Shown in pieces: positions 1-64,000 of a DNA stretch of 64,000 nucleotides (the stretch's first letter is position 1; every line of letters begins with the position of its first letter). Source of the stretch: Octopus bimaculoides (Eukaryota); the NCBI RefSeq assembly GCF_001194135.2, contig NC_069009.1, positions 953,450 to 1,017,449 on the forward strand, in the 5' to 3' direction. The notes beneath the pieces are model-generated. The model saw nothing but the letters and a program-made list of their open reading frames with translations, was not told where the DNA came from and did not search any database. The position numbers and the translations under genes are program-made.

Positions 1-1
1 A

Positions 2-46
2 ACTACTCACAAGAGCATTCACATGACAGACAAACCATTCCAGTGA
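2..46 (+). CDS. 3' tip of a C2H2 zinc-finger gene lying left of the window (TTHKSIHMTDKPFQ*)
   Basis: Matches the terminal half-finger and stop seen at the ends of the paralogs (19863 region, and decayed at ~4840-4880 and ~43965-44010). It is followed by the same 3' flank as the 19863 gene. Confidence 0.55.
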   Translation, partial: TTHKSIHMTDKPFQ

Positions 47-675
47 TCCGTCATCGTTCTTTTCAAGAGCAAAGGAACGCTCCTCAGTAAACAACTCCAG
101 ACTTGTTTTTTTTCACTTGCGAATCAGTGGTCACGTATACAAATGATGGTGTCCCTGAGTCTTCTGAAAGTGATTCAGAAAACAATTATAATATATTTTG
201 TCTATTCTAAATGATCTGGACATTCTTTTTACTTTAAATAAAATATTCTTTACATTCTACTGTTGTTTTATTGTCATTTATTTACAAGTATTATAAATTT
301 TAGAGGTAAAATATTTCTCTGGGAATGAATTATGATTTATAATATTGCTTCTAGGGGAAATTATTGCTTTGCTTAATGAGTTTTCACTTTAGGAGCAGCC
401 TCCAGGATTAGATTAACTCATATATCAAGGCATTATTTTGGCACAAGGCCAGCAATTTCAGGGGAAGGGGATAAGTCGAATAACCACATGGATCGGCATG
501 TGTGCTTTTTACATGAACTAGGACACGTGCATTTTACAAGGGAGTGGCACAATATATATATATATATATATATAAGAGACAAGGTGTATATACGCCGCTA
601 TNNNNNNNNNNNNNNNNNNNNNNNNATAATACAGAATGGGACAATGAAGCTATGTAACTTCTCATATATATTTGA

Positions 676-945
676 GGGCGCATGGCTCAGTTGTGAGTTC
701 AATTCCCATACCAAGCCGTGTTCTTGAGCAAGACACTTCATTTCATGTTGCTCCAGTTCACTCAGCTGTAGAAATGAGCTGTGACTCCTCACTGGTGCCG
801 AGCTGTATTGGCCCCTTTGCCTTTCCCTTGGATAACATCAGTTGTGGGGAGAGGGGAAGCTGGTATGCATGGGTGACTGCTAGTCTTCTATAATCAACCC
901 TCGCCCTGACTTATACCCCGGAGGGGGAACTTTCTGGGTGCAATC
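676..945 (+). mobile_element. tRNA-derived SINE (GTTCAATTCC B-box-like head, TCTTGAGCAAGACACT core)
   Basis: Homologous inverted copy at 18120-18415; boundaries approximate. Confidence 0.6.
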
Positions 946-1155
946 GGACGGGGAAGCCGTGAGTGTAGGACGTGGCAGTCAGCTGCTATTTTTAGCGTTT
1001 CGGAACGGGCCACGTGCAAGGGTACATTACCACCCAACAGGTCTGGGTCCACGAAGAGAAGGTAGGTGTCTTACTTCTAATCTCCAGCATTCACTTCGAA
1101 ATAGCGGTCAGCATTTCGTCCAGCGTGCTAATGATTCTGCCAGCTTGCTGCCTTG

Positions 1156-1253
1156 CCCAAGCAGTCACCCATCTAAGTACCCAGTTGGCTCGACATTGCT
1201 TCACTTCGGTGATCAGGCGAGAAAAGGTGCAATCAACATTATAAGGCTGCAAT
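1156..1253 (-). pseudogene. 5S rRNA-derived pseudogene, 3'-truncated by a SINE head
   Basis: Reverse complement reads GATCACCGAAGTGAAGCAATGTCGAGCC...GTACTTAGATGGGTGACTGCTTGGG, matching 5S with A- and C-box-like motifs. It joins directly to AAGGCAGCAAGCTGGCAGAATC (SINE). Confidence 0.8.
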
Positions 1254-1275
1254 AACAATATTAACAGTTTCAAAA

Positions 1276-1370
1276 CGGTATCTCCATAGCCTAAAACGTG
1301 GGATTCCGTAAAAAAGAAAAAAATAAATAAGCGGGGAAAGGTTCAGATTACATATAGTCCATCTGGACCT
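1276..1370. mobile_element. Partial MITE (same family as 49032-49176)
   Basis: AAAGGTTCAGATTACATATAGTCCATCT arm and the internal CCTAAAACGTGGGATTCCGT segment are shared with 49032-49176. Confidence 0.6.
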
Positions 1371-2296
1371 TCAAAACATTTATTCGTATTTTCTGAACGT
1401 GGTAAATTAGTGTTTGATCAGTCGCTCGTGGAACTTGTTCTCCTTCATATAATTGTTCCTTCAGTTATCCGCTAGAAGCAAAGTTGTTATCAATAGGCCT
1501 TATAATGGTGGTGTGGGCAGTTAGTACCTATCATCGACCTCTGTTTTTCACTGTGTCTTTATTTTATTGATCCCAAAGCAATGAAAGGTAAAATTGGCAT
1601 CGGCGGGATTTGAACTCAGAACACAAATCGCCTAGGAAAACACTCCATGGCCAAAATAATTGCTATTAATTTTGGTAAAATGCTAAGATTTCGTTTCGGT
1701 AATTAAAGCAAACCAATGCATGTTTTATACATTNNNNNNNNNNNNNNNNNNNNNNNNNNNNNNNNNNNNNNNNNNNNNNNNNNNNNNNNNNNNNNNNNNN
1801 NNNNNNNNNNNNNNNNNNNNNNNNNNNNNNNNNNNNNNNNNNNNNNNNNNNNNNNNNNNNNNNNNNNNNNNNNNNNNNNNNNNNNNNNNNNNNNNNNNNN
1901 NNNNNNNNNNNNNNNNNNNNNNNNNNNNNNNNNNNNNNNNNNNNNNNNNNNNNNNNNNNNNNNNNNNNNNNNNNNNNNNNNNNNNNNNNNNNNNNNNNNN
2001 NNNNNNNNNNNNNNNNNNNNNNNNNNNNNNNNNNNNNNNNNNNNNNNNNNNNNNNNNNNNNNNNNNNNNNNNNNNNNNNNNNNNNNNNNNNNNNNNNNNN
2101 NNNNNNNNNNNNNNNNNNNNNNNNNNNNNNNNNNNNNNNNNNNNNNNNNNNNNNNNNNNNNNNNNNNNNNNNNNNNNNNNNNNNNNNNNNNNNNNNNNNN
2201 NNNNNNNNNNNNNNNNNNNNNNNNNNNNNNNNNNNNNNNNNNNNNNNNNNNNNNNNNNNNNNNNNNNNNNNNNNNNNNNNNNNNNNNNNNNNNNNN

Positions 2297-2430
2297 TAAC
2301 CCTAACCCTAACCCTAACTCTAAACACGTATTCATTTGCACACGCGGGTTAGGGTTAGGATCGACCACTCAAGACTAGCTAGCGCGGACGCTCGACTGCG
2401 CGTTCGGGTCCGCGCTGCTTTAGTAGTACC
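2297..2430. mobile_element. Palindromic MITE with TAACCC/GGGTTA arms (left end in N gap)
   Basis: Near-identical to 27343-27529; ends in TTTAGTAGTACC. Confidence 0.75.
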
Positions 2431-2801
2431 CACACACATATACGACAGGCTTCTTTCAGTTTCCGTCTACCAAATCCACTCACAAGGCTTTGGTCAGCCC
2501 GAGGCTACTGAAATTATGAAAATTAAGTTACTTACAGAAAAATGATTTTGTAATGGAATTTTGACGGAGGTAAAGAACAGGTACATTACCCGTGTTCGGC
2601 GTAACAAAGACCCTAAACCTAACCCCGAATCCTAACCGTAATTCTAAACACCTGGTGTACGTTTTCTCTAATCTCTAATTATCTTGTATGTTTGACACTT
2701 GTTTCTCTTTTCTTTCAGATTATCAGGTGACATCTGCATCACAGAATTTTTACATAAGCTACATCATTACTATTGAATGTCTTCTAAAGACTGAGCAAAA
2801 G

Positions 2802-2837
2802 ATGTTATACATAACACGTATAACCCTGTTTCTATAA
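2802..2837 (+). promoter_or_regulatory. Candidate uORF MLYITRITLFL* in a conserved 5' exon (acceptor TTTCAG at ~2718)
   Basis: Same ATG-to-stop unit upstream of five ZNF paralogs; function is inferred. Confidence 0.5.
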
Positions 2838-3311
2838 ATATATATTGAATTACTGCAAAATATATCTTCTGAATTGATATATGTAGCAAACTTTCTCTTC
2901 TTTATTGTCTGGAATACACAGAAAATTATATTCCTATATTAATTAATCATTTAGCATTTAGACTAGCCATACCAGTCCCAGACATTCTAGCTATTTTACG
3001 TTAAAACTGCCCACATCTGGCCTCTTACACTCACCCTGCAATGTCATTCTAAACATAAAGGCTCACATCATTGAAATCTTAAAGCAATAAGATAATGAAT
3101 GATTAATTCAGAAGAATTTGTGTAAATAAGTATTACATTTGACAGAGTAATCTGAATGTTAATGAGTTAAAGCAATTAACAAGGCAATTTGCAGCATCTT
3201 CAGATATTAACAAAGATTATTATTGATGGAAATATATCAGTAGAAATATTTAAGAGCAATATACGAGAAGAAGGAAAACATTTGTGTACTGTAACAAGAG
3301 AAAGGAACATT

Positions 3312-4817
3312 ATGGAAAATGAATTATATGAAAGAACTGATTTTTCTGATGTTAAGAATGAAAAGGGCAAAATATCATATGATTGTGATACCTGTGGTAA
3401 ATTCTTCTCAAGGAAAGCTAGCTTACTCACTCACAAACGTATTCATACAGGAGAGAAGCCATATCATTGTAATATCTGTGGTAAATCCTTCTCTCAGACT
3501 GGCTCTGTAATTATTCACAAGCGCAATGTCCACACCGGAGAAAAACCATATCACTGTGAAATCTGTGGTAAATCGTACTCACAAGGTAATGACTTGACTA
3601 GGCACAAATGCATTCATACAGGGGAGAAGCCATATCGCTGTAATGTCTGTGGTAGATCATTCTTTCTAAATCATGTCTTGGCTCGGCACAGACGCATTCA
3701 TACAGGAGAGAAGCCATTTCATTGTAATATTTGTGGTAAGTCCTTCTCTCAGACTAGTTCCGTAACCATTCACAAGCGTAATGTTCACACAGGAGAAAGA
3801 CCATATCACTGTGAAATCTGTGGTAAATCATTCTCTCGAAATAATGGTTTGACTAGGCACAAACGCATTCATACAGGAGAGAAGCCATATCACTGTGATA
3901 TCTGTGGTAAATCATTCTCTCAAAATAATGGTTTGACTAGGCACAAACGCATTCATACAGGAGAGAAGCCATATCACTGTGATATCTGTGGTAAATCATT
4001 CTCTGAAACAAGTCCCTTAACTAGTCACAAGTGTGTTGTTCATACAGGAGAAGGACTATATCGCTGTGAATTCTGTGGTAAATCATTCTCTCAAAATAAT
4101 GACTTGACGAATCATAAATGCCTCCATACTGGAGAGGAACCATATCGCTGTTATATTTGTGGTAAATCATTCTATGAATATATAAACTTAACTAATCACA
4201 TACGTATTCACACAGTAGAGAAGCCATATCAAAGCGGTATCTGTGATAAATCATTCTTTCATGGACCAAATTTAACTGTCCACAAATATATTCATTCCAG
4301 TGTGAAGCCGTATCACTGTAAAATCTGTGGTAAATCCTTCTCTCGAAATGATCACTTATCTAAGCACAAGAGTGTTCAGACAGGGGATAAGCCGTATCAC
4401 TGTGAAATCTGTGGTAAATCCTTCTTTCGAAACGATCACTTATCTAAGCACAAAAGTGTTCATACAGGAGAAAAGCCATATCACTGTGAAACTTGTGGTA
4501 AATCTTTCACTCGAAACGATTACTTAACTAGCCACAAGCGTGTTCATACAGGAGATAAGCCATATCACTGTGAAATCTGTGGTAAATCTTTCTCTCAAGA
4601 TAATCACTTAACTAAGCACAAGCGTGTTCATACAGGAGAGAAGCCATATCACTGTGAAATCTGTGGTAAATCATTCTCTCAAAGTGAACAGTTACCTAAG
4701 CACAGGCGTGTTCATACAGGAGAGAGGCCATATGACTGTGAAATCTGTGGTAAATCCTACTCTCGAATTTATAACTTAACTCGTCACAAACGTACTCACA
4801 CAGTTGAGAAGGCATAG
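3312..4817 (+). CDS. Tandem C2H2 zinc-finger protein, 17 fingers (2 degenerate); frame open upstream to TTG 3189
   Basis: CxxC...HxxxH repeats with TGEKPY linkers. First ATG (MENELY) is at the position homologous to the paralog starts. Confidence 0.92.
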
Positions 4818-5579
4818 TTGTGATATCTGTGGCAGCTTGACTACTCAACAAAGCATTCATACGAGAGACAAACCATCTCAGTAATCTGTCATTACTGTTC
4901 TCATGTTCTCCTTTGCCATGCATTCATGAGTCAGATGTAATTTATTGAGGTGAATTTTCTCCGTCCAGAGGCCCTTCCTGTTGCCTCCCCCACCACCACT
5001 ACCTTTTCTGTAGGTCTTGATACATCTCCAACACCATCTATTTCTCTCTATATGTCTGTCATTCTCTCCTTTCTTTTCCTACTGGAATCGTTAAGTATCT
5101 CCTCTATAGTAAGACACTTGTCTCTCTCCTGCTATTATACATTAACCTCTCGACTGGCACAAAGCCATCCCCCCCCCCCCAGTTCCACTCCCTCTGCCAG
5201 CTGAGTGGATCTTTATCTGGCCAGTTATTTGGTGATCCCCTATGCTGCTGATGCTGGTGCCACTTAAAAATCACCCAATACACTCAATAAAGTGGTCACC
5301 ATTAGGAATGGCATCCAGCCATAGAGACCATACCAAAGGGGACAATGGATCCTAGTGCATCTCTCTGTTTGACCAGCTTTTGTCAAACTGTCTAATTAAT
5401 GTTAGAAAAAGAATGCTTCTCAGTAAACAACTCTACACTTGTATTTTTTTAAATTCAAATTACGACAAATGTAAATAAACAAACGAAGCTTGCTTTTTTA
5501 GAAAGTTAAAGAAGTAATTTTAAATTCTCAATCGCAGAATAATGCTAATAATATAACCTGAACAGGATAAACTATCCCT

Positions 5580-5880
5580 GAATCAGTGGTCACGTCTACA
5601 AATGATGGTGTCCCTGAATCTTGTGAAAGTGATTCAGAAAACAATTATAATATATTTTGTCTCTTCTAAATGATCTGAACATTGTTTTTACTTTACATAA
5701 AATATTCTTTACATTCTACTGTTGTTTTCTTGTCATTTATTTACAAGTATTACAAATTTTAGAGGTAAAATATTTTTCTGCGAATGTATTACAATTTATA
5801 ACATTGCTTCTATGGGAAATTATTGCTTTGCTTAATGAGTTTTCACTTTAGGAGCAGCCTCCAGGAATAAATTAACTTGT
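5580..5880 (+). repeat. Paralogous ZNF 3'-flank block (copies at 121-420 and inverted at ~18960-19260)
   Basis: GAATCAGTGGTCACG...GGAGCAGCCTCCAGGA aligns by eye across the three copies. Confidence 0.8.
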
Positions 5881-6753
5881 ATCAACCAATCACTGATGTC
5901 TATTGAGGTGAAAACAATTACTGCTGTGAATTGTGAACACTACACGTTGTGCGGTGTAATGGGATCTTTTCCCTTGAATAAAATTATACATATATACGCA
6001 TATATACATGATTAACATAATAGGGTAAAAATTTGATATTAATTAATATCAATTTAATACCAGGAAACTAGCACATTAAAAGAATCAGAAGGTTCAGAAA
6101 AAAATTTTCTGAGATCCTAAGAGGCTTATAGTACTTGTGTATATAAAAGCGACCACTAAGTGGTCTGTTAATATGCTAGAAAAAGATCACTTAAAAAATT
6201 CTCAATCTTTCTTTTTATATTTATATATATACACATATATAATTTGTTTTTCTTCAGAATATACCATTTCAGCGACAAATTTACAAACATACACTCCCAT
6301 TTATATAGGGATCTTTCTGATGCCCGGTTGAGTAGGAGGGCAGAACGGTGACCAAGGAAGCTGTGGGCACAAACCTGGGTGAATCTGACCGCAGGAGCAG
6401 ATCTTGGTGGTAGTAAAAGTAACTTCTTTTTTGCCTGCTTTTAGTGTTGTTGTCTTTGTAGCCATGTGGGTAATTGCACATACTGTATTACACATCCTGA
6501 GCAAGGTTCAATCCCTTCCAGGAGCACTATCCTTGGTGTTTATAAAAATTTGTCTTTAGTTTTGATAGATTTAAATATCTCTTAATTTACTACATTAATG
6601 TTGGGTGTCTTGGTGGTCTTGTGGGTAGAGACATGATTAGACATCTACATTGAACATCCTGGGCATGTTCAATCCTACCCAGGGCTTGCATTAAGGGGTC
6701 TTATTAAAATTTTTCATTTTTTTTTTCATCTCTAGAGATAAAAAATGAAAATG

Positions 6754-7792
6754 TTTAATAAGACCCCCTGTCATTCCTGGCAGAGATTAGAAACCTCTGC
6801 CTGTGTCTTGTTACTACTTCTAAACACCCTTACCTACTGGGCCACCAAAGCAGCAACAATTTTTATGAGAAAATTAAGATACTTAAATTTATTTCAAATA
6901 TTGTATTTACTATAAATATATGAGGGAGATCTGGTTACTATGTGAAGGCTGCCTTGTGGCCCCTTCTTTGCACACACACACACACACATATTTTTGGTGA
7001 GTGAAATTTGGTTGCTTAAATAAAAGTATTTAATAATGTCTTCTGTAATTTCTAGCAGATTTGAAACCTCCACTTCTAAACATCTTGACCTGTTAGGCCA
7101 CCAAAGCAACAACAATTCTACTGTGAAAATGAAAATATTTAAATTTATTTCAATTATTGGGCTTATTATAAAGAGTTGAATGAGATTTGGTTACTATGTC
7201 AAGGCTGTTTTATGACTCCCTTCTTCACACACAATCTTTTTGTTGATGAAATTTGGATGCTTAGATAAAAATATTTAATAAGACATCTTGTAATTGCTGG
7301 CAGAGATTTGAAACCTCCACTAGAGTAATTTGTTATTATTTCTAAACACCCTTACCTTTTGGGCCATCAAAGCAATAACAATTCTCATAAGAAAATTAAG
7401 ATATTTAAATTTATTTCAATTATTGGGTTTACTATAAAAATTTGGAGGAGATTTGGTTACTATGTCAAAGCTGCTTTGTGGCCCCTTCTTCACACAGACA
7501 ATCTTTTTGCTGAGGGAAATTTGGTTGCGTAAATAAAAATGTTATTTAATAAGAACCTTTGTAATTCTTGGAAGAGATTTGAAACCTCCACTTGTTATAT
7601 TACCACTTTGCAACACCCACACCTACTGAACTACCAAATCATCAATAATTTTAATAAAATCAAGATATCTAAATTTATTTCAATTAATGGAATTACCATG
7701 AAGATATGATGGCAATTTGATTACTCTGTGAAGGCTGCCTTGTGGCCCCTTCTTCACACACAATCTTTTTGTTCAGGGTAATTTGGTTGCTT
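6754..7792. repeat. Diverged tandem repeat, ~245-275 bp unit, at least 4 copies, running into an N gap
   Basis: TTTAATAA...GAGATTTGAAACCTCC anchors at 6754, 7029, 7274 and 7545. Confidence 0.8.
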
Positions 7793-8230
7793 NNNNNNNN
7801 NNNNNNNNNNNNNNNNNNNNNNNNNNNNNNNNNNNNNNNNNNNNNNNNNNNNNNNNNNNNNNNNNNNNNNNNNNNNNNNNNNNNNNNNNNNNNNNNNNNN
7901 NNNNNNNNNNNNNNNNNNNNNNNNNNNNNNNNNNNNNNNNNNNNNNNNNNNNNNNNNNNNNNNNNNNNNNNNNNNNNNNNNNNNNNNNNNNNNNNNNNNN
8001 NNNNNNNNNNNNNNNNNNNNNNNNNNNNNNNNNNNNNNNNNNNNNNNNNNNNNNNNNNNNNNNNNNNNNNNNNNNNNNNNNNNNNNNNNNNNNNNNNNNN
8101 NNNNNNNNNNNNNNNNNNNNNNNNNNNNNNNNNNNNNNNNNNNNNNNNNNNNNNNNNNNNNNNNNNNNNNNNNNNNNNNNNNNNNNNNNNNNNCATTATT
8201 TGAAAAAAACTGGTACAACAGAGAACCTCT

Positions 8231-8522
8231 TCATCATCATCATCGTTTAACGTCCACTTTCCATGCTAGCATGGGTTGGACGATTTGACTGAGGACTGGT
8301 GAAACCGGATGGCTACACCAGGCTCCAATCTGATCTGGCAGTGTTTCTACAGCTGGATGCCCTTCCTAACGCCAACAACTCCGAGAGTGTAGTGGGTGCT
8401 TTTACGTGCCACCCGCACGAAGGCCAGTCAGGCGGTACTGGCAACGGTCACGCTCAAAATGGTGTATTTTATGTGCCACCCACACAAGAGCCAGTCCAGG
8501 GGCACTGGCAACGATCTCGCTC
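8231..8522 (-). mobile_element. Abundant interspersed repeat/SINE with (GAT)n tail (CTGGATGCCCTTCCTAACGCCAAC motif)
   Basis: Other copies at ~43410-43615 and ~50700-51235. Confidence 0.75.
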
Positions 8523-8539
8523 AAAAGTCCCGAAAATGA

Positions 8540-9913
8540 TTAAACCAAAGACATCACAGTGACCGGATTTTTCCCCTTATGAATGCGTTTGTGTGTTTTA
8601 AGAGTACCCTTTTCAGAGAATGATTTATCACAGATATCGCACGTGTACGGCTTCTCTCCTGTATGAATTCGTTTGTGTATAGTCAAGTGTTCATTTCGAG
8701 AGAACGATTTGCCACAGATATCACAGTGAAATGGTTTCTCCCCTGTATGAATGCGCTTATGCTTAGTTAAGTGACTCCCATCGGAGAAAGATTTACCACA
8801 GATATCACACTGATACGGTCTCTCTCCTGTGTGAATATGCATGTGTGTATTTAGTTTGCCTTTCTCAGCAAATGATTTACCACAGATCTCACAGTGATAT
8901 GGTTTCTCTCCTGTATGAATACGTCTGTGTGTAGTCAAGTTGCTGCTTTCAGAGAAGGATTTACCACAGATATCACAGTGATATGGATTTTCCCCTGTAT
9001 GAATGCGTTTATGTCTAATCAAATGATGATTGCGAAAGAACGACTTGCCACAGATATCGCACTGATATGGTTTCTCTCCTGTGTGAATGCGCTTGTGTTT
9101 AGTCAAGCAGCCTCCGTCGGAAAACGATTTACCACAGACATCACAGTGATATGGTTTTTCTCCAGTATGGACACGTTTATGGATAGTTAGATGACCAATT
9201 TGAGAGAATGAACTACCACAGATATCACAGCGATACGGTTTCCCTCCTGTATGGATGCGTTTGTGCGTAATCAAGGCATGACTATGAGAGAATGACTTAC
9301 CACAGACGTCACAGCGATATGGTTTCTCTCCGGTATGACTACGTTTGTGTGCTGATATTTTACCACTCTCGGAGAAAGATTTTCCGCAGATATCACAATG
9401 ATATGGTTTCTCTCCTGTATGGATGCGCCTATGTTTAGTTAAGTCTCCATTTTCACAGAACGATTTACCACAGATATCACAACAATATGGTTTTTCCCCT
9501 GTATGAGTTCGTCTGTGCCTAATTAAATTACTACTTCCAGAGAATGATTTTCCACAGATATCGCAATGGTAGGGTCTCTCTCCTGTATGAACACGTTTGT
9601 GAGTAGTCAAGCTGCTATTCTGAGAGAACAATTTACCGCAGGTGTCACACTTATATGGTTTCTCACCTGTATGACTATGTTTGTGAGTAAGAACTTTACC
9701 TTTCTCAGAGAATGACTTACCACAGATATCACAGTGATGTGGTTTCTCTCCTGTATGAATACGTTTGTGCGTAGTTAGGTTACCTTTCTGAGAGAATGAT
9801 TTACTACAGATATCACAATAATGCAGCATCTCTTTCTTTATATCACAAGGAACGTCAATCCTTTTAGTCTGTCTTTTACGCTTAACCTTGTCACTACACA
9901 TTTCATATTCCAT
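8540..9913 (-). CDS. Tandem C2H2 zinc-finger protein, 15 fingers
   Basis: ORF 8540-9916 begins with GTG; first ATG is 9913 (MEYEM). Regular TGEKPY-linked fingers; ends in a frameshifted finger remnant. Confidence 0.92.
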   Translation of the reverse strand: MEYEMCSDKVKRKRQTKRIDVPCDIKKEMLHYCDICSKSFSQKGNLTTHKRIHTGEKPHHCDICGKSFSEKGKVLTHKHSHTGEKPYKCDTCGKLFSQNSSLTTHKRVHTGERPYHCDICGKSFSGSSNLIRHRRTHTGEKPYCCDICGKSFCENGDLTKHRRIHTGEKPYHCDICGKSFSESGKISAHKRSHTGEKPYRCDVCGKSFSHSHALITHKRIHTGGKPYRCDICGSSFSQIGHLTIHKRVHTGEKPYHCDVCGKSFSDGGCLTKHKRIHTGEKPYQCDICGKSFFRNHHLIRHKRIHTGENPYHCDICGKSFSESSNLTTHRRIHTGEKPYHCEICGKSFAEKGKLNTHMHIHTGERPYQCDICGKSFSDGSHLTKHKRIHTGEKPFHCDICGKSFSRNEHLTIHKRIHTGEKPYTCDICDKSFSEKGTLKTHKRIHKGKNPVTVMSLV

Positions 9914-10591
9914 CACTTTTTTTCCTCGAACCTCAACACAGATATTTTCTTCCTTGCATTTTCACTGCTCTACTGTGACATGCTATTATCGTTGTCGGTA
10001 TACAATAATGCTGGAAAACACTTCTGTAACCCAAGTCTAAATAAAACGAAAATTCCTTTGATAAATTATTTGGTGACATGTAAAACGCACCTGTTCTGAC
10101 GACATGTTAAAAGCATCAAGTACACTCTGCGGAGTGGCTAACATTAAGAAGGGCATCCAGCTGTAAAGAGAATGATCTGCCAGAGGTGTCAGTCATATGG
10201 CTTGTTTCCTGCATTCGTACGGACTTAAAACACCTCTTTGTGTAAAATTTGCCCAAGTTTCACTCTTCACCACCCAGATTACTCTGTCAAATGCTTATCG
10301 CTTCACATTACTTCAAATTAATCGCGCATTCTATTTCAGTTTCGATATTTTGATCACGTGATGTTTATTTTGAGAACACTGTAGGCCAGGTATGAGAGGC
10401 CACATCTGGCCAGTGTGAACAGAGAACCAGTAGAATGTTTGGACTAGATATGGCCAGTTTAAATGCAAAAAAAAAAGGCTAAGTTGAATCCTATATAATT
10501 TTGTACATTTTCCAAATAGTGAATAAGACAGAAACGTTGCTATAACTCTCAATTCAGAAGAAATATTTCACAGTAATTCACCATAGATATA

Positions 10592-10627
10592 TTATATGAA
10601 CAGTGTTATATCTGTTGTGTATAACAT
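10592..10627 (-). promoter_or_regulatory. Candidate uORF MLYTTDITLFI*
   Basis: Same length and position as the uORF at 2802-2837, downstream of the homologous TTTCAG acceptor at ~10701. Confidence 0.45.
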
Positions 10628-10831
10628 CTTCCTCTTGTGTTTAAAACCTGATCAATATTCATGATGTAAAAATTCCTTTATGCCTCAGACGTCTGATATT
10701 CTGAAATGATATAGAAACACTTGAAGCTATAGAAAATATATAAAAAGAGATTCAACAATAGAAACATTACTATATTTAAAAAGAATAAACTAGATATGAA
10801 CTTTTAACAGAATTAAATCTGAGCATGATCG

Positions 10832-11000
10832 TTACCAGCGTGTTTACGTCCCCGTAACTTAGCGGTTCGGCAAAAAGAGACCGATACAAAAAGTACTAGG
10901 CTTCCAAAGAATAAGTCCTGGGGTCGATTAGCTCGACTAAAAAGGCGGTGCTCCAGCATGGCCGCAGTCAAATGACTGAAACAAGTAAAAGAGTAAAAAG
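10832..11000. mobile_element. SINE-like repeat (CGTGTTTACGTCCCCGTAACTTAGCGGTTCGGC family)
   Basis: Copies at ~48235-48420, 52350-52510, 57300-57480 and 63815-63988. Confidence 0.7.
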
Positions 11001-13504
11001 GCAATAAATTTAAGGGTTGGGGGGGGGGTACTCATGTCGAAGTTATGCCTCCTAAAATGTGTACCTGGGTACGCATGGTTAATGACAGTCTTATAAATTA
11101 ATTAAATTAATGACCACGATGGTATTTGCGATGCATTAATTTACACTCGTCTCTCTCCCAATCTGTACAGGATGGTTGGTACACCACCACAACACAAACA
11201 TCTTTAAAATAACTTATAAAACAATTTCAAAATAAACTTTTAGCTTCATTGTAGAGTTTAGTCGAGTACTAACGAGGTTTTATTTTCATTTCATTAAACA
11301 GACAGCAGTGTGTTTAACTTTCTGAATGTTAAAACGAAATATCGCCTTAATTATTAATTTAATTCAATCATTGACAGCAAATATAATTAATATTGGCATC
11401 TCTAACCAGCAATATCAAAAGCTTTTCAATTACCGATGTTCCCCTTAATTTTAGTAGATAATCTGTAATATATATATATATATATATCTTACCTTTTTTT
11501 GGTAGTATTTACAGCAAAAGATCGTCTATATGAACAGCAATACATACAACATTACTCGTTGTTTAGGCGCGAAGCTATGGGAGGTAAGCACTTGACAACG
11601 GAAATTTTGAAAAACCGACTGGGAAATATGAACAACGAAAAGAACTAAGTTTCTGTACATAAGCTGAAAGATGTGGTTTAAGTACCCTGTATAACATTTT
11701 TTTTTTCTTGGTGGTGGTGGAATTTCAGAAAACTTTTGCGAACTTGTGTTCTGCACACGGGAATTCATACAATTAGGCAAACAAAATCGTGGGTGATTTA
11801 AGAGCGATTTTGCTGTTATTTTTAGCACATCACTTTGACGTATTGCCGTTTTCCAATATTTTTCTCTGCCTTGCCGACTTGCGGAGATAAAGCTTGTCTA
11901 TTGGTTCCATCACAAACGACCTTGATAATTTAGTAGGTTGACCTGACTACAAATCATTTTCTTACTATTGATCCGTAGACATTAAACAACTCCTTAATAA
12001 ATAAATCTAGACCAACGGAGCCGCGCCCTCCTCTCATGTTAGAAATATAGATAATTGGGTCACTGGAGTCAGTTACTCTCCCCGCCCCCTAAAACCTCTA
12101 CTAACCCTTAAATTTCTCTGTTCTGATCAAGTGTGAAAGTAGACACAAGCCCCACGGTTATATTTTTCTATTATTTTTTCGTTTTTATTTTTTGTTCACC
12201 TATTACTTGTTCCAGTCATTAGACTGCGGCCATACTGGGGCACCACATTGAAGAATTTTTAGTTGAACGTATCGACCCCAGAATTTTTTTTTTCCCCTTT
12301 TACTCGTTTCAGTCATTGGACCAGCTTGAAGAAGTTTTGGTCGCAGAAAAATCAGCATTTTAAAATATATATTTAGAGTCTTTTGTTTTTTTTTCTCTCA
12401 GCACTTTCAAATTAATGAGAATAAGTTGAACTTTCTCTGGCCGTTGAAGGTCTAACAGAAACCTAGTCATTCTAACATACTTTCTTATCATTTACCTAAA
12501 TAGGGAGATGGGTGTTTCTCCATAAAAATGACAAATTCTGGTTTTTGTGATAAAGAGAAATAACCCAGAAATCGTGATATACAGATATTGCTTTGAGCTG
12601 AATGGTGGGGTGCTAGATTCCCTTGTTCGAAAATATAAGGACACAGATCATGTCGTATAGCCAGCTGGAGACGCTGTCTCCTAGGGCTAAATTACAGTAA
12701 CATTCGTCCTAAACCAGGACTGCCATGTTATGTTGGCAAAAATTTTTCCTCCAAAGTAGCGTTGCTGAATATAATATAAAAAAAATATACATGCATATAT
12801 AAATATATATATATATATATACATACACACACACACACACATATATATATGACAGACTTCTTTCAGTTTCTATCAACCAAATCCACTCACAAGATTTTGG
12901 TCAGCCCGCAGCTAAAGTAGAAGACACTTGCCTAAGGAAGCCATGCAATGGGACTGAACCCTGAACCATGTGGTTAGGGAGCAAGCTTCTTACCATACAG
13001 TCACACCTGTGCCTATAATGAAGTATTCCCATTTATGGTGTGCGTATATATTTCTAGCATAATAACCTATAAGGTAATGTTATCACTGAAACATGAAAAG
13101 ACATCTGTCATACACACAACTGGACAAACATTAATAGTAATTTTTTATTCATTCAGAAAATATCTTAAATGGAATATATATGAATATTATGAAAGAACAG
13201 ATTTTATTAAAAATATCAGAATGGTAGATATTGATAAGAAGATATAAAAAATATAGGGTTAGCAACTTGTTAGAACATGCTGTTATACATTTATTGTTGT
13301 ATAAGACATTCCTTTCAACAAATGACTTTTGATATTAATACAGTCACTTGAGAAATATAGATGTAGTTAATTGTCTTTTTTGAGAGGATATACCACAGAA
13401 TCAGTTACATGGTTTCTCTTCCATATGAATGTGTCTGTGTTTATCTTAGAGATTTATTTGAGAGAAAGGTTCACCACAGATGCCACAATGACATGGTTTC
13501 TCTC

Positions 13505-14863
13505 CTAATGAATGAGTCTGTGAGTAGTCAAGTGATCTATTTCAAAGAATGATTCACCACAGACATCACAACGATGTGATTTCACTCCTGAATGAACACA
13601 TTTGTGTCTACTTAAATGTCCCTTTTGAGTGAATGATTTACTGCAGATATCACAGTGATATGGCTTCTCACCTGTATGGATAAGCTTGTGTTTAGTTAAG
13701 CTAACTTTTATAGAGAATGATTTACCACAGATATCACAGTGATATGGTTTCTCTCCTGTATGAGTACGTTTATGTACAGTTACATTACTTTTTTGAGCGA
13801 ATGATTTACTACAGATATCACATTGATATGGCTTCTCTCCTGTATGAGTAAGTTTGTGTGTAGCTAACTTATCTCTCACAGAGAATAATTTACCACAGAT
13901 ATCACACTGAAAAGGTCTCTCGCCTGTATGAATAAGTTGGTGAGTAGTTAAGTCACTGTTTCGAGAGAATGATTTACTACAGATATTGCAATGATATGGT
14001 TTCTCTCCTGTATGAATACGTTTATGTACAGTTACAGCACTTCTGTGAACGAATGATTTACCACATATATCACAATCATATGGCTTCTCTCCTGTATGAG
14101 TAAGTTTGTGTGCAGCTAAGTTAACTCTCACAGAAAATGATTTACCACAGATGTCACAGTCATATGGTTTCTCTCCTGTATGAATACGTTTATGTACAGT
14201 TACAGCACTGCTTTGAGTGAATGATTTACCACAAATATCACAATGATATGGCTTCTCTCCTGTATGAGTAAGTATGTGTGTAGTTAAAGTTGCTTTTAGG
14301 GAGAATGCTTTCCCACAAGTATCACAGCAATATGGCTTCTCTCCTGTATGAATACGTATGTGTTTAGCTAAGTTAACTTTCACAGAGAATGATTTATCAC
14401 ATATATCACAATGATATGGCTTCTCTCCTGTATGAGTAAGTTTGTGTGTCGATAAATGCTGCTTTTGGGAGAATGATTTTCCACAAATATCACAGTGATG
14501 CAGCTTCTCTTCTGTATGAATACGTTTGTGAAGAGTAACTTTACTACTTTTAGAGAATGGTTTACCACAGCTATCATAATGATACAGGTTCACTCCTGAA
14601 TGAACATGTTTGTGTACAGTTAGGCTGCTTTTGTGAGTAAATGATTTACCACAGACATCACAGCGATATGGTGGCTCTCCAATATGAATGAGTTTATGAA
14701 TATCCAATGCATTATTTGTAGAGAATGATTTACCACAGATATCACAATGATATAGTTTTTGTCCCATGTGAATATTTCTGTGAATAGTTAGGTTACCTTT
14801 TTTAGAGAATGATTTTTCACAGATATCACAGTGGTATACAGATTTTCCTCTTTCTTTGGGCAT
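13505..14863 (-). CDS. Tandem C2H2 zinc-finger protein, 16 fingers (1 degenerate)
   Basis: ORF 13505-14884; first ATG 14863 (MPKERGK). The homologous 5' acceptor is visible at ~15390-15410, beyond the N gap. Confidence 0.9.
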
Positions 14864-16439
14864 CTCTGCAGGTAAAACTAACAAAACTCAAAGTTTCTCA
14901 CACAATTCCTCTTTCTGTAATTTTTTTCTTCAACAAAATGTCTGGAAATTTTCTTTCTTCTTGTTTTTATATTTTATTCCTAACAAATATTACAACTGCT
15001 ATATTATTATCAAATATAAGCTTTACTGATATCTTTAAGATGTTGCAAACGTCTTTACAAATTTATCCAAGTTTATTCAGAATTCAAATTTNNNNNNNNN
15101 NNNNNNNNNNNNNNNNNNNNNNNNNNNNNNNNNNNNNNNNNNNNNNNNNNNNNNNNNNNNNNNNNNNNNNNNNNNNNNNNNNNNNNNNNNNNNNNNNNNN
15201 NNNNNNNNNNNNNNNNNNNNNNNNNNNNNNNNNNNNNNNNNNNNNNNNNNNNNNNNNNNNNNNNNNNNNNNNNNNNNNNNNNNNNNNNNNNNNNNNNNNN
15301 NNNNNNNNNNNNNNNNNNNNNNNNNNNNNNNNNNNNNNNNNNNNNNNNNNNNNNNNNNNNNNNNNNNNNNNNNNNNNNNNNNNCTGATATTCTGAAATGA
15401 TAGAGAAACAACAGTTTAAGATAGAGTGTAGCATTGGTTATGACAAAGACTTGGTGTTCATTTATATACAACATTTATTACTAAATTTTTAACAAGGCTT
15501 CATGAAAATCAAGAGTCCATCTTATATGGACATTGTATTTGAGAGGAGTTGAAGGTCTTCAACACAATTTTTGTCCTTGAGTAGCAATTGTTATTTCCTA
15601 GAAAGTATGAAAAGTAGCTAATATCTCCTTCAAACTTTTCTTTTGTAATGATATTTATTCAAACCGCAAATAATCCCTCTAAACACATAACTATGGCACT
15701 CCCCCACTACTCTCTTGCTCGTTATCATAGATTGTTAGTCACTAAGGGATATGCCATTTTTGTCCATAGCCTTCACGAAATTCTTCATTAAATCAAACTT
15801 GATATGTTGAAAGGAAGAAGTACCTTTTTTCATGTCACCCGAAGACTTTCTTGGACACTGTGTTCACCAGGAACGAAAGTGCTCCCAGATCCGCAATCGT
15901 GAAATGTAATTACAAAAACCCTTAAATCACACAATTCACATATTTTTTTTTGTTTGCATAGTCGTATATAAATTCCCGTGTGTAGAACACAAATTCGCAA
16001 AGAATTTCTGAAAGTTTTTTTTAAAAAGAAGGCAGTTACGAGAGGTTATATGGCGTGCTTAAACCAGAATTTCGCCATTCCAATTTTTAAAGTTCGCATT
16101 TACTTTACGTTATGTGAGACCCTTACGTATATGGATTAAAACAATTTTTATCTGTTCTATAACACAAAATATACAAGTATACGAAGTTTGAAAGTGTTTC
16201 GGTACCAAAAACACGACATAAAACATAAATGAAAAGTGTTGCTCATCAATTCAGAAGGATCCACTTTGTTTACTTCCGGTTTTGAAGACAAACCTATTTA
16301 AACTAATTTTATAATAAATTTTAATTAATTCTGATATAATTAACGCGGCCTTCATTCGTTTCGGCTCGACGAAGCCAAAACAAAAAGTCGCTTGTTTCCG
16401 TGACAACTCGACAATTCACTTCGGATATCTTCGTGACCT

Positions 16440-17110
16440 CCGTTCTTGTCTGTGCGTGTGTGTTCGCTTGTTGTTGCCTCTGTGTCTGTGTGTCCGTACC
16501 GCTTTTTGTGTCTGTGTCTGTGTGCGTGCTTGTTCTTGCCTCTGTGTCTGCGTGTGTGCTTAATCTAGCCTCTGTGTCTGTGTGTCCGTACCGCTTTTTG
16601 CCTCTGTGTCTGTGTGCGTGCTTGTTCTTGCCTCTGTGTCTGCGTGTGCGTGTGTGCTTAATCTAGCCTCTGTGTCTGTGTGTCCGNNNNNNNNNNNNNN
16701 NNNNNNNNNNNNNNNNNNNNNNNNNNNNNNNNNNNNNNNNNNNNNNNNNNNNNNNNNNNNNNNNNNNNNNNNNNNNNNNNNNNNNNNNNNNNNNNNNNNN
16801 NNNNNNNNNNNNNNTCTGTGTCTGTGTGCGTGCTTGTTCTTGCCTCTGTGTCTGCGTGTGTGCTTAATCTAGCCTCTGTGTCTGTGTGTCCGTTCCTGTT
16901 CTTGCCTCTGTGTCTGCGCGTGCGTGTGTGCTTAATCTAGCCTCTGTGTCTGTGTGTCCGTGCTGCTTTTTGCCTCTGTGTCTGTGTGTCCGTTCCTGTT
17001 CTTGCCTCTGTGTCTCCCTGTGCGTGTGTGCTTTTCTGGCCTCTGTCTCCCTGTGCGTGTGTGCTTTTCTGGCCTCTGTGTCTGTGTGTCCGTGCCGCTT
17101 TTTGCCCGTC
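16440..17110. repeat. TG-rich minisatellite (TCTGTGTCTG...CTTAATCTAGCC units), interrupted by an N gap
   Basis: Directly visible tandem units. Confidence 0.9.
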
Positions 17111-18119
17111 AATTCAGAAAGATCCAAAACAACGATTATTTTCTTCCCTCCGATAACTTACTGAACACATAAAAATAAAAGTTGATGTGAATAATACCGA
17201 CACATTTATAAAAAAATCTACTGTACAGAGTGACGTCATAATGAGAACTTCAGCCAAGGTAGACAATGACAGAATATTTATAACACTTACGTATTATATA
17301 ATAGACCCAATGTGGAGGAGGAAGATATCACAATAAATCCAAAGTGGACAAAGATAGTAAACAGGTAATATAGAGATCCAGCGAGGAAGAATTCGCAAGT
17401 CAGAACTTAAGCCAAGGTAAACAATGACAGCTTCGTAAGAACTTCTAGGTTTTACTATGAACGTTATATTTTTAAGATCAACGTAACAAAGAATGCAGTA
17501 GATAATTTCTTGACATAGTTAATAAGCAATCATGTCTATTAAATTAAATCTCAGCTAATTATCTGTTAAATGGATGTGGCAGGTAATGTAGACGAGGATC
17601 CACCAACCGCACGGAATAAAGGAAGAGAAATATTGCGGAAGGTCAAAGGTTGTCAGGGGGAAGTAACTCTACATTTAACCTGGATTATTTAGAGTTCAGT
17701 TAGTATATCAGTTACGTGTGGTGGTCCTACATGTAACTGGGAAGGAAATAGACCAAATGATGATTATTTTTCAACATAGTCACCCCGCCCACCCCTGTGT
17801 TCCTACCCTCGAAGCTGCAGTCTTTGCATTCCATTGGTGAAGAGCTTTTATCCTACTTCGTCGTTACTGCAATACTAGTTCCCAGGTGTTTTTTTACTTT
17901 CATGTTGGGCTGGGCCGTCGAGGCCCTAAGCACTTTTGGTGCTTCCATAAAAGATTATGTAATCCAAAATATAAACAATATTAAACGATAAAATAAAACT
18001 TTTTTTTTTTTGAAAAAAGCGAAATAAAATAGTAAGTGGGAAAATAATGTTTATTTCCACTTTATTAATATTTGAAAAGTTTACTCCTACTTTTTTTGAA
18101 GTGCAAAGTCTCTGATCAG

Positions 18120-18415
18120 ATCCACATAATGAATCTCCTCTGAGGCACAAGTCAGGGCAAGGTCGTTTATAGGACATCAGTCACCCATGCATACTAGCTT
18201 CCCCTCCCCACACCACCAATGTTGTCCTAGGGAATGGCAAAGGCCACTACAGCTTGGCCTCGGTGACATTGCAGCTTATTTCTGCAGCTGAGTGAACTGG
18301 AGCAACATGTAATAGAGTATCTTGCTCAAGAACACAATACATAGCTTGGTATGGGAATTGAACTCACTACCTCATAATTGTGAGCCCAATGCACTAAGCC
18401 ATATGCCTTCACATA
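18120..18415 (-). mobile_element. SINE, inverted paralog of 676-945
   Basis: CTGGAGCAACATG...CTTGCTCAAGAACAC...GGGAATTGAACTCAC is the reverse complement of the 676-945 copy. Confidence 0.6.
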
Positions 18416-19862
18416 CATGTATATGTGAAGGAGCATAGCTTCATATATATATATATATATATTTGACAGGAAGGACAACAAAAGAAAGAAAGAGACCTTG
18501 ATATGTAAATAGAGGAATTTATCTGTAAAAATATGTGACACTTATTCAGTAGCCATGATAGAACTCCGAGTTTNNNNNNNNNNNNNNNNNNNNNNNNNNN
18601 NNNNNNNNNNNNNNNNNNNNNNNNNNNNNNNNNNNNNNNNNNNNNNNNNNNNNNNNNNNNNNNNNNNNNNNNNNNNNNNNNNNNNNNNNNNNNNNNNNNN
18701 NNNNNNNNNNNNNNNNNNNNNNNNNNNNNNNNNNNNNNNNNNNNNNNNNNNNNNNNNNNNNNNNNNNNNNNNNNNNNNNNNNNNNNNNNNNNNNNNNNNN
18801 NNNTCACATACATGTATATGTGAAGGAGCATAGCTTCATATATATATATATATATATTGTGCCACTCCCTGTAAGAGGCATCTGTGCTAGTTCATGTAAA
18901 AAACACACATGCCGATCCATGTGGTTATTCGACTTATCCCCTTCCCCTGAAATTGCTGGCCTTGTGCCAAAATAATTTCAGAGACAATAATGCCTTGATA
19001 TATGAGTTAATCTAATCCTGGAGACTGCTCCTAAAGTGAAAACTCATTAAGCAAAGCAATAATTTCCCATAGAAGCAATGTTATAAATTGTAATTCATTC
19101 CCAGAAAACTATTTTACCTCTAAAATTTATAATACTTGTAAATAAATGACAATAAAACAACAGAAGAATGTAAAGAATATTTTATTTAAAGTAAAAACAA
19201 TGTTCAGAGCATTTATAAGAAAAACAAATATTATTTATAATTGTTTTCTGAATCACTTTCACTCACACTAGACTTGCACATCACTTGATCATTTATAAGA
19301 ATATTATTATTATTCCACATCATCACAGATCATTTATAAGAATATTATTATTCTAATTGTTTTTGCGTGGATTTTCCTGCATTTTATATTTTTCACTATA
19401 TATGTGTGTGTGTGTGTATGAAAAAGTTGAATTATATTTCATCCTTTAATTTGGAGGATTCCAGAAAATGATTTCTAATATAGATTCTTCATATTTTGCT
19501 GGTGTAAGTTTGCGAATATGAAAATAATACTTGTATATGGTGTGTTGTGTAAACTTATGGAAAGGAATCCCATAGAACTCAACAAATTTGTTAAAAGTGG
19601 AGAAGAGAATATGTTAAAATTTAAGAGAATTTTAATTCACGCATATGATCGTTTCAAACAGCGATATTAAAATCATGCAAATTTATGGTTGCGGAAGGTG
19701 GTCTCATTCACTTCTCCTCCACTTATGTCGTCCGATGAAGCGACGGTACTGCGAACATCCAAGACGTGACGTGGCATTCCATCCACAGAAATGTAAGGAT
19801 GACCCTGGTCTCCCTTTCGTCTCTCACACATCAAAGGGTGGACATGGAAATAATTATGACAG

Positions 19863-20894
19863 TCACTGGTATTGTTTCTTTCTCATATGACTGCGCTTGT
19901 GAGTACTAAAGCTGCTTCTATGAGCAAATGATTTACCGCAGATATCACAATGATATGGCTTCTCACCTGTGTGAGTACGCGTGTGAGTACCAAAGCTGCT
20001 TCTATGAGCAAATGATTTACCGCAGATATCACAATGATATGGCTTCTCACCTGTGTGAGTACGCTTGTGATCAATCAAAGTACCATATCCAGAGAATGAT
20101 TTACCACAGGTATCACAGCAATATGGCTTCTCTCCTGTATGAACACGTTTGTGAATAGTTACGTGACTAGATGAAGAGAATGATTTCCCACAGATTTCAC
20201 ACTGATATGGGTCCTCGCCTGAATGAATGCCTTTATGAACAGTTAAGGCACGTCCATAATAGAATGATTTACCACAGATATCGCAATTATATGGTTTCTC
20301 TCCTGTATGAATGTATTTGTGTCTATTTAGGTAACTATTTTCATAGAATGATTTACCACAGATATCACAGCGATATGGCTTTTCTCCTGTATGAATGCGT
20401 TCGTGAGTAGTCAAATGATAAATATCATGAAATGATTTACCACAGAGGTCACAGTGTAGATATTTTCCTCTTATGTGAAGCTGTTTGTGTGTCGTTAAAT
20501 TAGAAGCTTGCGAGAATGACTTACCACAGATATCACAGAAATAGGGCGTCTCACCTGTATGAATACGTCGGTGAGTAGTCAAGTTACCTCTCCGAGTGAA
20601 CGACTTACCACAGATATCACAGTTATGTGGTTTTTCACCTGTATGAATACGTTGGTGACGGACTAAGTCATTTTTTCCATTGAATAATTTACCACAGCTA
20701 TCACAATGATATGGCTTCTCTCCCGTATGAATACGTCGGTGAGTGCCTAAGCTACCTTTCTGAGTTAATATTTTACCACAGATATCACATTCAAATGTTG
20801 TTTTGCCCTTTTCATTCTTTACATCATTAGAAAAATCAATTTTTTCAGCTTGTTTTTTACATTCATCTTCACACCTATATAATTCATTTTCCAT
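19863..20894 (-). CDS. Tandem C2H2 zinc-finger protein, 11 fingers; frame open upstream to 21020
   Basis: MENELY start, TGEKPY linkers; the last two fingers are a near-identical 84-bp duplication. Confidence 0.92.
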
Positions 20895-21398
20895 AATCTT
20901 CCTTTCTCTTGTCACAGTACACAAATATTTTCCTTCCTTTTGTATATTGCTCTTAACAAATATTTCTACTGATATATCTCCGTCATTAATAATCTTCGTT
21001 AATATCTGAAGATGCTGCAAACTGCCTTGTTAATTACTTTAACTCATTAACATTCAGATTACTCTGTCAAATGTAATACTTATTTAAATTCTTGTGAATT
21101 AATCATTCATTATCTTATAGCTTTAAGATTCCACTGATATATTGTTTATATCTAGAATGACATTGTAGGATGGGTGTGAGGGCTGGGATCTGGCAGGTTT
21201 GAATAAAGAATATGTAGATATTTTATTGAAATATGGCCGGTTTAACCTTTTAGCATTCAGATTCCTTTGTCAAATTTAATGCTTATTTATTCATATTGTC
21301 TTGAATGAATTATAGATCATCTCATAGCTTTGAGATTTCAGTGATGTGATTACTTCTTTCAGTTCAGCAGATATATTTTGCAATAATTCCGTATATAT

Positions 21399-21434
21399 TT
21401 ATAGAAACAGGGTTATACGTGTTATGTATAACAT
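21399..21434 (-). promoter_or_regulatory. Candidate uORF MLYITRITLFL*
   Basis: Nucleotide-identical to 2802-2837. Confidence 0.5.
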
Positions 21435-21764
21435 CTTTGCTCAGTCTTTAAGATGTTCAATACGAATGACATTGTTTATATAAAAATTCTGTGATGCAGA
21501 TGTCATTTTATAATCTGAAACGAAAGAGAAACAACAGTGTCAAACATACAAGATAATTAGAGATTAGAGAGATTAAAAGATTGCAAGTTTTACTACATTT
21601 TTATATAGACATGATCATAAAGGTGCAGGCATGGTTGTGTGGTAAGAAATTTGCATCCCAACCACATGGTTCTGGGTTCAGTCCCAGAGTGGCCAATCAA
21701 AGCCTTGGGAGAGGATTTGGTAGATGGAAACTCAAAGAAGCTTGACACATACAACGGGCTTCTT

Positions 21765-22145
21765 TCATTGCTCTTTGGTCAGTCCTGATCGGGGGCAACA
21801 TGTCGTACCAGAATATTGTTTCCAGTGGTGAGATGTGTCCCCTCTCCACCATGGCCTTGACTGTTCGATGAGGTCTCTGCACAATCCCATTTCCACTTGG
21901 CCTGTATGCCATTCTGCAAAAACATGCACTTTCCACCTATCAAGTATCTCCTTCAGTGCCTCTGAATGAAACGTTGTGCTGTTATCCATACGTCCCTGCT
22001 GCTAAGAATACATCATTTACAATATGTGCCCTCTCGTCCACAGTACCTGCTCTCAGTTCGCTCCAAACGGCAATCCAGCCTGGCCCAGTCGACCATCGAG
22101 AGATATGTCCCTTGCCGGTAGTGTGTTACATCCACTGCTAGTCAT
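21765..22145 (-). mobile_element. Frameshifted LTR-retrotransposon (Gypsy-like) integrase relic
   Basis: Across frames: LAVDVTHY..YLSMVD / MDNSTTFHSEALKEILDRW / AYRPSGNGIVQRPHRTVK, resembling an rve D,D(35)E core. Confidence 0.75.
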
Positions 22146-22222
22146 CTAAAAAAAAAGGTGGAAACACTGAGACAAAAATGCACACATGAATATATTTAAA
22201 CTGACATATATTTAATATATTT

Positions 22223-22444
22223 AAGGCGGCGAACTGGCAGATTCGTTAGCACGCCGGGCGAAATACTTAGCGGTATTTCGTCTAGCGTTACGTTCTGAGT
22301 TCAAACTCCGCCGAGGTCAACTTTGCCTTTCATCCTTTCGGGGTCGATTAAATAAGAACCAGTTACGCACTGGGGTCGATGTAATCGACCGAAACTCCTT
22401 GTTTGTTCCCTATATGCTTAGCCCCGTGTGGGCAATAAAGAAAT
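22223..22444 (+). mobile_element. SINE (AAGGCGGCGAACTGGCAG...GAGTTCAAA family)
   Basis: Copies at ~23690-23860, 27650-27800, 38200-38360 (-), 47500-47615 (-) and 63231-63360. Confidence 0.75.
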
Positions 22445-22784
22445 GAATTAATTTAAACTGACACAAACTAACAATTCGTTTACAAAATTTGAACTTTCAT
22501 TTTGTCGATAAATGTGACAGGTAATGAATGAATACGAGCCAACCAAATTTATATTTTCATATTTAAATTCCGATAGAATTGTAATATACACATTCTGAAT
22601 GGTATTTATAGCAAATGTCATTAATACATATTCATTTTTCTATAACTTAATATTCATAATTTCAGCAGGTTTGGAATAGCATTTATAATTGGTAAAATGT
22701 AAATAAATCTTGAATATCCAAAGATTTCTGACTAACAGGTTTGTACAAAGAAAACGAACTTCAGTATAAAATCAAGATGAAATT

Positions 22785-23330
22785 ATTACTTTACTCACAA
22801 TTTAATCTCACTAGTTATCTTCCATAAAGTCCTTTCCCAGGCAGTTTTGATACAAAAATAGAAATTAATCGAGAAAAGTCAATAATTTTAGACGAGATCA
22901 AAGAACATCTGACAGAAGAAATAGCTCAAACAGAAAACTATGAAAATGGGGAATTTATAAAATATGTAATGGTTTTCTTTAAATACCGAAACGAAATTAG
23001 ATGATGCGGTGTTTCTTCTGGCTGTTTTATGTTCTGAGATCAAATGCAGCCAATGTAAATGTTTACCTTTCATTGCTTAGGAATTATTACTTTACTCACA
23101 ATTTAATCTCACTAGTTATCTTCCATAAAGTCCTTTCCCAGGCAGTTTTGATACAAAAATAGAAATTAATCGAGATCAAAGAACATCTGACAGAAGAAAT
23201 AACTCAAACAGAAAACTATGAAAATGGGGAATTTATAAAATATGTAATGGTTTACTTTAAATACCGAAACGAAATTAGGTGCTGCAGTGTTTTTTCAGGT
23301 TCTTTTATGTTCTGAGATCAAATCCTGCCG
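22785..23330. repeat. Recent ~300-bp direct tandem duplication within the ZNF upstream block
   Basis: ATTATTACTTTACTCACAATTTAATCTCACTAGTTATCTTCC occurs at ~22785 and ~23083; single copies at ~26845 and ~46480. Confidence 0.85.
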
Positions 23331-23554
23331 ATGTCAATTTTTACCTTTCGGTATCAATAAAATAACGATCCATCAAAAACAGAGATCGATGGTAGATACT
23401 TATCGCCCCACACCCCCAATATTAGGTCTATTGAAAAAAAAAAAACCTTTACGCCTAGCGGATAACTATAGAAATAATTATATCAAGGCGAACAACTCAC
23501 TAATCACTGATCTACCACCTTTAGAAAATCGAAAAATGTTTTAAAACTTATATT

Positions 23555-23674
23555 TATTACAGCCATATCACGTTGAATGCACTGGTTTTCGTGTGATCAC
23601 CGAAGTTAAGCTATGTCGAGCCTACCGAGTACTTAGATGGGTAACCGCTTGGGAGGCATACGTGATGAAAGCAT
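23555..23674 (+). rRNA. Full-length 5S rRNA-like sequence (probably a pseudogene)
   Basis: CAGCCATATCACGTTGAATGCACTGGTTTTCGTGTGATCACCGAAGTTAAGC...GAGTACTTAGATGGGTAACCGCTTGGGA; about 120 nt with TTTT shortly downstream. Terminal helix I pairs poorly. Confidence 0.8.
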
Positions 23675-24643
23675 CTCACTCACATTTTAAGGAAGCGAGG
23701 TGGCAGAATCGCTAGCGCGCTGGACAAAATGCTTCGCTACTTTCTGAGTTCAAATTCTGTCAAGATCGACTTTGCCTTTTATCCTATTGTGGTTGATAAA
23801 ATGAGTACCAGTTGAACACTGGACTCGATGTAATCCACTAGCCTACTCACCAGATTTCAGACGTTGTGCCTTTATAAGAGATTTTTACTAAAAGACATGA
23901 TTTAGTGTGAGAAAATGTTAACGTATATAGTTGGTGTGCATAGCATGGCCCCAACACGCATAAGAAAAGGACAAGGAGATGTAATCTTCCTTTTTCACAA
24001 ATATAACATTTATTACAGCAAAGTTAATACAGTTCATACAAATGCTCTCAAAATATATGACAATAAATTTCTGTTTGCCAAGAGGACAATAAATGTCTGT
24101 TTTAAATTTTAGTTAAAAGGGGAAATTAATCTATGTGCATACAAATGTCAGAACTATGCAAATGTGCTATGGAGCATGTTATATCCCACTTGTGTTTGCA
24201 GTACAAAATCGAATCACTTGCTCAAATTTAATGGTAAATCCAAAGAAAAGGTGGTGGTGGTTGGGGAATATGTGTGGTACAGCGGATAGAGGGTAATGTT
24301 TCATAAAAGTGTGAGGGGCTTATGAATGTACATGTGTGTGTGTGGGTGTATATTATTATATCCTTGCCTTGAGACTGTGTGATAATTGTAAACGAGTGTC
24401 ACTGCCATACAAGCAGAGTCCATCACCAATCTGCCACAAAAACATGTCTTGGTCAGGGGGAAATGTTATCTTACTTTGAAACAATTGAAGGTTGGCAACA
24501 AGAAGGCCATCTGGACAGAAAATCCACCTCAACAAATTGCATCTGATTCATGAGACAGAAGTAGACAGGAAAGCAACAATGGTTTGTCTCTAATATGAAT
24601 GTTCTTGTGATTAAAGCTGCTTATAAGAGCAAATGATTTGCTA

Positions 24644-25844
<1,201 letters not shown>

Positions 25845-25936
25845 AATCCTCCTCTCTCTTGTCACAGTATGCAAATGTTTTCTTTCGTTTTGTATATTTC
25901 TCTTAACAAATTATTTTGCAATAATTCCGTATATAT

Positions 25937-25972
25937 TTATAGAAACAAGGTTATACGTGTTATGTATAACAT
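25937..25972 (-). promoter_or_regulatory. Candidate uORF MLYITRITLFL*
   Basis: One synonymous change (CTG>TTG) relative to 2802-2837. Confidence 0.5.
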
Positions 25973-26595
25973 CTTTGCTCAGTCTTTATGATGTTTAATA
26001 CTAATGTAGTTTATATAAAAATTCTATGATGCAGAGGTCATCTAATAATCTGAAACAAAAGAGAAATAACAGTGTCAAACATACAAGATAATTAGAAAGC
26101 TTCACATATGCCAATTATCAAAATGAATTCAAATTGAAATAAAACAGAAATTCCCTAACCCTGACCCTAAAACCCTAGTGAAAATCGTGCGGGTGTTAAC
26201 CAGCTATTTTTATCCCATGTCTATACCTCAAATCCAACAAGACTTATTTGAATTGTTGTGTAAACTCTGATAGTTTAGTATGAAGGAATTCGGTAGTAAT
26301 AAATTTACGTCGCAACTCTCTACGACAAATTGCCTTACTTCTAAACGCACTGTAAATAAACCAATGTAGTAAATATTTTCTCTTTCTTCACTTCTTTCCA
26401 ACCTGTTAATGAAATTTATTTGTGCAACTATGAAACTGTTTTTATAGCGGCGAAAAAGAACAAACTTATCTTCAACATACATGCACGTTACATACATGTA
26501 CATTCAACATGTCCTTTCAAGTGTCTCGATATATGGTTAAATGTTTACATCTTGACCCAGAAATGAAAAGTTTGTACAAAGAGAAAATGAACTTA

Positions 26596-26763
26596 TATAC
26601 CTGTTGTAATTTGGTTATCTATAGTCCGATCTATCTATAGTTCGAAGAAAGAAAACCGTTGGAAAACAGTTTATAGCAGAGACTCCAGCCTAGAAGATCT
26701 GAAGAAGAAATTGCAATTCCGAAATATCATCGGACTATAGATAACCAAATTACAACAGGTATA
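26596..26763. mobile_element. MITE with ~35-bp perfect terminal inverted repeats, TA-flanked (Tc1/mariner-like)
   Basis: ATATACCTGTTGTAATTTGGTTATCTATAGTCCGAT ... ATCGGACTATAGATAACCAAATTACAACAGGTATAT; absent at the paralogous sites ~22760 and ~46455. Confidence 0.8.
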
Positions 26764-27320
26764 TTAGTCTATTGTTTGTTCTATAGTGCATTGTTGTACC
26801 ATTCTAAACTTTTTATTCTTTATAAATAAAAATAAGATGAAATTATTACTTTACTCACAATTTAATCTCACTCATTATCTTCCATATAGTCCTTTCTCCG
26901 GCAGTTTTGATTCAAAACTGGAAATTCATCCAGAAAAGTTGTTAATTTCTAACGAGAGGTGAAAGAACATCTGACAACATTACCATAGTGATCCTATGGT
27001 AATGGGGAACTTATAAAACGTGCATTGGTTTGCTTTTCAAATACCGAAACGAAATTGTAGTAGTGAACCAAAATTAATGGCAATTATTCAGGCCAAGCAG
27101 TGTTTCTCCTGCTTTGACCTCAAATCTTACCGATGTTAATTTTACCTATCATTGCTTCGGAATAAAAAAAAAACAGAGATCGATGACAGCTACTATTAGG
27201 CCTATTCATAACTTTGCCCCTAATGGATAATTGAAGAAACAATCGTATCAAGAACAACTGACCAAATTGCTAATAAAACACCTTTAGAAAATGCGAATGT
27301 TTTAAAACTGTTTTTATTAA

Positions 27321-27634
27321 TATTACAGCCATAACAAGTTGAGGTACTACTAAATCAGCGCGGACCCGAACGCGCGAGCTAGTCGTGAGTGGTCGATCCT
27401 AACCCTAACCCTAAACACGTATTCATTTACACACGCGGGTTAGGGATAGGGACAGGGTTAGGGTTAGGGACAGGGTTAGGATCGACCACTCAAGACTAGC
27501 TAGCGCGGACGCGCGGCTTTAGTAGTACCTCAAGTTGAATGTATCGTTTCTCGTCCGATTACTGTAGCTAAGCAACGTCGAACCTACTGAGTACTTATGG
27601 TCGAACGCTTAGGAAACCTATGAGTTGTAAGCAT
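27321..27634 (+). pseudogene. 5S rRNA-derived pseudogene split by a MITE
   Basis: TTACAGCCATAACAAGTTGA | insertion | TCAAGTTGAATGTATCGTTTCTCGTCCGAT...AGCTAAGCAACGTCG...GTTGTAAGCA. Confidence 0.85.
27343..27529. mobile_element. 187-bp palindromic MITE, TIR GGTACTACTAAA, ~9-bp TSD (ACAAGTTGA/TCAAGTTGA), telomere-like arms
   Basis: TIRs and TSD read directly. A 9-bp TSD with G-start is Mutator-like (inference). Confidence 0.85.
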
Positions 27635-28154
27635 CTCACACACCTTTTTAAGACGGTGAGCTAGCAGAACCGTTAAGCGCTGGACGAAATGCTTAGCAGT
27701 TCTAAGTCCGCCGAGTTCGACTTTGCCTTTCATCCTTTCGGTGTCGATAAATAAGTACTAGTTGAGTGCTGGGGTTGATGTAATTGATGAGTCCCCTTCC
27801 CCGAATTTCAGGCCTTTAGAGGTAGCTTAGTGTACAGTAATACAGATAAATTCCTCTATTTACATAATTTCGAGGTCTCTTTCTTTCTTTTGTTGTCTTA
27901 CCTTTTCTATCAATATTTGCACCACTTTTCTGAGAGTACGTAGTAGCCAGTCAGAGTTATATAACTGCTGAAAGTCTCCCGTAAGGGTGAATGTATGATT
28001 CAAATTTAATTGGTGTTACTGTATTTACCTACGGGCTTGTGATTTTGTATTTGTTTTCGCTAACGAGCGAGGATTTTGACCAAAAATAAATTGAATAAAC
28101 ATAAACGTGTAGCATATCAGCGATCGAAAGAGAATACTTAGAATATAATATAGC

Positions 28155-28170
28155 GGCCCTAAAAAGGGCC
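28155..28170 (-). terminator. Histone 3' stem-loop of H3 (GGCCCT TTTT AGGGCC)
   Basis: Perfect 6-bp stem with a 4-nt loop, ~30 nt after the H3 stop. Confidence 0.9.
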
Positions 28171-28199
28171 ATTTAAGATACTGACAAAGCAACAGCGAC

Positions 28200-28619
<420 letters not shown>

Positions 28620-28789
28620 TCAACAAATAATGAATAAATGACGAGACCAACCGTCNNNNNNNNNNNNNNNNNNNNNNNNNNNNNNNNNNNNNNNNNNNNN
28701 NNNNNNNNNNNNNAAATCGGGCGGGAAGATAGCTTTCTTAGATTTCCAAATGACAGCTGCCCGCCAAACCGAGACTGCTGCTGATATGA

Positions 28790-29233
<444 letters not shown>

Positions 29234-29264
29234 GCTTAGAATTTTAGGCTTCTTCAAACATACC

Positions 29265-29280
29265 GGCCCTTTTCAAGGCC
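29265..29280 (+). terminator. Histone 3' stem-loop of H4 (GGCCCT TTTC AAGGCC, one C-A mismatch)
   Basis: ~30 nt after the H4 stop, followed by ACCTA. Confidence 0.85.
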
Positions 29281-30290
29281 ACCTACTATTTAATTTAAGT
29301 CAGCTCTTCTAAATCGATGTGCTTCATTTTGTTTAGGCGTTAATTTGCAGCTAGTGGTTTTCAAGGTGCACCCTTTTCCGGAAAACATGGATGGATGATC
29401 ACATCCGCTCAATGCACTTGATCGATCCTTTACGAAATGTTTACTCTAAACAATTTACGTTTTATATCGGTAAATCAATTATTTCTGGACACTTGCAATC
29501 ACGATCTAATAGGGACGAGAGAAAATGAAAACTAATATTTGTGCCAACTAATCGATCGTTCAGCAGTGGAAAAAATCTGTCCCATCGGACGGCTGTGTCT
29601 CGGCAAATATCGTTAATGAGCTATGTTGTCGTTCCATTCATTATGCTGAAGACGATGGAAAAAATATATTTAAATAAAAAAAATATAGTACTGTTTCTAC
29701 TTCAGGTGTTAGCGGCTGACTGCACGCGTTTGACGTTCTGATTCAATATGGGGAAGTCTGAAAATATCTAACTAAAAATATGAAAATAAGGAAGGTATCA
29801 GACGGTTGTTAAGATGCAAACATGTTTGTTTATATATATTCGCTTTGCAAACATGTTTGTTTATATATATTCGATCATTGGTGACTGAGAACTTGTAAGT
29901 AATTGACCGAAAATATGAAAATAAGGGAGGTATCAGACGGGGCAAAAAAAATGTGATTAAAAAGAATTTGCAAACGTTTGTTTATATATATTCGCGGCTT
30001 TTTTAGAACAATAAAAATGGATGAATGAAATTTTTTGCATACATCATCTTGTATGTTCTATACTTTTTTTAATTGCATTTCATTTTCCTATTTAGGTGTT
30101 TCTAAAAGACCACTCGGAAAATTCACCAGATCCGAGTTTTCCCGTATTTTTTCTTTAAAAAAATTATAAATACCTGTGCTTCGATGTACACAAATCGTAC
30201 GTTTCCTCCCCCAATCCATTCTATCGCAGAAATTAATTCGGAGAAAATAGATCGCAAATCAGAGAATCGGAATTAACTTTCATGAGAATA

Positions 30291-30311
30291 TGGGTGGTCC
30301 TGAAAAGGACC
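30291..30311 (-). terminator. Orphan histone-type stem-loop GGTCCT TTTC AGGACC + ACCCA
   Basis: Consensus 16-nt hairpin plus ACCCA, but no histone ORF upstream. Confidence 0.6.
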
Positions 30312-33300
30312 GGTATTCGATGAACAGAAAACTAAGCAGGTTTACTTTTGAAGCTTGTTAGAATGACATTCTAATGGATAAAAGGGCCCAGCAACAAGAT
30401 TCGCCCTCTCTTTAACCCGTGAGCACTTGCAGAACACATTTCTCTGGCTGGGCCTCTAGGCTAATAGGCTTGTCGTGTCTCCTGAGGCAATGGGCCCGCG
30501 TAACGAAGAACGGCGAACTCACAGTGCATGAGATGGCTACAAAGAGCAACGCACTTCACCCCTGTGTATAGTGTAAATAAAACTGTTTGAGAACCTGCTA
30601 GAGGGAATTGGGACCTGATTACTTCAGTCCTTGGTAAATTCTACTCTCGTAACTATTTTCACAGCTTCATATTCAAGTAGCTTGATTTTCCAAATAGCTG
30701 TTTTTTTATAGTTCTATATATGGATGCACAATCAACAGTCATATGCTTTAATCATTTAAACTGTACAACAAACGTTTTATTTTAGTCTTTGGTCAGTAAG
30801 TGTTATTTCCTGTTTGATTCTGTTTACAAGTCAAAGGTTTAGTAGAAAGTGGGTTATACATCTTTAGATTGTATACGTGACTTTCTACTATAAAATTAAA
30901 GAAATAGACGGAACGCTGAATTGGTAAAACATACATATATTTAGTTATACATCTTTAGAGGTGAGAATAACGAGCTGTCGAGTATAAGACCGAAAGATGT
31001 AGGGACAGCTTTTAAACACGTCCATGCTCAATCGCTGGCCAGCGAGAATGAGAATGAATTGAGCGGGAAACGCTTGCTTGTTTTATTCTACGCAGGCGTT
31101 ACTACAAAGGAAATAGCTACGATTCCCTGTGCTGAGTTGCTGAAGCAGAAATATTGACGTAACAAATATCACCAGAGCATATCAAACAATCTGTGATAAG
31201 GAGCAGGAGTAGTGGGTAAGTGCCATAGCTATGTGTTTTAAATATATGTAACTCAATCTATTGAGAATAATATATTAGATATAACTGTTACGTACTCAAA
31301 AACAAGGTATACATACACTTGTACGTGCGTTCATGTATCCGGATACTATGCATGGAGATATATCTATATCTGTACGTTTGCTTAAGGATATGTGGATATA
31401 TAAGTGTATGTATATGGTTACTAGGGTGTAACTGTAAGATATGTGTGGAGATGTATGCGTATATTCATGTATGTCGAGCTATGCATAACGAGGTGTACAT
31501 GTATACGCTCTAGTATGTTGGCGAATGTATCTGGATGAGGGCGTGTCTATATACACACATATACATATACTGTGACTTCTAAGTTAGTGTATAGATAAGT
31601 TTATAAAGCTAAGAATTTTTAGTGGTGTGTTTGGGATGGTCACTGACCATTCATCACAATGATATCAAATTACAACCTTAATCTACATTTCAACGAGTGG
31701 TCTAGCTAAAAAATTATTTGTGACCACTAACATCTCATCCAAGCCAACATCCTGTTCTCAATTCTATAGCATTTTATCTCTTATTATACTTTGTTTTTAT
31801 TTCCTTTGTTACTTTATTCCAGTTTTGCTAAATCTTATTTATATATGTATCTAACTTTATTATCCTTATTTTTACTTTTATTTTTATACTTTATTTTTTA
31901 CCTTTTTTCTTTTCTTTCTATCTTATACACGCCAGTTAAATATAAACTCAATCCAATCTATTTAACATTCACTCTATGCTGAATAGTGGTACAGTATGGG
32001 CAGATTTTTGAAATCCAACGAACCTCTATACAAATATACCTTTTTAAAGGGATGTGATAAACCTATTATAATGGATAATACTAAGTGTACTTTTTCTTTT
32101 GTGATGTAATCTTTGGACTAAAAATTGTTGGCTGCTGAAGAGAGTTTTAAACCATCTTTTATATCAATAATATACCTATGGTGATGTAATAACAGATTGT
32201 TTATAAAGTTTGAAACATGTGTACCACGATATCCTTTGTGTTTTGTTTTCAATTTATGTTTGATATATTCTCTCACCTCTGCCACTATCTGGCATATACA
32301 GTCGCTTTTACACCGACTTCAAAAAATCCACGCCCCCACATATATAAAAAAAATTATAAGATTTTACGGAAAGCGACGATTTTTTTTTTGACAAGTATAG
32401 TACTCATCGAAATTTAGCCAAAATACATTGCAGAGTGTGTAGATTGCAATTACATTTGAATCGAATATATTTAAAAACAAATTGGCGGGCTCGTACCCAT
32501 ATATATTAGCACACGTCACATATATATATATAGAAAATGAAACGGTGATCTTTCGATACCAACCCTCCTTTTTGCTTGAGCGTTTGTTTACATCAATTCG
32601 GCAATTTCCGTAATGAAAGAGGGAAAGGATGTTAGTCAGCGACAGCTTTGATTTGTTAGGTAGCAGACAGCAGGGACCCCCTCTCTTAAGAACACATGCC
32701 AGTTATCTCTCTTTGCACCTCTCTTAAGAACACATGCAAATTATCTCTCGCTTTCTCTCTCTATCTCTAACAGTAACCCTAACATTAACCCATATATATT
32801 AGTACACGTAACATATATATATAGAAAATGAAACTTGAAACTATTTTCCTTTTCCCTTCAATTTGCGATATAATCTTAATTAAGACACTCTGAAAAGTAT
32901 GTATATGTGAATGTATGTATGTATAGGACTGTGTGAGCCCGTATGTATGATATGTATTTTTATGTATGTATACGACTCCTCTTACTACGTACACGCCTAC
33001 CATGTTTGCATTCTATTGGTGCAGAATCTTACATCATAAAATAGTGAACAGCAAATGTCACGCAATACTAGTTCTCGGGTAAATGTTTTTTTTTTCTTTC
33101 CTGTTGGGCAGGGCCGGATTAAGACTCATCGAGGCCCTAAGCACTTATAAGATTTTGGTAGATTATGTAATTCAAAATATAAACAATAACAAACGATAAT
33201 ATATATATATATATTGAAAACGAAAGAATTTCTGGAGATGTACTCACATAGCAAGTGACTTAATCTTAGATCGTGTGCTGGTGTTTATAAGCCATTTCAG

Positions 33301-34487
33301 AAACACACAAAAACAGTTAGATACACTAATGAAGCAATACGCAGGAAAGAGAAGGCGTCATAAGAAAACTTACGTTAAAAATAACATGCACACGATTTTT
33401 TTTCTCAATAGAAGTAAATTCCAAAGTAAACGTTTCTAGTAGAGAAGTAGGAGAGAACAGGACATAACTACAGAGAAATCTACGGATGCACATACGCACA
33501 TAATAGAGAAAAATGAAACAATTATGGACGACTTGCTCCGAAACACCACCGAGTGGGGAACGCTTCTCAAAAATAACCTGCAGTTGTTTCCTTCAAAATT
33601 CCTACATGCTCGAAATGTACATACATCAAGGTATATTTGTAGAAAATTTCACGAAAAAATATTCATTTTCCTGGAGTTTAAGTGGACTCTGTTGGAATTT
33701 CCGAAAATTGTCCCCCACCCCCATTCCAAAACACTTTCACTAAAAGCCCATCTTTTTTGTATGTGTATGAAAGTGGCTAGGGATCATTCGTATTTGCTTT
33801 ATTTGATTCTGTAAAATCCAGATACGCATACACTTCTCCGTGCTTAATTAGCTTAGGCGAAGCAAAAATAATTTTTCGTTTTCAGAGTTGACTACATCCG
33901 ATATAAAAGAAAGTCAGATGTTTGAACTGTTCAGCATCATAAATTTCCCAGAGTTAAATAAAACTGTTGGACACTCTATCTGTACCTACTTAATCTTCAG
34001 TGTAGAATTTACATATATACACACACACAAAATTGTGTACGCGCAACCATAAGGCTACCTTTCCACAAAGATTTCCTTAAAAAAATTCTTGTGGCCAAAT
34101 ATTGTTATGTTATTTATTCATGTATGCAGTTTTAATTTACAGTGGATCGCTTGAAATAATTAAGAAAAAGAATGTTAATTAGCTTATTTCAATTAAATAA
34201 TGTAAACGTTTTATAAAAGATATTTATGGTATTTCACTCGTTATATTTAAAGCAGTCATCATCATCAATTATAACAGCTTGAAATAATTAAGATTGCTAA
34301 TTAGGTTTATGTAGTTATTTTGCAGCTTATTTCTTTAAAGCAATCTAGGATGGCTGTGTGGTAAGAAGCTTGCATTCCAGCCACATTGGTATGTTATCGC
34401 GACAGTTTGTTTTTCTCAACCTGACCTGCAGCGGACCCTGGGCTATAAACTTTGTTATTTTGCAGCTTTTGAAAATTATTTTTTCAG

Positions 34488-35385
34488 ATGATGGCCGTTT
34501 GGTACCTGCTCTGCTCTTTGTCTGCAATATTTTGTAAGTTTTATTTTTTTTTTATTCTATTTTTTTCCATAACTTATTTTTGTTAAGGCAAACCTACTCA
34601 GGTGCACAGAGGTCTGGAATGGGTCACTCACATAAGTTGGATTTTCTTTGTTTTGACAAGGATTTTTCCAATTTTGTTTTCACCACAGCTTTAGAAATGA
34701 TGCATTTTATTGGAAGAAATTTTTGGAAAATTTATGATTTTCCACCACAATCCAACTTATAAACTATCTACCTCATTAACAACTTATATACAGAACCTCA
34801 GGTCCCAAAACATTCCCTAGTTGATTAACAGTGAGCCATCACACCCACCCCATACAACACTAATCTTGGCATTGTTTATAAGAATCACCCACTATCTTTC
34901 AAAACCACAACCCCTCATTATTTAATAAATTCTCAGATGCAATCCTCTCATGTAAACACAGATCCTATTCATTGTTTGCTGATTATGTTAAATCTATGTA
35001 ATTCCTTGATTACGATTAACCTTAAGTTACAACTTAGTTGCACTAGTGACATATCACTTCCACTAATACCACCTCCCCCATTCTAAATATTTCCTTAAGA
35101 TTACCTTTACACATTCCTGCTACCCAGCACATACCCCTTTACAAAGGACCCCGTCCTCATACTTTGAATTCTTACCTGATCATCTTAGTACTTCCTACTC
35201 CTACTTTTACTACCAACTCCCTCTATTTACTCATACATGTCTACATACCTCAGTACTTTCATGTGCCACCGACCCATCTTCCTTTTTCAGATTTCCCCTT
35301 TGCTACACTACTAGCATCTGTAAACTTTTGTTTTCATCTTTTACAGGTTTGACAAGTGCAAACACTTATAAAATCACCCAAAGTG
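34488..35385 (+). CDS. Incomplete Ig-like family copy: leader exons join(34488..34533,35347..35385) = MMAVWYLLCSLSAIFCLTSANTYKITQSG
   Basis: Canonical AG/GT sites, phase 1, homologous to the leader exons of the two complete copies. The Ig exon is not visible (N gaps follow). Confidence 0.6.
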
Positions 35386-38123
35386 GTAAGTAAATTCACA
35401 AACCTTTTTTTTCTCCTTTTAAACTAGACACTATCTTTTCAGTTCTGTCTTCTATTTCTTTCTCTTAACTCATAGCTTTTAGTCAGTTTTGCTTTTTGGT
35501 TTCTTAAAATGTTTTTATTTTGACCATTGAGAAAGGCTAAAGAGCCAGAAACTCACATCAGGGAATGCACTGGAGCAGGGGTTTTCAACCAGGGTCATGA
35601 TGGCTTGTGGAGATTCATATAGGATGGCCACCTTCATTCTTGCCATGGATCCAACAAGCCACAGCATTGTGGTGAGCGCCATTCCATGCATTGGCAAGAC
35701 TTCTATTCCTTGATGACCTTTCTAACACCCACCACTTTACAACATGTAGTGGCTGCTTTTCTTTATTGCACCACCACTGAATTGGTTACCATGTAGCTGC
35801 GATTATGATAGTCATTCTAAATAGGATTGTGGTTATGATGTTTGTCATCATCATTCAATGTCCATGTTTCATGCAGAATTCGTTGCCCCTTTTTAATGCC
35901 AAACATTTTACAGAGTACTGGAGGCTTTTTTTACATGGCACCAACATTAGTAAGTCGCCAAGTAACTGTGAAGGCAAAGAAAGTGGAAGGAAAAAGCCCT
36001 GACTGAAGAGCATACCAGGTGTCGAGAGGTTAAAATAAGTGGGGTGGGTGTAATTGGATAGAGACATGGTTTAATCAGACATACACCCACGTCTGATGAA
36101 ACCATGTCTCAGTAAACATAAATCTCATTAAGTTCAATCTCGTTAGGTTAAGTGTAATAAGATGTTTAATTTATTTTGATAATCTATTTTGCACATTTTA
36201 CCTCTTAATTTCCATGGCAAAAATATTAACCCTTTAGCATTCAAATTACTCAGTCAAATGTAATGCTNNNNNNNNNNNNNNNNNNNNNNNNNNNNNNNNN
36301 NNNNNNNNNNNNNNNNNNNNNNNNNNNNNNNNNNNNNNNNNNNNNNNNNNNNNNNNNNNNNNNNNNNAAAAGTTTTAGATTCAGGCATGATTTTGTTGCC
36401 TCATAACTTCTAGAAAAATGGATACTTTTCAATGAAACTTTCAACAAACAATCTCTTAGATCATACACATTGAGCGTATGTAAAGATTTGTTGGAAAAAA
36501 AAATTTTCCGAGAGGAGTTTCGGAAAATTCACACGACCCGACATTTCATAACTTCTCAGAATTTTCGTAACTTTCAGGAAAATGGGTATTTTTTAAGGAA
36601 ATTTTACACAAATACCTTTCAAACAGCGTAGATGACGATTACAAAGACATCTGGGCATAACTACAGGGTTTTACCCCCTAGACTTTAGGAGGTCATAACT
36701 TTCAGAAAAATGAATATTTTTTAATGAAATTTTCTATGCATATAGTATTTTGGTAAATATGTTACTTACGTGGAAAAAATGCCATGTTCTAGAACCGCAA
36801 TTTCCGCTCTTGTCTACCTGTAATTAAAAAAACAAAAATCAAGAGATTTGGCTGCTATTTCTAGCATGTGTAGAGACCTCCTATGCTTAACTTCATGCGC
36901 AAATAACAGATTGTTCTCGTGGGTGTATACGGGGTGGAAGGGGGGAGGGTCACATGGCGGAGATGTAAACGGAACCCTACCCCGCTTTAGTTTTTTTTTT
37001 TTCTTTTTTAACAGANNNNNNNNNNNNNNNNNNNNNNNNNNNNNNNNNNNNNNNNNNNNNNNNNNNNNNNNNNNNNNNNNNNNNNNNNNNNNNNNNNNNN
37101 NNNNNNNNNNNNNNNNNNNNNNNNNNNNNNNNNNNNNNNNNNNNNNNNNNNNNNNNNNNNNNNNNNNNNNNNNNNNNNNNNNNNNNNNNNNNNNNNNNNN
37201 NNNNNNNNNNNNNNNNNNNNNNNNNNNNNNNNNNNNNNNNNNNNNNNNNNNNNNNNNNNNNNNNNNNNNNNNNNNNNNNNNNNNNNNNNNNNNNNNNNNN
37301 NNNNNNNNNNNNNNNNNNNNNNNNNNNNNNNNNNNNNNNNNNNNNNNNNNNNNNNNNNNNNNNNNNNNNNNNNNNNNNNNNNNNNNNNNNNNNNNNNNNN
37401 NNNNNNNNNNNNNNNNNNNNNNNNNNNNNNNNNNNNNNNNNNNNNNNNNNNNNNNNNNNNNNNNNNNNNNNNNNNNNNNNNNNNNNNNNNNNNNNNNNNN
37501 NNNNNNNNNNNNNNNNNNNNNNNNNNNNNNNNNNNNNNNNNNNNNNNNNNNNNNNNNNNNNNNNNNNNNNNNNNNNNNNNNNNNNNNNNNNNNNNNNNNN
37601 NNNNNNNNNNNNNNNNNNNNNNNNNNNNNNNNNNNNNNNNNNNNNNNNNNNNNNNNNNNNNNNNNNNNNNNNNNNNNNNNNNNNNNNNNNNNNNNNNNNN
37701 NNNNNNNNNNNNNNNNNNNNNNNNNNNNNNNNNNNNNNNNNNNNNNNNNNNNNNNNNNNNNNNNNNNNNNNNNNNNNNNNNNNNNNNNNNNNNNNNNNNN
37801 NNNNNNNNNNNNNNNNNNNNNNNNNNNNNNNNNNNNNNNNNNNNNNNNNNNNNNNNNNNNNNNNNNNNNNNNNNNNNNNNNNNNNNNNNNNNNNNNNNNN
37901 NNNNNNNNNNNNNNNNNNNNNNNNNNNNNNNNNNNNNNNNNNNNNNNNNNNNNNNNNNNNNNNNNNNNNNNTTATTATTATTGTGTTGTATTTTTTACAG
38001 AAACCCACCGTTTTCGTATCAGGCTTTCACCTTTTTACATACTATTGTTTGTTTGTTGTAAAATTAGTGTAACTCAAATAATTTCTGTTGTTTTTCAGTT
38101 TCAGAAAATAATTTTTACAGATC

Positions 38124-40649
38124 ATGGAAATTCTAAAGTTCTTCTGTTTGTCTGCAATATTTTGTAAGTCTTTGTCGTTCTTTTTCTTTATAATTCACTC
38201 TTATTTCTTTATTGCCCACAAGGGGCTAAACATAGAGGGGACAAACAAGGACAGACAAAGGGATTAAGTTGATTAAATCGACCCCGGTGCGTAACTGGTA
38301 CTTATTTAATCGACCCCCGAAAGGATGAAAGGCAAAGTCGACCTTGGCAGAATTTGAACTCAGCCAATGAAATAGTCATGTAGTAACGCCTTACAGTCAT
38401 TTTCCTGAAAGTCACGAGGAAACAAATCCAACTCTTGTGAATTTTCCAAAACTATTCCTCACCCTCAGAATGAATTTTTCCTCTAAAAATTGAGATGTAA
38501 TCAATCTGTACCATCTAGGGCATATTTGTAGAAAATTTCTTTAAGAAAATATCCATTTTTCAGGCACTTGTGAGTAAGCAAAATCAAGTAGGGCACACTT
38601 GTGTAGGTATGCCACTTCACTTAGAAACAAGGAATGTATAGTGACAGGAAGGGTTTCTGGCTGTAGAAGAGAAAAGACAGTCTTTGTGACATGCAAGATG
38701 AAATGGTAAATGTTAAAACAATGGCAGACATCAGCATTGTGATACAATCGCCATTCTATTGTGATCATAACCGTATTGACTCGTAGCATAGTCTTGTCAG
38801 TTTATATATATTTTTTATTGTTAATACAAAAGATGTTCATGAAATACAAGATTCAATCTTCTTGTGTATTACAGGTGTAGAACATCTTCATCAGAAATTC
38901 AATATTTAGGCTTATGTTTCACATCAATGCAGATTCATGTTGCTGTGTTTCATTCTTCATCCATCTCACCAGGTGTGAGAGGGTGGATGTGGCCAGTTTG
39001 AACATAAAACAATAATATTTGGGCCACATATGGCTTGGTTAACCCTTTGGCAATAAAATTACTGTCTAATGTACTGTTCATTTATTCACATTGTTTTGAA
39101 TTCTATCATCTGAAAATCAAAAACTTTGTTTTCATCTTTTACAGGTTTGACAAGTGCAAAAGTTTATATCACCAAAAGTGGTAAATAGATTCACAAACCA
39201 TTTTTTCTCCTTTTAAACTAGACACTATCTTTTCAGTTCTGTCTTCTAATTCTTTCTCTTAACTCAGCTTTTTTAGTCACTGTTTTACTTTTTGGTTTCT
39301 TAAAATGTTTTTATTTTGACCATTGAGAAAGGCTAAAGAGCCAGAAATACACATTGGGGAAGCACTAGAGCAGGGGGTTTCAACCGGGGTCATACACCCA
39401 TGTCTGATAAAATCATGTCCCAGTAAACATAAATCTCATTAAATTAAAACTTGTTAGGCTAAATGTAATAAGATGTTTAACTTATTTTGATAATCTATTT
39501 TGCACATTTTACCTCTTAATTTCCATGACAAAAATATTAACCCTTTAGCATTCAAATTACTCAGTCAAATGTAATGCTTATTTATTCACAATGTTTTGAA
39601 TGAATCACACATTATCTCAGCTTTGAGATTTCAATGATGTGATGCTTTATTTCCAGAATGACATTGTAGGTTAGATGGGAGAGGTCAGATATGGCTAGTT
39701 TGAACATCAGACAAGTAGAGTATTTGGGTCTGATATCGTTAGTTTAAATGCTAAAGGGTTACATTTGGATGTGAGATGAAGGCATGGCTGTGATTAGGAA
39801 CTTTTATTTCCAAGCGTATAATTTAAGGTCCAGTCCCCCTGTATGGCACCTTGTTTAAGTGTCCTCCACTATAGCCCCAGGCCAACAAAAGCCTTGTGAG
39901 TGGATTAGGTAGATAGGAGCTAAAAGGAGCCCATTGTGTGATGTGTGTATATATGGGATATTATAGCCTTGTTTGGAAACAGATGGAGGTTAGTGACAGG
40001 AAGAGTATCCTACTGTTGAGAATGAAAACTCTTATCCACGAAACATGGAACAGTGGGCATCATAATGATGCTGATTTTCTGTCTTGATGAATTTTTAGTT
40101 GAATGAATTGACCCCAGTACTTATTCTACTGGTCTCTTTTGCTGAACCACTAAGTTACTGGGACATAGACACACCAACACTAGTTGGCAAGTGGTGGCGG
40201 AGAACAAACACACATATAAATAAACAACAGGCTTCTTTCAGTTTCCATCAACCAAATCCACACACAAGGTTTTGGCTCATCTGAGGCTGTAGTAGAAGAC
40301 ACTTTCCCAAGGTACTGTGTAGTGGGACTGAACCCAGAACCATGTGATTGGGAAGCAAATTTCTTATCTGATTTCTTTATTTCAGGAAATGTTGTGCTCA
40401 ATGGAAATGTCACTCTTATGATAACAATACCAAATATGAGACGACCAGTGGTTTGGAGGTGTCACAATTATAAATATGAATGTGACAGGACGTGTGCTAA
40501 CGGCACTAACTATAAAGTTACGCAGAGTGGAAATCATTCCACTCTGTGGATTCGAAATGTGACAAAGGAATGTTTGACTTGGAGATTCGACGATGACAAC
40601 CTTCAAGGTGGAACAATTCATTTGAAGATAAACAGTAAGGAAATGATTC

Positions 40650-40681
<32 letters not shown>

Positions 40682-41969
40682 TCCTTTATTGGCCATTGAG
40701 GGTTGAGACAGTGGAAAATATTTAGGATGGTACAGTGTAGGTTTTAGCATGTAAAAAGTCATAAAATAAATGAAAGGAAGTCAAAAAAAGTAAATTCCCC
40801 AATAGAGGTGTGTACCTCTCCAATTTACAGGTACACACTGAGAGAAGGCCCATTCACTCAAGCAATGCTCACCTATCAACAAACTGCTTGGAAGGCGGCA
40901 CTTCCCTCTCCACCCATACCTATAATGGTGATACTTAAAAAAGTTAAATTAAATTTTTTTAAGAATTGAACATACAAATTTCCCAATAAGTAAGTGGTCA
41001 TATTATTTATATCCTACATCAAACTACAGTACCTTTGATTTGGCTGCCATCATTGAAAGATTGAAAATACTTCTCAAATTTTATGCACTATCTTCTATAA
41101 GTATTTAATTTTGTTCACATTCTTTTTCATGATGCGTTTGGTGTAGACACCGATCAAGTCTACAGTCAAACACTTACAAAGCTCAATTCAGTTCAATTTA
41201 AAAGCATAGATAAGCTATGCATTGTAAGCCACACCATGATTTGCAAAATAATTTATCTTACGTTATGCTTCACCCCTGATATGCCTTTTTCTTTTACTCA
41301 TATTAAAATTGCTGCCTCTAGGGCAGCGGACTTGCGGTCATAGGATCGCGGTTTCGATTCTTCTGAAGAGGAACATATAATCTTTTAGATATAGTAATCT
41401 AGGATACTGATGTGTGTTGACCCTTTTGTTATTAGATTTTTGTTGAAATACACTGCCTTTGTTTCAATTAATCTTTAAATAAAGAATTTAGTAAAATAAC
41501 TTCATCACTTCTAAGTTGCTGTTTGGAACATAAATTACTATGAAATTTTGATGGAAGCTTTAAATTTAGATCATTTTAAACCTATTGTTACTTTATTTCT
41601 GTGGAAATACACTGGCTTTGTTTCAATTAATTTTGAAAATATAAAATAATTTAGTAAAATAATTTTGTCATCATTAAACTGGTTTTTCGAACATAAATTA
41701 ACAGGAAATTTTGATGGAAGGTTTCAATTTGGATCATTTAAAAAAAAAAGAGGGCTTTGCACCATCGAAACAAGGGCAGTCTTGAGCAAGTTGGAATGCA
41801 AAGGGTATATAAATGATATGTTTTATTGTTGATCTTTGTATGTGATACAACACCAATATCTGTGGCATATGATGATATCACACTGAAATCTTTTGCAGAT
41901 GGTGGAACCAGCAGCCTCAGAACCAGCTTCATCTTTGTCATTGGGATTATAATTGCTGTCATCATTTAA
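38124..41969 (+). CDS. Predicted GPI-anchored single Ig-like-domain glycoprotein, 131 aa; join(38124..38163,39145..39180,40386..40634,41899..41969)
   Basis: All introns GT-AG and phase 1; 396 nt in frame. Signal peptide MEILKFFCLSAIFCLTSA, Ig-like exon with 4 N-glycan sequons, C-terminal NNGGTSSLRTSFIFVIGIIIAVII*. All exons are conserved in the 52155-56260 paralog. Confidence 0.82.
39541..39758. mobile_element. piggyBac-type MITE (TTAA|CCCTTTAGCATT...AATGCTAAAGGG|TTAC)
   Basis: TIRs with CCCT termini and a TTAA site. Partial copy at 36230-36267; decayed copies in the ZNF 5' regions. Confidence 0.8.
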
Positions 41970-44126
41970 ACAGTTTAAGAAATACCAGTAATAATCTCAG
42001 GTGCTAGAAGGACACTTTTTGATATTTAATCTTTTATCTTTAATCAGTTTCAGTCATTTTGCTGAGGCCATGCTAGAGCATTGTCTTGAAGGGTTTTTAG
42101 TTGAACAAACTGAAACCTGGGCCTTTTTTTTTCTAAGCCTAGAACTTATTCCATTGGTCTCTTAGGCTAAACCACTTAGTGATGGGGACACAAACACACC
42201 ATCACCAATTGTTAAGCGGTGATGGGGGATAAATACAGACGCGCAACCAACGTCTTTCAGTTTCCATCTCTCAAATTCACTCAAAAGGTTTTGGTTGGCC
42301 CAAGGCTATAGTAGAAGACACTTGCCCAATGTGGGACTGAACCCGGAACCATGTGGTTGGGAAGCAAGCTTGATTTGTTCGCCTAAAGGCAGTGTTCCAG
42401 TATTGCCGCAGTCAAATGACTGAAACAAGTAACATATTTTTAATTTCATTTATGTCTCCCCTCTCTTTCAATAAAGTCTCTTTCTTTATCCGTAGTCTCT
42501 CATTTCTCTCTCTCTCTCTTTCTACACAAAAATGAAATGTATTAGTTACCCCATTGGCACCAAAACTTCCAAAGGGAAACTGTATTTTTTTTTTCCTCTA
42601 ATTCACTTGATACCATCTATTCTGCAATTTGGGATTAAAATATCCAGTGATGTAAAATATATATAGCAGCATCATGCAGGCATAGCGTGGATTTGAACCT
42701 CAATCGCCAAATTTCACTTAACAGTTCAACAGAAATTTTCTCATGGTAAAACAATAGTTTTTCTGTGAGTGACAGCAGTTACATTTGCCAGATGCTTTTT
42801 GCTAAGCAGAATATCATTGCCACTTGGCCCTTCTAACCTCTTCTATATAACTTAAAGTGAAAGTGACAAGACAATAGACTTCTCAAACTACTCACTGTTT
42901 GGATAACAGTATGCCTCTCTTTCTCGCTATATTGTGATAGTTATAAATACTAAAACACCGTAGGAAGAAAGGGAGTTGGCAAAAACGAGATGATGCAGAA
43001 GGCGACCACAGGCAGAATCCAGTTAGTGACAACCGTGTTTGGCTTAACAAATTGTAACAACCATGGAAGTAACCAACACGGAAGTTGTCTTGTCCCATAT
43101 TCTCCTCACCGCTGTTTCATTGACAAGAACAATAAAGGTATCTTTCTATCAACTTCCTACACTTACATTCATTCTATCTTCCACTGACCCCTTTTTTAGC
43201 ATCTAGTAGGAGGCTAACATAAAAACAGCAACAACATACAAAAAAAAAAAAAACTCTCTCTGTAGTTTATATATTATACACCTGCCCGTTGCGGTATGGC
43301 ATATCTTAAAGTAATGAGAAATAAATCTGGAGTCAACATTAACTTTGTCCACTGTTCTTCTTATTTCACATCTTACAACATGCCGTTACAATTACATTAA
43401 CCAGCCTGACTGACCTTCATACGGGTGACATGTAAAAGCACCCACTACACTCTCTGAGTGGTTAGTGTTAGGAAGGGCATCCAGCTGTAGAAACTCTGCC
43501 AAATCAGATTGGAGCCTGGTGTAGCCACCTTGTCCACCAGTCCTCAGTCAAATCGTCCAACCCATGCTAGCATCGAAAGCGGACATTAAACGACGATGAT
43601 GATGATGATGATGATTACAATTGGTGACCTTCGACTACAATGAATAATTATGTCATTACAGATATTTTGTTTTAGTATTATACTTGTTGCACACACAAAT
43701 ATTTCTTTAGAAGAATTTATTATTCTTCATGTCTTCTGCCCTGACTTTGTTACCACTAAGCTTTAGTATTGTCACTGACGGCTTCAGTGTGGTTGTTGAG
43801 TGTATTCGGGCTTGTGTTAGGAGACTTTTCAAAGATTTGGGCTGTCTCTTACTTTTTATAATTGTGTGCGTTTGGAGGGTTAAATTCATATATATATATA
43901 TGACCACTTTACTGAGTGTACTGGGTACATTTTATGTAGGCATGAAAGCAACAATGAAAGATCACTGGAATGCTTTGTCTCTCATATAAATGCTCGTGTG
44001 AGTAGTTAAGCTGTTTGTAATGAGCAAATTATCTGTCACATGTCACAATGATATGGCTTCTCTCTTGTATGAAAACATTTGAGACTAGTTAAAGTGCTAA
44101 TCTTGGAAAATGATTTACCACAGGTA

Positions 44127-45317
44127 TTACAGTGATATGACTTCTGTATGAAATTGTTTGTGCCTAGTCAACAGATTATTTTGAGAAAATGATTTACCAC
44201 AGATATCACAATGATATGGCTCCTCACCTGTATGTGTACGTTTGTGAACATTTAAGTTACCAACTCCAGAGAAGGATTTACCACAGATATCACAGTGATA
44301 TGGCTTCTCTCCTGTATGAATACGCTTGTGAGTAGTTACGTTACTAGTTTCAGAGAAGGATTTACCACAGATATCACAATGATATGGCTTCTCTCCTGTA
44401 TGAATGCGTTTGTGACGAATCAAGGTATTATTTTGAGAAAACGATTTACTACAGATATCACATTGATATGGCTTTTCTCCGGTATGACTGCGTTTGTGAA
44501 TAGTTACGTGACCATTTTCAGAGAATGATTTACCACAGATATCACAGTGATATGGCTTCTCTACTGTATGAACACGCTTGTGAGTAGTCACGGTACTAGC
44601 TTCAGAGAAGGATTTACCACAGATATCACAATGATACAGCTTCTCTTTGGTATGAACATACTTGTACTTAGTTAAGTTACCAGTTTCAGGGAAGGATTTA
44701 CCACAGAAAACACACTGATATGGCTTCTCTCCTGTATGAACACGCTTGTGCTTAGTTAAGTTACCAGTTTCAGAGAAAGATTTACCACAGATATTACAGT
44801 AATATGGCTTCTCTCCTGTATGAACACGCTTGTGCTTAGTTAAATTACCAGTTTCAGAGAAGGATTTACCACAGATATCACAATGATATGGATTCTCTCC
44901 TGTATGAATACGTTTGTGACTAGTTAAGATACTATGTCTAGAGAATGATTTACCACAGATATCACAATGATATGGCTTCTCTCCTGTGTGGATGCGTTTG
45001 TGATCAGTCAAGTGATAATTTCGAGAGAAGGATTTACCACAGATATCACAGTGATATGGCTTCACGCCTGAATGAATGTATTTGTGAACAGTTAAGTTGT
45101 GTCCATAAGAGAACGACTTACCACAGATATCACAATGATATGGCTTCTCTCCTGTGTGAACACGTTGGTGAATGACTAAGTCAGCTTTCCGAGAGAATAA
45201 TTTACCACAGGTATCACAATCATATGATATTTTGCCCTTTTCATTCTTTTCCTCATCAGGAAAATCCATTTCTTCAGACTCTTTTTTTATATTCATCTTC
45301 ACTCCAATATAATTCAT
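44127..45317 (-). CDS. Tandem C2H2 zinc-finger protein, 13 fingers (1 degenerate); ancestral ATG (45324) out of frame
   Basis: TGEKPY-linked fingers; the leader matches the 24732 gene except for a +1 in an A7 run. Confidence 0.85.
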
Positions 45318-45395
45318 TTTCCATATTGTTCCTTTCTCTCGTCACAGTACACAAATGTTTTCCTTCCTTTTGTATATTGCTCTTAACAAATATTT

Positions 45396-45425
45396 CTACT
45401 GATCTATACGTGTTATGTATAACAT
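45396..45425 (-). promoter_or_regulatory. Shortened candidate uORF MLYITRIDQ*
   Basis: Same ATG; a deletion junction supplies a new stop. Confidence 0.4.
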
Positions 45426-48400
45426 CTTTGCTCAGTCTTTAAGATGTTCAATACTAATGATGTAGTTTATATAAAAATTCTGTGATGCAGATATCATCTG
45501 ACAATCTGAAACAAAAGAGAAACAACAGTGTCAAACGTACGAGATAATTACAAATTAGAGAGGTTAAAACCAAGGAAGTTTTACAACATTTTCATATAGA
45601 CATGACCATAAAGGTGCAGGCACGGTTGTGTGGTAAGAATTTTGCTTACCAACCACATGGTTCTGGGTTCAGTCCCAGAGTGGCCAATCAAAGCCTTGGG
45701 TGGAGGATTTGTTAGGTGGAAACTGAAAGAAGCCTGACATATACCAAATACCAAAATGTATTCTAGTCAAAATAAGCAAAACAGAAATTAAAATATGAGG
45801 TACCTTTCATTAAATCCAAATTCAATCGTTTAAACAGGAGTGCTCTCCCTTTGTTTACTTTCAATTTACAAAGAAGGCGCGTCATAAAAAGGCTTTTTTT
45901 CTAATTCCTTTTCTTCTAACAGTTTCTTTGAGGAGAAGAAAGACAAATATTGAATTTCTCAAACTAATTATTCAAACTACCCTAGAAAGAATTTAGGTAA
46001 ATGACTTAAGGTCATGATGAGGAATAACAGAAAATACCGTATCTATTTCATGAGCGTGACAATAATCCAACTCTACAAGACATGCAGAATTGTCAGTGCC
46101 AAAGCCTCCTGCAGCAGCTAAAAGGTTACTGAAAAATATCAGAAATCCTAGGGGTTTTATAAGCCACTTTAGATATTTCTAGAAGCGTCCAGAAATTAAA
46201 TTTCAGAACAATTTTGATGGAAAACTTGGATGGCTTCGGCTAATAACTTATTAAGGTTAACAATTATTAAACCAATGAAAAGAAACTTTTCGAATTGTCT
46301 TCGTCTAAATTTGTATTTTAGCACCAAAAGAAAATTTTCACAGAACAACTCCAGTTGATTTGAAAACATATCTGCTACAAAACTATTGTAGTACAAAATC
46401 TTGAATATCCTAAGATTTCTGATTATAAAAGGTTTGTACAAAGAGAAAACGAACTTCAAAAGAAGAATAAGCTGGAATTATTACTTTACTCACAATTTAA
46501 TCTCAATCGTTATCTTCGAAAGAGTCCTTTACCCTACAGTTTTGATTCAAAAGTAGAGATTCATCAAGGAAGTCTGCTAATTGCTGACAAGAAATGAAAG
46601 AACATCTGACATCAGAAATAACAGTGATCCTATGGTAATGGAGAATTTATAAAACATGCATTGGTTTGCTTTTCAAATACCGAAACGAAATTATAGTATT
46701 GTCCCAAAATTAATGGCAATTATATATTTATTTAAAGCAAAAATGAATTTCATTTCCATAATTAGTATATAAACTTATCTCAATCCGCTAAATTTGAAAT
46801 CGATAGTGTAGCGACGCAAGTCATAAATAAACTTTATTGGCAGCAAACATGACCATTACATCATAGAGTACTAAGAACCGTATTTCGTGAAAAATTTCTC
46901 TTTGAAGAAAGTTTAGAATTCTAATATGGGCAGAAATTTTAACCGACGGGGGAAAGACTTCCGCTCCCACCTTCTCTCCCAAATTTATTTATTTTGTAAT
47001 TTTTTTTGACAAAAATCCCCGTTTTCGGATACGGAGATTCCGGAAAATTGCCAAAACTGGGCATTTGTGAAATTTCCCCCTAATTTCTTCAATTTTGACT
47101 TTTTTCCCCAACACGAAGCCTAACCTTGAAACCGTAACCATAAGTATAGAAATGTTTTGAAATTTTTGTCCGAATCATGGTGTCCATATTTTTCCGCATA
47201 TTTAGANNNNNNNNNNNNNNNNNNNNNNNNNNNNNNNNNNNNNNNNNNNNNNNNNNNNNNNNNNNNNNNNNNNNNNNNNNNNNNNNNNNNNTTTTTTTTT
47301 TTTTTGTTTTTTTTCCAACATATTTTGTAAAGAAAAAAATTCTGAAAAAAGTTTTGTTTATGTGTAAATTCAAGAGATTTGGCTGCTATTTCTAGCATGT
47401 GTAAAGACACTGGTTAGAAATCACCTGCGCATGTGCAAATAATGATAATGTAAATAATCGTGTTAATACAATACGCGCCTTCCTTCCTCCGAAATTTTGC
47501 AGGAGGGACCCATCCCGAAAGGATGAAAGGCAAAGTCGACCTCGGTGGAATTTGAACTCAGGACTTAACGGCAGACGAAACACCGCTAAGCATTTCGCCC
47601 GGCGTGCTAACGATTCTACCTAAAATACTAGAGTACTTGAGCCCTCAATAATGTCGGGGTTTGTGTTGGAAAATTTGCACGATCGGAGTAATGAGGACAA
47701 TTGAAAACGCGGAAGTAACAGGTAAGGAAGAAAATTACATTTATCACATTTCTAAAGAGACATCAAAAGGGGGTTATTTTGGTAATTTTTCTGATTAACA
47801 CCCGCACGATTTTCACTAGGGTGTTAGGGTTAGGTAATCGTGCAGGTGTTAATCTGAAAAATACCGTTATATAAACGAAATTTTCTAATACAGGCGCAGG
47901 GGTAGCTATGGGGTAACAACTTTATTTCTCAACCACATGGTTCCGGGTTCAGTTCCACTGCATGAAATTTTGGTAAATTTTACCGAAATTTTCTATAAAT
48001 ATGCTTCGGATTGTGTAGATTCCAATGATATCGGATTTTACTGTGAATTGTTTTTTTCCTGAGGGTGAAGAGAGGAGTTTCGAAAAATTCACGAGACGAA
48101 TTTGTTTCCTCGTAACTTTCAGAAAAAAGGGTTATGTTTACAATATTGGCTGAGGTAACGACAATGGATCGCAACCCCCTTTGGGACATTTTTTTGGCAG
48201 ATTCGGAATCTCCGCACTCGATATAGTGGGTTCTCTTTTACTCTTTTACTTGTTTCATTCATTTGACTGCGGTCATGCTGGAGCACCGCCTTTAGTCGAG
48301 CAAATTGACCCCAGGACTTATTCTTTGGAAGCCTAGTACTTATTCTATCGGCTCTCTTTTGCCGAACCACTAAGTTACGGGGACGTAAACACACCACCAT

Positions 48401-49031
48401 CGGTTGTCCAGCGATGTTGGGGTGGGGTGGGGGGAACAAACACAGACATACAAACATATACACACACATATATACAATAATAGGATAAACTCTTATATGA
48501 GAATTTATCAAGTAGTTTTCGTGAAAAAAATTCATAGGGAAGAATCTATCGTCTTTCCCTAAATTATATTTATCTATTTATATATATATATATAAGGGCA
48601 TAACTATACAAGAATGCCTCACGTTAACTACCGTAAAAATACATTTTTACCGATGTTTATACACACACACATATATATATATACGACGGGCTTCTTTCAG
48701 TTTCCGTCTACCAAATTCACTCACAAGGCTTTGATCGGCCATCTCTTTACCCCTTCATATTTTTCTTTCCCTTTCACCTTCACCTCCCCATTCCTACTAT
48801 CAATTGACCTTGTCTGACCTCTAACCAGTACACTTTCCCTCTCTTCATCTTTCTATTATATCTCCCTGCTTTTCTTCCTCTCTTCGCTTTGCCCTTACAA
48901 ATGCATTCCCTACCTTTAGGTCACTTAAAAAAAACCCCTCCATTTAACAACACTGTACAAACTTTATACTTGGAATGACTAATTTGAAATACTTTTGGAA
49001 CTTACAAGCTATTGGAATCTTATATGGGTCC

Positions 49032-49176
49032 AGATGGACTATATGTAATCTGAACCTTTCCCCCCTTGTTTTATTTTTTTTTACGGAATCCCACGTTTTA
49101 GGCTGTGGAGATTCCGATTCTGAAAAAAAATTAATAAATAAGGGGAGAAAAGGTTCAGATTACATATAGTCCATCT
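49032..49176. mobile_element. MITE with ~28-bp TIR (AGATGGACTATATGTAATCTGAACCTTT)
   Basis: Both inverted arms visible; partial copy at 1276-1370. Confidence 0.75.
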
Positions 49177-50124
49177 CTGCCCTTATATGTATACCATTCT
49201 GCCTTAAAAAAATGGATCTACGGATGCAATATCCCCGCTTATCTCATGTCTATTTTCATTCCTCCACTTCACTCTCCATTTCTTATCTAGAATAACTATT
49301 GCTTAACCATTTTCTCACGCCGTCTCCGATGAAAGGATATATGAAACATCCTGGAAACAGCTGTAATATATATATANNNNNNNNNNNNNNNNNNNNNNNN
49401 NNNNNNNNNNNNNNNNNNNNNNNNNNNNNNNNNNNNNNNNNNNNNNNNNNNNNNNNNNNNNNNNNNNNNNNNNNNNNNNNNNNNNNNNNNNNNNNNNNNN
49501 NNNNNNNNNNNNNNNNNNNNNNNNNNNNNNNNNNNNNNNNNNNNNNNNNNNNNNNNNNNNNNNNNNNNNNNNNNNNNNNNNNNNNNNNNNNNNNNNNNNN
49601 NNNNNNNNNNNNNNNNNNNNNNNNNNNNNNNNNNNNNNNNNNNNNNNNNNNNNNNNNNNNNNNNNNNNNNNNNNNNNNNNNNNNNNNNNNNNNNNNNNNN
49701 NNNNNNNNNNNNNNNNNNNNNNNNNNNNNNNNNNNNNNNNNNNNNNNNNNNNNNNNNNNNNNNNNNNNNNNNNNNNNNNNNNNNNNNNNNNNNNNNNNNN
49801 NNNNNNNNNNNNNNNNNNNNNNNNNNNNNNNNNNNNNNNNNNNNNNNNNNNNNNNNNNNNNNNNNNNNNNNNNNNNNNNNNNNNNNNNNNNNNNNNNNNN
49901 NNNNNNNNNNNNNNNNNNNNNNNNNNNNNNNNNNNNNNNNNNNNNNNNNNNAGTCGTAAGTTACCTCATCATTTCGCATTTGTTGATTCCCTGAAGATGA
50001 ATATACGTGGAATTTCAGCAGCTCTTATTTCTTTGGAGGAGGACTCACATATATTTTGAAACATGTGTAGGAATTAAAGGAACTTTTATTTATATGCGTT
50101 TTGCTCCATTTATTGTTATTATTC

Positions 50125-50158
<34 letters not shown>

Positions 50159-50699
50159 TCTATACTGTAAAACTTAATTTAATTTTAATTTTTAATAATT
50201 TGAATTTGAGTTTTTACCTGTAAATTTAGATTTTTATCCCTAACCAGATGGCTGCATCTTCTAGGCACTAGTTTCAGGCTCAGAATTTCTGGAGCCACCA
50301 CCGACACTGGTTTACATTATTGTTCGATCCCCATATACTGCATTAATACTTCCTCACACTTTCCATTGTGTTGTTGTCTTTATTGAAATAATAATTTACT
50401 GAATACGCTCGTTTGTCACCTCCATTATAGCTTTGAAAAGATAGCTCTTAAAATCGAACTGCGCTCTTTAAAACTTGTACAAAGAATGAATACAAAGTAA
50501 AATTACTACCTCCTTTTATAGCAAGTTGATGCAGGTAGTTTATCCTGTCCCCCTCCAACTTTTACTTCATGCAGTTGAAAAAAAACACATTATTTATGGG
50601 TTGACTCAATATATATACACAAATTTGCATGCATATATATAAATATACACACACATTTGCATGTATATATATATAATGTGCATGCATATTATATATACA

Positions 50700-51235
50700 T
50701 CTCCGCTTGCAAAGACCTGTTGAGGCAAGTGAAATCGAACTCAACGACTGGCACCCATGCCAACGTCGTCTCCTTCATTGGACACGAAACTCGGCTTGCG
50801 AAGACCTGTTGGGGCAAGCGAAATCGTGATGGCACCTGTGCATCGCCTTCCTGGCACTTGTGCCGGTGGCGCATGTAAGGACATTCGAGCGAGACCGTTG
50901 CCAGTGCTGCTGGACTGGTTCTTGTGTGGGTGCTGCGTGAGATGCACCATTTTGAGCGTGGCCGTTGCCAGTGCCGCCTGACTGGCCTTCATTCCGGTGG
51001 CAAGTAAAAGCACCCACTACACTCTCGGAGTGGTTGGCGTTAGGAAGGGCATCCAGCTGTAGAAACTCTGCCAAATNNNNNNNNNNTCTCGGAGTGGTTG
51101 GCGTTAGGAAGGGCATCCAGCTGTAGAAACTCTGCCAAATCAGATTGGAGTCTGGTGTAGCCATCTGGTTCACCAGTCCTCAGTCAATTCGTCCAACCCA
51201 TGCTAGCACGGAAAGCGGACGTTAAACGATGATAA
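50700..51235 (+). mobile_element. Long copy of the (GAT)n-tailed interspersed repeat
   Basis: Homologous to 8231-8522; internal 10-N gap with a duplicated flank. Confidence 0.7.
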
Positions 51236-51505
51236 TGATACATACACATTTGCATGCATGCATATATATATATATATATATATATNNNNNNNNNNNNNNN
51301 NNNNNNNNNNNNNNNNNNNNNNNNNNNNNNNNNNNNNNNNNNNNNNNNNNNNNNNNNNNNNNNNNNNNNNNNNNNNNNNNNNNNNGTGTGCATATATATA
51401 TTTGTGTGTGTGTATATATACATATATATTTGTGTGTGTGTGTGTGTATCTAACGATTTTTGTATGTTATTTTAAGTGGCTTATAAACACCTTCCACGTT
51501 GCAAT

Positions 51506-51553
<48 letters not shown>

Positions 51554-52154
51554 CACAAACTCGTGATTTATTTTCCATGCACCGGATTAATAATGACAAA
51601 GTTATTTTAGTAATCTTTATTGAATTGTAGGCAGTATATTTTAACAGAAAAACGGAAATTTTATAACAAAAGAGTTAAAGTGATCAAAATTATAACCTTC
51701 CATCTCAAAGTTTTTTTAAATTTATATTCCAAATCTGAGCTTAATTATGGGAAAAGCTTTTTAACTAAATTCTTCGTTGTTTTTGAAAGTGGCAGAAATG
51801 CAGTGAATTATAATAGAAATCATCACCATCATTATCCACAGAAATTCTGACAAATATTTGTCCCTGCTTTTCTAAGTTAGACATATGTAAGTCAGAGCAG
51901 AGTTTTGGAAAATTGGATGTCAATTCGACGATGATGCTGACAGTATAAATAAAGTGGCAGTAATTTAAAGAGTAAAAGTTTATATCAAGGCTGGTGTACA
52001 TCAAAATAAGATTTAATAAATCTCTTATTTATTAAATTATAGGTGCAGGCAAGGGTGTGGTAAAATGCTTGCTTCCCACCCACATAGGACCAGATTAAAT
52101 ATCAAAAAGTGTCCTTCCAGCATCTGAGATTATTTCTGTTATTTCTTAAACTGT

Positions 52155-55100
52155 TTAAATGATGACAGCATTTATAATCCCGATGACAAAGATGAAGTGG
52201 GTTCTGAGGCCGCTGGTTCCTTGTGCACCATCTGCAAAAAAATTTCAGTGTGATATCACTATATGTCACAGATATTGGTGTCGTATCACATATAAAGATC
52301 AACAATAAAACATATCATCTATATACCCTTTTCATTCCAACTTGCTCAAGACTGTGGCCATGCTGGAGCACCGCCTTTATAGTCTAGCAAATCGACCCCA
52401 GGACTTATTCATTGTAAGCCTAGTACTTATTCTATCGGCTCACTTTTGCCGAACCGCTAAGTTACAGGGGCGTAAACACACCAGCATCGGTTGTCAAGCA
52501 ATGCTGGGGGGGGGGGCGCAAGCAGACACACAAGCACACACATACATATATATACGTATACATATACGACGGGCTTCTTCCAGTTTCCGTCTACCAAATC
52601 CAATCACAAGGCTTTGGTCGGCCCGAGGCTATAGTAGAAGACACTTGTCCAAGGTGCCACGCAGTGGGACTGAACCCGGAACCATGTGGTTGGTAAGCAA
52701 GCTACTTACCACACAGCCACTCCTGCACCTATAAGCTACTTACCACACAGCCACCCCTGGAATTATTAATATTATAAATTATTTCCTTACTGCTTATCTT
52801 CAAATCGGTTGTTCCAAAGTTGATATTGTAGTCCGCAAACATCCAGGTCAAACAATCCTCTGTTACTTTTGTTATCGAAAGAGTAGAAGTATTCCCACTC
52901 TGCATAACTTTATAGTTAGTCCCGTTAGCACATGTCCTGTCACATTCATATTTATAATTGTTGCACCTCCAAACCACTGGTCTTCGCATATTTGGTACTG
53001 TAATATTGAGGGTGGCTTCTCCATTGAGCTTAATATTTTCTGAAATAAAGAAATCAGATAAGAAATTTGCTTCCCAAAAACATGGTTCTGGGTTCAGTCC
53101 CACTGTGCAACACCTTTGCCAAGTGTTTTCTACTACAGCCTCGACTATCATAATTGCAGCTACATGGTAATCAAATGAGTGGTGGTGCAGTAAAAAAAAT
53201 GCACCCACTACACTTTGTAAAGGGGTCAGTTTTAGGAAGGTCATCAAGAAATAGGAACCTTGACAATGCATGGAATGGAGCTTGCCACAATGTTGGCTTG
53301 TTGGATCCATGGCAAGATTGAAGGTGGCCATTTTATAAGTACCCTCACACAGGCCATCTCGACCCTGGTTGAAACCCACTGCTCCAGTGCTTCCCTGGTG
53401 TGTATTTCTGGCTCTTTAACCTTTCTCAATGGTCAAGTTAAAAATTTAAAGAAACCAAAAAGCAAAATAGTGACTAAAAAAGCTATGAGTTAAGAGAAAG
53501 AAATAGAAAACAGAACTGAAAAGATAGTGTCTAGTTTAAAAAGGAGAAAAATGTTTGTGAATCTATTTACCACTTTGGATAATTTCATAAATCCCTGCAC
53601 TTGCCAAACCTGTAAAAGATGAAAACATTAAGTTTTGATTTTCAGATGATATAATTCAAAACAATGTGAATAAACAAACAGTACATTAGACAGTAATTTG
53701 ATTGCCAAAGGGTTAAGCCAGCCATATCTGGCCCAAATATTACATAGGCGCAGGAGTGGCTGTGTGGTAAGTAGATTGCTTACCAACCATATGGCTGCGG
53801 GTTCAGTCCCACTGCGTGGCACCTTGGGCCGACCAAAGCCTTGTGAGTGGATTTGGTAGACGGGAACTGAAAGAAGCCCGTCGTATATATTCAATAAACT
53901 GGGATATTATGGCAGGAAGAACATCTGATTGTATATAAAGAAAACTCTGATCACAAGTATGGAAAATTAGGTGTTCAAACAATGATGATGGTGAAAAGAT
54001 AACCCTGAAATCTTTCATATGACAAAACTGTCGCTAACATTGGTTTATCTGTTTATTTCAGGTCCAGTTGTGTTAAGAGGAAATGTCACTTTTCATACTG
54101 AAGAAATAGCCAATATGAAAAGGTCTATTATCTGGGAAAATGGTCGTTGCAGTCTCAGATATGCCAATACATGCTGCAACAATGGTAACTATGAAGTTAG
54201 CCACACTGGTAACATTTCTACTCTTTGGATCCAAAGTGTCTCTCAGGAAGATATGACTTGAGTTTTTCGAAGTGACAATCTCTGCTATGCGAAAATTACT
54301 GTGGTGACAAAAAGCAAGGAAATTACTTCTGCTAATAATAACAACAATAATTTCATCAATCCCCAAGAAGATGAAAGACAATACCACAGAACAATCAATC
54401 ATCTCTTGTATATGGATGATCTTAAAACTGTATGCTGCAAATGATAAACAAATGGAAACTTTATTACAGACAGTACATGGATTTACCAAAGAAATAAATA
54501 TGAAATCTAGCTTGGAAAAATGTACCAACGCAACCTTGAAAAGAGGAAAACTAGTTAAGAGTAGCAACATCACACTAGATAAAGCAAATGAAGTAAGAGA
54601 ATTAGACCAAAGCCTTCCCACCAGAAATACATGAAGTTAAAAAAAAAATACAAAGCCCAGTCCTGGCTAAGAAGGAACATATTCAGAGACATGACTGAGT
54701 TGGGACCTATATACACTGGAAGCTATGCCAACACTATGGAATAACAACAGAAAAAGATGTTATAAGCTCACCCCAGAAAAGGTCACAGAAAATGAGAAAG
54801 TAACCATATTCTGGGATATGTCAATATGCACAGATAGAGAATTCAAGGCCAATAGACCAGATATAGTTGTCAGAGATCACCAAGATCATCAGAAATCACC
54901 ATTGTAGACATATGTTGAGAGGAATTCTTCGGGGTTTGGAGAACTTACCTTTGGAAACATGGGTGTTTCATTCAACATCCTTAAACAACTCTTATTCAGG
55001 GACCTTTTGAGCAGGATGGGCTACTCAACCTGAAGAAAATTCTAACTGGGCCCCACTTGCAAGGTCATGCACTGTTCATCTTGATATGAGATCACCATGT

Positions 55101-56260
55101 CGTGCACATATGGTTGTGATGCAAGTGCTTGGTGTACCCTTATCAGACGGGTAGTCATGATGGGTATAATGGGCTTTGTATATTTTACCCCAGTGTCACT
55201 TTGATGGCATGCACTGCTCTCTCACTCAATAATAATAATAATAATAATGATAATCATCACTGAACAAATATTTTTATAATACTTAAGCAAAATTAAAAAT
55301 TTGTAACTTTCAGGGTTTTCTTCTGTGTTTTTTTCTTTTTTCTTTTTTTCTTTCTTTTACCTGTTTTGAATTAATAGATCTTCATAATAATCCCTGCTGA
55401 GATATATTCGTAGTTGACTGAATGGATTGGTTAGTTTCAGTCTCTAGGATCACCTGTCTATATTACAATTTATTTGTTGAACATCTGACATGTGGCGCAC
55501 TTGTGCCCTTGTGCAGACAATGTTGATTTGATGGAAGGAGGGAGTTAATGTACAACTCACACATTTGATCCCTATAAGTAAATAATTTGTGCAGGGCTTC
55601 CAGTCAAAACTGCACACTGATATGTCATCTTTGACAGCAGATTCTGTTATATCTTCTACTATATAAATGCAAGTGTATGTGGTTATGTAGCTGTGTTTAG
55701 CCCCCAAAAGGCTGATTTTGGCCATTCGTTTTTGCATTACACACTCAAAAACCATAGGGGAAACCTTTTCAGTAAAAGTTTATTTATCACTTCACGATTT
55801 GACAGAGGACACCACATAAGTTGGATTATCTCTGTTTTGATGGGTACTTTTCAACTTCAGCATTGGAGGCAGACATTAAATGATGATGATGATGATTGTG
55901 TAGATTAGGATTATATCAGAAGTTAATATGGAAACAATTTGGTTGGCATGTACATATTAGTACTGACAAATTTCAAGTTTCATCTTGTAGATATATGTGC
56001 TGTGTGTGAGCCTGCCATTTTTTTCCTTAAATAAATATTCAAAAACCTTTATTTCATTTTCATGTGTGTGGTGAAAAAACAATTTGAAAAATCCCTCTCA
56101 AAACAGAGAAAATCCAATTTATGTGGGTGACCAATTCCAGACTTCTGTTTACTTGTATAGTTATGCCTCAACAAGAATGAATTTTTAAGAAAAAAAAAAA
56201 AAAAAAAACAAACTTACAACATAATGCAGACAAACAACAGAAGAACTTTAGAATGTCCAT
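52155..56260 (-). CDS. Predicted GPI-anchored single Ig-like-domain glycoprotein, 135 aa; complement(join(52155..52231,52791..53039,53571..53609,56218..56260))
   Basis: GT-AG phase-1 introns; 408 nt in frame. MDILKFFCCLSALCCLASA|GIYEIIQSENIKLNGEATL...LKISNGAQGTSGLRTHFIFVIGIINAVII*. Coding indels versus the paralog are multiples of 3. Confidence 0.82.
52350..52730 (-). mobile_element. Composite tRNA-derived SINE (AGGTGCAGGAGTGGCTGTGTGGTAAG...GGTTCAGTCCC head) in intron 3 of the minus-strand Ig-like gene
   Basis: More than 10 related copies in the window (e.g. 12855-13015, 53745-53890, 57300-57692, 59820-59990). Confidence 0.8.
54062..54313 (+). pseudogene. Diverged Ig-like exon with in-frame TGA (54259-54261) at a conserved Trp and a GC donor, nested antisense in intron 1 of the 52155-56260 gene
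   Basis: GPVVLRGNVTF..ANMKRSIIW...YEVSHTGNISTLWIQSVSQEDMT*VF aligns with both intact exons; acceptor TTTATTTCAG is conserved. Confidence 0.75.
54345..55248 (+). mobile_element. Internally deleted RLE-type non-LTR retrotransposon relic (R4/Dong-like), flanked by (AAT)n
   Basis: NHLLYMDDLK (RT), LAKKEHIQRHD, and ENEKVTIFWDMSICTDREFKANRPDIVV (restriction-like endonuclease). Whether 54900-55248 belongs to the same element is inferred. Confidence 0.7.
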
Positions 56261-56352
56261 AATCTGTAAAAATAATTTTCTGAAACTGAAAAACAACAAA
56301 AATTATTCCAGTTACACTAATTTCACAACAAACAAGCAGTGGTGGATATCTA

Positions 56353-56585
56353 TTGGGTTGGTGCATAATTATTGTGGGTTTTTTTCAACAAAAACAATAG
56401 CAATATTTAAGAAAAACATCTTTAAATGACGGTCTGACCGTCTGCCAAGCAAATGGGAAGCAGTAATAGAAGGAGATGGTGAACATGCTCCAGAATAATT
56501 ATTTAAAGATGTTTTTGTTACATGTTATTTTTTTAGTTGAATAAAATTTGTTGAAAAAAGCCGCAATAATTATGCACCAACCCAA
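56353..56585 (+). mobile_element. Internally deleted mariner element (Hsmar1/cecropia-like TIR), TA TSD
   Basis: TA|TTGGGTTGGTGCATAATTATTG...CAATAATTATGCACCAACCCAA|TA; the interior encodes DGLTVCQ/LPSKWEAVIEGDGEH-like transposase C-terminal remnants (frameshifted). Confidence 0.85.
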
Positions 56586-57299
56586 TAATCAGGAGTCAAG
56601 ACGAATAATTCTAAAAAATAAATATTTTCAATTCCACCTTTCGTTATTATAATCTTTAATATCTGACGTGTATTTCTGGAGATTTTCGTTAAAATAATGC
56701 GCATTTTTTTCCAGAAAGATAAAGCCGTTGAGTGGAGCATAATTCTGTACTTGGGAATGTAATTACATTGTTATGTATTTGTCAAAGGTTTTAACTGATT
56801 CTGTTATTTACAAGCATTGTCAACTTACCGTTTTTCGGGAACGAATACAGTGCAGATGCTTCAATTTAAATCTGGTCTAGTGAGTCCCTCGCCTGAAATT
56901 CAATGATAAGTGTCATTCAGATCCTATTTAAGGAGTTGCTCGGATCCTGTCGTATTGAACGCCATGGCGACTTCTTAATACCTTGCATATTCACACGCAT
57001 ACACACACGTATATACACACACACACACACAGAAGGGAGAGAGAGAGAGGGTGTAATGTTTCAAAGAATGTGTACAAGAAAGGGTTTTTGTTCTGCAATT
57101 TTAGTAAACATTGCTTTTATCTATTATTTTTCAGCTGTTATATATAAGTGTTAATACATATAACAAAAGATATTGTGTATGTTTTAATATATATAACAAT
57201 AGATATTGCGTATGTTTTAATATATATATATAACAATAGATATTGCGTATGTTTTAATATATATATATAACAATAGATATTGCGTATGTTTTAATATAC

Positions 57300-57692
57300 T
57301 CTTTTACTTGTTTCAGTCATTTGACTGTGGCCATGCTGGAGCACCACCTTTAGTCGAGAAAATCGACCCCAGGACTTACACTTTGTAAGCCTAGTACTTA
57401 TTCTATCGGTCTCTTTTTGCCAAACCGCTAAGTTACGGGGACGTAAACACACCAGCATCAGTTGTCAAGCGATGGTGGGGGAGACAAACATACAAACATA
57501 TACACACACATATATATATACATATATACGACGGGTTTCTTTCAGTTTCCGTCTACCAAATCCACTCACAAGGCTTTGGTCGGCCCGAGGCTATAGTAGA
57601 AGACACTTGCCAAAGGTGCCACGCAGTGGGACTGAACTCGGAACCATGTGGTTTGTAAGCAAGCTAATTACCACACGGCCACTCCTGCACCT
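57300..57692 (-). mobile_element. Composite SINE, same as 52350-52730
   Basis: Near-identical sequence. Confidence 0.8.
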
Positions 57693-58239
57693 ACATATAT
57701 AACAGAAACTCCAATGATTGTTTCCTTGAAGTTAGAGGTGATGATTGATATTTCTGATATGTTTTTATTCCATCTAAAGATTACAAAAGATGACTGAAGA
57801 AACGTTTATTTGAAATGAGGACATTTTTCTCCAATATGCTAATAACTTTCATGTGACACTTTTGAAATGCCAGCAGAATGTCAGTGCCAGTTAATTACTA
57901 AAGGAATTTTATCACAAATTCTACAGTGGTCGCTAAAATTATGCATGGGAGTTTGAATTTCCTTGCTAATTATAGCTAATTATGTCATTCGTGATTTCCT
58001 CTGTAATCATGTTTCACATAAATCCGAAATCCCACTTTTCGAGGATAAAACGAATTTGTACTCATATAGAGAATTACTGACATGAAAATGCTTTTGCATA
58101 TTTTGTCACAAAATAATGGTAACGCGGTTACCATTATGTGAAAGGAAACCACAAATGACATAGCTAAAATTAGGAAAGAAAGTCAAACTTCTACACATAA
58201 TTTTTAGCAAAGTACAATATGTAACAGGATTCTTTAAGT

Positions 58240-58800
58240 GATTAATTGGCATCAAAATTCTGCTGGCATTTCAAAAGTGTTACATGAAAGTTACCAGCAT
58301 ATTGCTGAAAAATTTCCTCGTTTCAAACGAATATTCCCTCAGACACTTTTTGTTGCTTTTAGACAGTATAAAAATATAAGAGAACTATTAACCACTTCCT
58401 CTAACTCCAAAAACACTACCATTGGAGTTCCTTGAGCACTACTCCGTTAAAAACAGCCGCAGGAGAGGTGAGCCCTGTTCATCGTGCAACAACATGAGTC
58501 AAGGCAATTCCACCAGGAATCAACAGAAATGTTATGATTTCTACAGAAGATGAGACATGTAGAGATTCTCATTTGGTGTACGTGGCAGAATGCACGAAAC
58601 ACGACTTGATTTATGTTGGTTGTACAACAGAACAATTAAACAAAAGATTCAATGGACGCAGATATGACGTCAGGCACAGTGGCAGTGGTTCGATAGAACT
58701 TTCTGAACATTTTATTATGTCCAGTGGCTACAGTTTTGAGGAATACCTGAAAGTGCACATTCTCAGAAAAATTCTGAATCTACTACACTTTCAGTTCTCA
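58240..58800 (+). mobile_element. Decayed Penelope-like element C-terminus (GIY-YIG endonuclease)
   Basis: FVAFRQYKNIRELL linker, EPCSSC motif, CRDSHLVYVAECTKHDLIYVGCTTEQLNKRFNGRRYD. Confidence 0.75.
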
Positions 58801-59282
58801 AAATGCACGAGGACAAATTTCTCTTGAAATGCACTGCCTTTGCTTCAATTAATTTTGGAAATAATGAGGAATTTAGTAAAATAACTACATTGTCATTTAG
58901 CTGTTGTTTGCAATATAAATTAACCTGAAATTTTAATGAATGGCATGGCTGTGTGGTAGGAAATTTGCTTCCCAACCACATGGTTCTGGGTTCAGTCCCA
59001 CTGTATGGCAACTTGGGTATGTATCTTAAAAGAAGCCCATCATATATATGCATGTGTGTGTGTGTGTGTGTTTGTCCTCCACCACTAATTGACAACTAGT
59101 GCTGGTCTGTTTATGTCCTCATTCACAAATGAGCTTTTTGACAAAAGAGACGGGGCCCTGAAAAAGTAAGTGCTGGGGTGCCCCAGCATGGCCACTGACT
59201 AATGACTGAAACAAGTAAGGGATAAATGATGTGCTGGTGATGCCAACATTGCCTTTGATCTGCATGAGAGAACGGAACAGTT

Positions 59283-59400
59283 AAACACACAGACACACAC
59301 ACACACAAACACACACACAGAAAAACACACACACAGAAAAACACACACACAGAAAAAAACACACACACACACACACAGAAACACACACACAAACACACAT
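59283..59400. repeat. Compound (CA)n microsatellite
   Basis: Directly visible. Confidence 0.9.
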
Positions 59401-62133
59401 CTAGAGAGAGAGAGAATCAACAGAAGATGAGATTCAGAGACGCTCAATACAGGCTATTCCACAATTAACTATCTATTTCAATGAAATCAAGCAAATTTTT
59501 AAAGAACTGACAAAATTTTATGCTTATTACTTATGGTACCAACGCAAATTTTACATCACAACTTTATTGAAAATTTTCAACATGTATTCCTGAAAAATTC
59601 AAATCTATCATCTGCATTGCTAAACACATTTGGAAATATTTCAGGAGTTACCTTCTGCATGGCTAACTAAATGCATTCTTTAAGTTCAGCTGAACTATTG
59701 TTTCATCCGGGAGACGGAAATAGAGAAAATGACTGCAGGGAAATTGAGAAAAGCTGTCACGAAGAGATAAGGAATGAAAATAAAATTATTAACAAAATTA
59801 TAAATTTAATCACTTAACATAGGCACAGGAGTGGCTGTGTATTAAATAGCTTGTTTACCAACCACCTGGTTCCGGGTTCTTTTCCCATTGTGTGGTACCT
59901 CGGGAAAGTGTCTTCTACTATAGCCTCAGGCTGACCAAAGCTTTGTGTGTGAATTTGGTAGAGGGAAACTGAAAGAAGCCCATCATATATATCTATATAT
60001 ATATGCATGTGTGTGTATATGTTTGTGTGTCTGTGTTTGTTCCCCCAACATCACTTGACAACCGATGGTGGTGCGTTGATGTCCCTGTAACTTAGCGGTT
60101 TGGCAAAAGAGACCGATAGAATAAGTCCTGGGGTCAAAACCACGATCCTATGACCGCAAGTCCACTGCCCTAACCACTGGGCCATTGCGCCTCCACAAAG
60201 GATGAACTAATTATTAAGTAAACATATATTTCAACAAAACATGCACTAAATTGAATTTGATAGGTCTTATAGAGCCTAAACTTAGCATGAAATTATTGCA
60301 TTGATAATGTTGTTTATTCCGTCTCACTACTGTAAACAACATGTGGAGAACCACTACGCAAACTGGGCAGATATTCTTGTACATGTAAATTGTGTTTTTC
60401 TTTGAGAAATATTGGTAAAATTCTGCCAATAAGAAGAGACCATTAAGATTTTATTGAAATAGTGTCATATCTCAGAATTTCATGATTTATTTACCTTCAC
60501 ATCTATTAAAAATGTGCCAAAACTCAAGTTTTTGTGGCCTGCTGTTTTGAATTTACCCAAGTCTGTGTCGTATCTTGCTCGACACTGTTATGTCCTGTAT
60601 TATAACGGCGTAATTTGCCATCAGCCTGACTGGCCTAAACTGCATGACTGGCTGCAAATCGCATTCCACACATTGTGGCTGTCTACTATTTTTTAAGATT
60701 TTTTTTTTTCTACACACAGTATCATTATTTTATTTTCATTCTCCATTTTTTTTCTGCACATAATCATTATTATTTTTCTGTCGTTTTCATTTTCTATATA
60801 GGACAAAAAAAATTTTTTTTCTTTCAATTTCTTATCATAGAGCAATTACCATAATTTTTTTTCAACACTTAAGTATTATGCAGAATAACAGTATGAAACA
60901 CTGCAAAATCAACCTGTGACCCCTTTTGTAACGCTTTATCCCATTGTCTCTTCGAGTTCTACTTATTCTATTTTAAGCAAAACAAAAGAGACACTTCGGA
61001 TAAAAGGTCATTGTGAGATCACAGGCTGTTCGAGGAAAGAGTTTAAACAAAGACATGAAAATAACAATAATAAGAACACTCAGAGAGCACAAACCTCCAC
61101 CTGTAGTACGTAGTTTGCTTACGAACCACATGGTTCCGGGTTCAGTCACACACACACACACACAATGTGCACAAGCATTACAGTGTTGTCCTCCACTTTA
61201 AACTATTAATATGCCAGCTGCTGCTACTCTTGCCATGTTTTTCTGACCCAATAAAAGCTATAGATTATATTCTGTTTTTTTCCAAAGTTTTTTATTACAC
61301 TGTCTCACTAAGAGAAATTTAATACTAACTGAACCAATTACATTTCATGACTCATATACACACACACACACACACATACACAAAGTGTGCACTAGCATTA
61401 GATTGTTTAAATCCACTTTATACTACGAACTGTCAGCTGCTGCATTTAAAGTCTTGCCTTGTATTTGCCTTGTGTCAATAAAAGTTGTGTTGTGTTGGCA
61501 CTCCGTCGCTTATGACGTCGAGGGTTCCAGTTGAGCCGATCAATGGAATTATATATACTGTGTGGCAAAAAGTGAAAATAAAGTGTTCATTTTTTTTTCC
61601 TTTACAACTGAAAGTGTTGGAGATTTCCAAAGAGGTTTGTTTTCTTTCTACAAAATGAAACTTGAAAGTGCATTTCTAAACAATATGAGAACCGAAATAA
61701 CAGCCAAATCTCCAACAAACTCTCTTGATACACGCCCACACATATCTGTATGTGATGTACATACAACATAGAAGTTGGCACTCCGTCGCTTACGACGACG
61801 AGGGTTCCAGTTGATCCGATCAACGGAACAGCCTGCTCGTGAAATTAACGTGCAAGTGGCTGAGCTCTCCACAGACACGTGTACCCTTAACGTAGTTCTC
61901 GGGGATATTNNNNNNNNNNNNNNNNNNNNNNNNNNNNNNNNNNNNNNNNNNNNNNNNNNNNNNNNNNNNNNNNNNNNNNNNNNNNNNNNNNNNNNNNNNN
62001 NNNNNNNNNNNNNNNNNNNNNNNNNNNNNNNNNNNNNNNNNNNNNNNNNNNNNNNNNNNNNNNNNNNNNNNNNNNNNNNNNNNNNNNNNNNNNNNNNNNN
62101 NNNNNNNNNNNNNNNNNNNNNNNNNNNNNNNNN

Positions 62134-62557
62134 NCGCCCACACATATCTGTATGTGATGTACATACAACATAGAAGTTGGCACTCCGTCGCTTACGACGA
62201 CGAGGGTTCCAGTTGATCCGATCAACGGAACAGCCTGCTCGTGAAATTAACGTGCAAGTGGCTGAGCATTCCACAGACACGTGTACCCTTAACGTAGTTC
62301 TCAGGGATATTCAGCGTGACACAGTGTGACAAGGCTGACCCTTTGAATTACAGGCACAGCAGAAACAGGAAGAAAGAGTGAGAGAAAGTTGTGGTGGAAG
62401 AGTACAGCAGAGTTCGCCACCGTCCCCTGCCGGAGCCTCGTGGAGCTTTAGGTGTTTTCGCTCAATTAACACTCGCAACGCCTGGTCTGGGAATCGAAAC
62501 AGCGATCCTATGACCGCGAGTCCCCTGCCCTAACCACTGGGCCATTGCGCCTCCACA
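62134..62557 (-). mobile_element. tRNA-headed SINE (A box TGGCCCAGTGG, B box GTTTCGATTCC)
   Basis: Head at 62557 on the minus strand; partial copies at 60136-60197, ~41322-41360, 61494-61546 and 61735-61909. Confidence 0.75.
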
Positions 62558-63098
62558 CTTTGTATTATATTGTGGTAGTATGACAAAATAAGGTGTCCCC
62601 AGAAATAATTCATATCTACATACAATCTGCCAGGAATGTGTTTGATATGAAACATTAAGATATCCAAAGGATTGGGCTGTTAACCGCTAAATTCTTATCA
62701 TCATTGGTAGCTTGCCTCACCAAGGTGTCAAGTGATGCCTGTGAGGGCACTTGACTATGTTTTTCTCTTTCTTCTCTTCTCTTCCCCCTATTCCTTTTTT
62801 TTTCTGCTTTCCTTTTCTATTTTTTTTTTGTCTTTCTTTTGTAAAATTTTATATTATGGAAGAATCATGACTATCGTTGAAGGTTTGTATTTTAATTAGA
62901 TAAATAAGTTAAAAAAATTAAGCAATGTGTTTGTGGAGCATATGCAGTCGTAGCTGAGTGGTAAGAAGCTTGCTTCTCAACCACATGGTTCCAGGTTCAG
63001 TCCCACTGTGTAACACTTAGGCAAGTGTCGTTTACTATAGCCTCAAGCCGACCATAACCTTGTGAGTGGATTTGGTAGAGGGAATTTGAAAGAACCCG

Positions 63099-63190
63099 TG
63101 GCTGAAGAGCGCGGCTATCCATGTAAACTGATGCGAATTGCAGGACTCAGTGAACATTGACACCTTGAACGCACATTGCGGCCCCCGGAT
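63099..63190 (+). pseudogene. 5.8S rRNA fragment fused to a SINE 3' end
   Basis: GAAGAGCGCGGCTA...GCGAATTGCAGGAC..AGTGAACATTGACACCTTGAACGCACATTGCGGCCCC matches the conserved 5.8S core; no ITS, 18S or 28S nearby. Confidence 0.8.
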
Positions 63191-63759
63191 CCCATCGTCC
63201 CAGCCCCCCGTTTGGTCGAAAGTATAAAAAAGGGCGGTGAGCTGGCAGAAACGTTAGCATGCCTGGCGAAATGCTTAGCGGTATTTCGTGTGCTGTTATG
63301 TTCTGAGTTCAAATTTCGCTGATGTCGACTTTGCCTTTCATCCTTTCGAGGTCGATATAAAACCATGGGGAATTTTCTAGGTCATTTGTGGCCGAAGGGA
63401 GGTCTTTACCCCTTACTATCCTATACACTCTGAAAAGGTATTTATTGAAAACTTTGTAAAAAATACTCATTTTCCTGAAAGTTTCGAGTAAAGAAAGCAG
63501 CCATGTGTGAATNNNNNNNNNNNNNNNNNNNNNNNNNNNNNNNNNNNNNNNNNNNNNNNNNNNNNNNNNNNNNNNNNNNNNNNNNNNNNNNNNNNNNNNN
63601 NNNNNNNNNNNNNNNNNNNNNNNNNNNNNNNNNNNNNNNNNNNNAGAGCGTAGCTCGAAACGTCAAAGACTTTCCGTATTCCCGAGCGTCATACTAATAT
63701 ATACTTTTGTTATTTACACCACCTGTCCTCGTCTGTTGTTATTTTTTGTATATTCTCCC

Positions 63760-63791
<32 letters not shown>

Positions 63792-63814
63792 TTGTGTGTC
63801 TGTGTTTGTCCTCC

Positions 63815-63988
63815 CAACATCGCTTGCTGGTGTGTTTACGTCCCCGTAACTTAGCGGTTCGGCAAAAGACAGTGCGATAGAATAAGTACTAGGCTTCCAA
63901 AGAATAAGTCCTGGGGTCGATTTGCTCGACTATAAAGGCAGTGCTCCAGCATGGCCACAGTCAAATGACTGAAACAAGTAAAAGAGTA
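63815..63988. mobile_element. SINE-like repeat (family of 10832-11000)
   Basis: Near-identical sequence. Confidence 0.7.
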
Positions 63989-64000
63989 TTTTCCTGCAAG

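Follow-up and report, generated by a model that had tools for sequence, protein, structure and literature searches.

Two functional paralogues in the genome of Octopus bimaculoides each encode, in four coding exons, a protein with a single Ig-like domain that lacks the B–F disulfide; the protein is putatively glycosylated and, after processing, probably GPI-anchored. The paralogues, LOC106883299 (gene 1) and LOC106883582 (gene 2), lie in the window, a 64,000-nucleotide stretch of the O. bimaculoides genome (GCA_001194135.2, CM046629.1). The interval of interest ends at 34488 and 56260, which are the two outermost ATGs of the leader exons. As the original prediction had it, the two genes are complete, convergent, and alike in layout, and every feature claimed for them is in place (Table 1). 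The pattern is far beyond chance, because both predicted products are letter-for-letter identical to independently annotated RefSeq proteins, because exon 3 has a low dN/dS (ω of 0.30 between the copies and 0.32–0.33 against the O. sinensis relative), and because the four coding exons recur in the O. sinensis gene.

Table 1. Features of the two Ig-like genes and their surroundings. Positions count from the first nucleotide of the window; arrows mark predicted signal-peptide cleavage.
Feature	Position	Strand	Description
Upstream coding stretch, isoform X1	33055-33078	+	MSRNTSSR, then GTAAAT donor; exact match to P0050 N-terminus
Leader exon 1A	34488-34533	+	46 nt, MMAVWYLLCSLSAIF + 1 nt, phase 1; RefSeq isoforms X1, X2 (P0050, P0001)
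Mini-exon 2A	35347-35385	+	39 nt, phase 1/1; signal-peptide end, TSA↓N, first strand TYKITQS
Gaps	36268-36367, 37016-37971		Between leader pair A and gene 1
Gene 1 leader exon 1B	38124-38163	+	40 nt coding, MEILKFFCLSAIF + 1 nt, then GTAAGT donor
Gene 1 mini-exon 2B	39145-39180	+	36 nt, phase 1/1, CLTSA↓KVYITKS
Gene 1 Ig-like domain exon	40386-40634	+	249 nt, phase 1/1; invariant W, CxxxC, W-x-F; 4 N-x-S/T sequons
Gene 1 tail exon	41899-41969	+	71 nt; completes Asn codon of N-G-G (putative omega site), spacer TSSLRTS, 13 hydrophobic residues, TAA
Other four gaps			Intergenic stretch between gene 1 and gene 2
C2H2 zinc-finger ORF	44127-45317	-	396 aa; between the two convergent Ig-like genes; not a family member
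Gene 2 probable 3'UTR	51721-52154	-	L004 3'UTR aligns to 52101-52221 and 51721-51967
Gene 2 tail exon	52231-52155	-	77 nt; N-G-A, spacer QGTSGLRTH, hydrophobic FIFVIGIINAVII, TAA
Gene 2 Ig-like domain exon	53039-52791	-	249 nt, phase 1/1; 79% nucleotide identity to gene 1 exon
Gene 2 mini-exon 2	53609-53571	-	39 nt, phase 1/1, CLASA↓GIYEIIQS
Pseudo-exon	54062-54310	+	GC for GT at donor; subfamily with Cys in F-G region
Gene 2 leader exon	56260-56218	-	43 nt coding, MDILKFFCCLSALC + 1 nt

The gene 1 product is 131 amino acids in length (P0049; XP_014789745.1, isoform X3 of LOC106883299), and the gene 2 product 135 amino acids (P0003; XP_014790131.1; A0A0L8FG41). The family is thus not hidden, as had been proposed: both genes are already in UniProt and RefSeq as 'uncharacterized protein', and they are invisible only to an ORF track. 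To judge by the form of their accessions in UniProt (A0A0L8...) and in the first RefSeq series (XP_0147...), both entries date from the original genome annotation. All annotated isoforms of both genes terminate in the tail exon, with the same tail. All six introns begin with GT and end with AG, each with a polypyrimidine tract, and the coding indels between copies are multiples of three, with exon lengths of 40/43/46, 36/39/39, 249/249, and 71/77 nt. No run of N falls inside gene 1 (38124–41969) or gene 2 (52155–56260), and therefore neither reading frame depends on an assembly gap.

The description of these as four-exon genes holds for the coding exons but not for the total exon number, which is higher, as an acceptor lies just upstream of each first coding exon. 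The acceptor AG directly precedes the ATG in exon 1A and lies 3 nt before it in exon 1B and in gene 2. In a related octopus mRNA contig, a 244-nt 5'UTR is joined at the junction of the upstream exon and the first coding exon. RNA support for the layout comes from a paralogue rather than from the window genes themselves. This is contig L004 (intronless, 1067 nt) of an octopus metatranscriptome (SRR3401912; PMC11662614); its exon segments come in an identical order, its reading frame stops within the tail exon, and at least 400 nt of 3'UTR follow.

The third leader pair that had been noticed is indeed present, and the annotation assigns it to gene 1 as a set of alternative 5' exons, with P0001 joining mini-exon 2A to exon 3 at 40386. 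The short coding stretch upstream of it marks a 5' exon and a promoter that leader pair A has to itself. On the simplest view, the pair would be a partial tandem duplicate that has its own upstream exon and serves as an alternative start of gene 1. It is conceivable, and in our judgment somewhat unlikely, that the pair instead belongs, as its 5' half, to a third complete gene, with the Ig and tail exons lying inside the two neighboring gaps; in that case, isoforms X1 and X2 would be artefacts, produced by the gapped assembly or by read-through transcription. The upstream exon of the pair, with its GT donor, is consistent with such a gene. So is intron 2 of the pair, which follows intron 2 of gene 2 collinearly over 500 nt and then, over the next 188 nt up to the gap, intron 2 of gene 1. 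By offset from gene 1, exon 3 is expected at ~37075, within the 956-N gap. However, the sequenced island between the gaps (36368–37015) contains nothing of the family and shows no collinearity with the gene 1 intron. The stated gap sizes give ~1.9 kb, as compared with at least 2.4 kb required for exon 3, intron 3, exon 4, and intergenic DNA before exon 1B, with the proviso that gap lengths are estimates only. The RefSeq models also splice 35385 to 40386 (P0001). Lastly, the spacing in a newer chromosome-level assembly is unchanged, at least from gene 2 to the zinc-finger gene, and with it the gaps.

The 249-nt phase-1/1 exon, which is symmetrical in both genes and likewise in O. sinensis, had been proposed to encode an Ig-like β-sandwich, and structure prediction followed by a Foldseek search returned Ig domains. 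The AlphaFold2 model (32 sequences) has a mean pLDDT of 82.8, with values >90 for residues 21–110, and eight strands. Foldseek gave 48 matches in the PDB at E≤1e-3; the top ones are without exception Ig domains, and those listed are overwhelmingly so: titin I27, M1, M4, and I81, antibody V domains, obscurin, NCAM2, and KIRREL3 (target-normalised TM ≤0.67; E-values modest, ~2e-4). Weak profile matches among PDB sequences are nearly all to the IgSF and in register (titin, CD2, obscurin, myotilin, CD79b). No Pfam Ig profile matched the two window proteins above threshold: gene 1 reached 13.4 bits for I-set (cut-off 23.7), and gene 2 had no match. Sub-threshold I-set matches occur in 9 of 34 family members, and only a five-repeat abalone relative passes the threshold (56.8 bits). 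As modeled, the domain is an Ig-like sandwich of the I-set/V type, with strands A, B, C, C', D, E, F, and G.

The best structural matches of the octopus domain are to the I-set (Pfam PF07679; titin I27, PDB 1WAA). The two share a C' strand and a conserved Trp in strand C (39 of 40 octopod domains), along with recurrent weak sequence matches over D-E-F ('Y.V...G..STL.I..V'). Unlike the I-set, the octopus domain has W-x-F in place of Y-x-C in strand F, has Ile, Thr, or Val in place of the strand B Cys, and falls below the Pfam threshold. The canonical B–F disulfide is absent from the 40 octopod domains, which have Ile, Thr, Val, or Ala at the B position and W-x-F in strand F. This disulfide is also missing from some accepted Ig domains. 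In its stead, a CxxxC motif follows strand C' in 39–40 of the 40. A further pair of cysteines, at the end of strand C and the start of strand F, occurs together in 21 domains, is wholly absent from 15, and is represented by a single Cys in four (Fisher p = 4e-7, with domains counted without phylogenetic correction). The members of this pair thus appear, from their distribution, to be gained and lost together across the family.

A signal peptide is plausible by inspection, as predicted: a hydrophobic core (MEILKFFCLSAIFCL) precedes T-S-A↓K, in keeping with the –3/–1 rule, and the first 13–15 residues are helical in the AlphaFold2 model. In each gene, coding exon 1 supplies the larger part of this peptide, and mini-exon 2 adds its end, the cleavage site, and the first β-strand. 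Removal of the signal peptide after ..T/A-S-A would leave a ~91-residue domain with 3–4 N-glycans. The claim that these are glycoproteins agrees with the 3–4 predicted N-glycosylation sequons within ~90 residues. The C-terminal tail consists of N-G-G or N-G-A, a 7–9-residue spacer, 12–13 hydrophobic residues, and a stop, and by inspection fits the rules for GPI signals; the proteins are probably GPI-anchored. The spacer and the 13-residue hydrophobic end would constitute the attachment signal, with the chain being cut at the Asn of the conserved N-G-G/A, whose codon is split over the exon 3/4 junction, and transferred onto a GPI anchor.

The same Ig-like ectodomain might do without GPI, either on a short membrane anchor lacking a cytoplasmic tail or as a released or degraded protein (e.g., secreted after inefficient processing); this we consider unlikely. 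The hydrophobic end, at 12–13 residues, is short for a GPI signal and in gene 2 contains an Asn, but 13 residues are too few for a stable bilayer span. Close relatives (P0009, P0012, P0021) use genuine transmembrane helices with basic cytoplasmic tails, so membrane insertion is the other solution of the family. Nevertheless, N-G-G/A and the 7–9-residue polar spacer are conserved in both genes and in O. sinensis and resemble a transamidase site. A number of annotated relatives (P0015, P0029, P0037) end without an anchor by read-through after exon 3; these ends enter an intronic (AAT)n repeat, however, and look like annotation artefacts.

The gene exons are under purifying selection, which is unevenly distributed along exon 3 (ω of 0.93 in the first 16 codons, 0.07 in the central 31, and 0.26 in the last 35). 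The two copies differ mainly in the A'/B and E-F/F-G parts of the domain, whose center is nearly frozen, a pattern that a conserved scaffold with a diverging binding face would fit. Synonymous divergence in exon 3 (pS 0.41) is much greater than divergence in the flanking intron (~0.11), which a simple duplication model fails to explain. A fourth, dead copy of exon 3 had also been predicted and was found (Table 1). TGA replaces the codon of the invariant Trp, the invariant Glu-Cys is gone, and the copy sits within intron 1 of gene 2 on the opposite strand, without leader or tail exons of its own. The predicted interleaving with zinc-finger genes is borne out by one C2H2 gene between the two Ig-like copies.

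It is very improbable that the two copies are duplicates decaying into pseudogenes, or that they are exons belonging to a single larger multi-domain gene: this orphan dead exon, relatives with 2–5 tandem domains (P0008–P0013), and a ZNF–Ig chimeric database model (P0027) could be taken that way, but both genes have intact frames, consensus splice sites, and ω of ~0.3; their opposite strands, convergence, and intervening zinc-finger gene make a single transcription unit impossible; each is equipped with a start codon, a signal peptide, and a stop codon of its own; and single-domain products are annotated independently, with single-domain O. sinensis relatives of identical layout.

The two genes belong to a duplicating family, as had been surmised, with at least 9–10 loci per Octopus genome and members in Argonauta, and with a related family expanded in abalone; it would form a mollusc-specific branch of the IgSF that has multiplied in octopuses. 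Contrary to the original prediction, not every member of the family is small and of GPI type. Its relatives include proteins with 2–5 tandem domains, with a second, Cys-rich domain type, or with a true transmembrane helix and cytoplasmic tail. In the relatives with 2–5 domains, sequence resembling exon 2 serves as the inter-domain linker. Mini-exon 2 and the Ig exon would together make a repeatable cassette, because both are phase 1/1. There are no squid proteins among the 35 matches of an exhaustive profile search. Our literature search found no published description of the octopus Ig-like family, and the assignment of the octopus genes to a new IgSF family is solid. Going by the title of the paper of Williams, Tse and Gagnon (1988, Immunogenetics 27:265), squid Sgp-1 is reportedly a small cephalopod brain glycoprotein with Thy-1-like features, and it is therefore the obvious candidate for a relative that has already been described.

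The abalone (Haliotis) LOC124119024 family is related to the octopus family by profile–profile comparison (probability 94.8%, E = 5e-8). The two are of one Ig subtype and share a Trp in strand C, a CxxxC in the same place, STL-x-I, and W-x-(F/I)-x-D, and the abalone family is also tandemly expanded, on one chromosome. Its proteins are annotated as 'uncharacterized' or 'mucin-like' surface proteins. They differ from those of octopus by an added pair formed by the first and last Cys, by additional Cys-rich domains and mucin-like stalks, and by genuine transmembrane helices that are followed by tails. The single-domain GPI-type form was not found among the abalone proteins examined.

The proposed likeness to Thy-1 holds for overall architecture but not for sequence or for the canonical disulfide. 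The Thy-1 gene also has separate signal, domain, and tail exons. Thy-1/CD90 is a vertebrate GPI-anchored glycoprotein with a single V domain. It shares with the octopus proteins a general plan in which a signal peptide is followed by a single Ig-like domain of ~90–110 residues bearing several N-glycans (predicted in octopus) and then by a hydrophobic signal at the C-terminus, with nothing on the cytoplasmic side (PMC6497726 for the features of Thy-1). However, comparison of the family profile with human Thy-1 gave an hhalign probability of 0.1% (E = 0.58). Thy-1 also keeps the canonical intersheet disulfide, Cys28–Cys104 (PMC6497726), in place of which the octopus domain has the invariant CxxxC and the C/F-strand Cys pair. 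With sequence homology and the canonical Cys pair both missing, Thy-1 is an analogue, and the octopus proteins are not members of the Thy-1/CD90 family. Other GPI-linked Ig families that have expanded in particular lineages, namely the neuronal adhesion molecules of the IgLON, contactin, and Drosophila Dpr and DIP groups, are thought to be surface recognition labels (PMC5715320, PMC10863630). These have 2–6 canonical Ig domains and known partners, whereas the octopus proteins have one noncanonical domain.

On the outer leaflet, the octopus proteins would be small, mobile recognition or adhesion molecules that signal only through partners in cis or in trans. By analogy with other GPI-linked IgSF proteins, a role in adhesion or recognition may be proposed; a specifically neural or immune role is pure speculation. 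A bolder idea, which we hold to be a long shot, is that the CxxxC Ig-like domain defines a mollusc-specific branch of the IgSF, which in octopods amplifies phase-1/1 cassettes and alternative leaders to give diversified surface labels for a neural code or for innate immunity. If this were true, the binding face would consist of the rapidly changing A'/B and F-G regions. GPI-linked, transmembrane, and multi-domain labels would then provide a cell-recognition code for the large octopus nervous system, standing beside the known protocadherin and zinc-finger expansions, or the label set might alternatively be used in innate immune recognition.

The window is eukaryotic and AT-rich, with a G+C content of 37% and 15 N runs. 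Two complete genes, LOC106883299 (gene 1) and LOC106883582 (gene 2), were rebuilt from its sequence. They have the spliced architecture of the original prediction, with a leader exon, a mini-exon, an exon for an immunoglobulin (Ig)-like domain, and a tail exon. All introns in both genes start with GT and end with AG behind a pyrimidine tract, and the Ig exon (249 nt) is in phase 1 at either end. Exon lengths across the copies are 40/43/46, 36/39/39, 249/249, and 71/77 nt, with differences in multiples of three only. No N run lies within either complete gene, and the gaps therefore touch no reading frame; two (36268-36367 and 37016-37971) occur between gene 1 and an additional leader pair upstream of it (leader pair A, exons 1A and 2A), and four in the intergenic DNA between genes 1 and 2. 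Leader pair A, predicted as a third leader pair, and the predicted fourth copy of the large exon are both present. In the latter, a pseudo-exon, a stop replaces the invariant tryptophan, and the invariant Glu-Cys and the GT donor are gone; a search for accompanying leader or tail exons found none. The outer coordinates of the predicted feature, 34488 and 56260, are the two outermost start codons.

Features of the window (window coordinates)
Feature	Coordinates	Strand	Remark
Gene 1 coding exons	38124-38163, 39145-39180, 40386-40634, 41899-41969	+	rebuilt from sequence
Gene 2 coding exons	56260-56218, 53609-53571, 53039-52791, 52231-52155	-	rebuilt from sequence
Leader pair A	34488-34533, 35347-35385	+	from sequence
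Pseudo-exon	54062-54310	+	from sequence
Histone H3	28200-28610	-	divergent from H4; intronless, intact
Histone H4	28922-29233	+	divergent from H3; intronless, intact
C2H2 zinc-finger (ZNF) ORFs (six)	3189-4817	+	long single-exon, 380-542 aa (all six)
	8540-9916, 13505-14884, 19863-21020, 24732-25874, 44127-45317	-	
tRNA-derived SINE-like repeat copies	40283-40370, 53055-53142, 39795-39943, 45634-45746, 47870-47984, 53724-53890, 58913-59027, 59799-59992		core GGTTCTGGGTTCAGTCCCACTG
(AAT)n microsatellite past Ig exon donor	40650-40681		gene 1
	52759-52782		gene 2, degenerate
	54330-54350		pseudo-exon, degenerate

Both genes are real. The gene 1 translation is identical to XP_014789745.1 / A0A0L8FHS3 (LOC106883299 isoform X3) and that of gene 2 to XP_014790131.1 / A0A0L8FG41 (LOC106883582), both annotated independently. 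The family is thus not hidden, as had been claimed, the products of genes 1 and 2 being in public annotation and missed only by a prokaryote-style ORF list. The exact product of one gene lies near 1.0 Mb on chromosome record CM046629.1 of the O. bimaculoides assembly GCA_001194135.2; exact-product look-ups of P0001 (gene 1 isoform X2), P0049 (the isoform X3 product), and P0004 found no matching record. The Ig exon has a dN/dS of 0.30 between genes 1 and 2 and of 0.32-0.33 against an O. sinensis relative, and in O. sinensis LOC115225458 the four coding exons are the same but the introns are longer. At the RNA level, the architecture is supported by a paralogue, P0017, rather than by the loci of gene 1 and gene 2. 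P0017 is encoded by an intronless mRNA contig (L004, 1067 nt) assembled from SRR3401912, which is described as an octopus metatranscriptome (PMC11662614). In the contig, leader, Ig, and tail segments follow one another in the same order, the reading frame stops within the tail segment, and a 3'UTR of at least 400 nt aligns downstream of gene 2.

Four exons per gene had been predicted; the four coding exons stand, and the total is at least five. An acceptor site precedes the ATG of each first coding exon (directly in 1A, and by 3 nt in the gene 1 leader exon 1B and in gene 2), L004 has a 244-nt 5'UTR joined at this point, and RefSeq isoform X1 begins further upstream, in an exon whose GTAAAT donor follows position 33078. 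Isoforms X1 and X2 (the latter P0001) splice leader pair A from 35385 straight to the Ig exon at 40386, making it an alternative start of gene 1 in public annotation. Leader pair A may instead belong with a third Ig exon and a tail exon located in a 956-N gap, up to which the pair is collinear with the other copies. However, the sequenced island between the two gaps was searched and holds no family sequence, and the gap sizes as stated leave too little room for these exons. In the newer O. bimaculoides assembly, GCA_001194135.2, gene 2 and the ZNF gene lie as far apart as here, so the gaps there are unfilled. In addition to this alternative start of gene 1, an alternative acceptor occurs near the other end of a relative: O. 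sinensis isoform P0006 uses an upstream site (20352-20447 of the genomic stretch L003, CM016885.1) and is thereby lengthened by 16 residues ahead of the tail. The corresponding intronic sequence before exon 4 (41777-41898 and 52232-52354) is 91-93% conserved between genes 1 and 2; it is open in frame in gene 1, and AG is absent at the point equivalent to the P0006 acceptor.

Sequence methods by themselves give weak support for Ig identity. The sole Pfam match to the two proteins was a sub-threshold I-set (13.4 bits, cut-off 23.7), and weak I-set matches occur in nine of 34 relatives, all over the same D-E-F segment. A profile of six sequences had no match among PDB sequences; a 34-sequence profile had weak Ig superfamily (IgSF) matches only (titin, CD2, obscurin, myotilin, and CD79b), aligned in register. 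AlphaFold2 with 32 aligned family sequences gave a confident model (mean pLDDT 82.8, >90 over residues 21–110) with strands A, B, C, C', D, E, F, and G. The domain was modelled from P0001 and is identical to that of gene 1; a model from six close sequences (pLDDT 47) was set aside. Foldseek returned 48 PDB matches at E<=1e-3, and those listed are overwhelmingly Ig-type domains, among them titin I27, M1, M4, and I81, antibody V domains, obscurin, NCAM2, and KIRREL3. An Ig-like fold is well supported by this model together with its structural matches and the in-register IgSF sequence matches. The predicted β-sandwich, and with it the main structural idea of a family of spliced genes for small surface glycoproteins with an Ig-like domain, is thereby upheld.

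The cysteine pattern of the domain is unusual. The B-strand cysteine position is occupied by Ile, Thr, or Val, and the F strand carries W-x-F, not Y-x-C. A CxxxC motif past strand C' occurs in 39-40 of 40 octopod domains. Cysteines at the end of strand C and just before strand F are both present in 21 domains and both absent from 15, and four domains break the pattern (Fisher p = 4e-7, uncorrected for relatedness). Because the two positions are expected to adjoin in the G-F-C sheet, we infer that a disulfide links strands C and F and that CxxxC closes a small loop; in gene 1 numbering, the predicted pairs would be Cys51-Cys88 and Cys58-Cys62. The dead exon at 54062 belongs to a second subfamily, in which the cysteines are in the F-G hairpin instead.

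The N-terminus has the features of a typical signal peptide, with cleavage predicted after T/A-S-A within mini-exon 2. The C-terminus consists of N-G-G (gene 1) or N-G-A (gene 2), 7-9 polar residues, 13 hydrophobic residues, and the stop codon, a pattern that recurs in O. sinensis, and every annotated isoform of both genes ends in the same tail. GPI signals have small residues at ω to ω+2, a polar spacer, a hydrophobic end, and no cytoplasmic residues. By these accepted rules the tail is a plausible GPI attachment signal. The putative ω residue would be Asn, its codon split by intron 3, and the predicted mature protein would have ~91 residues and 3-4 N-glycosylation sequons. Because the hydrophobic stretch is short, GPI anchoring is rated likely rather than shown. 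Thy-1/CD90 has the same overall design, a single glycosylated Ig domain on a GPI anchor (predicted in the octopus proteins), but profile comparison shows no relationship between Thy-1 and the octopus family, and the Thy-1 disulfide is missing from the octopus domains. The description of the family as Thy-1-like was thus overstated; the resemblance is one of analogy, not membership. The squid glycoprotein Sgp-1, known from the older literature (Williams et al. 1988), is the obvious candidate for an already described relative.

When 1.84 billion representative proteins were searched exhaustively with a profile, 35 matched. The true relatives among them, all named 'uncharacterized', belong to O. 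bimaculoides, O. sinensis, O. vulgaris, and Argonauta hians, with one further protein from abalone. Bacterial repeat proteins (P0034, P0036 with HYR_4C, and P0039-P0041) were rejected as weak matches of a compositional or repeat-summed kind. A second word-indexed search, run with the domain alignment, yielded next to nothing new. Relatives have one to five tandem domain copies separated by spacers like mini-exon 2, in keeping with the phase-1/1 symmetry of that exon and the Ig exon. Some have a second Cys-rich domain, and in several a genuine transmembrane helix leads into a basic cytoplasmic tail. Annotated loci number at least nine in O. bimaculoides and at least ten in O. sinensis, most on one small chromosome. 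Surface proteins have expanded separately in abalone species, and their N-terminal domain has the W, CxxxC, STL-x-I, and W-x-F/I-x-D positions in common with the octopus domain. Profile-profile comparison of the octopus and abalone domains (probability 94.8%, E = 5e-8) indicates homology, making the domain subtype older than the cephalopod-gastropod split.

The Ig exons of genes 1 and 2 are 79% identical, whereas the adjoining intron is 89% identical; synonymous differences in the exon reach 41% (pS 0.41). Differences cluster in the A'/B and E-F/F-G parts around an almost invariant center, with a dN/dS of 0.93 over the first 16 codons and 0.07 in the center. An exon more diverged than its flank could reflect segment exchange with other paralogues, homogenized flanks, or local diversification. 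In both genes a SINE-like copy immediately precedes the Ig exon, which places its insertion before the duplication; the copy also yields misleading long ORFs (40322-40699 and 52729-53379). Several database family proteins end in '...KEITSANNNNNNSF', a read-through into the (AAT)n repeat that is probably an annotation artefact.

The six ZNF ORFs look like part of the octopus ZNF expansion. Several share an upstream 'CTVTRERxIMENELY' segment, and one falls between the convergent genes 1 and 2. Database model P0027, in which C2H2 zinc fingers are fused to the family domain, is probably an annotation chimera reflecting such a neighborhood. The histone pair sits between the ZNF and Ig-like genes, with a 58-N gap separating H3 from H4. 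An ORF at 58534-58827 (+) has a weak GIY-YIG nuclease match (E = 0.002) and may be a remnant of a Penelope-like element. Two further ORFs in gene 2 intron 1 (54371-54907, +) resemble retroelement fragments and have no Pfam match.

No paper on the family turned up under its LOC, XP, or UniProt identifiers, and a general search on octopus IgSF and GPI proteins found nothing on it. Its members are annotated only as 'uncharacterized protein', and it has no Pfam model. It is a newly recognized but unsurprising, lineage-expanded and divergent IgSF group in molluscs, where a lineage-specific IgSF expansion alone is a common kind of finding, and its interest is moderate. Its hallmarks are the odd cysteine pattern, members of both GPI and transmembrane type, a main cluster on a small chromosome beside ZNF genes, and the abalone expansion. 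The Ig-like identification gives the family a name and experimenters a concrete target. The large brains and complex tissues of cephalopods evolved independently of those of vertebrates, and lineage-specific families of surface proteins are candidates for cell recognition.

Follow-up and report, generated by a model that had tools for sequence, protein, structure and literature searches.

A predicted I-set-type immunoglobulin-like domain without the canonical disulfide in an apparently lineage-specific family of octopod proteins

Introduction

Immunoglobulin (Ig) domains are the commonest building block of surface recognition in animals, and the disulfide between their B and F strands is the textbook signature of the fold. 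The two cysteines are typical rather than obligatory, as illustrated by CD2 domain 1, which does without them. Here, we ask what is encoded by one exon of the Octopus bimaculoides gene LOC106883299 (gene 1), which lies in a stretch of 64,000 nucleotides (NC_069009.1, positions 953,450 to 1,017,449, forward strand; hereafter the window). An earlier, sequence-only reading of the exon had proposed an Ig-like domain that lacks the B-F disulfide and carries four other conserved cysteines, with two options for its identity: a relative of squid Sgp-1, reportedly a small GPI-anchored cephalopod brain glycoprotein resembling Thy-1, or a new subtype of the Ig superfamily (IgSF). The locus thus raises the question of whether this is an Ig domain, to which set it belongs, what would hold it together and where its product would reside. 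Our overall reading, to which we assign a probability of roughly 0.78, is that gene 1 encodes an I-set-type domain with two non-canonical disulfides on a GPI-anchored glycoprotein, a member of an octopod family that may act in surface recognition.

Results and discussion

Gene structure at the locus

Gene 1 comprises four coding exons separated by introns that are all in phase 1 (Table 1), and its precursor of 134 aa consists of a signal peptide, one domain and a GPI-type tail. The window also holds a paralogue in inverted orientation, LOC106883582 (gene 2), whose domain exon shares 72% protein identity and 79.1% nucleotide identity with that of gene 1. When spliced, the mapped exons of both genes reproduce the RefSeq proteins (P0001 for gene 1, P0002 for gene 2) letter for letter. 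An acceptor stands directly 5' of the ATG in coding exon 1 of gene 1, which implies a 5'UTR exon upstream. Exon 2 completes the signal peptide, for which cleavage is predicted to follow Ala20, and adds strand A (in the full-length AlphaFold model of the gene 1 product, residues 24-28), while exon 3 covers residues 29-112, that is, strands A'/B to G, and translates as (G)NVVLNGNVTLMITIPNMRRPVVWRCHNYKYECDRTCANGTNYKVTQSGNHSTLWIRNVTKECLTWRFDDDNLQGGTIHLKIN. The boundaries of exon 3 read ...tttatttcAG on the 5' side and GTaagg on the 3' side, and both flanking introns are in phase 1. All motifs listed by the sequence-only reading were recovered in it (GNVTL, VVW, STLWIRNV and ECLTW, with cysteines at WRC, ECDRTC and ECLTW); the cysteines are C54, C61, C65 and C91, and N-glycosylation sequons occur at N35, N67, N78 and N86. 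We also noticed a candidate alternative or duplicated leader (exons 1' and 2'). The surroundings of exon 2' are 90% identical to the exon-2 region of gene 1, and joining the two putative exons to exons 3 and 4 of gene 1 gives an open frame of 131 aa.

Table 1 Features mapped in the window (positions count from the first base of the window; a slash marks the predicted cleavage site; residues in parentheses are split by an intron)
Feature	Position	Strand	Encoded sequence or remark	Basis
Gene 1 (LOC106883299) coding exon 1	34488..34533	+	MMAVWYLLCSLSAIF + 1 base; first part of signal peptide	tblastn of P0001, spliced CDS
Gene 1 coding exon 2, phase 1-1	35347..35385	+	(C)LTSA/NTYKITQS(G)	tblastn, spliced CDS
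Candidate alternative or duplicated leader exon 1'	38124..38163	+	MEILKFFCLSAIF + 1 base	
Candidate alternative or duplicated leader exon 2'	39145..39180	+	(C)LTSAKVYITKS(G); AG/GT-bounded, phase 1-1	
Gene 1 coding exon 3, Ig-like domain exon	40386..40634	+	249 nt, phase 1-1, AG/GT-bounded	
Gene 1 coding exon 4	41899..41969	+	(N)GGTSSLRTSFIFVIGIIIAVII, stop	tblastn, spliced CDS
Gene 2 (LOC106883582) coding exon 1	56218..56260	-	MDILKFFCCLSALC + 1 base	tblastn, spliced CDS
Gene 2 coding exon 2	53571..53609	-	(C)LASAGIYEIIQS(E)	tblastn, spliced CDS
Gene 2 coding exon 3, paralogous Ig-like domain	52791..53039	-	same four cysteines, DCLTW	
Gene 2 coding exon 4, GPI-type tail	52155..52231	-	(N)GAQGTSGLRTHFIFVIGIINAVII, stop	tblastn, spliced CDS
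Dead third domain exon	54062..54313	+	in gene 2 intron 1, opposite strand	

Predicted fold and profile comparison

AlphaFold gave the domain alone (gene 1 exon 3) a pLDDT of 96.2 and a pTM of 0.84; in the full-length model of the gene 1 product, with eight strands, pLDDT is above 90 over residues 31-110. The models predict a two-sheet Greek-key beta-sandwich in the order ABED / A'GFCC', with seven or eight strands and no C'' strand. Searched against the PDB with Foldseek, they matched Ig domains throughout the matches listed (the best 50 of each search), with no FN3 or cadherin domain among them. The best superposition among the matches listed was titin I27 (TM 0.72, rmsd 2.6 Å), next to an obscurin Ig (TM 0.71, rmsd 2.5 Å), titin M1 and NCAM2 Ig1 (each TM 0.70, rmsd 3.0 Å). 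V domains (VL, VHH, vNAR) were also among the matches, but at an rmsd of 4.4-5 Å against 2.5-3.0 Å for I-set domains, and we rejected the V-set class on these values and on the missing C'' strand. A Thy-1/V-like reading of the domain is therefore not upheld: I-set domains are closest, and the architecture alone is Thy-1-like. In the alignment of 67 family domains, every strand shows an alternation of conserved and variable residues, and L39, I41, V50, W52, C54, Y59, C61, V73, L82, I84, W94, F96, I106 and L108 face inward.

On the window proteins, the Pfam I-set profile (PF07679) scored 12.8-13.5 bits (E 0.075-0.13) with a cut-off of 23.7 bits, and Pfam gave no score above threshold for the exon peptides and 25 family members. 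The I-set profile does pass, over a single stretch, on the third domain of the sister family member P0067 (35.5 bits). With hhalign, the family aligned to lamprey obscurin I-set domains (probability 82%, P 1e-5), placing Ile41 at the B-strand Cys and W52 at the invariant Trp; W52 is invariant in alignment A1, with an entropy of 0.11 across the 67 family domains. A search of all PDB chain sequences with the family profile returned no hits, even at E = 10. We did not accept at face value the E-values to obscurin (1e-13) and to proteins of the abalone Haliotis (6e-17) from the large profile search, which are sums of many weak, near-identical repeats, and relied on profile-profile alignment of pairs with hhalign in their stead; single domains scored 0-6 bits (obscurin) and 13-17 bits (Haliotis) against the octopus profile in a local hmmsearch. 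Taken together, the AlphaFold models, the exclusively Ig matches listed by Foldseek, the hhalign alignment to obscurin and the Pfam I-set score of the sister member support the claim that the domain is Ig-like.

The domain shares its predicted topology, A-B-C-C'-D-E-F-G without C'', with I-set domains (PF07679; titin I27 and M1, obscurin Ig, twitchin Ig26, NCAM2 Ig1, IgLON5/NEGR1), as well as the invariant C-strand Trp and the arrangement of one phase 1-1 exon per domain. Its D-E hairpin, (Y/F)xVxQxGNxSTLxIxxV, is comparable to the I-set pattern xYxIxxDGxxxxLxIxxV. In contrast to I-set domains, it carries a six-residue insert with CxxxC after strand C' (as aligned by hhalign) and a second non-canonical pair of cysteines, and unlike titin and obscurin the octopus protein is predicted to be extracellular, glycosylated and single-domain.

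Loss of the B-F disulfide and its likely replacements

The canonical B-F disulfide is absent, as had been claimed, with Ile41 and Phe96 in place of the B and F cysteines of I-set domains; the assignment of Phe96, made from the model and an indirect alignment, is putative. For the B-strand site, the sequence-only reading had offered Ile or Met: Ile41 holds in both copies by hhalign, whereas Met40 is merely its neighbour. The F strand, T93-W94-R95-F96-D97, directs W94 and F96 inward, and DxGxYxC is replaced by ECLTWRF.

Across 67 distinct family domains, in which co-variation of cysteines reflects few ancestral events and not 67 independent ones, C61 was found in all 67 and C65 in 65, while C54 and C91 occurred together in 29, were both missing from 32 and occurred singly in six. 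Of the four cysteines previously called conserved, C61 and C65 are thus family-wide, but C54 and C91 belong to one subfamily and are lost together elsewhere. One copy that lacks C54 has C56 instead, two residues on and on the same face of the strand, and C97 and C102 co-occur in a third subfamily. We infer the disulfide pairs C54-C91 and C61-C65. The first, Cys54-Cys91, would connect the lower end of strand C with the E-F turn, a site occupied in antibody V domains by a conserved contact between Arg and Asp. The second, Cys61-Cys65 (CxxxC), would pin the C'-D crossover to the end of strand C'. In this scheme, the two replacement disulfides would hold the fold around a core filled by Ile41 and Phe96, with the CxxxC pair fixed family-wide and the second disulfide probably switched by subfamily (C54-C91, C97-C102 or none).

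Maturation and membrane anchoring

The gene 1 precursor is predicted to lose its signal peptide after Ala20, and the domain of ~92 residues, with four N-glycosylation sequons, would fold as an I-set-type beta-sandwich. The C-terminal hydrophobic peptide would be exchanged for a GPI anchor near N112-G114, which would leave a tiny mature glycoprotein attached to the outer membrane leaflet of the cell. Judged by eye, the gene 1 tail runs from an omega region of small residues through a short spacer to a hydrophobic stretch at the very C-terminus, and the tails of both window genes stop inside the hydrophobic run. Small residues followed by a polar spacer and a hydrophobic end are the usual layout of a GPI signal. 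Inspection of the tail thus suggests that the gene 1 product is probably GPI-anchored. Paralogues with a K/R-rich tail beyond the hydrophobic run are true transmembrane forms (P0007, P0025, P0030).

Comparison with Thy-1, CD2-type and Haliotis proteins

In overall design, the predicted octopus protein recalls Thy-1/CD90, which likewise combines a signal peptide and one Ig-like domain of ~100 residues with several N-glycans and a GPI-type signal at its C-terminus. Thy-1 itself has a V-like domain, in which the canonical disulfide is retained and a further one joins the N- and C-terminal ends. By hhalign and the 67-domain alignment, a cysteine at the B or F position, as in the V-type fold of Thy-1, is absent from the octopus domain, which is I-set-like and belongs to a large, fast-diverging family, whereas Thy-1 is a single-copy gene. 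The proposed alignment check against Thy-1 revealed no sequence similarity (hhalign of the family against a hand-entered sequence of mature human Thy-1: probability 0.1%, E 0.46).

A looser analogy is offered by domain 1 of CD2, CD58 and CD48, an extracellular Ig domain that likewise lacks the B-F disulfide and comes from a family mixing GPI-anchored and transmembrane members in cell-cell recognition. That domain is V-set and followed by a C2 domain, and it is not known to have a CxxxC or a disulfide from the C strand to the E-F turn.

The closest non-octopod sequences are uncharacterised repeat proteins of Haliotis (H. rufescens LOC124119024 and LOC124122840; H. cracherodii XP_071094808 and XP_071095869). 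Their Ig-like repeats also lack the B and F cysteines, and they have in common with the octopus domain the CxxxC after strand C' (TCNPSCSP), the motif STLTIHSV and the substitution of Trp for Tyr in strand F (DAGTW). The octopus family aligned to these repeats by hhalign with a probability of 83% (P 9e-6), and Pfam I-set scored 56.8 bits on a Haliotis protein when summed over its repeats. They differ in being multi-repeat, mucin-like and transmembrane, in keeping the DxG of the F-strand motif, in having a Cys at either end of the domain (CPGG...VCQL) and in lacking the C54/C91 pair. As single Haliotis repeats reach just the 13-17 bits given above, homology with the octopus family is probable, not proven.

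Family size, distribution and constraint

At least 54 related exon matches were found in the O. bimaculoides genome, ~40 with an open frame and ~15 with stop codons, and genome searches with one representative per subfamily converged on the same loci (~55 in total). At 27 of the 30 loci that were fetched, the match is an exon of 80-83 codons, AG/GT-bounded and in phase 1-1, with an open frame in 26 of the 27. This recurrence of mostly AG/GT-bounded, phase 1-1 exons indicates that the domain exon of gene 1 is not a product of chance. The family thus spans ~40-55 domain exons; its members carry one to five domains joined by like phase 1-1 exons, with GPI-type or transmembrane anchors. A search of 1.84 billion representative proteins with the family profile gave 43 hits, in which the named family members came from Octopus species and Argonauta only and no squid or cuttlefish (decapodiform) protein was found; weaker matches outside octopods were the Haliotis repeat proteins and vertebrate obscurins. 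A literature search on octopus IgSF expansions found no description of this family. The LOC106883299 domain is best read as an undescribed, probably disulfide-switched I-set variant in an apparently lineage-specific family, and "new IgSF subtype" was accordingly the better of the two options of the sequence-only reading. The proteins have no Pfam annotation and are listed just as "uncharacterized", and domain-based censuses of the cephalopod IgSF will therefore miss them.

Between the two window genes, dN/dS is 0.30, which shows that their coding sequence is constrained. In several paralogue pairs, the domain exon diverges faster than its intron flanks; dN/dS is nevertheless less than 1, since dS too is raised over the introns, and we therefore made no claim of positive selection. 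A contig of the octopus transcriptome (RNA-seq) encodes a complete spliced family member, P0016. Across the family, the faces of the sheets are variable and the apex is conserved (B-C loop PNMxRP, F-G loop DxN). The putative function is cell-surface recognition or adhesion through direct binding.

Alternative readings

The identity of the domain could be construed in two other ways. A convergent beta-sandwich outside the IgSF, with only coincidental likeness in its motifs, would be in line with window proteins that on their own fall below every Ig profile threshold, with the empty PDB sequence search and with the per-domain scores of obscurin. We nonetheless regard it as extremely improbable, given the all-Ig matches listed by Foldseek, the invariant Trp and B-strand Cys position that hhalign places in register with I-set domains, the sister domain above the Pfam I-set threshold and the single phase 1-1 exon, one per domain, which is a hallmark of Ig-domain exons. 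Alternatively, the family could consist of octopus orthologues of squid Sgp-1 and thus of Thy-1 relatives, i.e., V-type GPI-anchored neural glycoproteins. The two would share an architecture of signal peptide, a lone Ig-like domain of ~90-110 residues, multiple N-glycans and a tail of the GPI type; V domains do occur among the Foldseek matches; and the Sgp-1 paper claims similarity to Thy-1 in its title (Williams, Tse and Gagnon 1988, Immunogenetics 27:265; cited in PMC2189447). The better superposition on I-set than on V domains, the lack of a C'' strand in the models, the hhalign probability for Thy-1 (hand-entered sequence) and 43 profile hits without squid or cuttlefish, whose named members are from Octopus and Argonauta, make this descent quite improbable.

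Two further alternatives accept an Ig domain but concern the fate of the product. Instead of carrying a GPI anchor, the window protein could be a tail-less type I membrane protein, or be shed or secreted: its C-terminal run, FIFVIGIIIAVII, could cross part of the bilayer with its 13 residues, many paralogues are plainly transmembrane with basic cytoplasmic tails (see P0007, P0025 and P0030 above), and the GPI call was made by eye. This is unlikely, as the window proteins stop exactly at the hydrophobic run without stop-transfer charges, small residues (N-G-G, S-S) and a short polar spacer precede the run, and 13 residues are short for a stable transmembrane helix. We give very little credence to the view that both window genes are non-functional, either as duplicates in decay or as artefacts of gene prediction. 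A dead third copy adjoins them, ~15 genomic matches contain stop codons and the exon outpaces its intron flanks in divergence; yet in both genes the reading frame is open and the splice sites, signal peptide, tail, core residues and four cysteines are all retained, their dN/dS is 0.30, and a family member is represented by a spliced transcript. Overall, the evidence favours a GPI-anchored, I-set-type product of intact genes.

Possible significance and the third copy

On a wider and much more tentative view, which we consider possible but doubtful, the family would constitute a hitherto undescribed set of small Ig-like surface molecules confined to octopods. Its ~40-55 domain exons would lie in tandem clusters within arrays of zinc-finger genes, the domain exon would be under diversifying pressure, and the stabilising disulfide would have arisen anew on the one scaffold no fewer than three times. 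A set of this kind could act as a code for cell identity or non-self recognition in octopus, in parallel to the expanded protocadherins but with single I-set domains as its units. Octopus has known expansions of protocadherins, C2H2 zinc fingers and GPCRs, and expression of the family in neurons or haemocytes would place a lineage-specific recognition repertoire beside them. One scaffold appears to combine loss of the B-F signature, a fixed CxxxC staple and a second disulfide moved between sister subfamilies, making the family a natural experiment in fold stabilisation.

The third domain exon of the window resembles the C97/C102 subfamily. The F-strand Trp that is almost invariant in the family (W94) is replaced by a TGA at 54259-54261, the ECDxTC motif has decayed, and GC takes the place of GT at the donor. 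The best counterpart of this copy in O. sinensis is P0042, which is likewise degraded.

Gene models and proposed maturation

The domain exon of gene 1 (exon 3) spans 249 nt between phase-1 introns, flanked by ...tttatttcAG and GTaagg, and its product reads (G)NVVLNGNVTLMITIPNMRRPVVWRCHNYKYECDRTCANGTNYKVTQSGNHSTLWIRNVTKECLTWRFDDDNLQGGTIHLKIN. All the motifs and the four cysteines described in the sequence-only reading are found in the translated exon. RefSeq matches of the exon peptide comprised LOC106883299 (P0001, 134 aa), LOC106883582 (P0002, 135 aa) and one O. sinensis relative. Mapping P0001 and P0002 back on the window gave four coding exons per gene (genes 1 and 2, respectively), all introns being in phase 1, and the spliced exons matched both proteins exactly. 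Exon 3 of gene 2 is an inverted second copy with 72% protein identity to that of gene 1. The third copy is dead: a TGA replaces the near-invariant F-strand Trp, the ECDxTC motif is degraded and the donor is GC. Between exons 2 and 3 of gene 1 sits an intact-looking second leader module, whose exon 2 region shares 90% identity with that of the first. It could be an alternative 5' end (RefSeq lists isoforms) or what remains of a unit that has lost its domain exon.

Exons 1 and 2 encode the signal peptide, with cleavage predicted after Ala20 by inspection under the -3/-1 rule; exon 2 also supplies strand A (NTYKITQS), and exon 3 the remainder of the domain. Exon 4 of gene 1 encodes NGGTSSLRTSFIFVIGIIIAVII-stop, in which small residues lead through a short polar spacer to a hydrophobic run that ends the protein, by eye the layout of a GPI-attachment signal. 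The precursor would thus be imported into the secretory pathway and lose its signal peptide, N-glycosylation would occur at N35, N67, N78 and N86, disulfides would form between C54 and C91 and between C61 and C65, and a GPI anchor would be added near N112-G114.

Coordinates of gene models, repeats and neighbouring reading frames in the window
Feature	Position	Strand	Remark
Gene 1 coding exons 1-4	34488-34533, 35347-35385, 40386-40634, 41899-41969	+	protein mapped back
Gene 2 coding exons 1-4	56260-56218, 53609-53571, 53039-52791, 52231-52155	-	protein mapped back
Second leader module of gene 1, exon 1' / exon 2'	38124-38163 / 39145-39180		frame kept
N-runs	36268-36367, 37016-37971		mask part of the second-leader interval in gene 1
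Dead third copy	54062-54313	+	TGA at 54259-54261
Long C2H2 zinc-finger ORF	3366-4811	+	
Long C2H2 zinc-finger ORFs	8456-9886, 13410-14881, 19866-20858, 24644-25760, 44009-45290	-	
Dispersed repeat	40113-40366		head '...ggttctgggttcagtccc...' on minus strand
Related repeat copies	~42138-42367, 52419-52708, 57390-57662, 59851-60137, 62962-63097		
(AAT)10 microsatellite	40652-40681		17 nt past the exon 3 donor

A predicted I-set-type fold

Fold evidence for an Ig-like domain, as proposed from sequence, is strong at the level of predicted structure. With an input alignment of 24-25 paralogous exons, AlphaFold modelled the exon product alone at pLDDT 96.2 and pTM 0.84, and the full protein at pLDDT >90 over residues 31-110. 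Strands were predicted at residues 24-28 (A), 37-42 (B), 50-54 (C), 57-61 (C'), 71-76 (D), 79-84 (E), 93-97 (F) and 103-107 (G), with no C'' strand in the models. Foldseek searches of the PDB returned Ig domains throughout the best 50 matches of each search, including the I-set domains titin I27 (TM-score 0.72, rmsd 2.6 Å), obscurin Ig (0.71, 2.5 Å), titin M1 (0.70, 3.0 Å) and NCAM2 Ig1 (0.70, 3.0 Å). Antibody V domains matched with TM-scores of 0.57-0.71, but with many gaps and at rmsd 4.0-5.6 Å (mostly 4.4-5). Together with the missing C'' strand, these values speak against a V-set domain.

Single-sequence and per-member Pfam scans reached only ~13 bits for I-set against a cut-off of 23.7, and the family profile matched no PDB sequence. 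Comparisons at profile level did agree with the predicted fold. Domain 3 of P0067, a sister family member from O. sinensis, exceeded the I-set cut-off over one continuous stretch (35.5 bits). When the family was aligned with ten lamprey obscurin I-set domains (hhalign probability 82%, P 1e-5, 61 columns), T-L-M-I41 fell opposite T-L-x-Cys, W52 opposite the invariant Trp, and YECDRT formed a six-residue insert. Because this alignment ends at T93, Phe96 was placed by the alignment with Haliotis repeats and by the inward-facing pattern of the model, which makes the F-strand placement less direct than that of Ile41 in the B strand. Conserved columns alternate with variable ones along every strand of the family alignment, and L39, I41, V50, W52, C54, Y59, C61, V73, L82, I84, W94, F96, I106 and L108 form the sandwich core. 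From alignments and model, we conclude that the domain is of I-set type within the IgSF and that Ile41 and Phe96 hold the two positions of the canonical B-F disulfide, whose absence had been noted from the sequence.

Fixed and variable cysteines

We tabulated cysteines in 67 distinct domains, of which 26 come from genomic exons and the others from database proteins. C61 occurred in all 67 and C65 in 65, the remaining two carrying a Cys at position 66. C54 and C91 occurred together in 29 domains, were both missing from 32 and stood alone in 6 (Fisher p 2e-12, a value that reflects few independent events, since the copies are related). Hence, of the four cysteines that the sequence-only reading called conserved, C61 and C65 are so family-wide, but C54 and C91 only within one subfamily. 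One copy without C54 has C56, two residues on and on the same strand face; a third subfamily lacks C54 and C91, and here C97 and C102 co-occur (14 and 15 domains), while a fourth pattern (S54/F91) retains the CxxxC pair only. These counts suggest one staple that is fixed, C61-C65 where C' crosses over to D, and a second disulfide that can be switched, predicted to be C54-C91 in the window genes. C54 follows the core Trp by two residues and lies at the bottom of strand C, and C91 lies in the E-F turn, aligned to the Asp of DxGxW in Haliotis repeats. In antibody VH domains, Kabat Arg38 and Asp86 make a conserved contact; as we take C54 and C91 to be equivalent to these positions, a disulfide between them appears geometrically reasonable by analogy.

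Distribution and probable relatives of the family

Three six-frame searches, with one representative per subfamily, converged on ~55 loci in the genome, ~40 with an open frame and ~15 with stops. About half lie on the contig of the window, C29 (0.38-0.41 Mb, 0.99-1.17 Mb and 9.48 Mb), and smaller groups occur on contigs C5, C2, C19 and C30. An AG/GT-bounded phase 1-1 exon of 80-83 codons was present at 27 of the 30 fetched loci. Members have a single domain, ending either in a GPI-type tail or in a transmembrane segment followed by a basic tail, or they have two to five domains, the multi-domain members using an exon-2-like segment (…SANIYKITQSG…) as linker plus strand A. Six proteins encoded outside the window (P0014, P0018, P0022, P0027, P0029 and P0030; contigs C5, C28 and C30) are of a 'W..EFS.W' type without C54 and C91; in front of a transmembrane segment they have a further Cys-rich module (KPKI..C.Y...A.CSLP.T.I.CF...), which is unrelated and has no Pfam match.

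Of 1.84 billion representative proteins searched with the family profile, only 43 matched. Clear, nameable members came solely from O. bimaculoides, O. sinensis, O. vulgaris and Argonauta hians, all labelled "uncharacterized", and one match derives from an octopus transcriptome run; our literature search found no description of this octopod family. The rest were Haliotis rufescens and H. cracherodii repeat proteins and vertebrate obscurin- and hemicentin-like proteins, whose strong whole-protein E-values are sums over many weakly scoring repeats (a local hmmsearch gave each Haliotis repeat 13-17 bits and each obscurin domain 0-6). In the Haliotis repeats, too, the B and F cysteines are missing; the CxxxC, STLTI and GTW motifs are shared with the family, and hhalign aligns the two at probability 83% (P 9e-6). 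These matches support, but do not prove, kinship. In four Haliotis proteins (P0028, P0043, P0045 and P0046) the repeats open with CPGG and close with VCQL, end cysteines that could form an A-to-G strand staple. Thy-1 has a staple between its A and G strands, and the Haliotis arrangement could be another non-canonical closure of the same scaffold. Despite a Thy-1-like architecture, the octopod fold is nearer to I-set than to V-set, and the suggested Thy-1 similarity found no echo in hhalign (probability 0.1% to mature human Thy-1, whose sequence was entered by hand). For squid Sgp-1, also proposed as a relative and described in a paper cited in PMC2189447, indirect evidence leans against kinship, no squid or cuttlefish protein being among the 43 profile matches. 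The family is an Ig domain, and so of a known kind, yet a distinct variant marked by loss of the canonical disulfide, a fixed CxxxC staple, an interchangeable second disulfide and an octopod-specific expansion.

Divergence between paralogues

Genes 1 and 2 differ by dN 0.175 and dS 0.58 (dN/dS 0.30), and all core residues, cysteines and splice sites are kept in both, so that both genes are under constraint and presumably functional. Nucleotide identity between the two is only 79.1% in exon 3, against 89% in the adjoining intron flanks (Fisher p 0.015 vs immediate flanks, 6e-4 vs all aligned intron) and 88-93% around exons 2 and 4; synonymous divergence is several times intron divergence. The same pattern holds for the locus pairs L003-L006 (domain exon 73.5%, flanks 89-90%, p 3e-5) and L021-L028 (80%, flanks 88-93%, p 0.003), and is absent in three other paralogue pairs compared. 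Diversifying selection, gene conversion among paralogues limited to the exon, and homogenisation of introns all fit these observations. Within the C54-C91 subfamily, outward-facing strand positions hold most of the variable columns, and the B-C (P-N-M-x-R-P) and F-G (D-x-N) loops at the apex are nearly fixed. The proteins may serve cell-surface recognition or adhesion, binding via the sheet faces, with a conserved apex common to the family.

Genomic surroundings

Both Ig-like genes lie inside an octopus ZNF array, one ZNF ORF separating them. In the O. sinensis model P0026 ('zinc finger protein 239-like'), ZNF repeats are joined to an Ig-like domain of the family, probably a prediction artefact. 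The dispersed repeat ending ~20 nt upstream of the exon 3 acceptor in gene 1 looks like a tRNA-derived SINE; the same element precedes exon 3 in gene 2 and several paralogues, and was therefore present in their common ancestor. A microsatellite follows the exon 3 donor of gene 1, and the family models P0009, P0021 and P0033, which read through the equivalent intron to end in '...NNNNNNSF', are mis-annotations.
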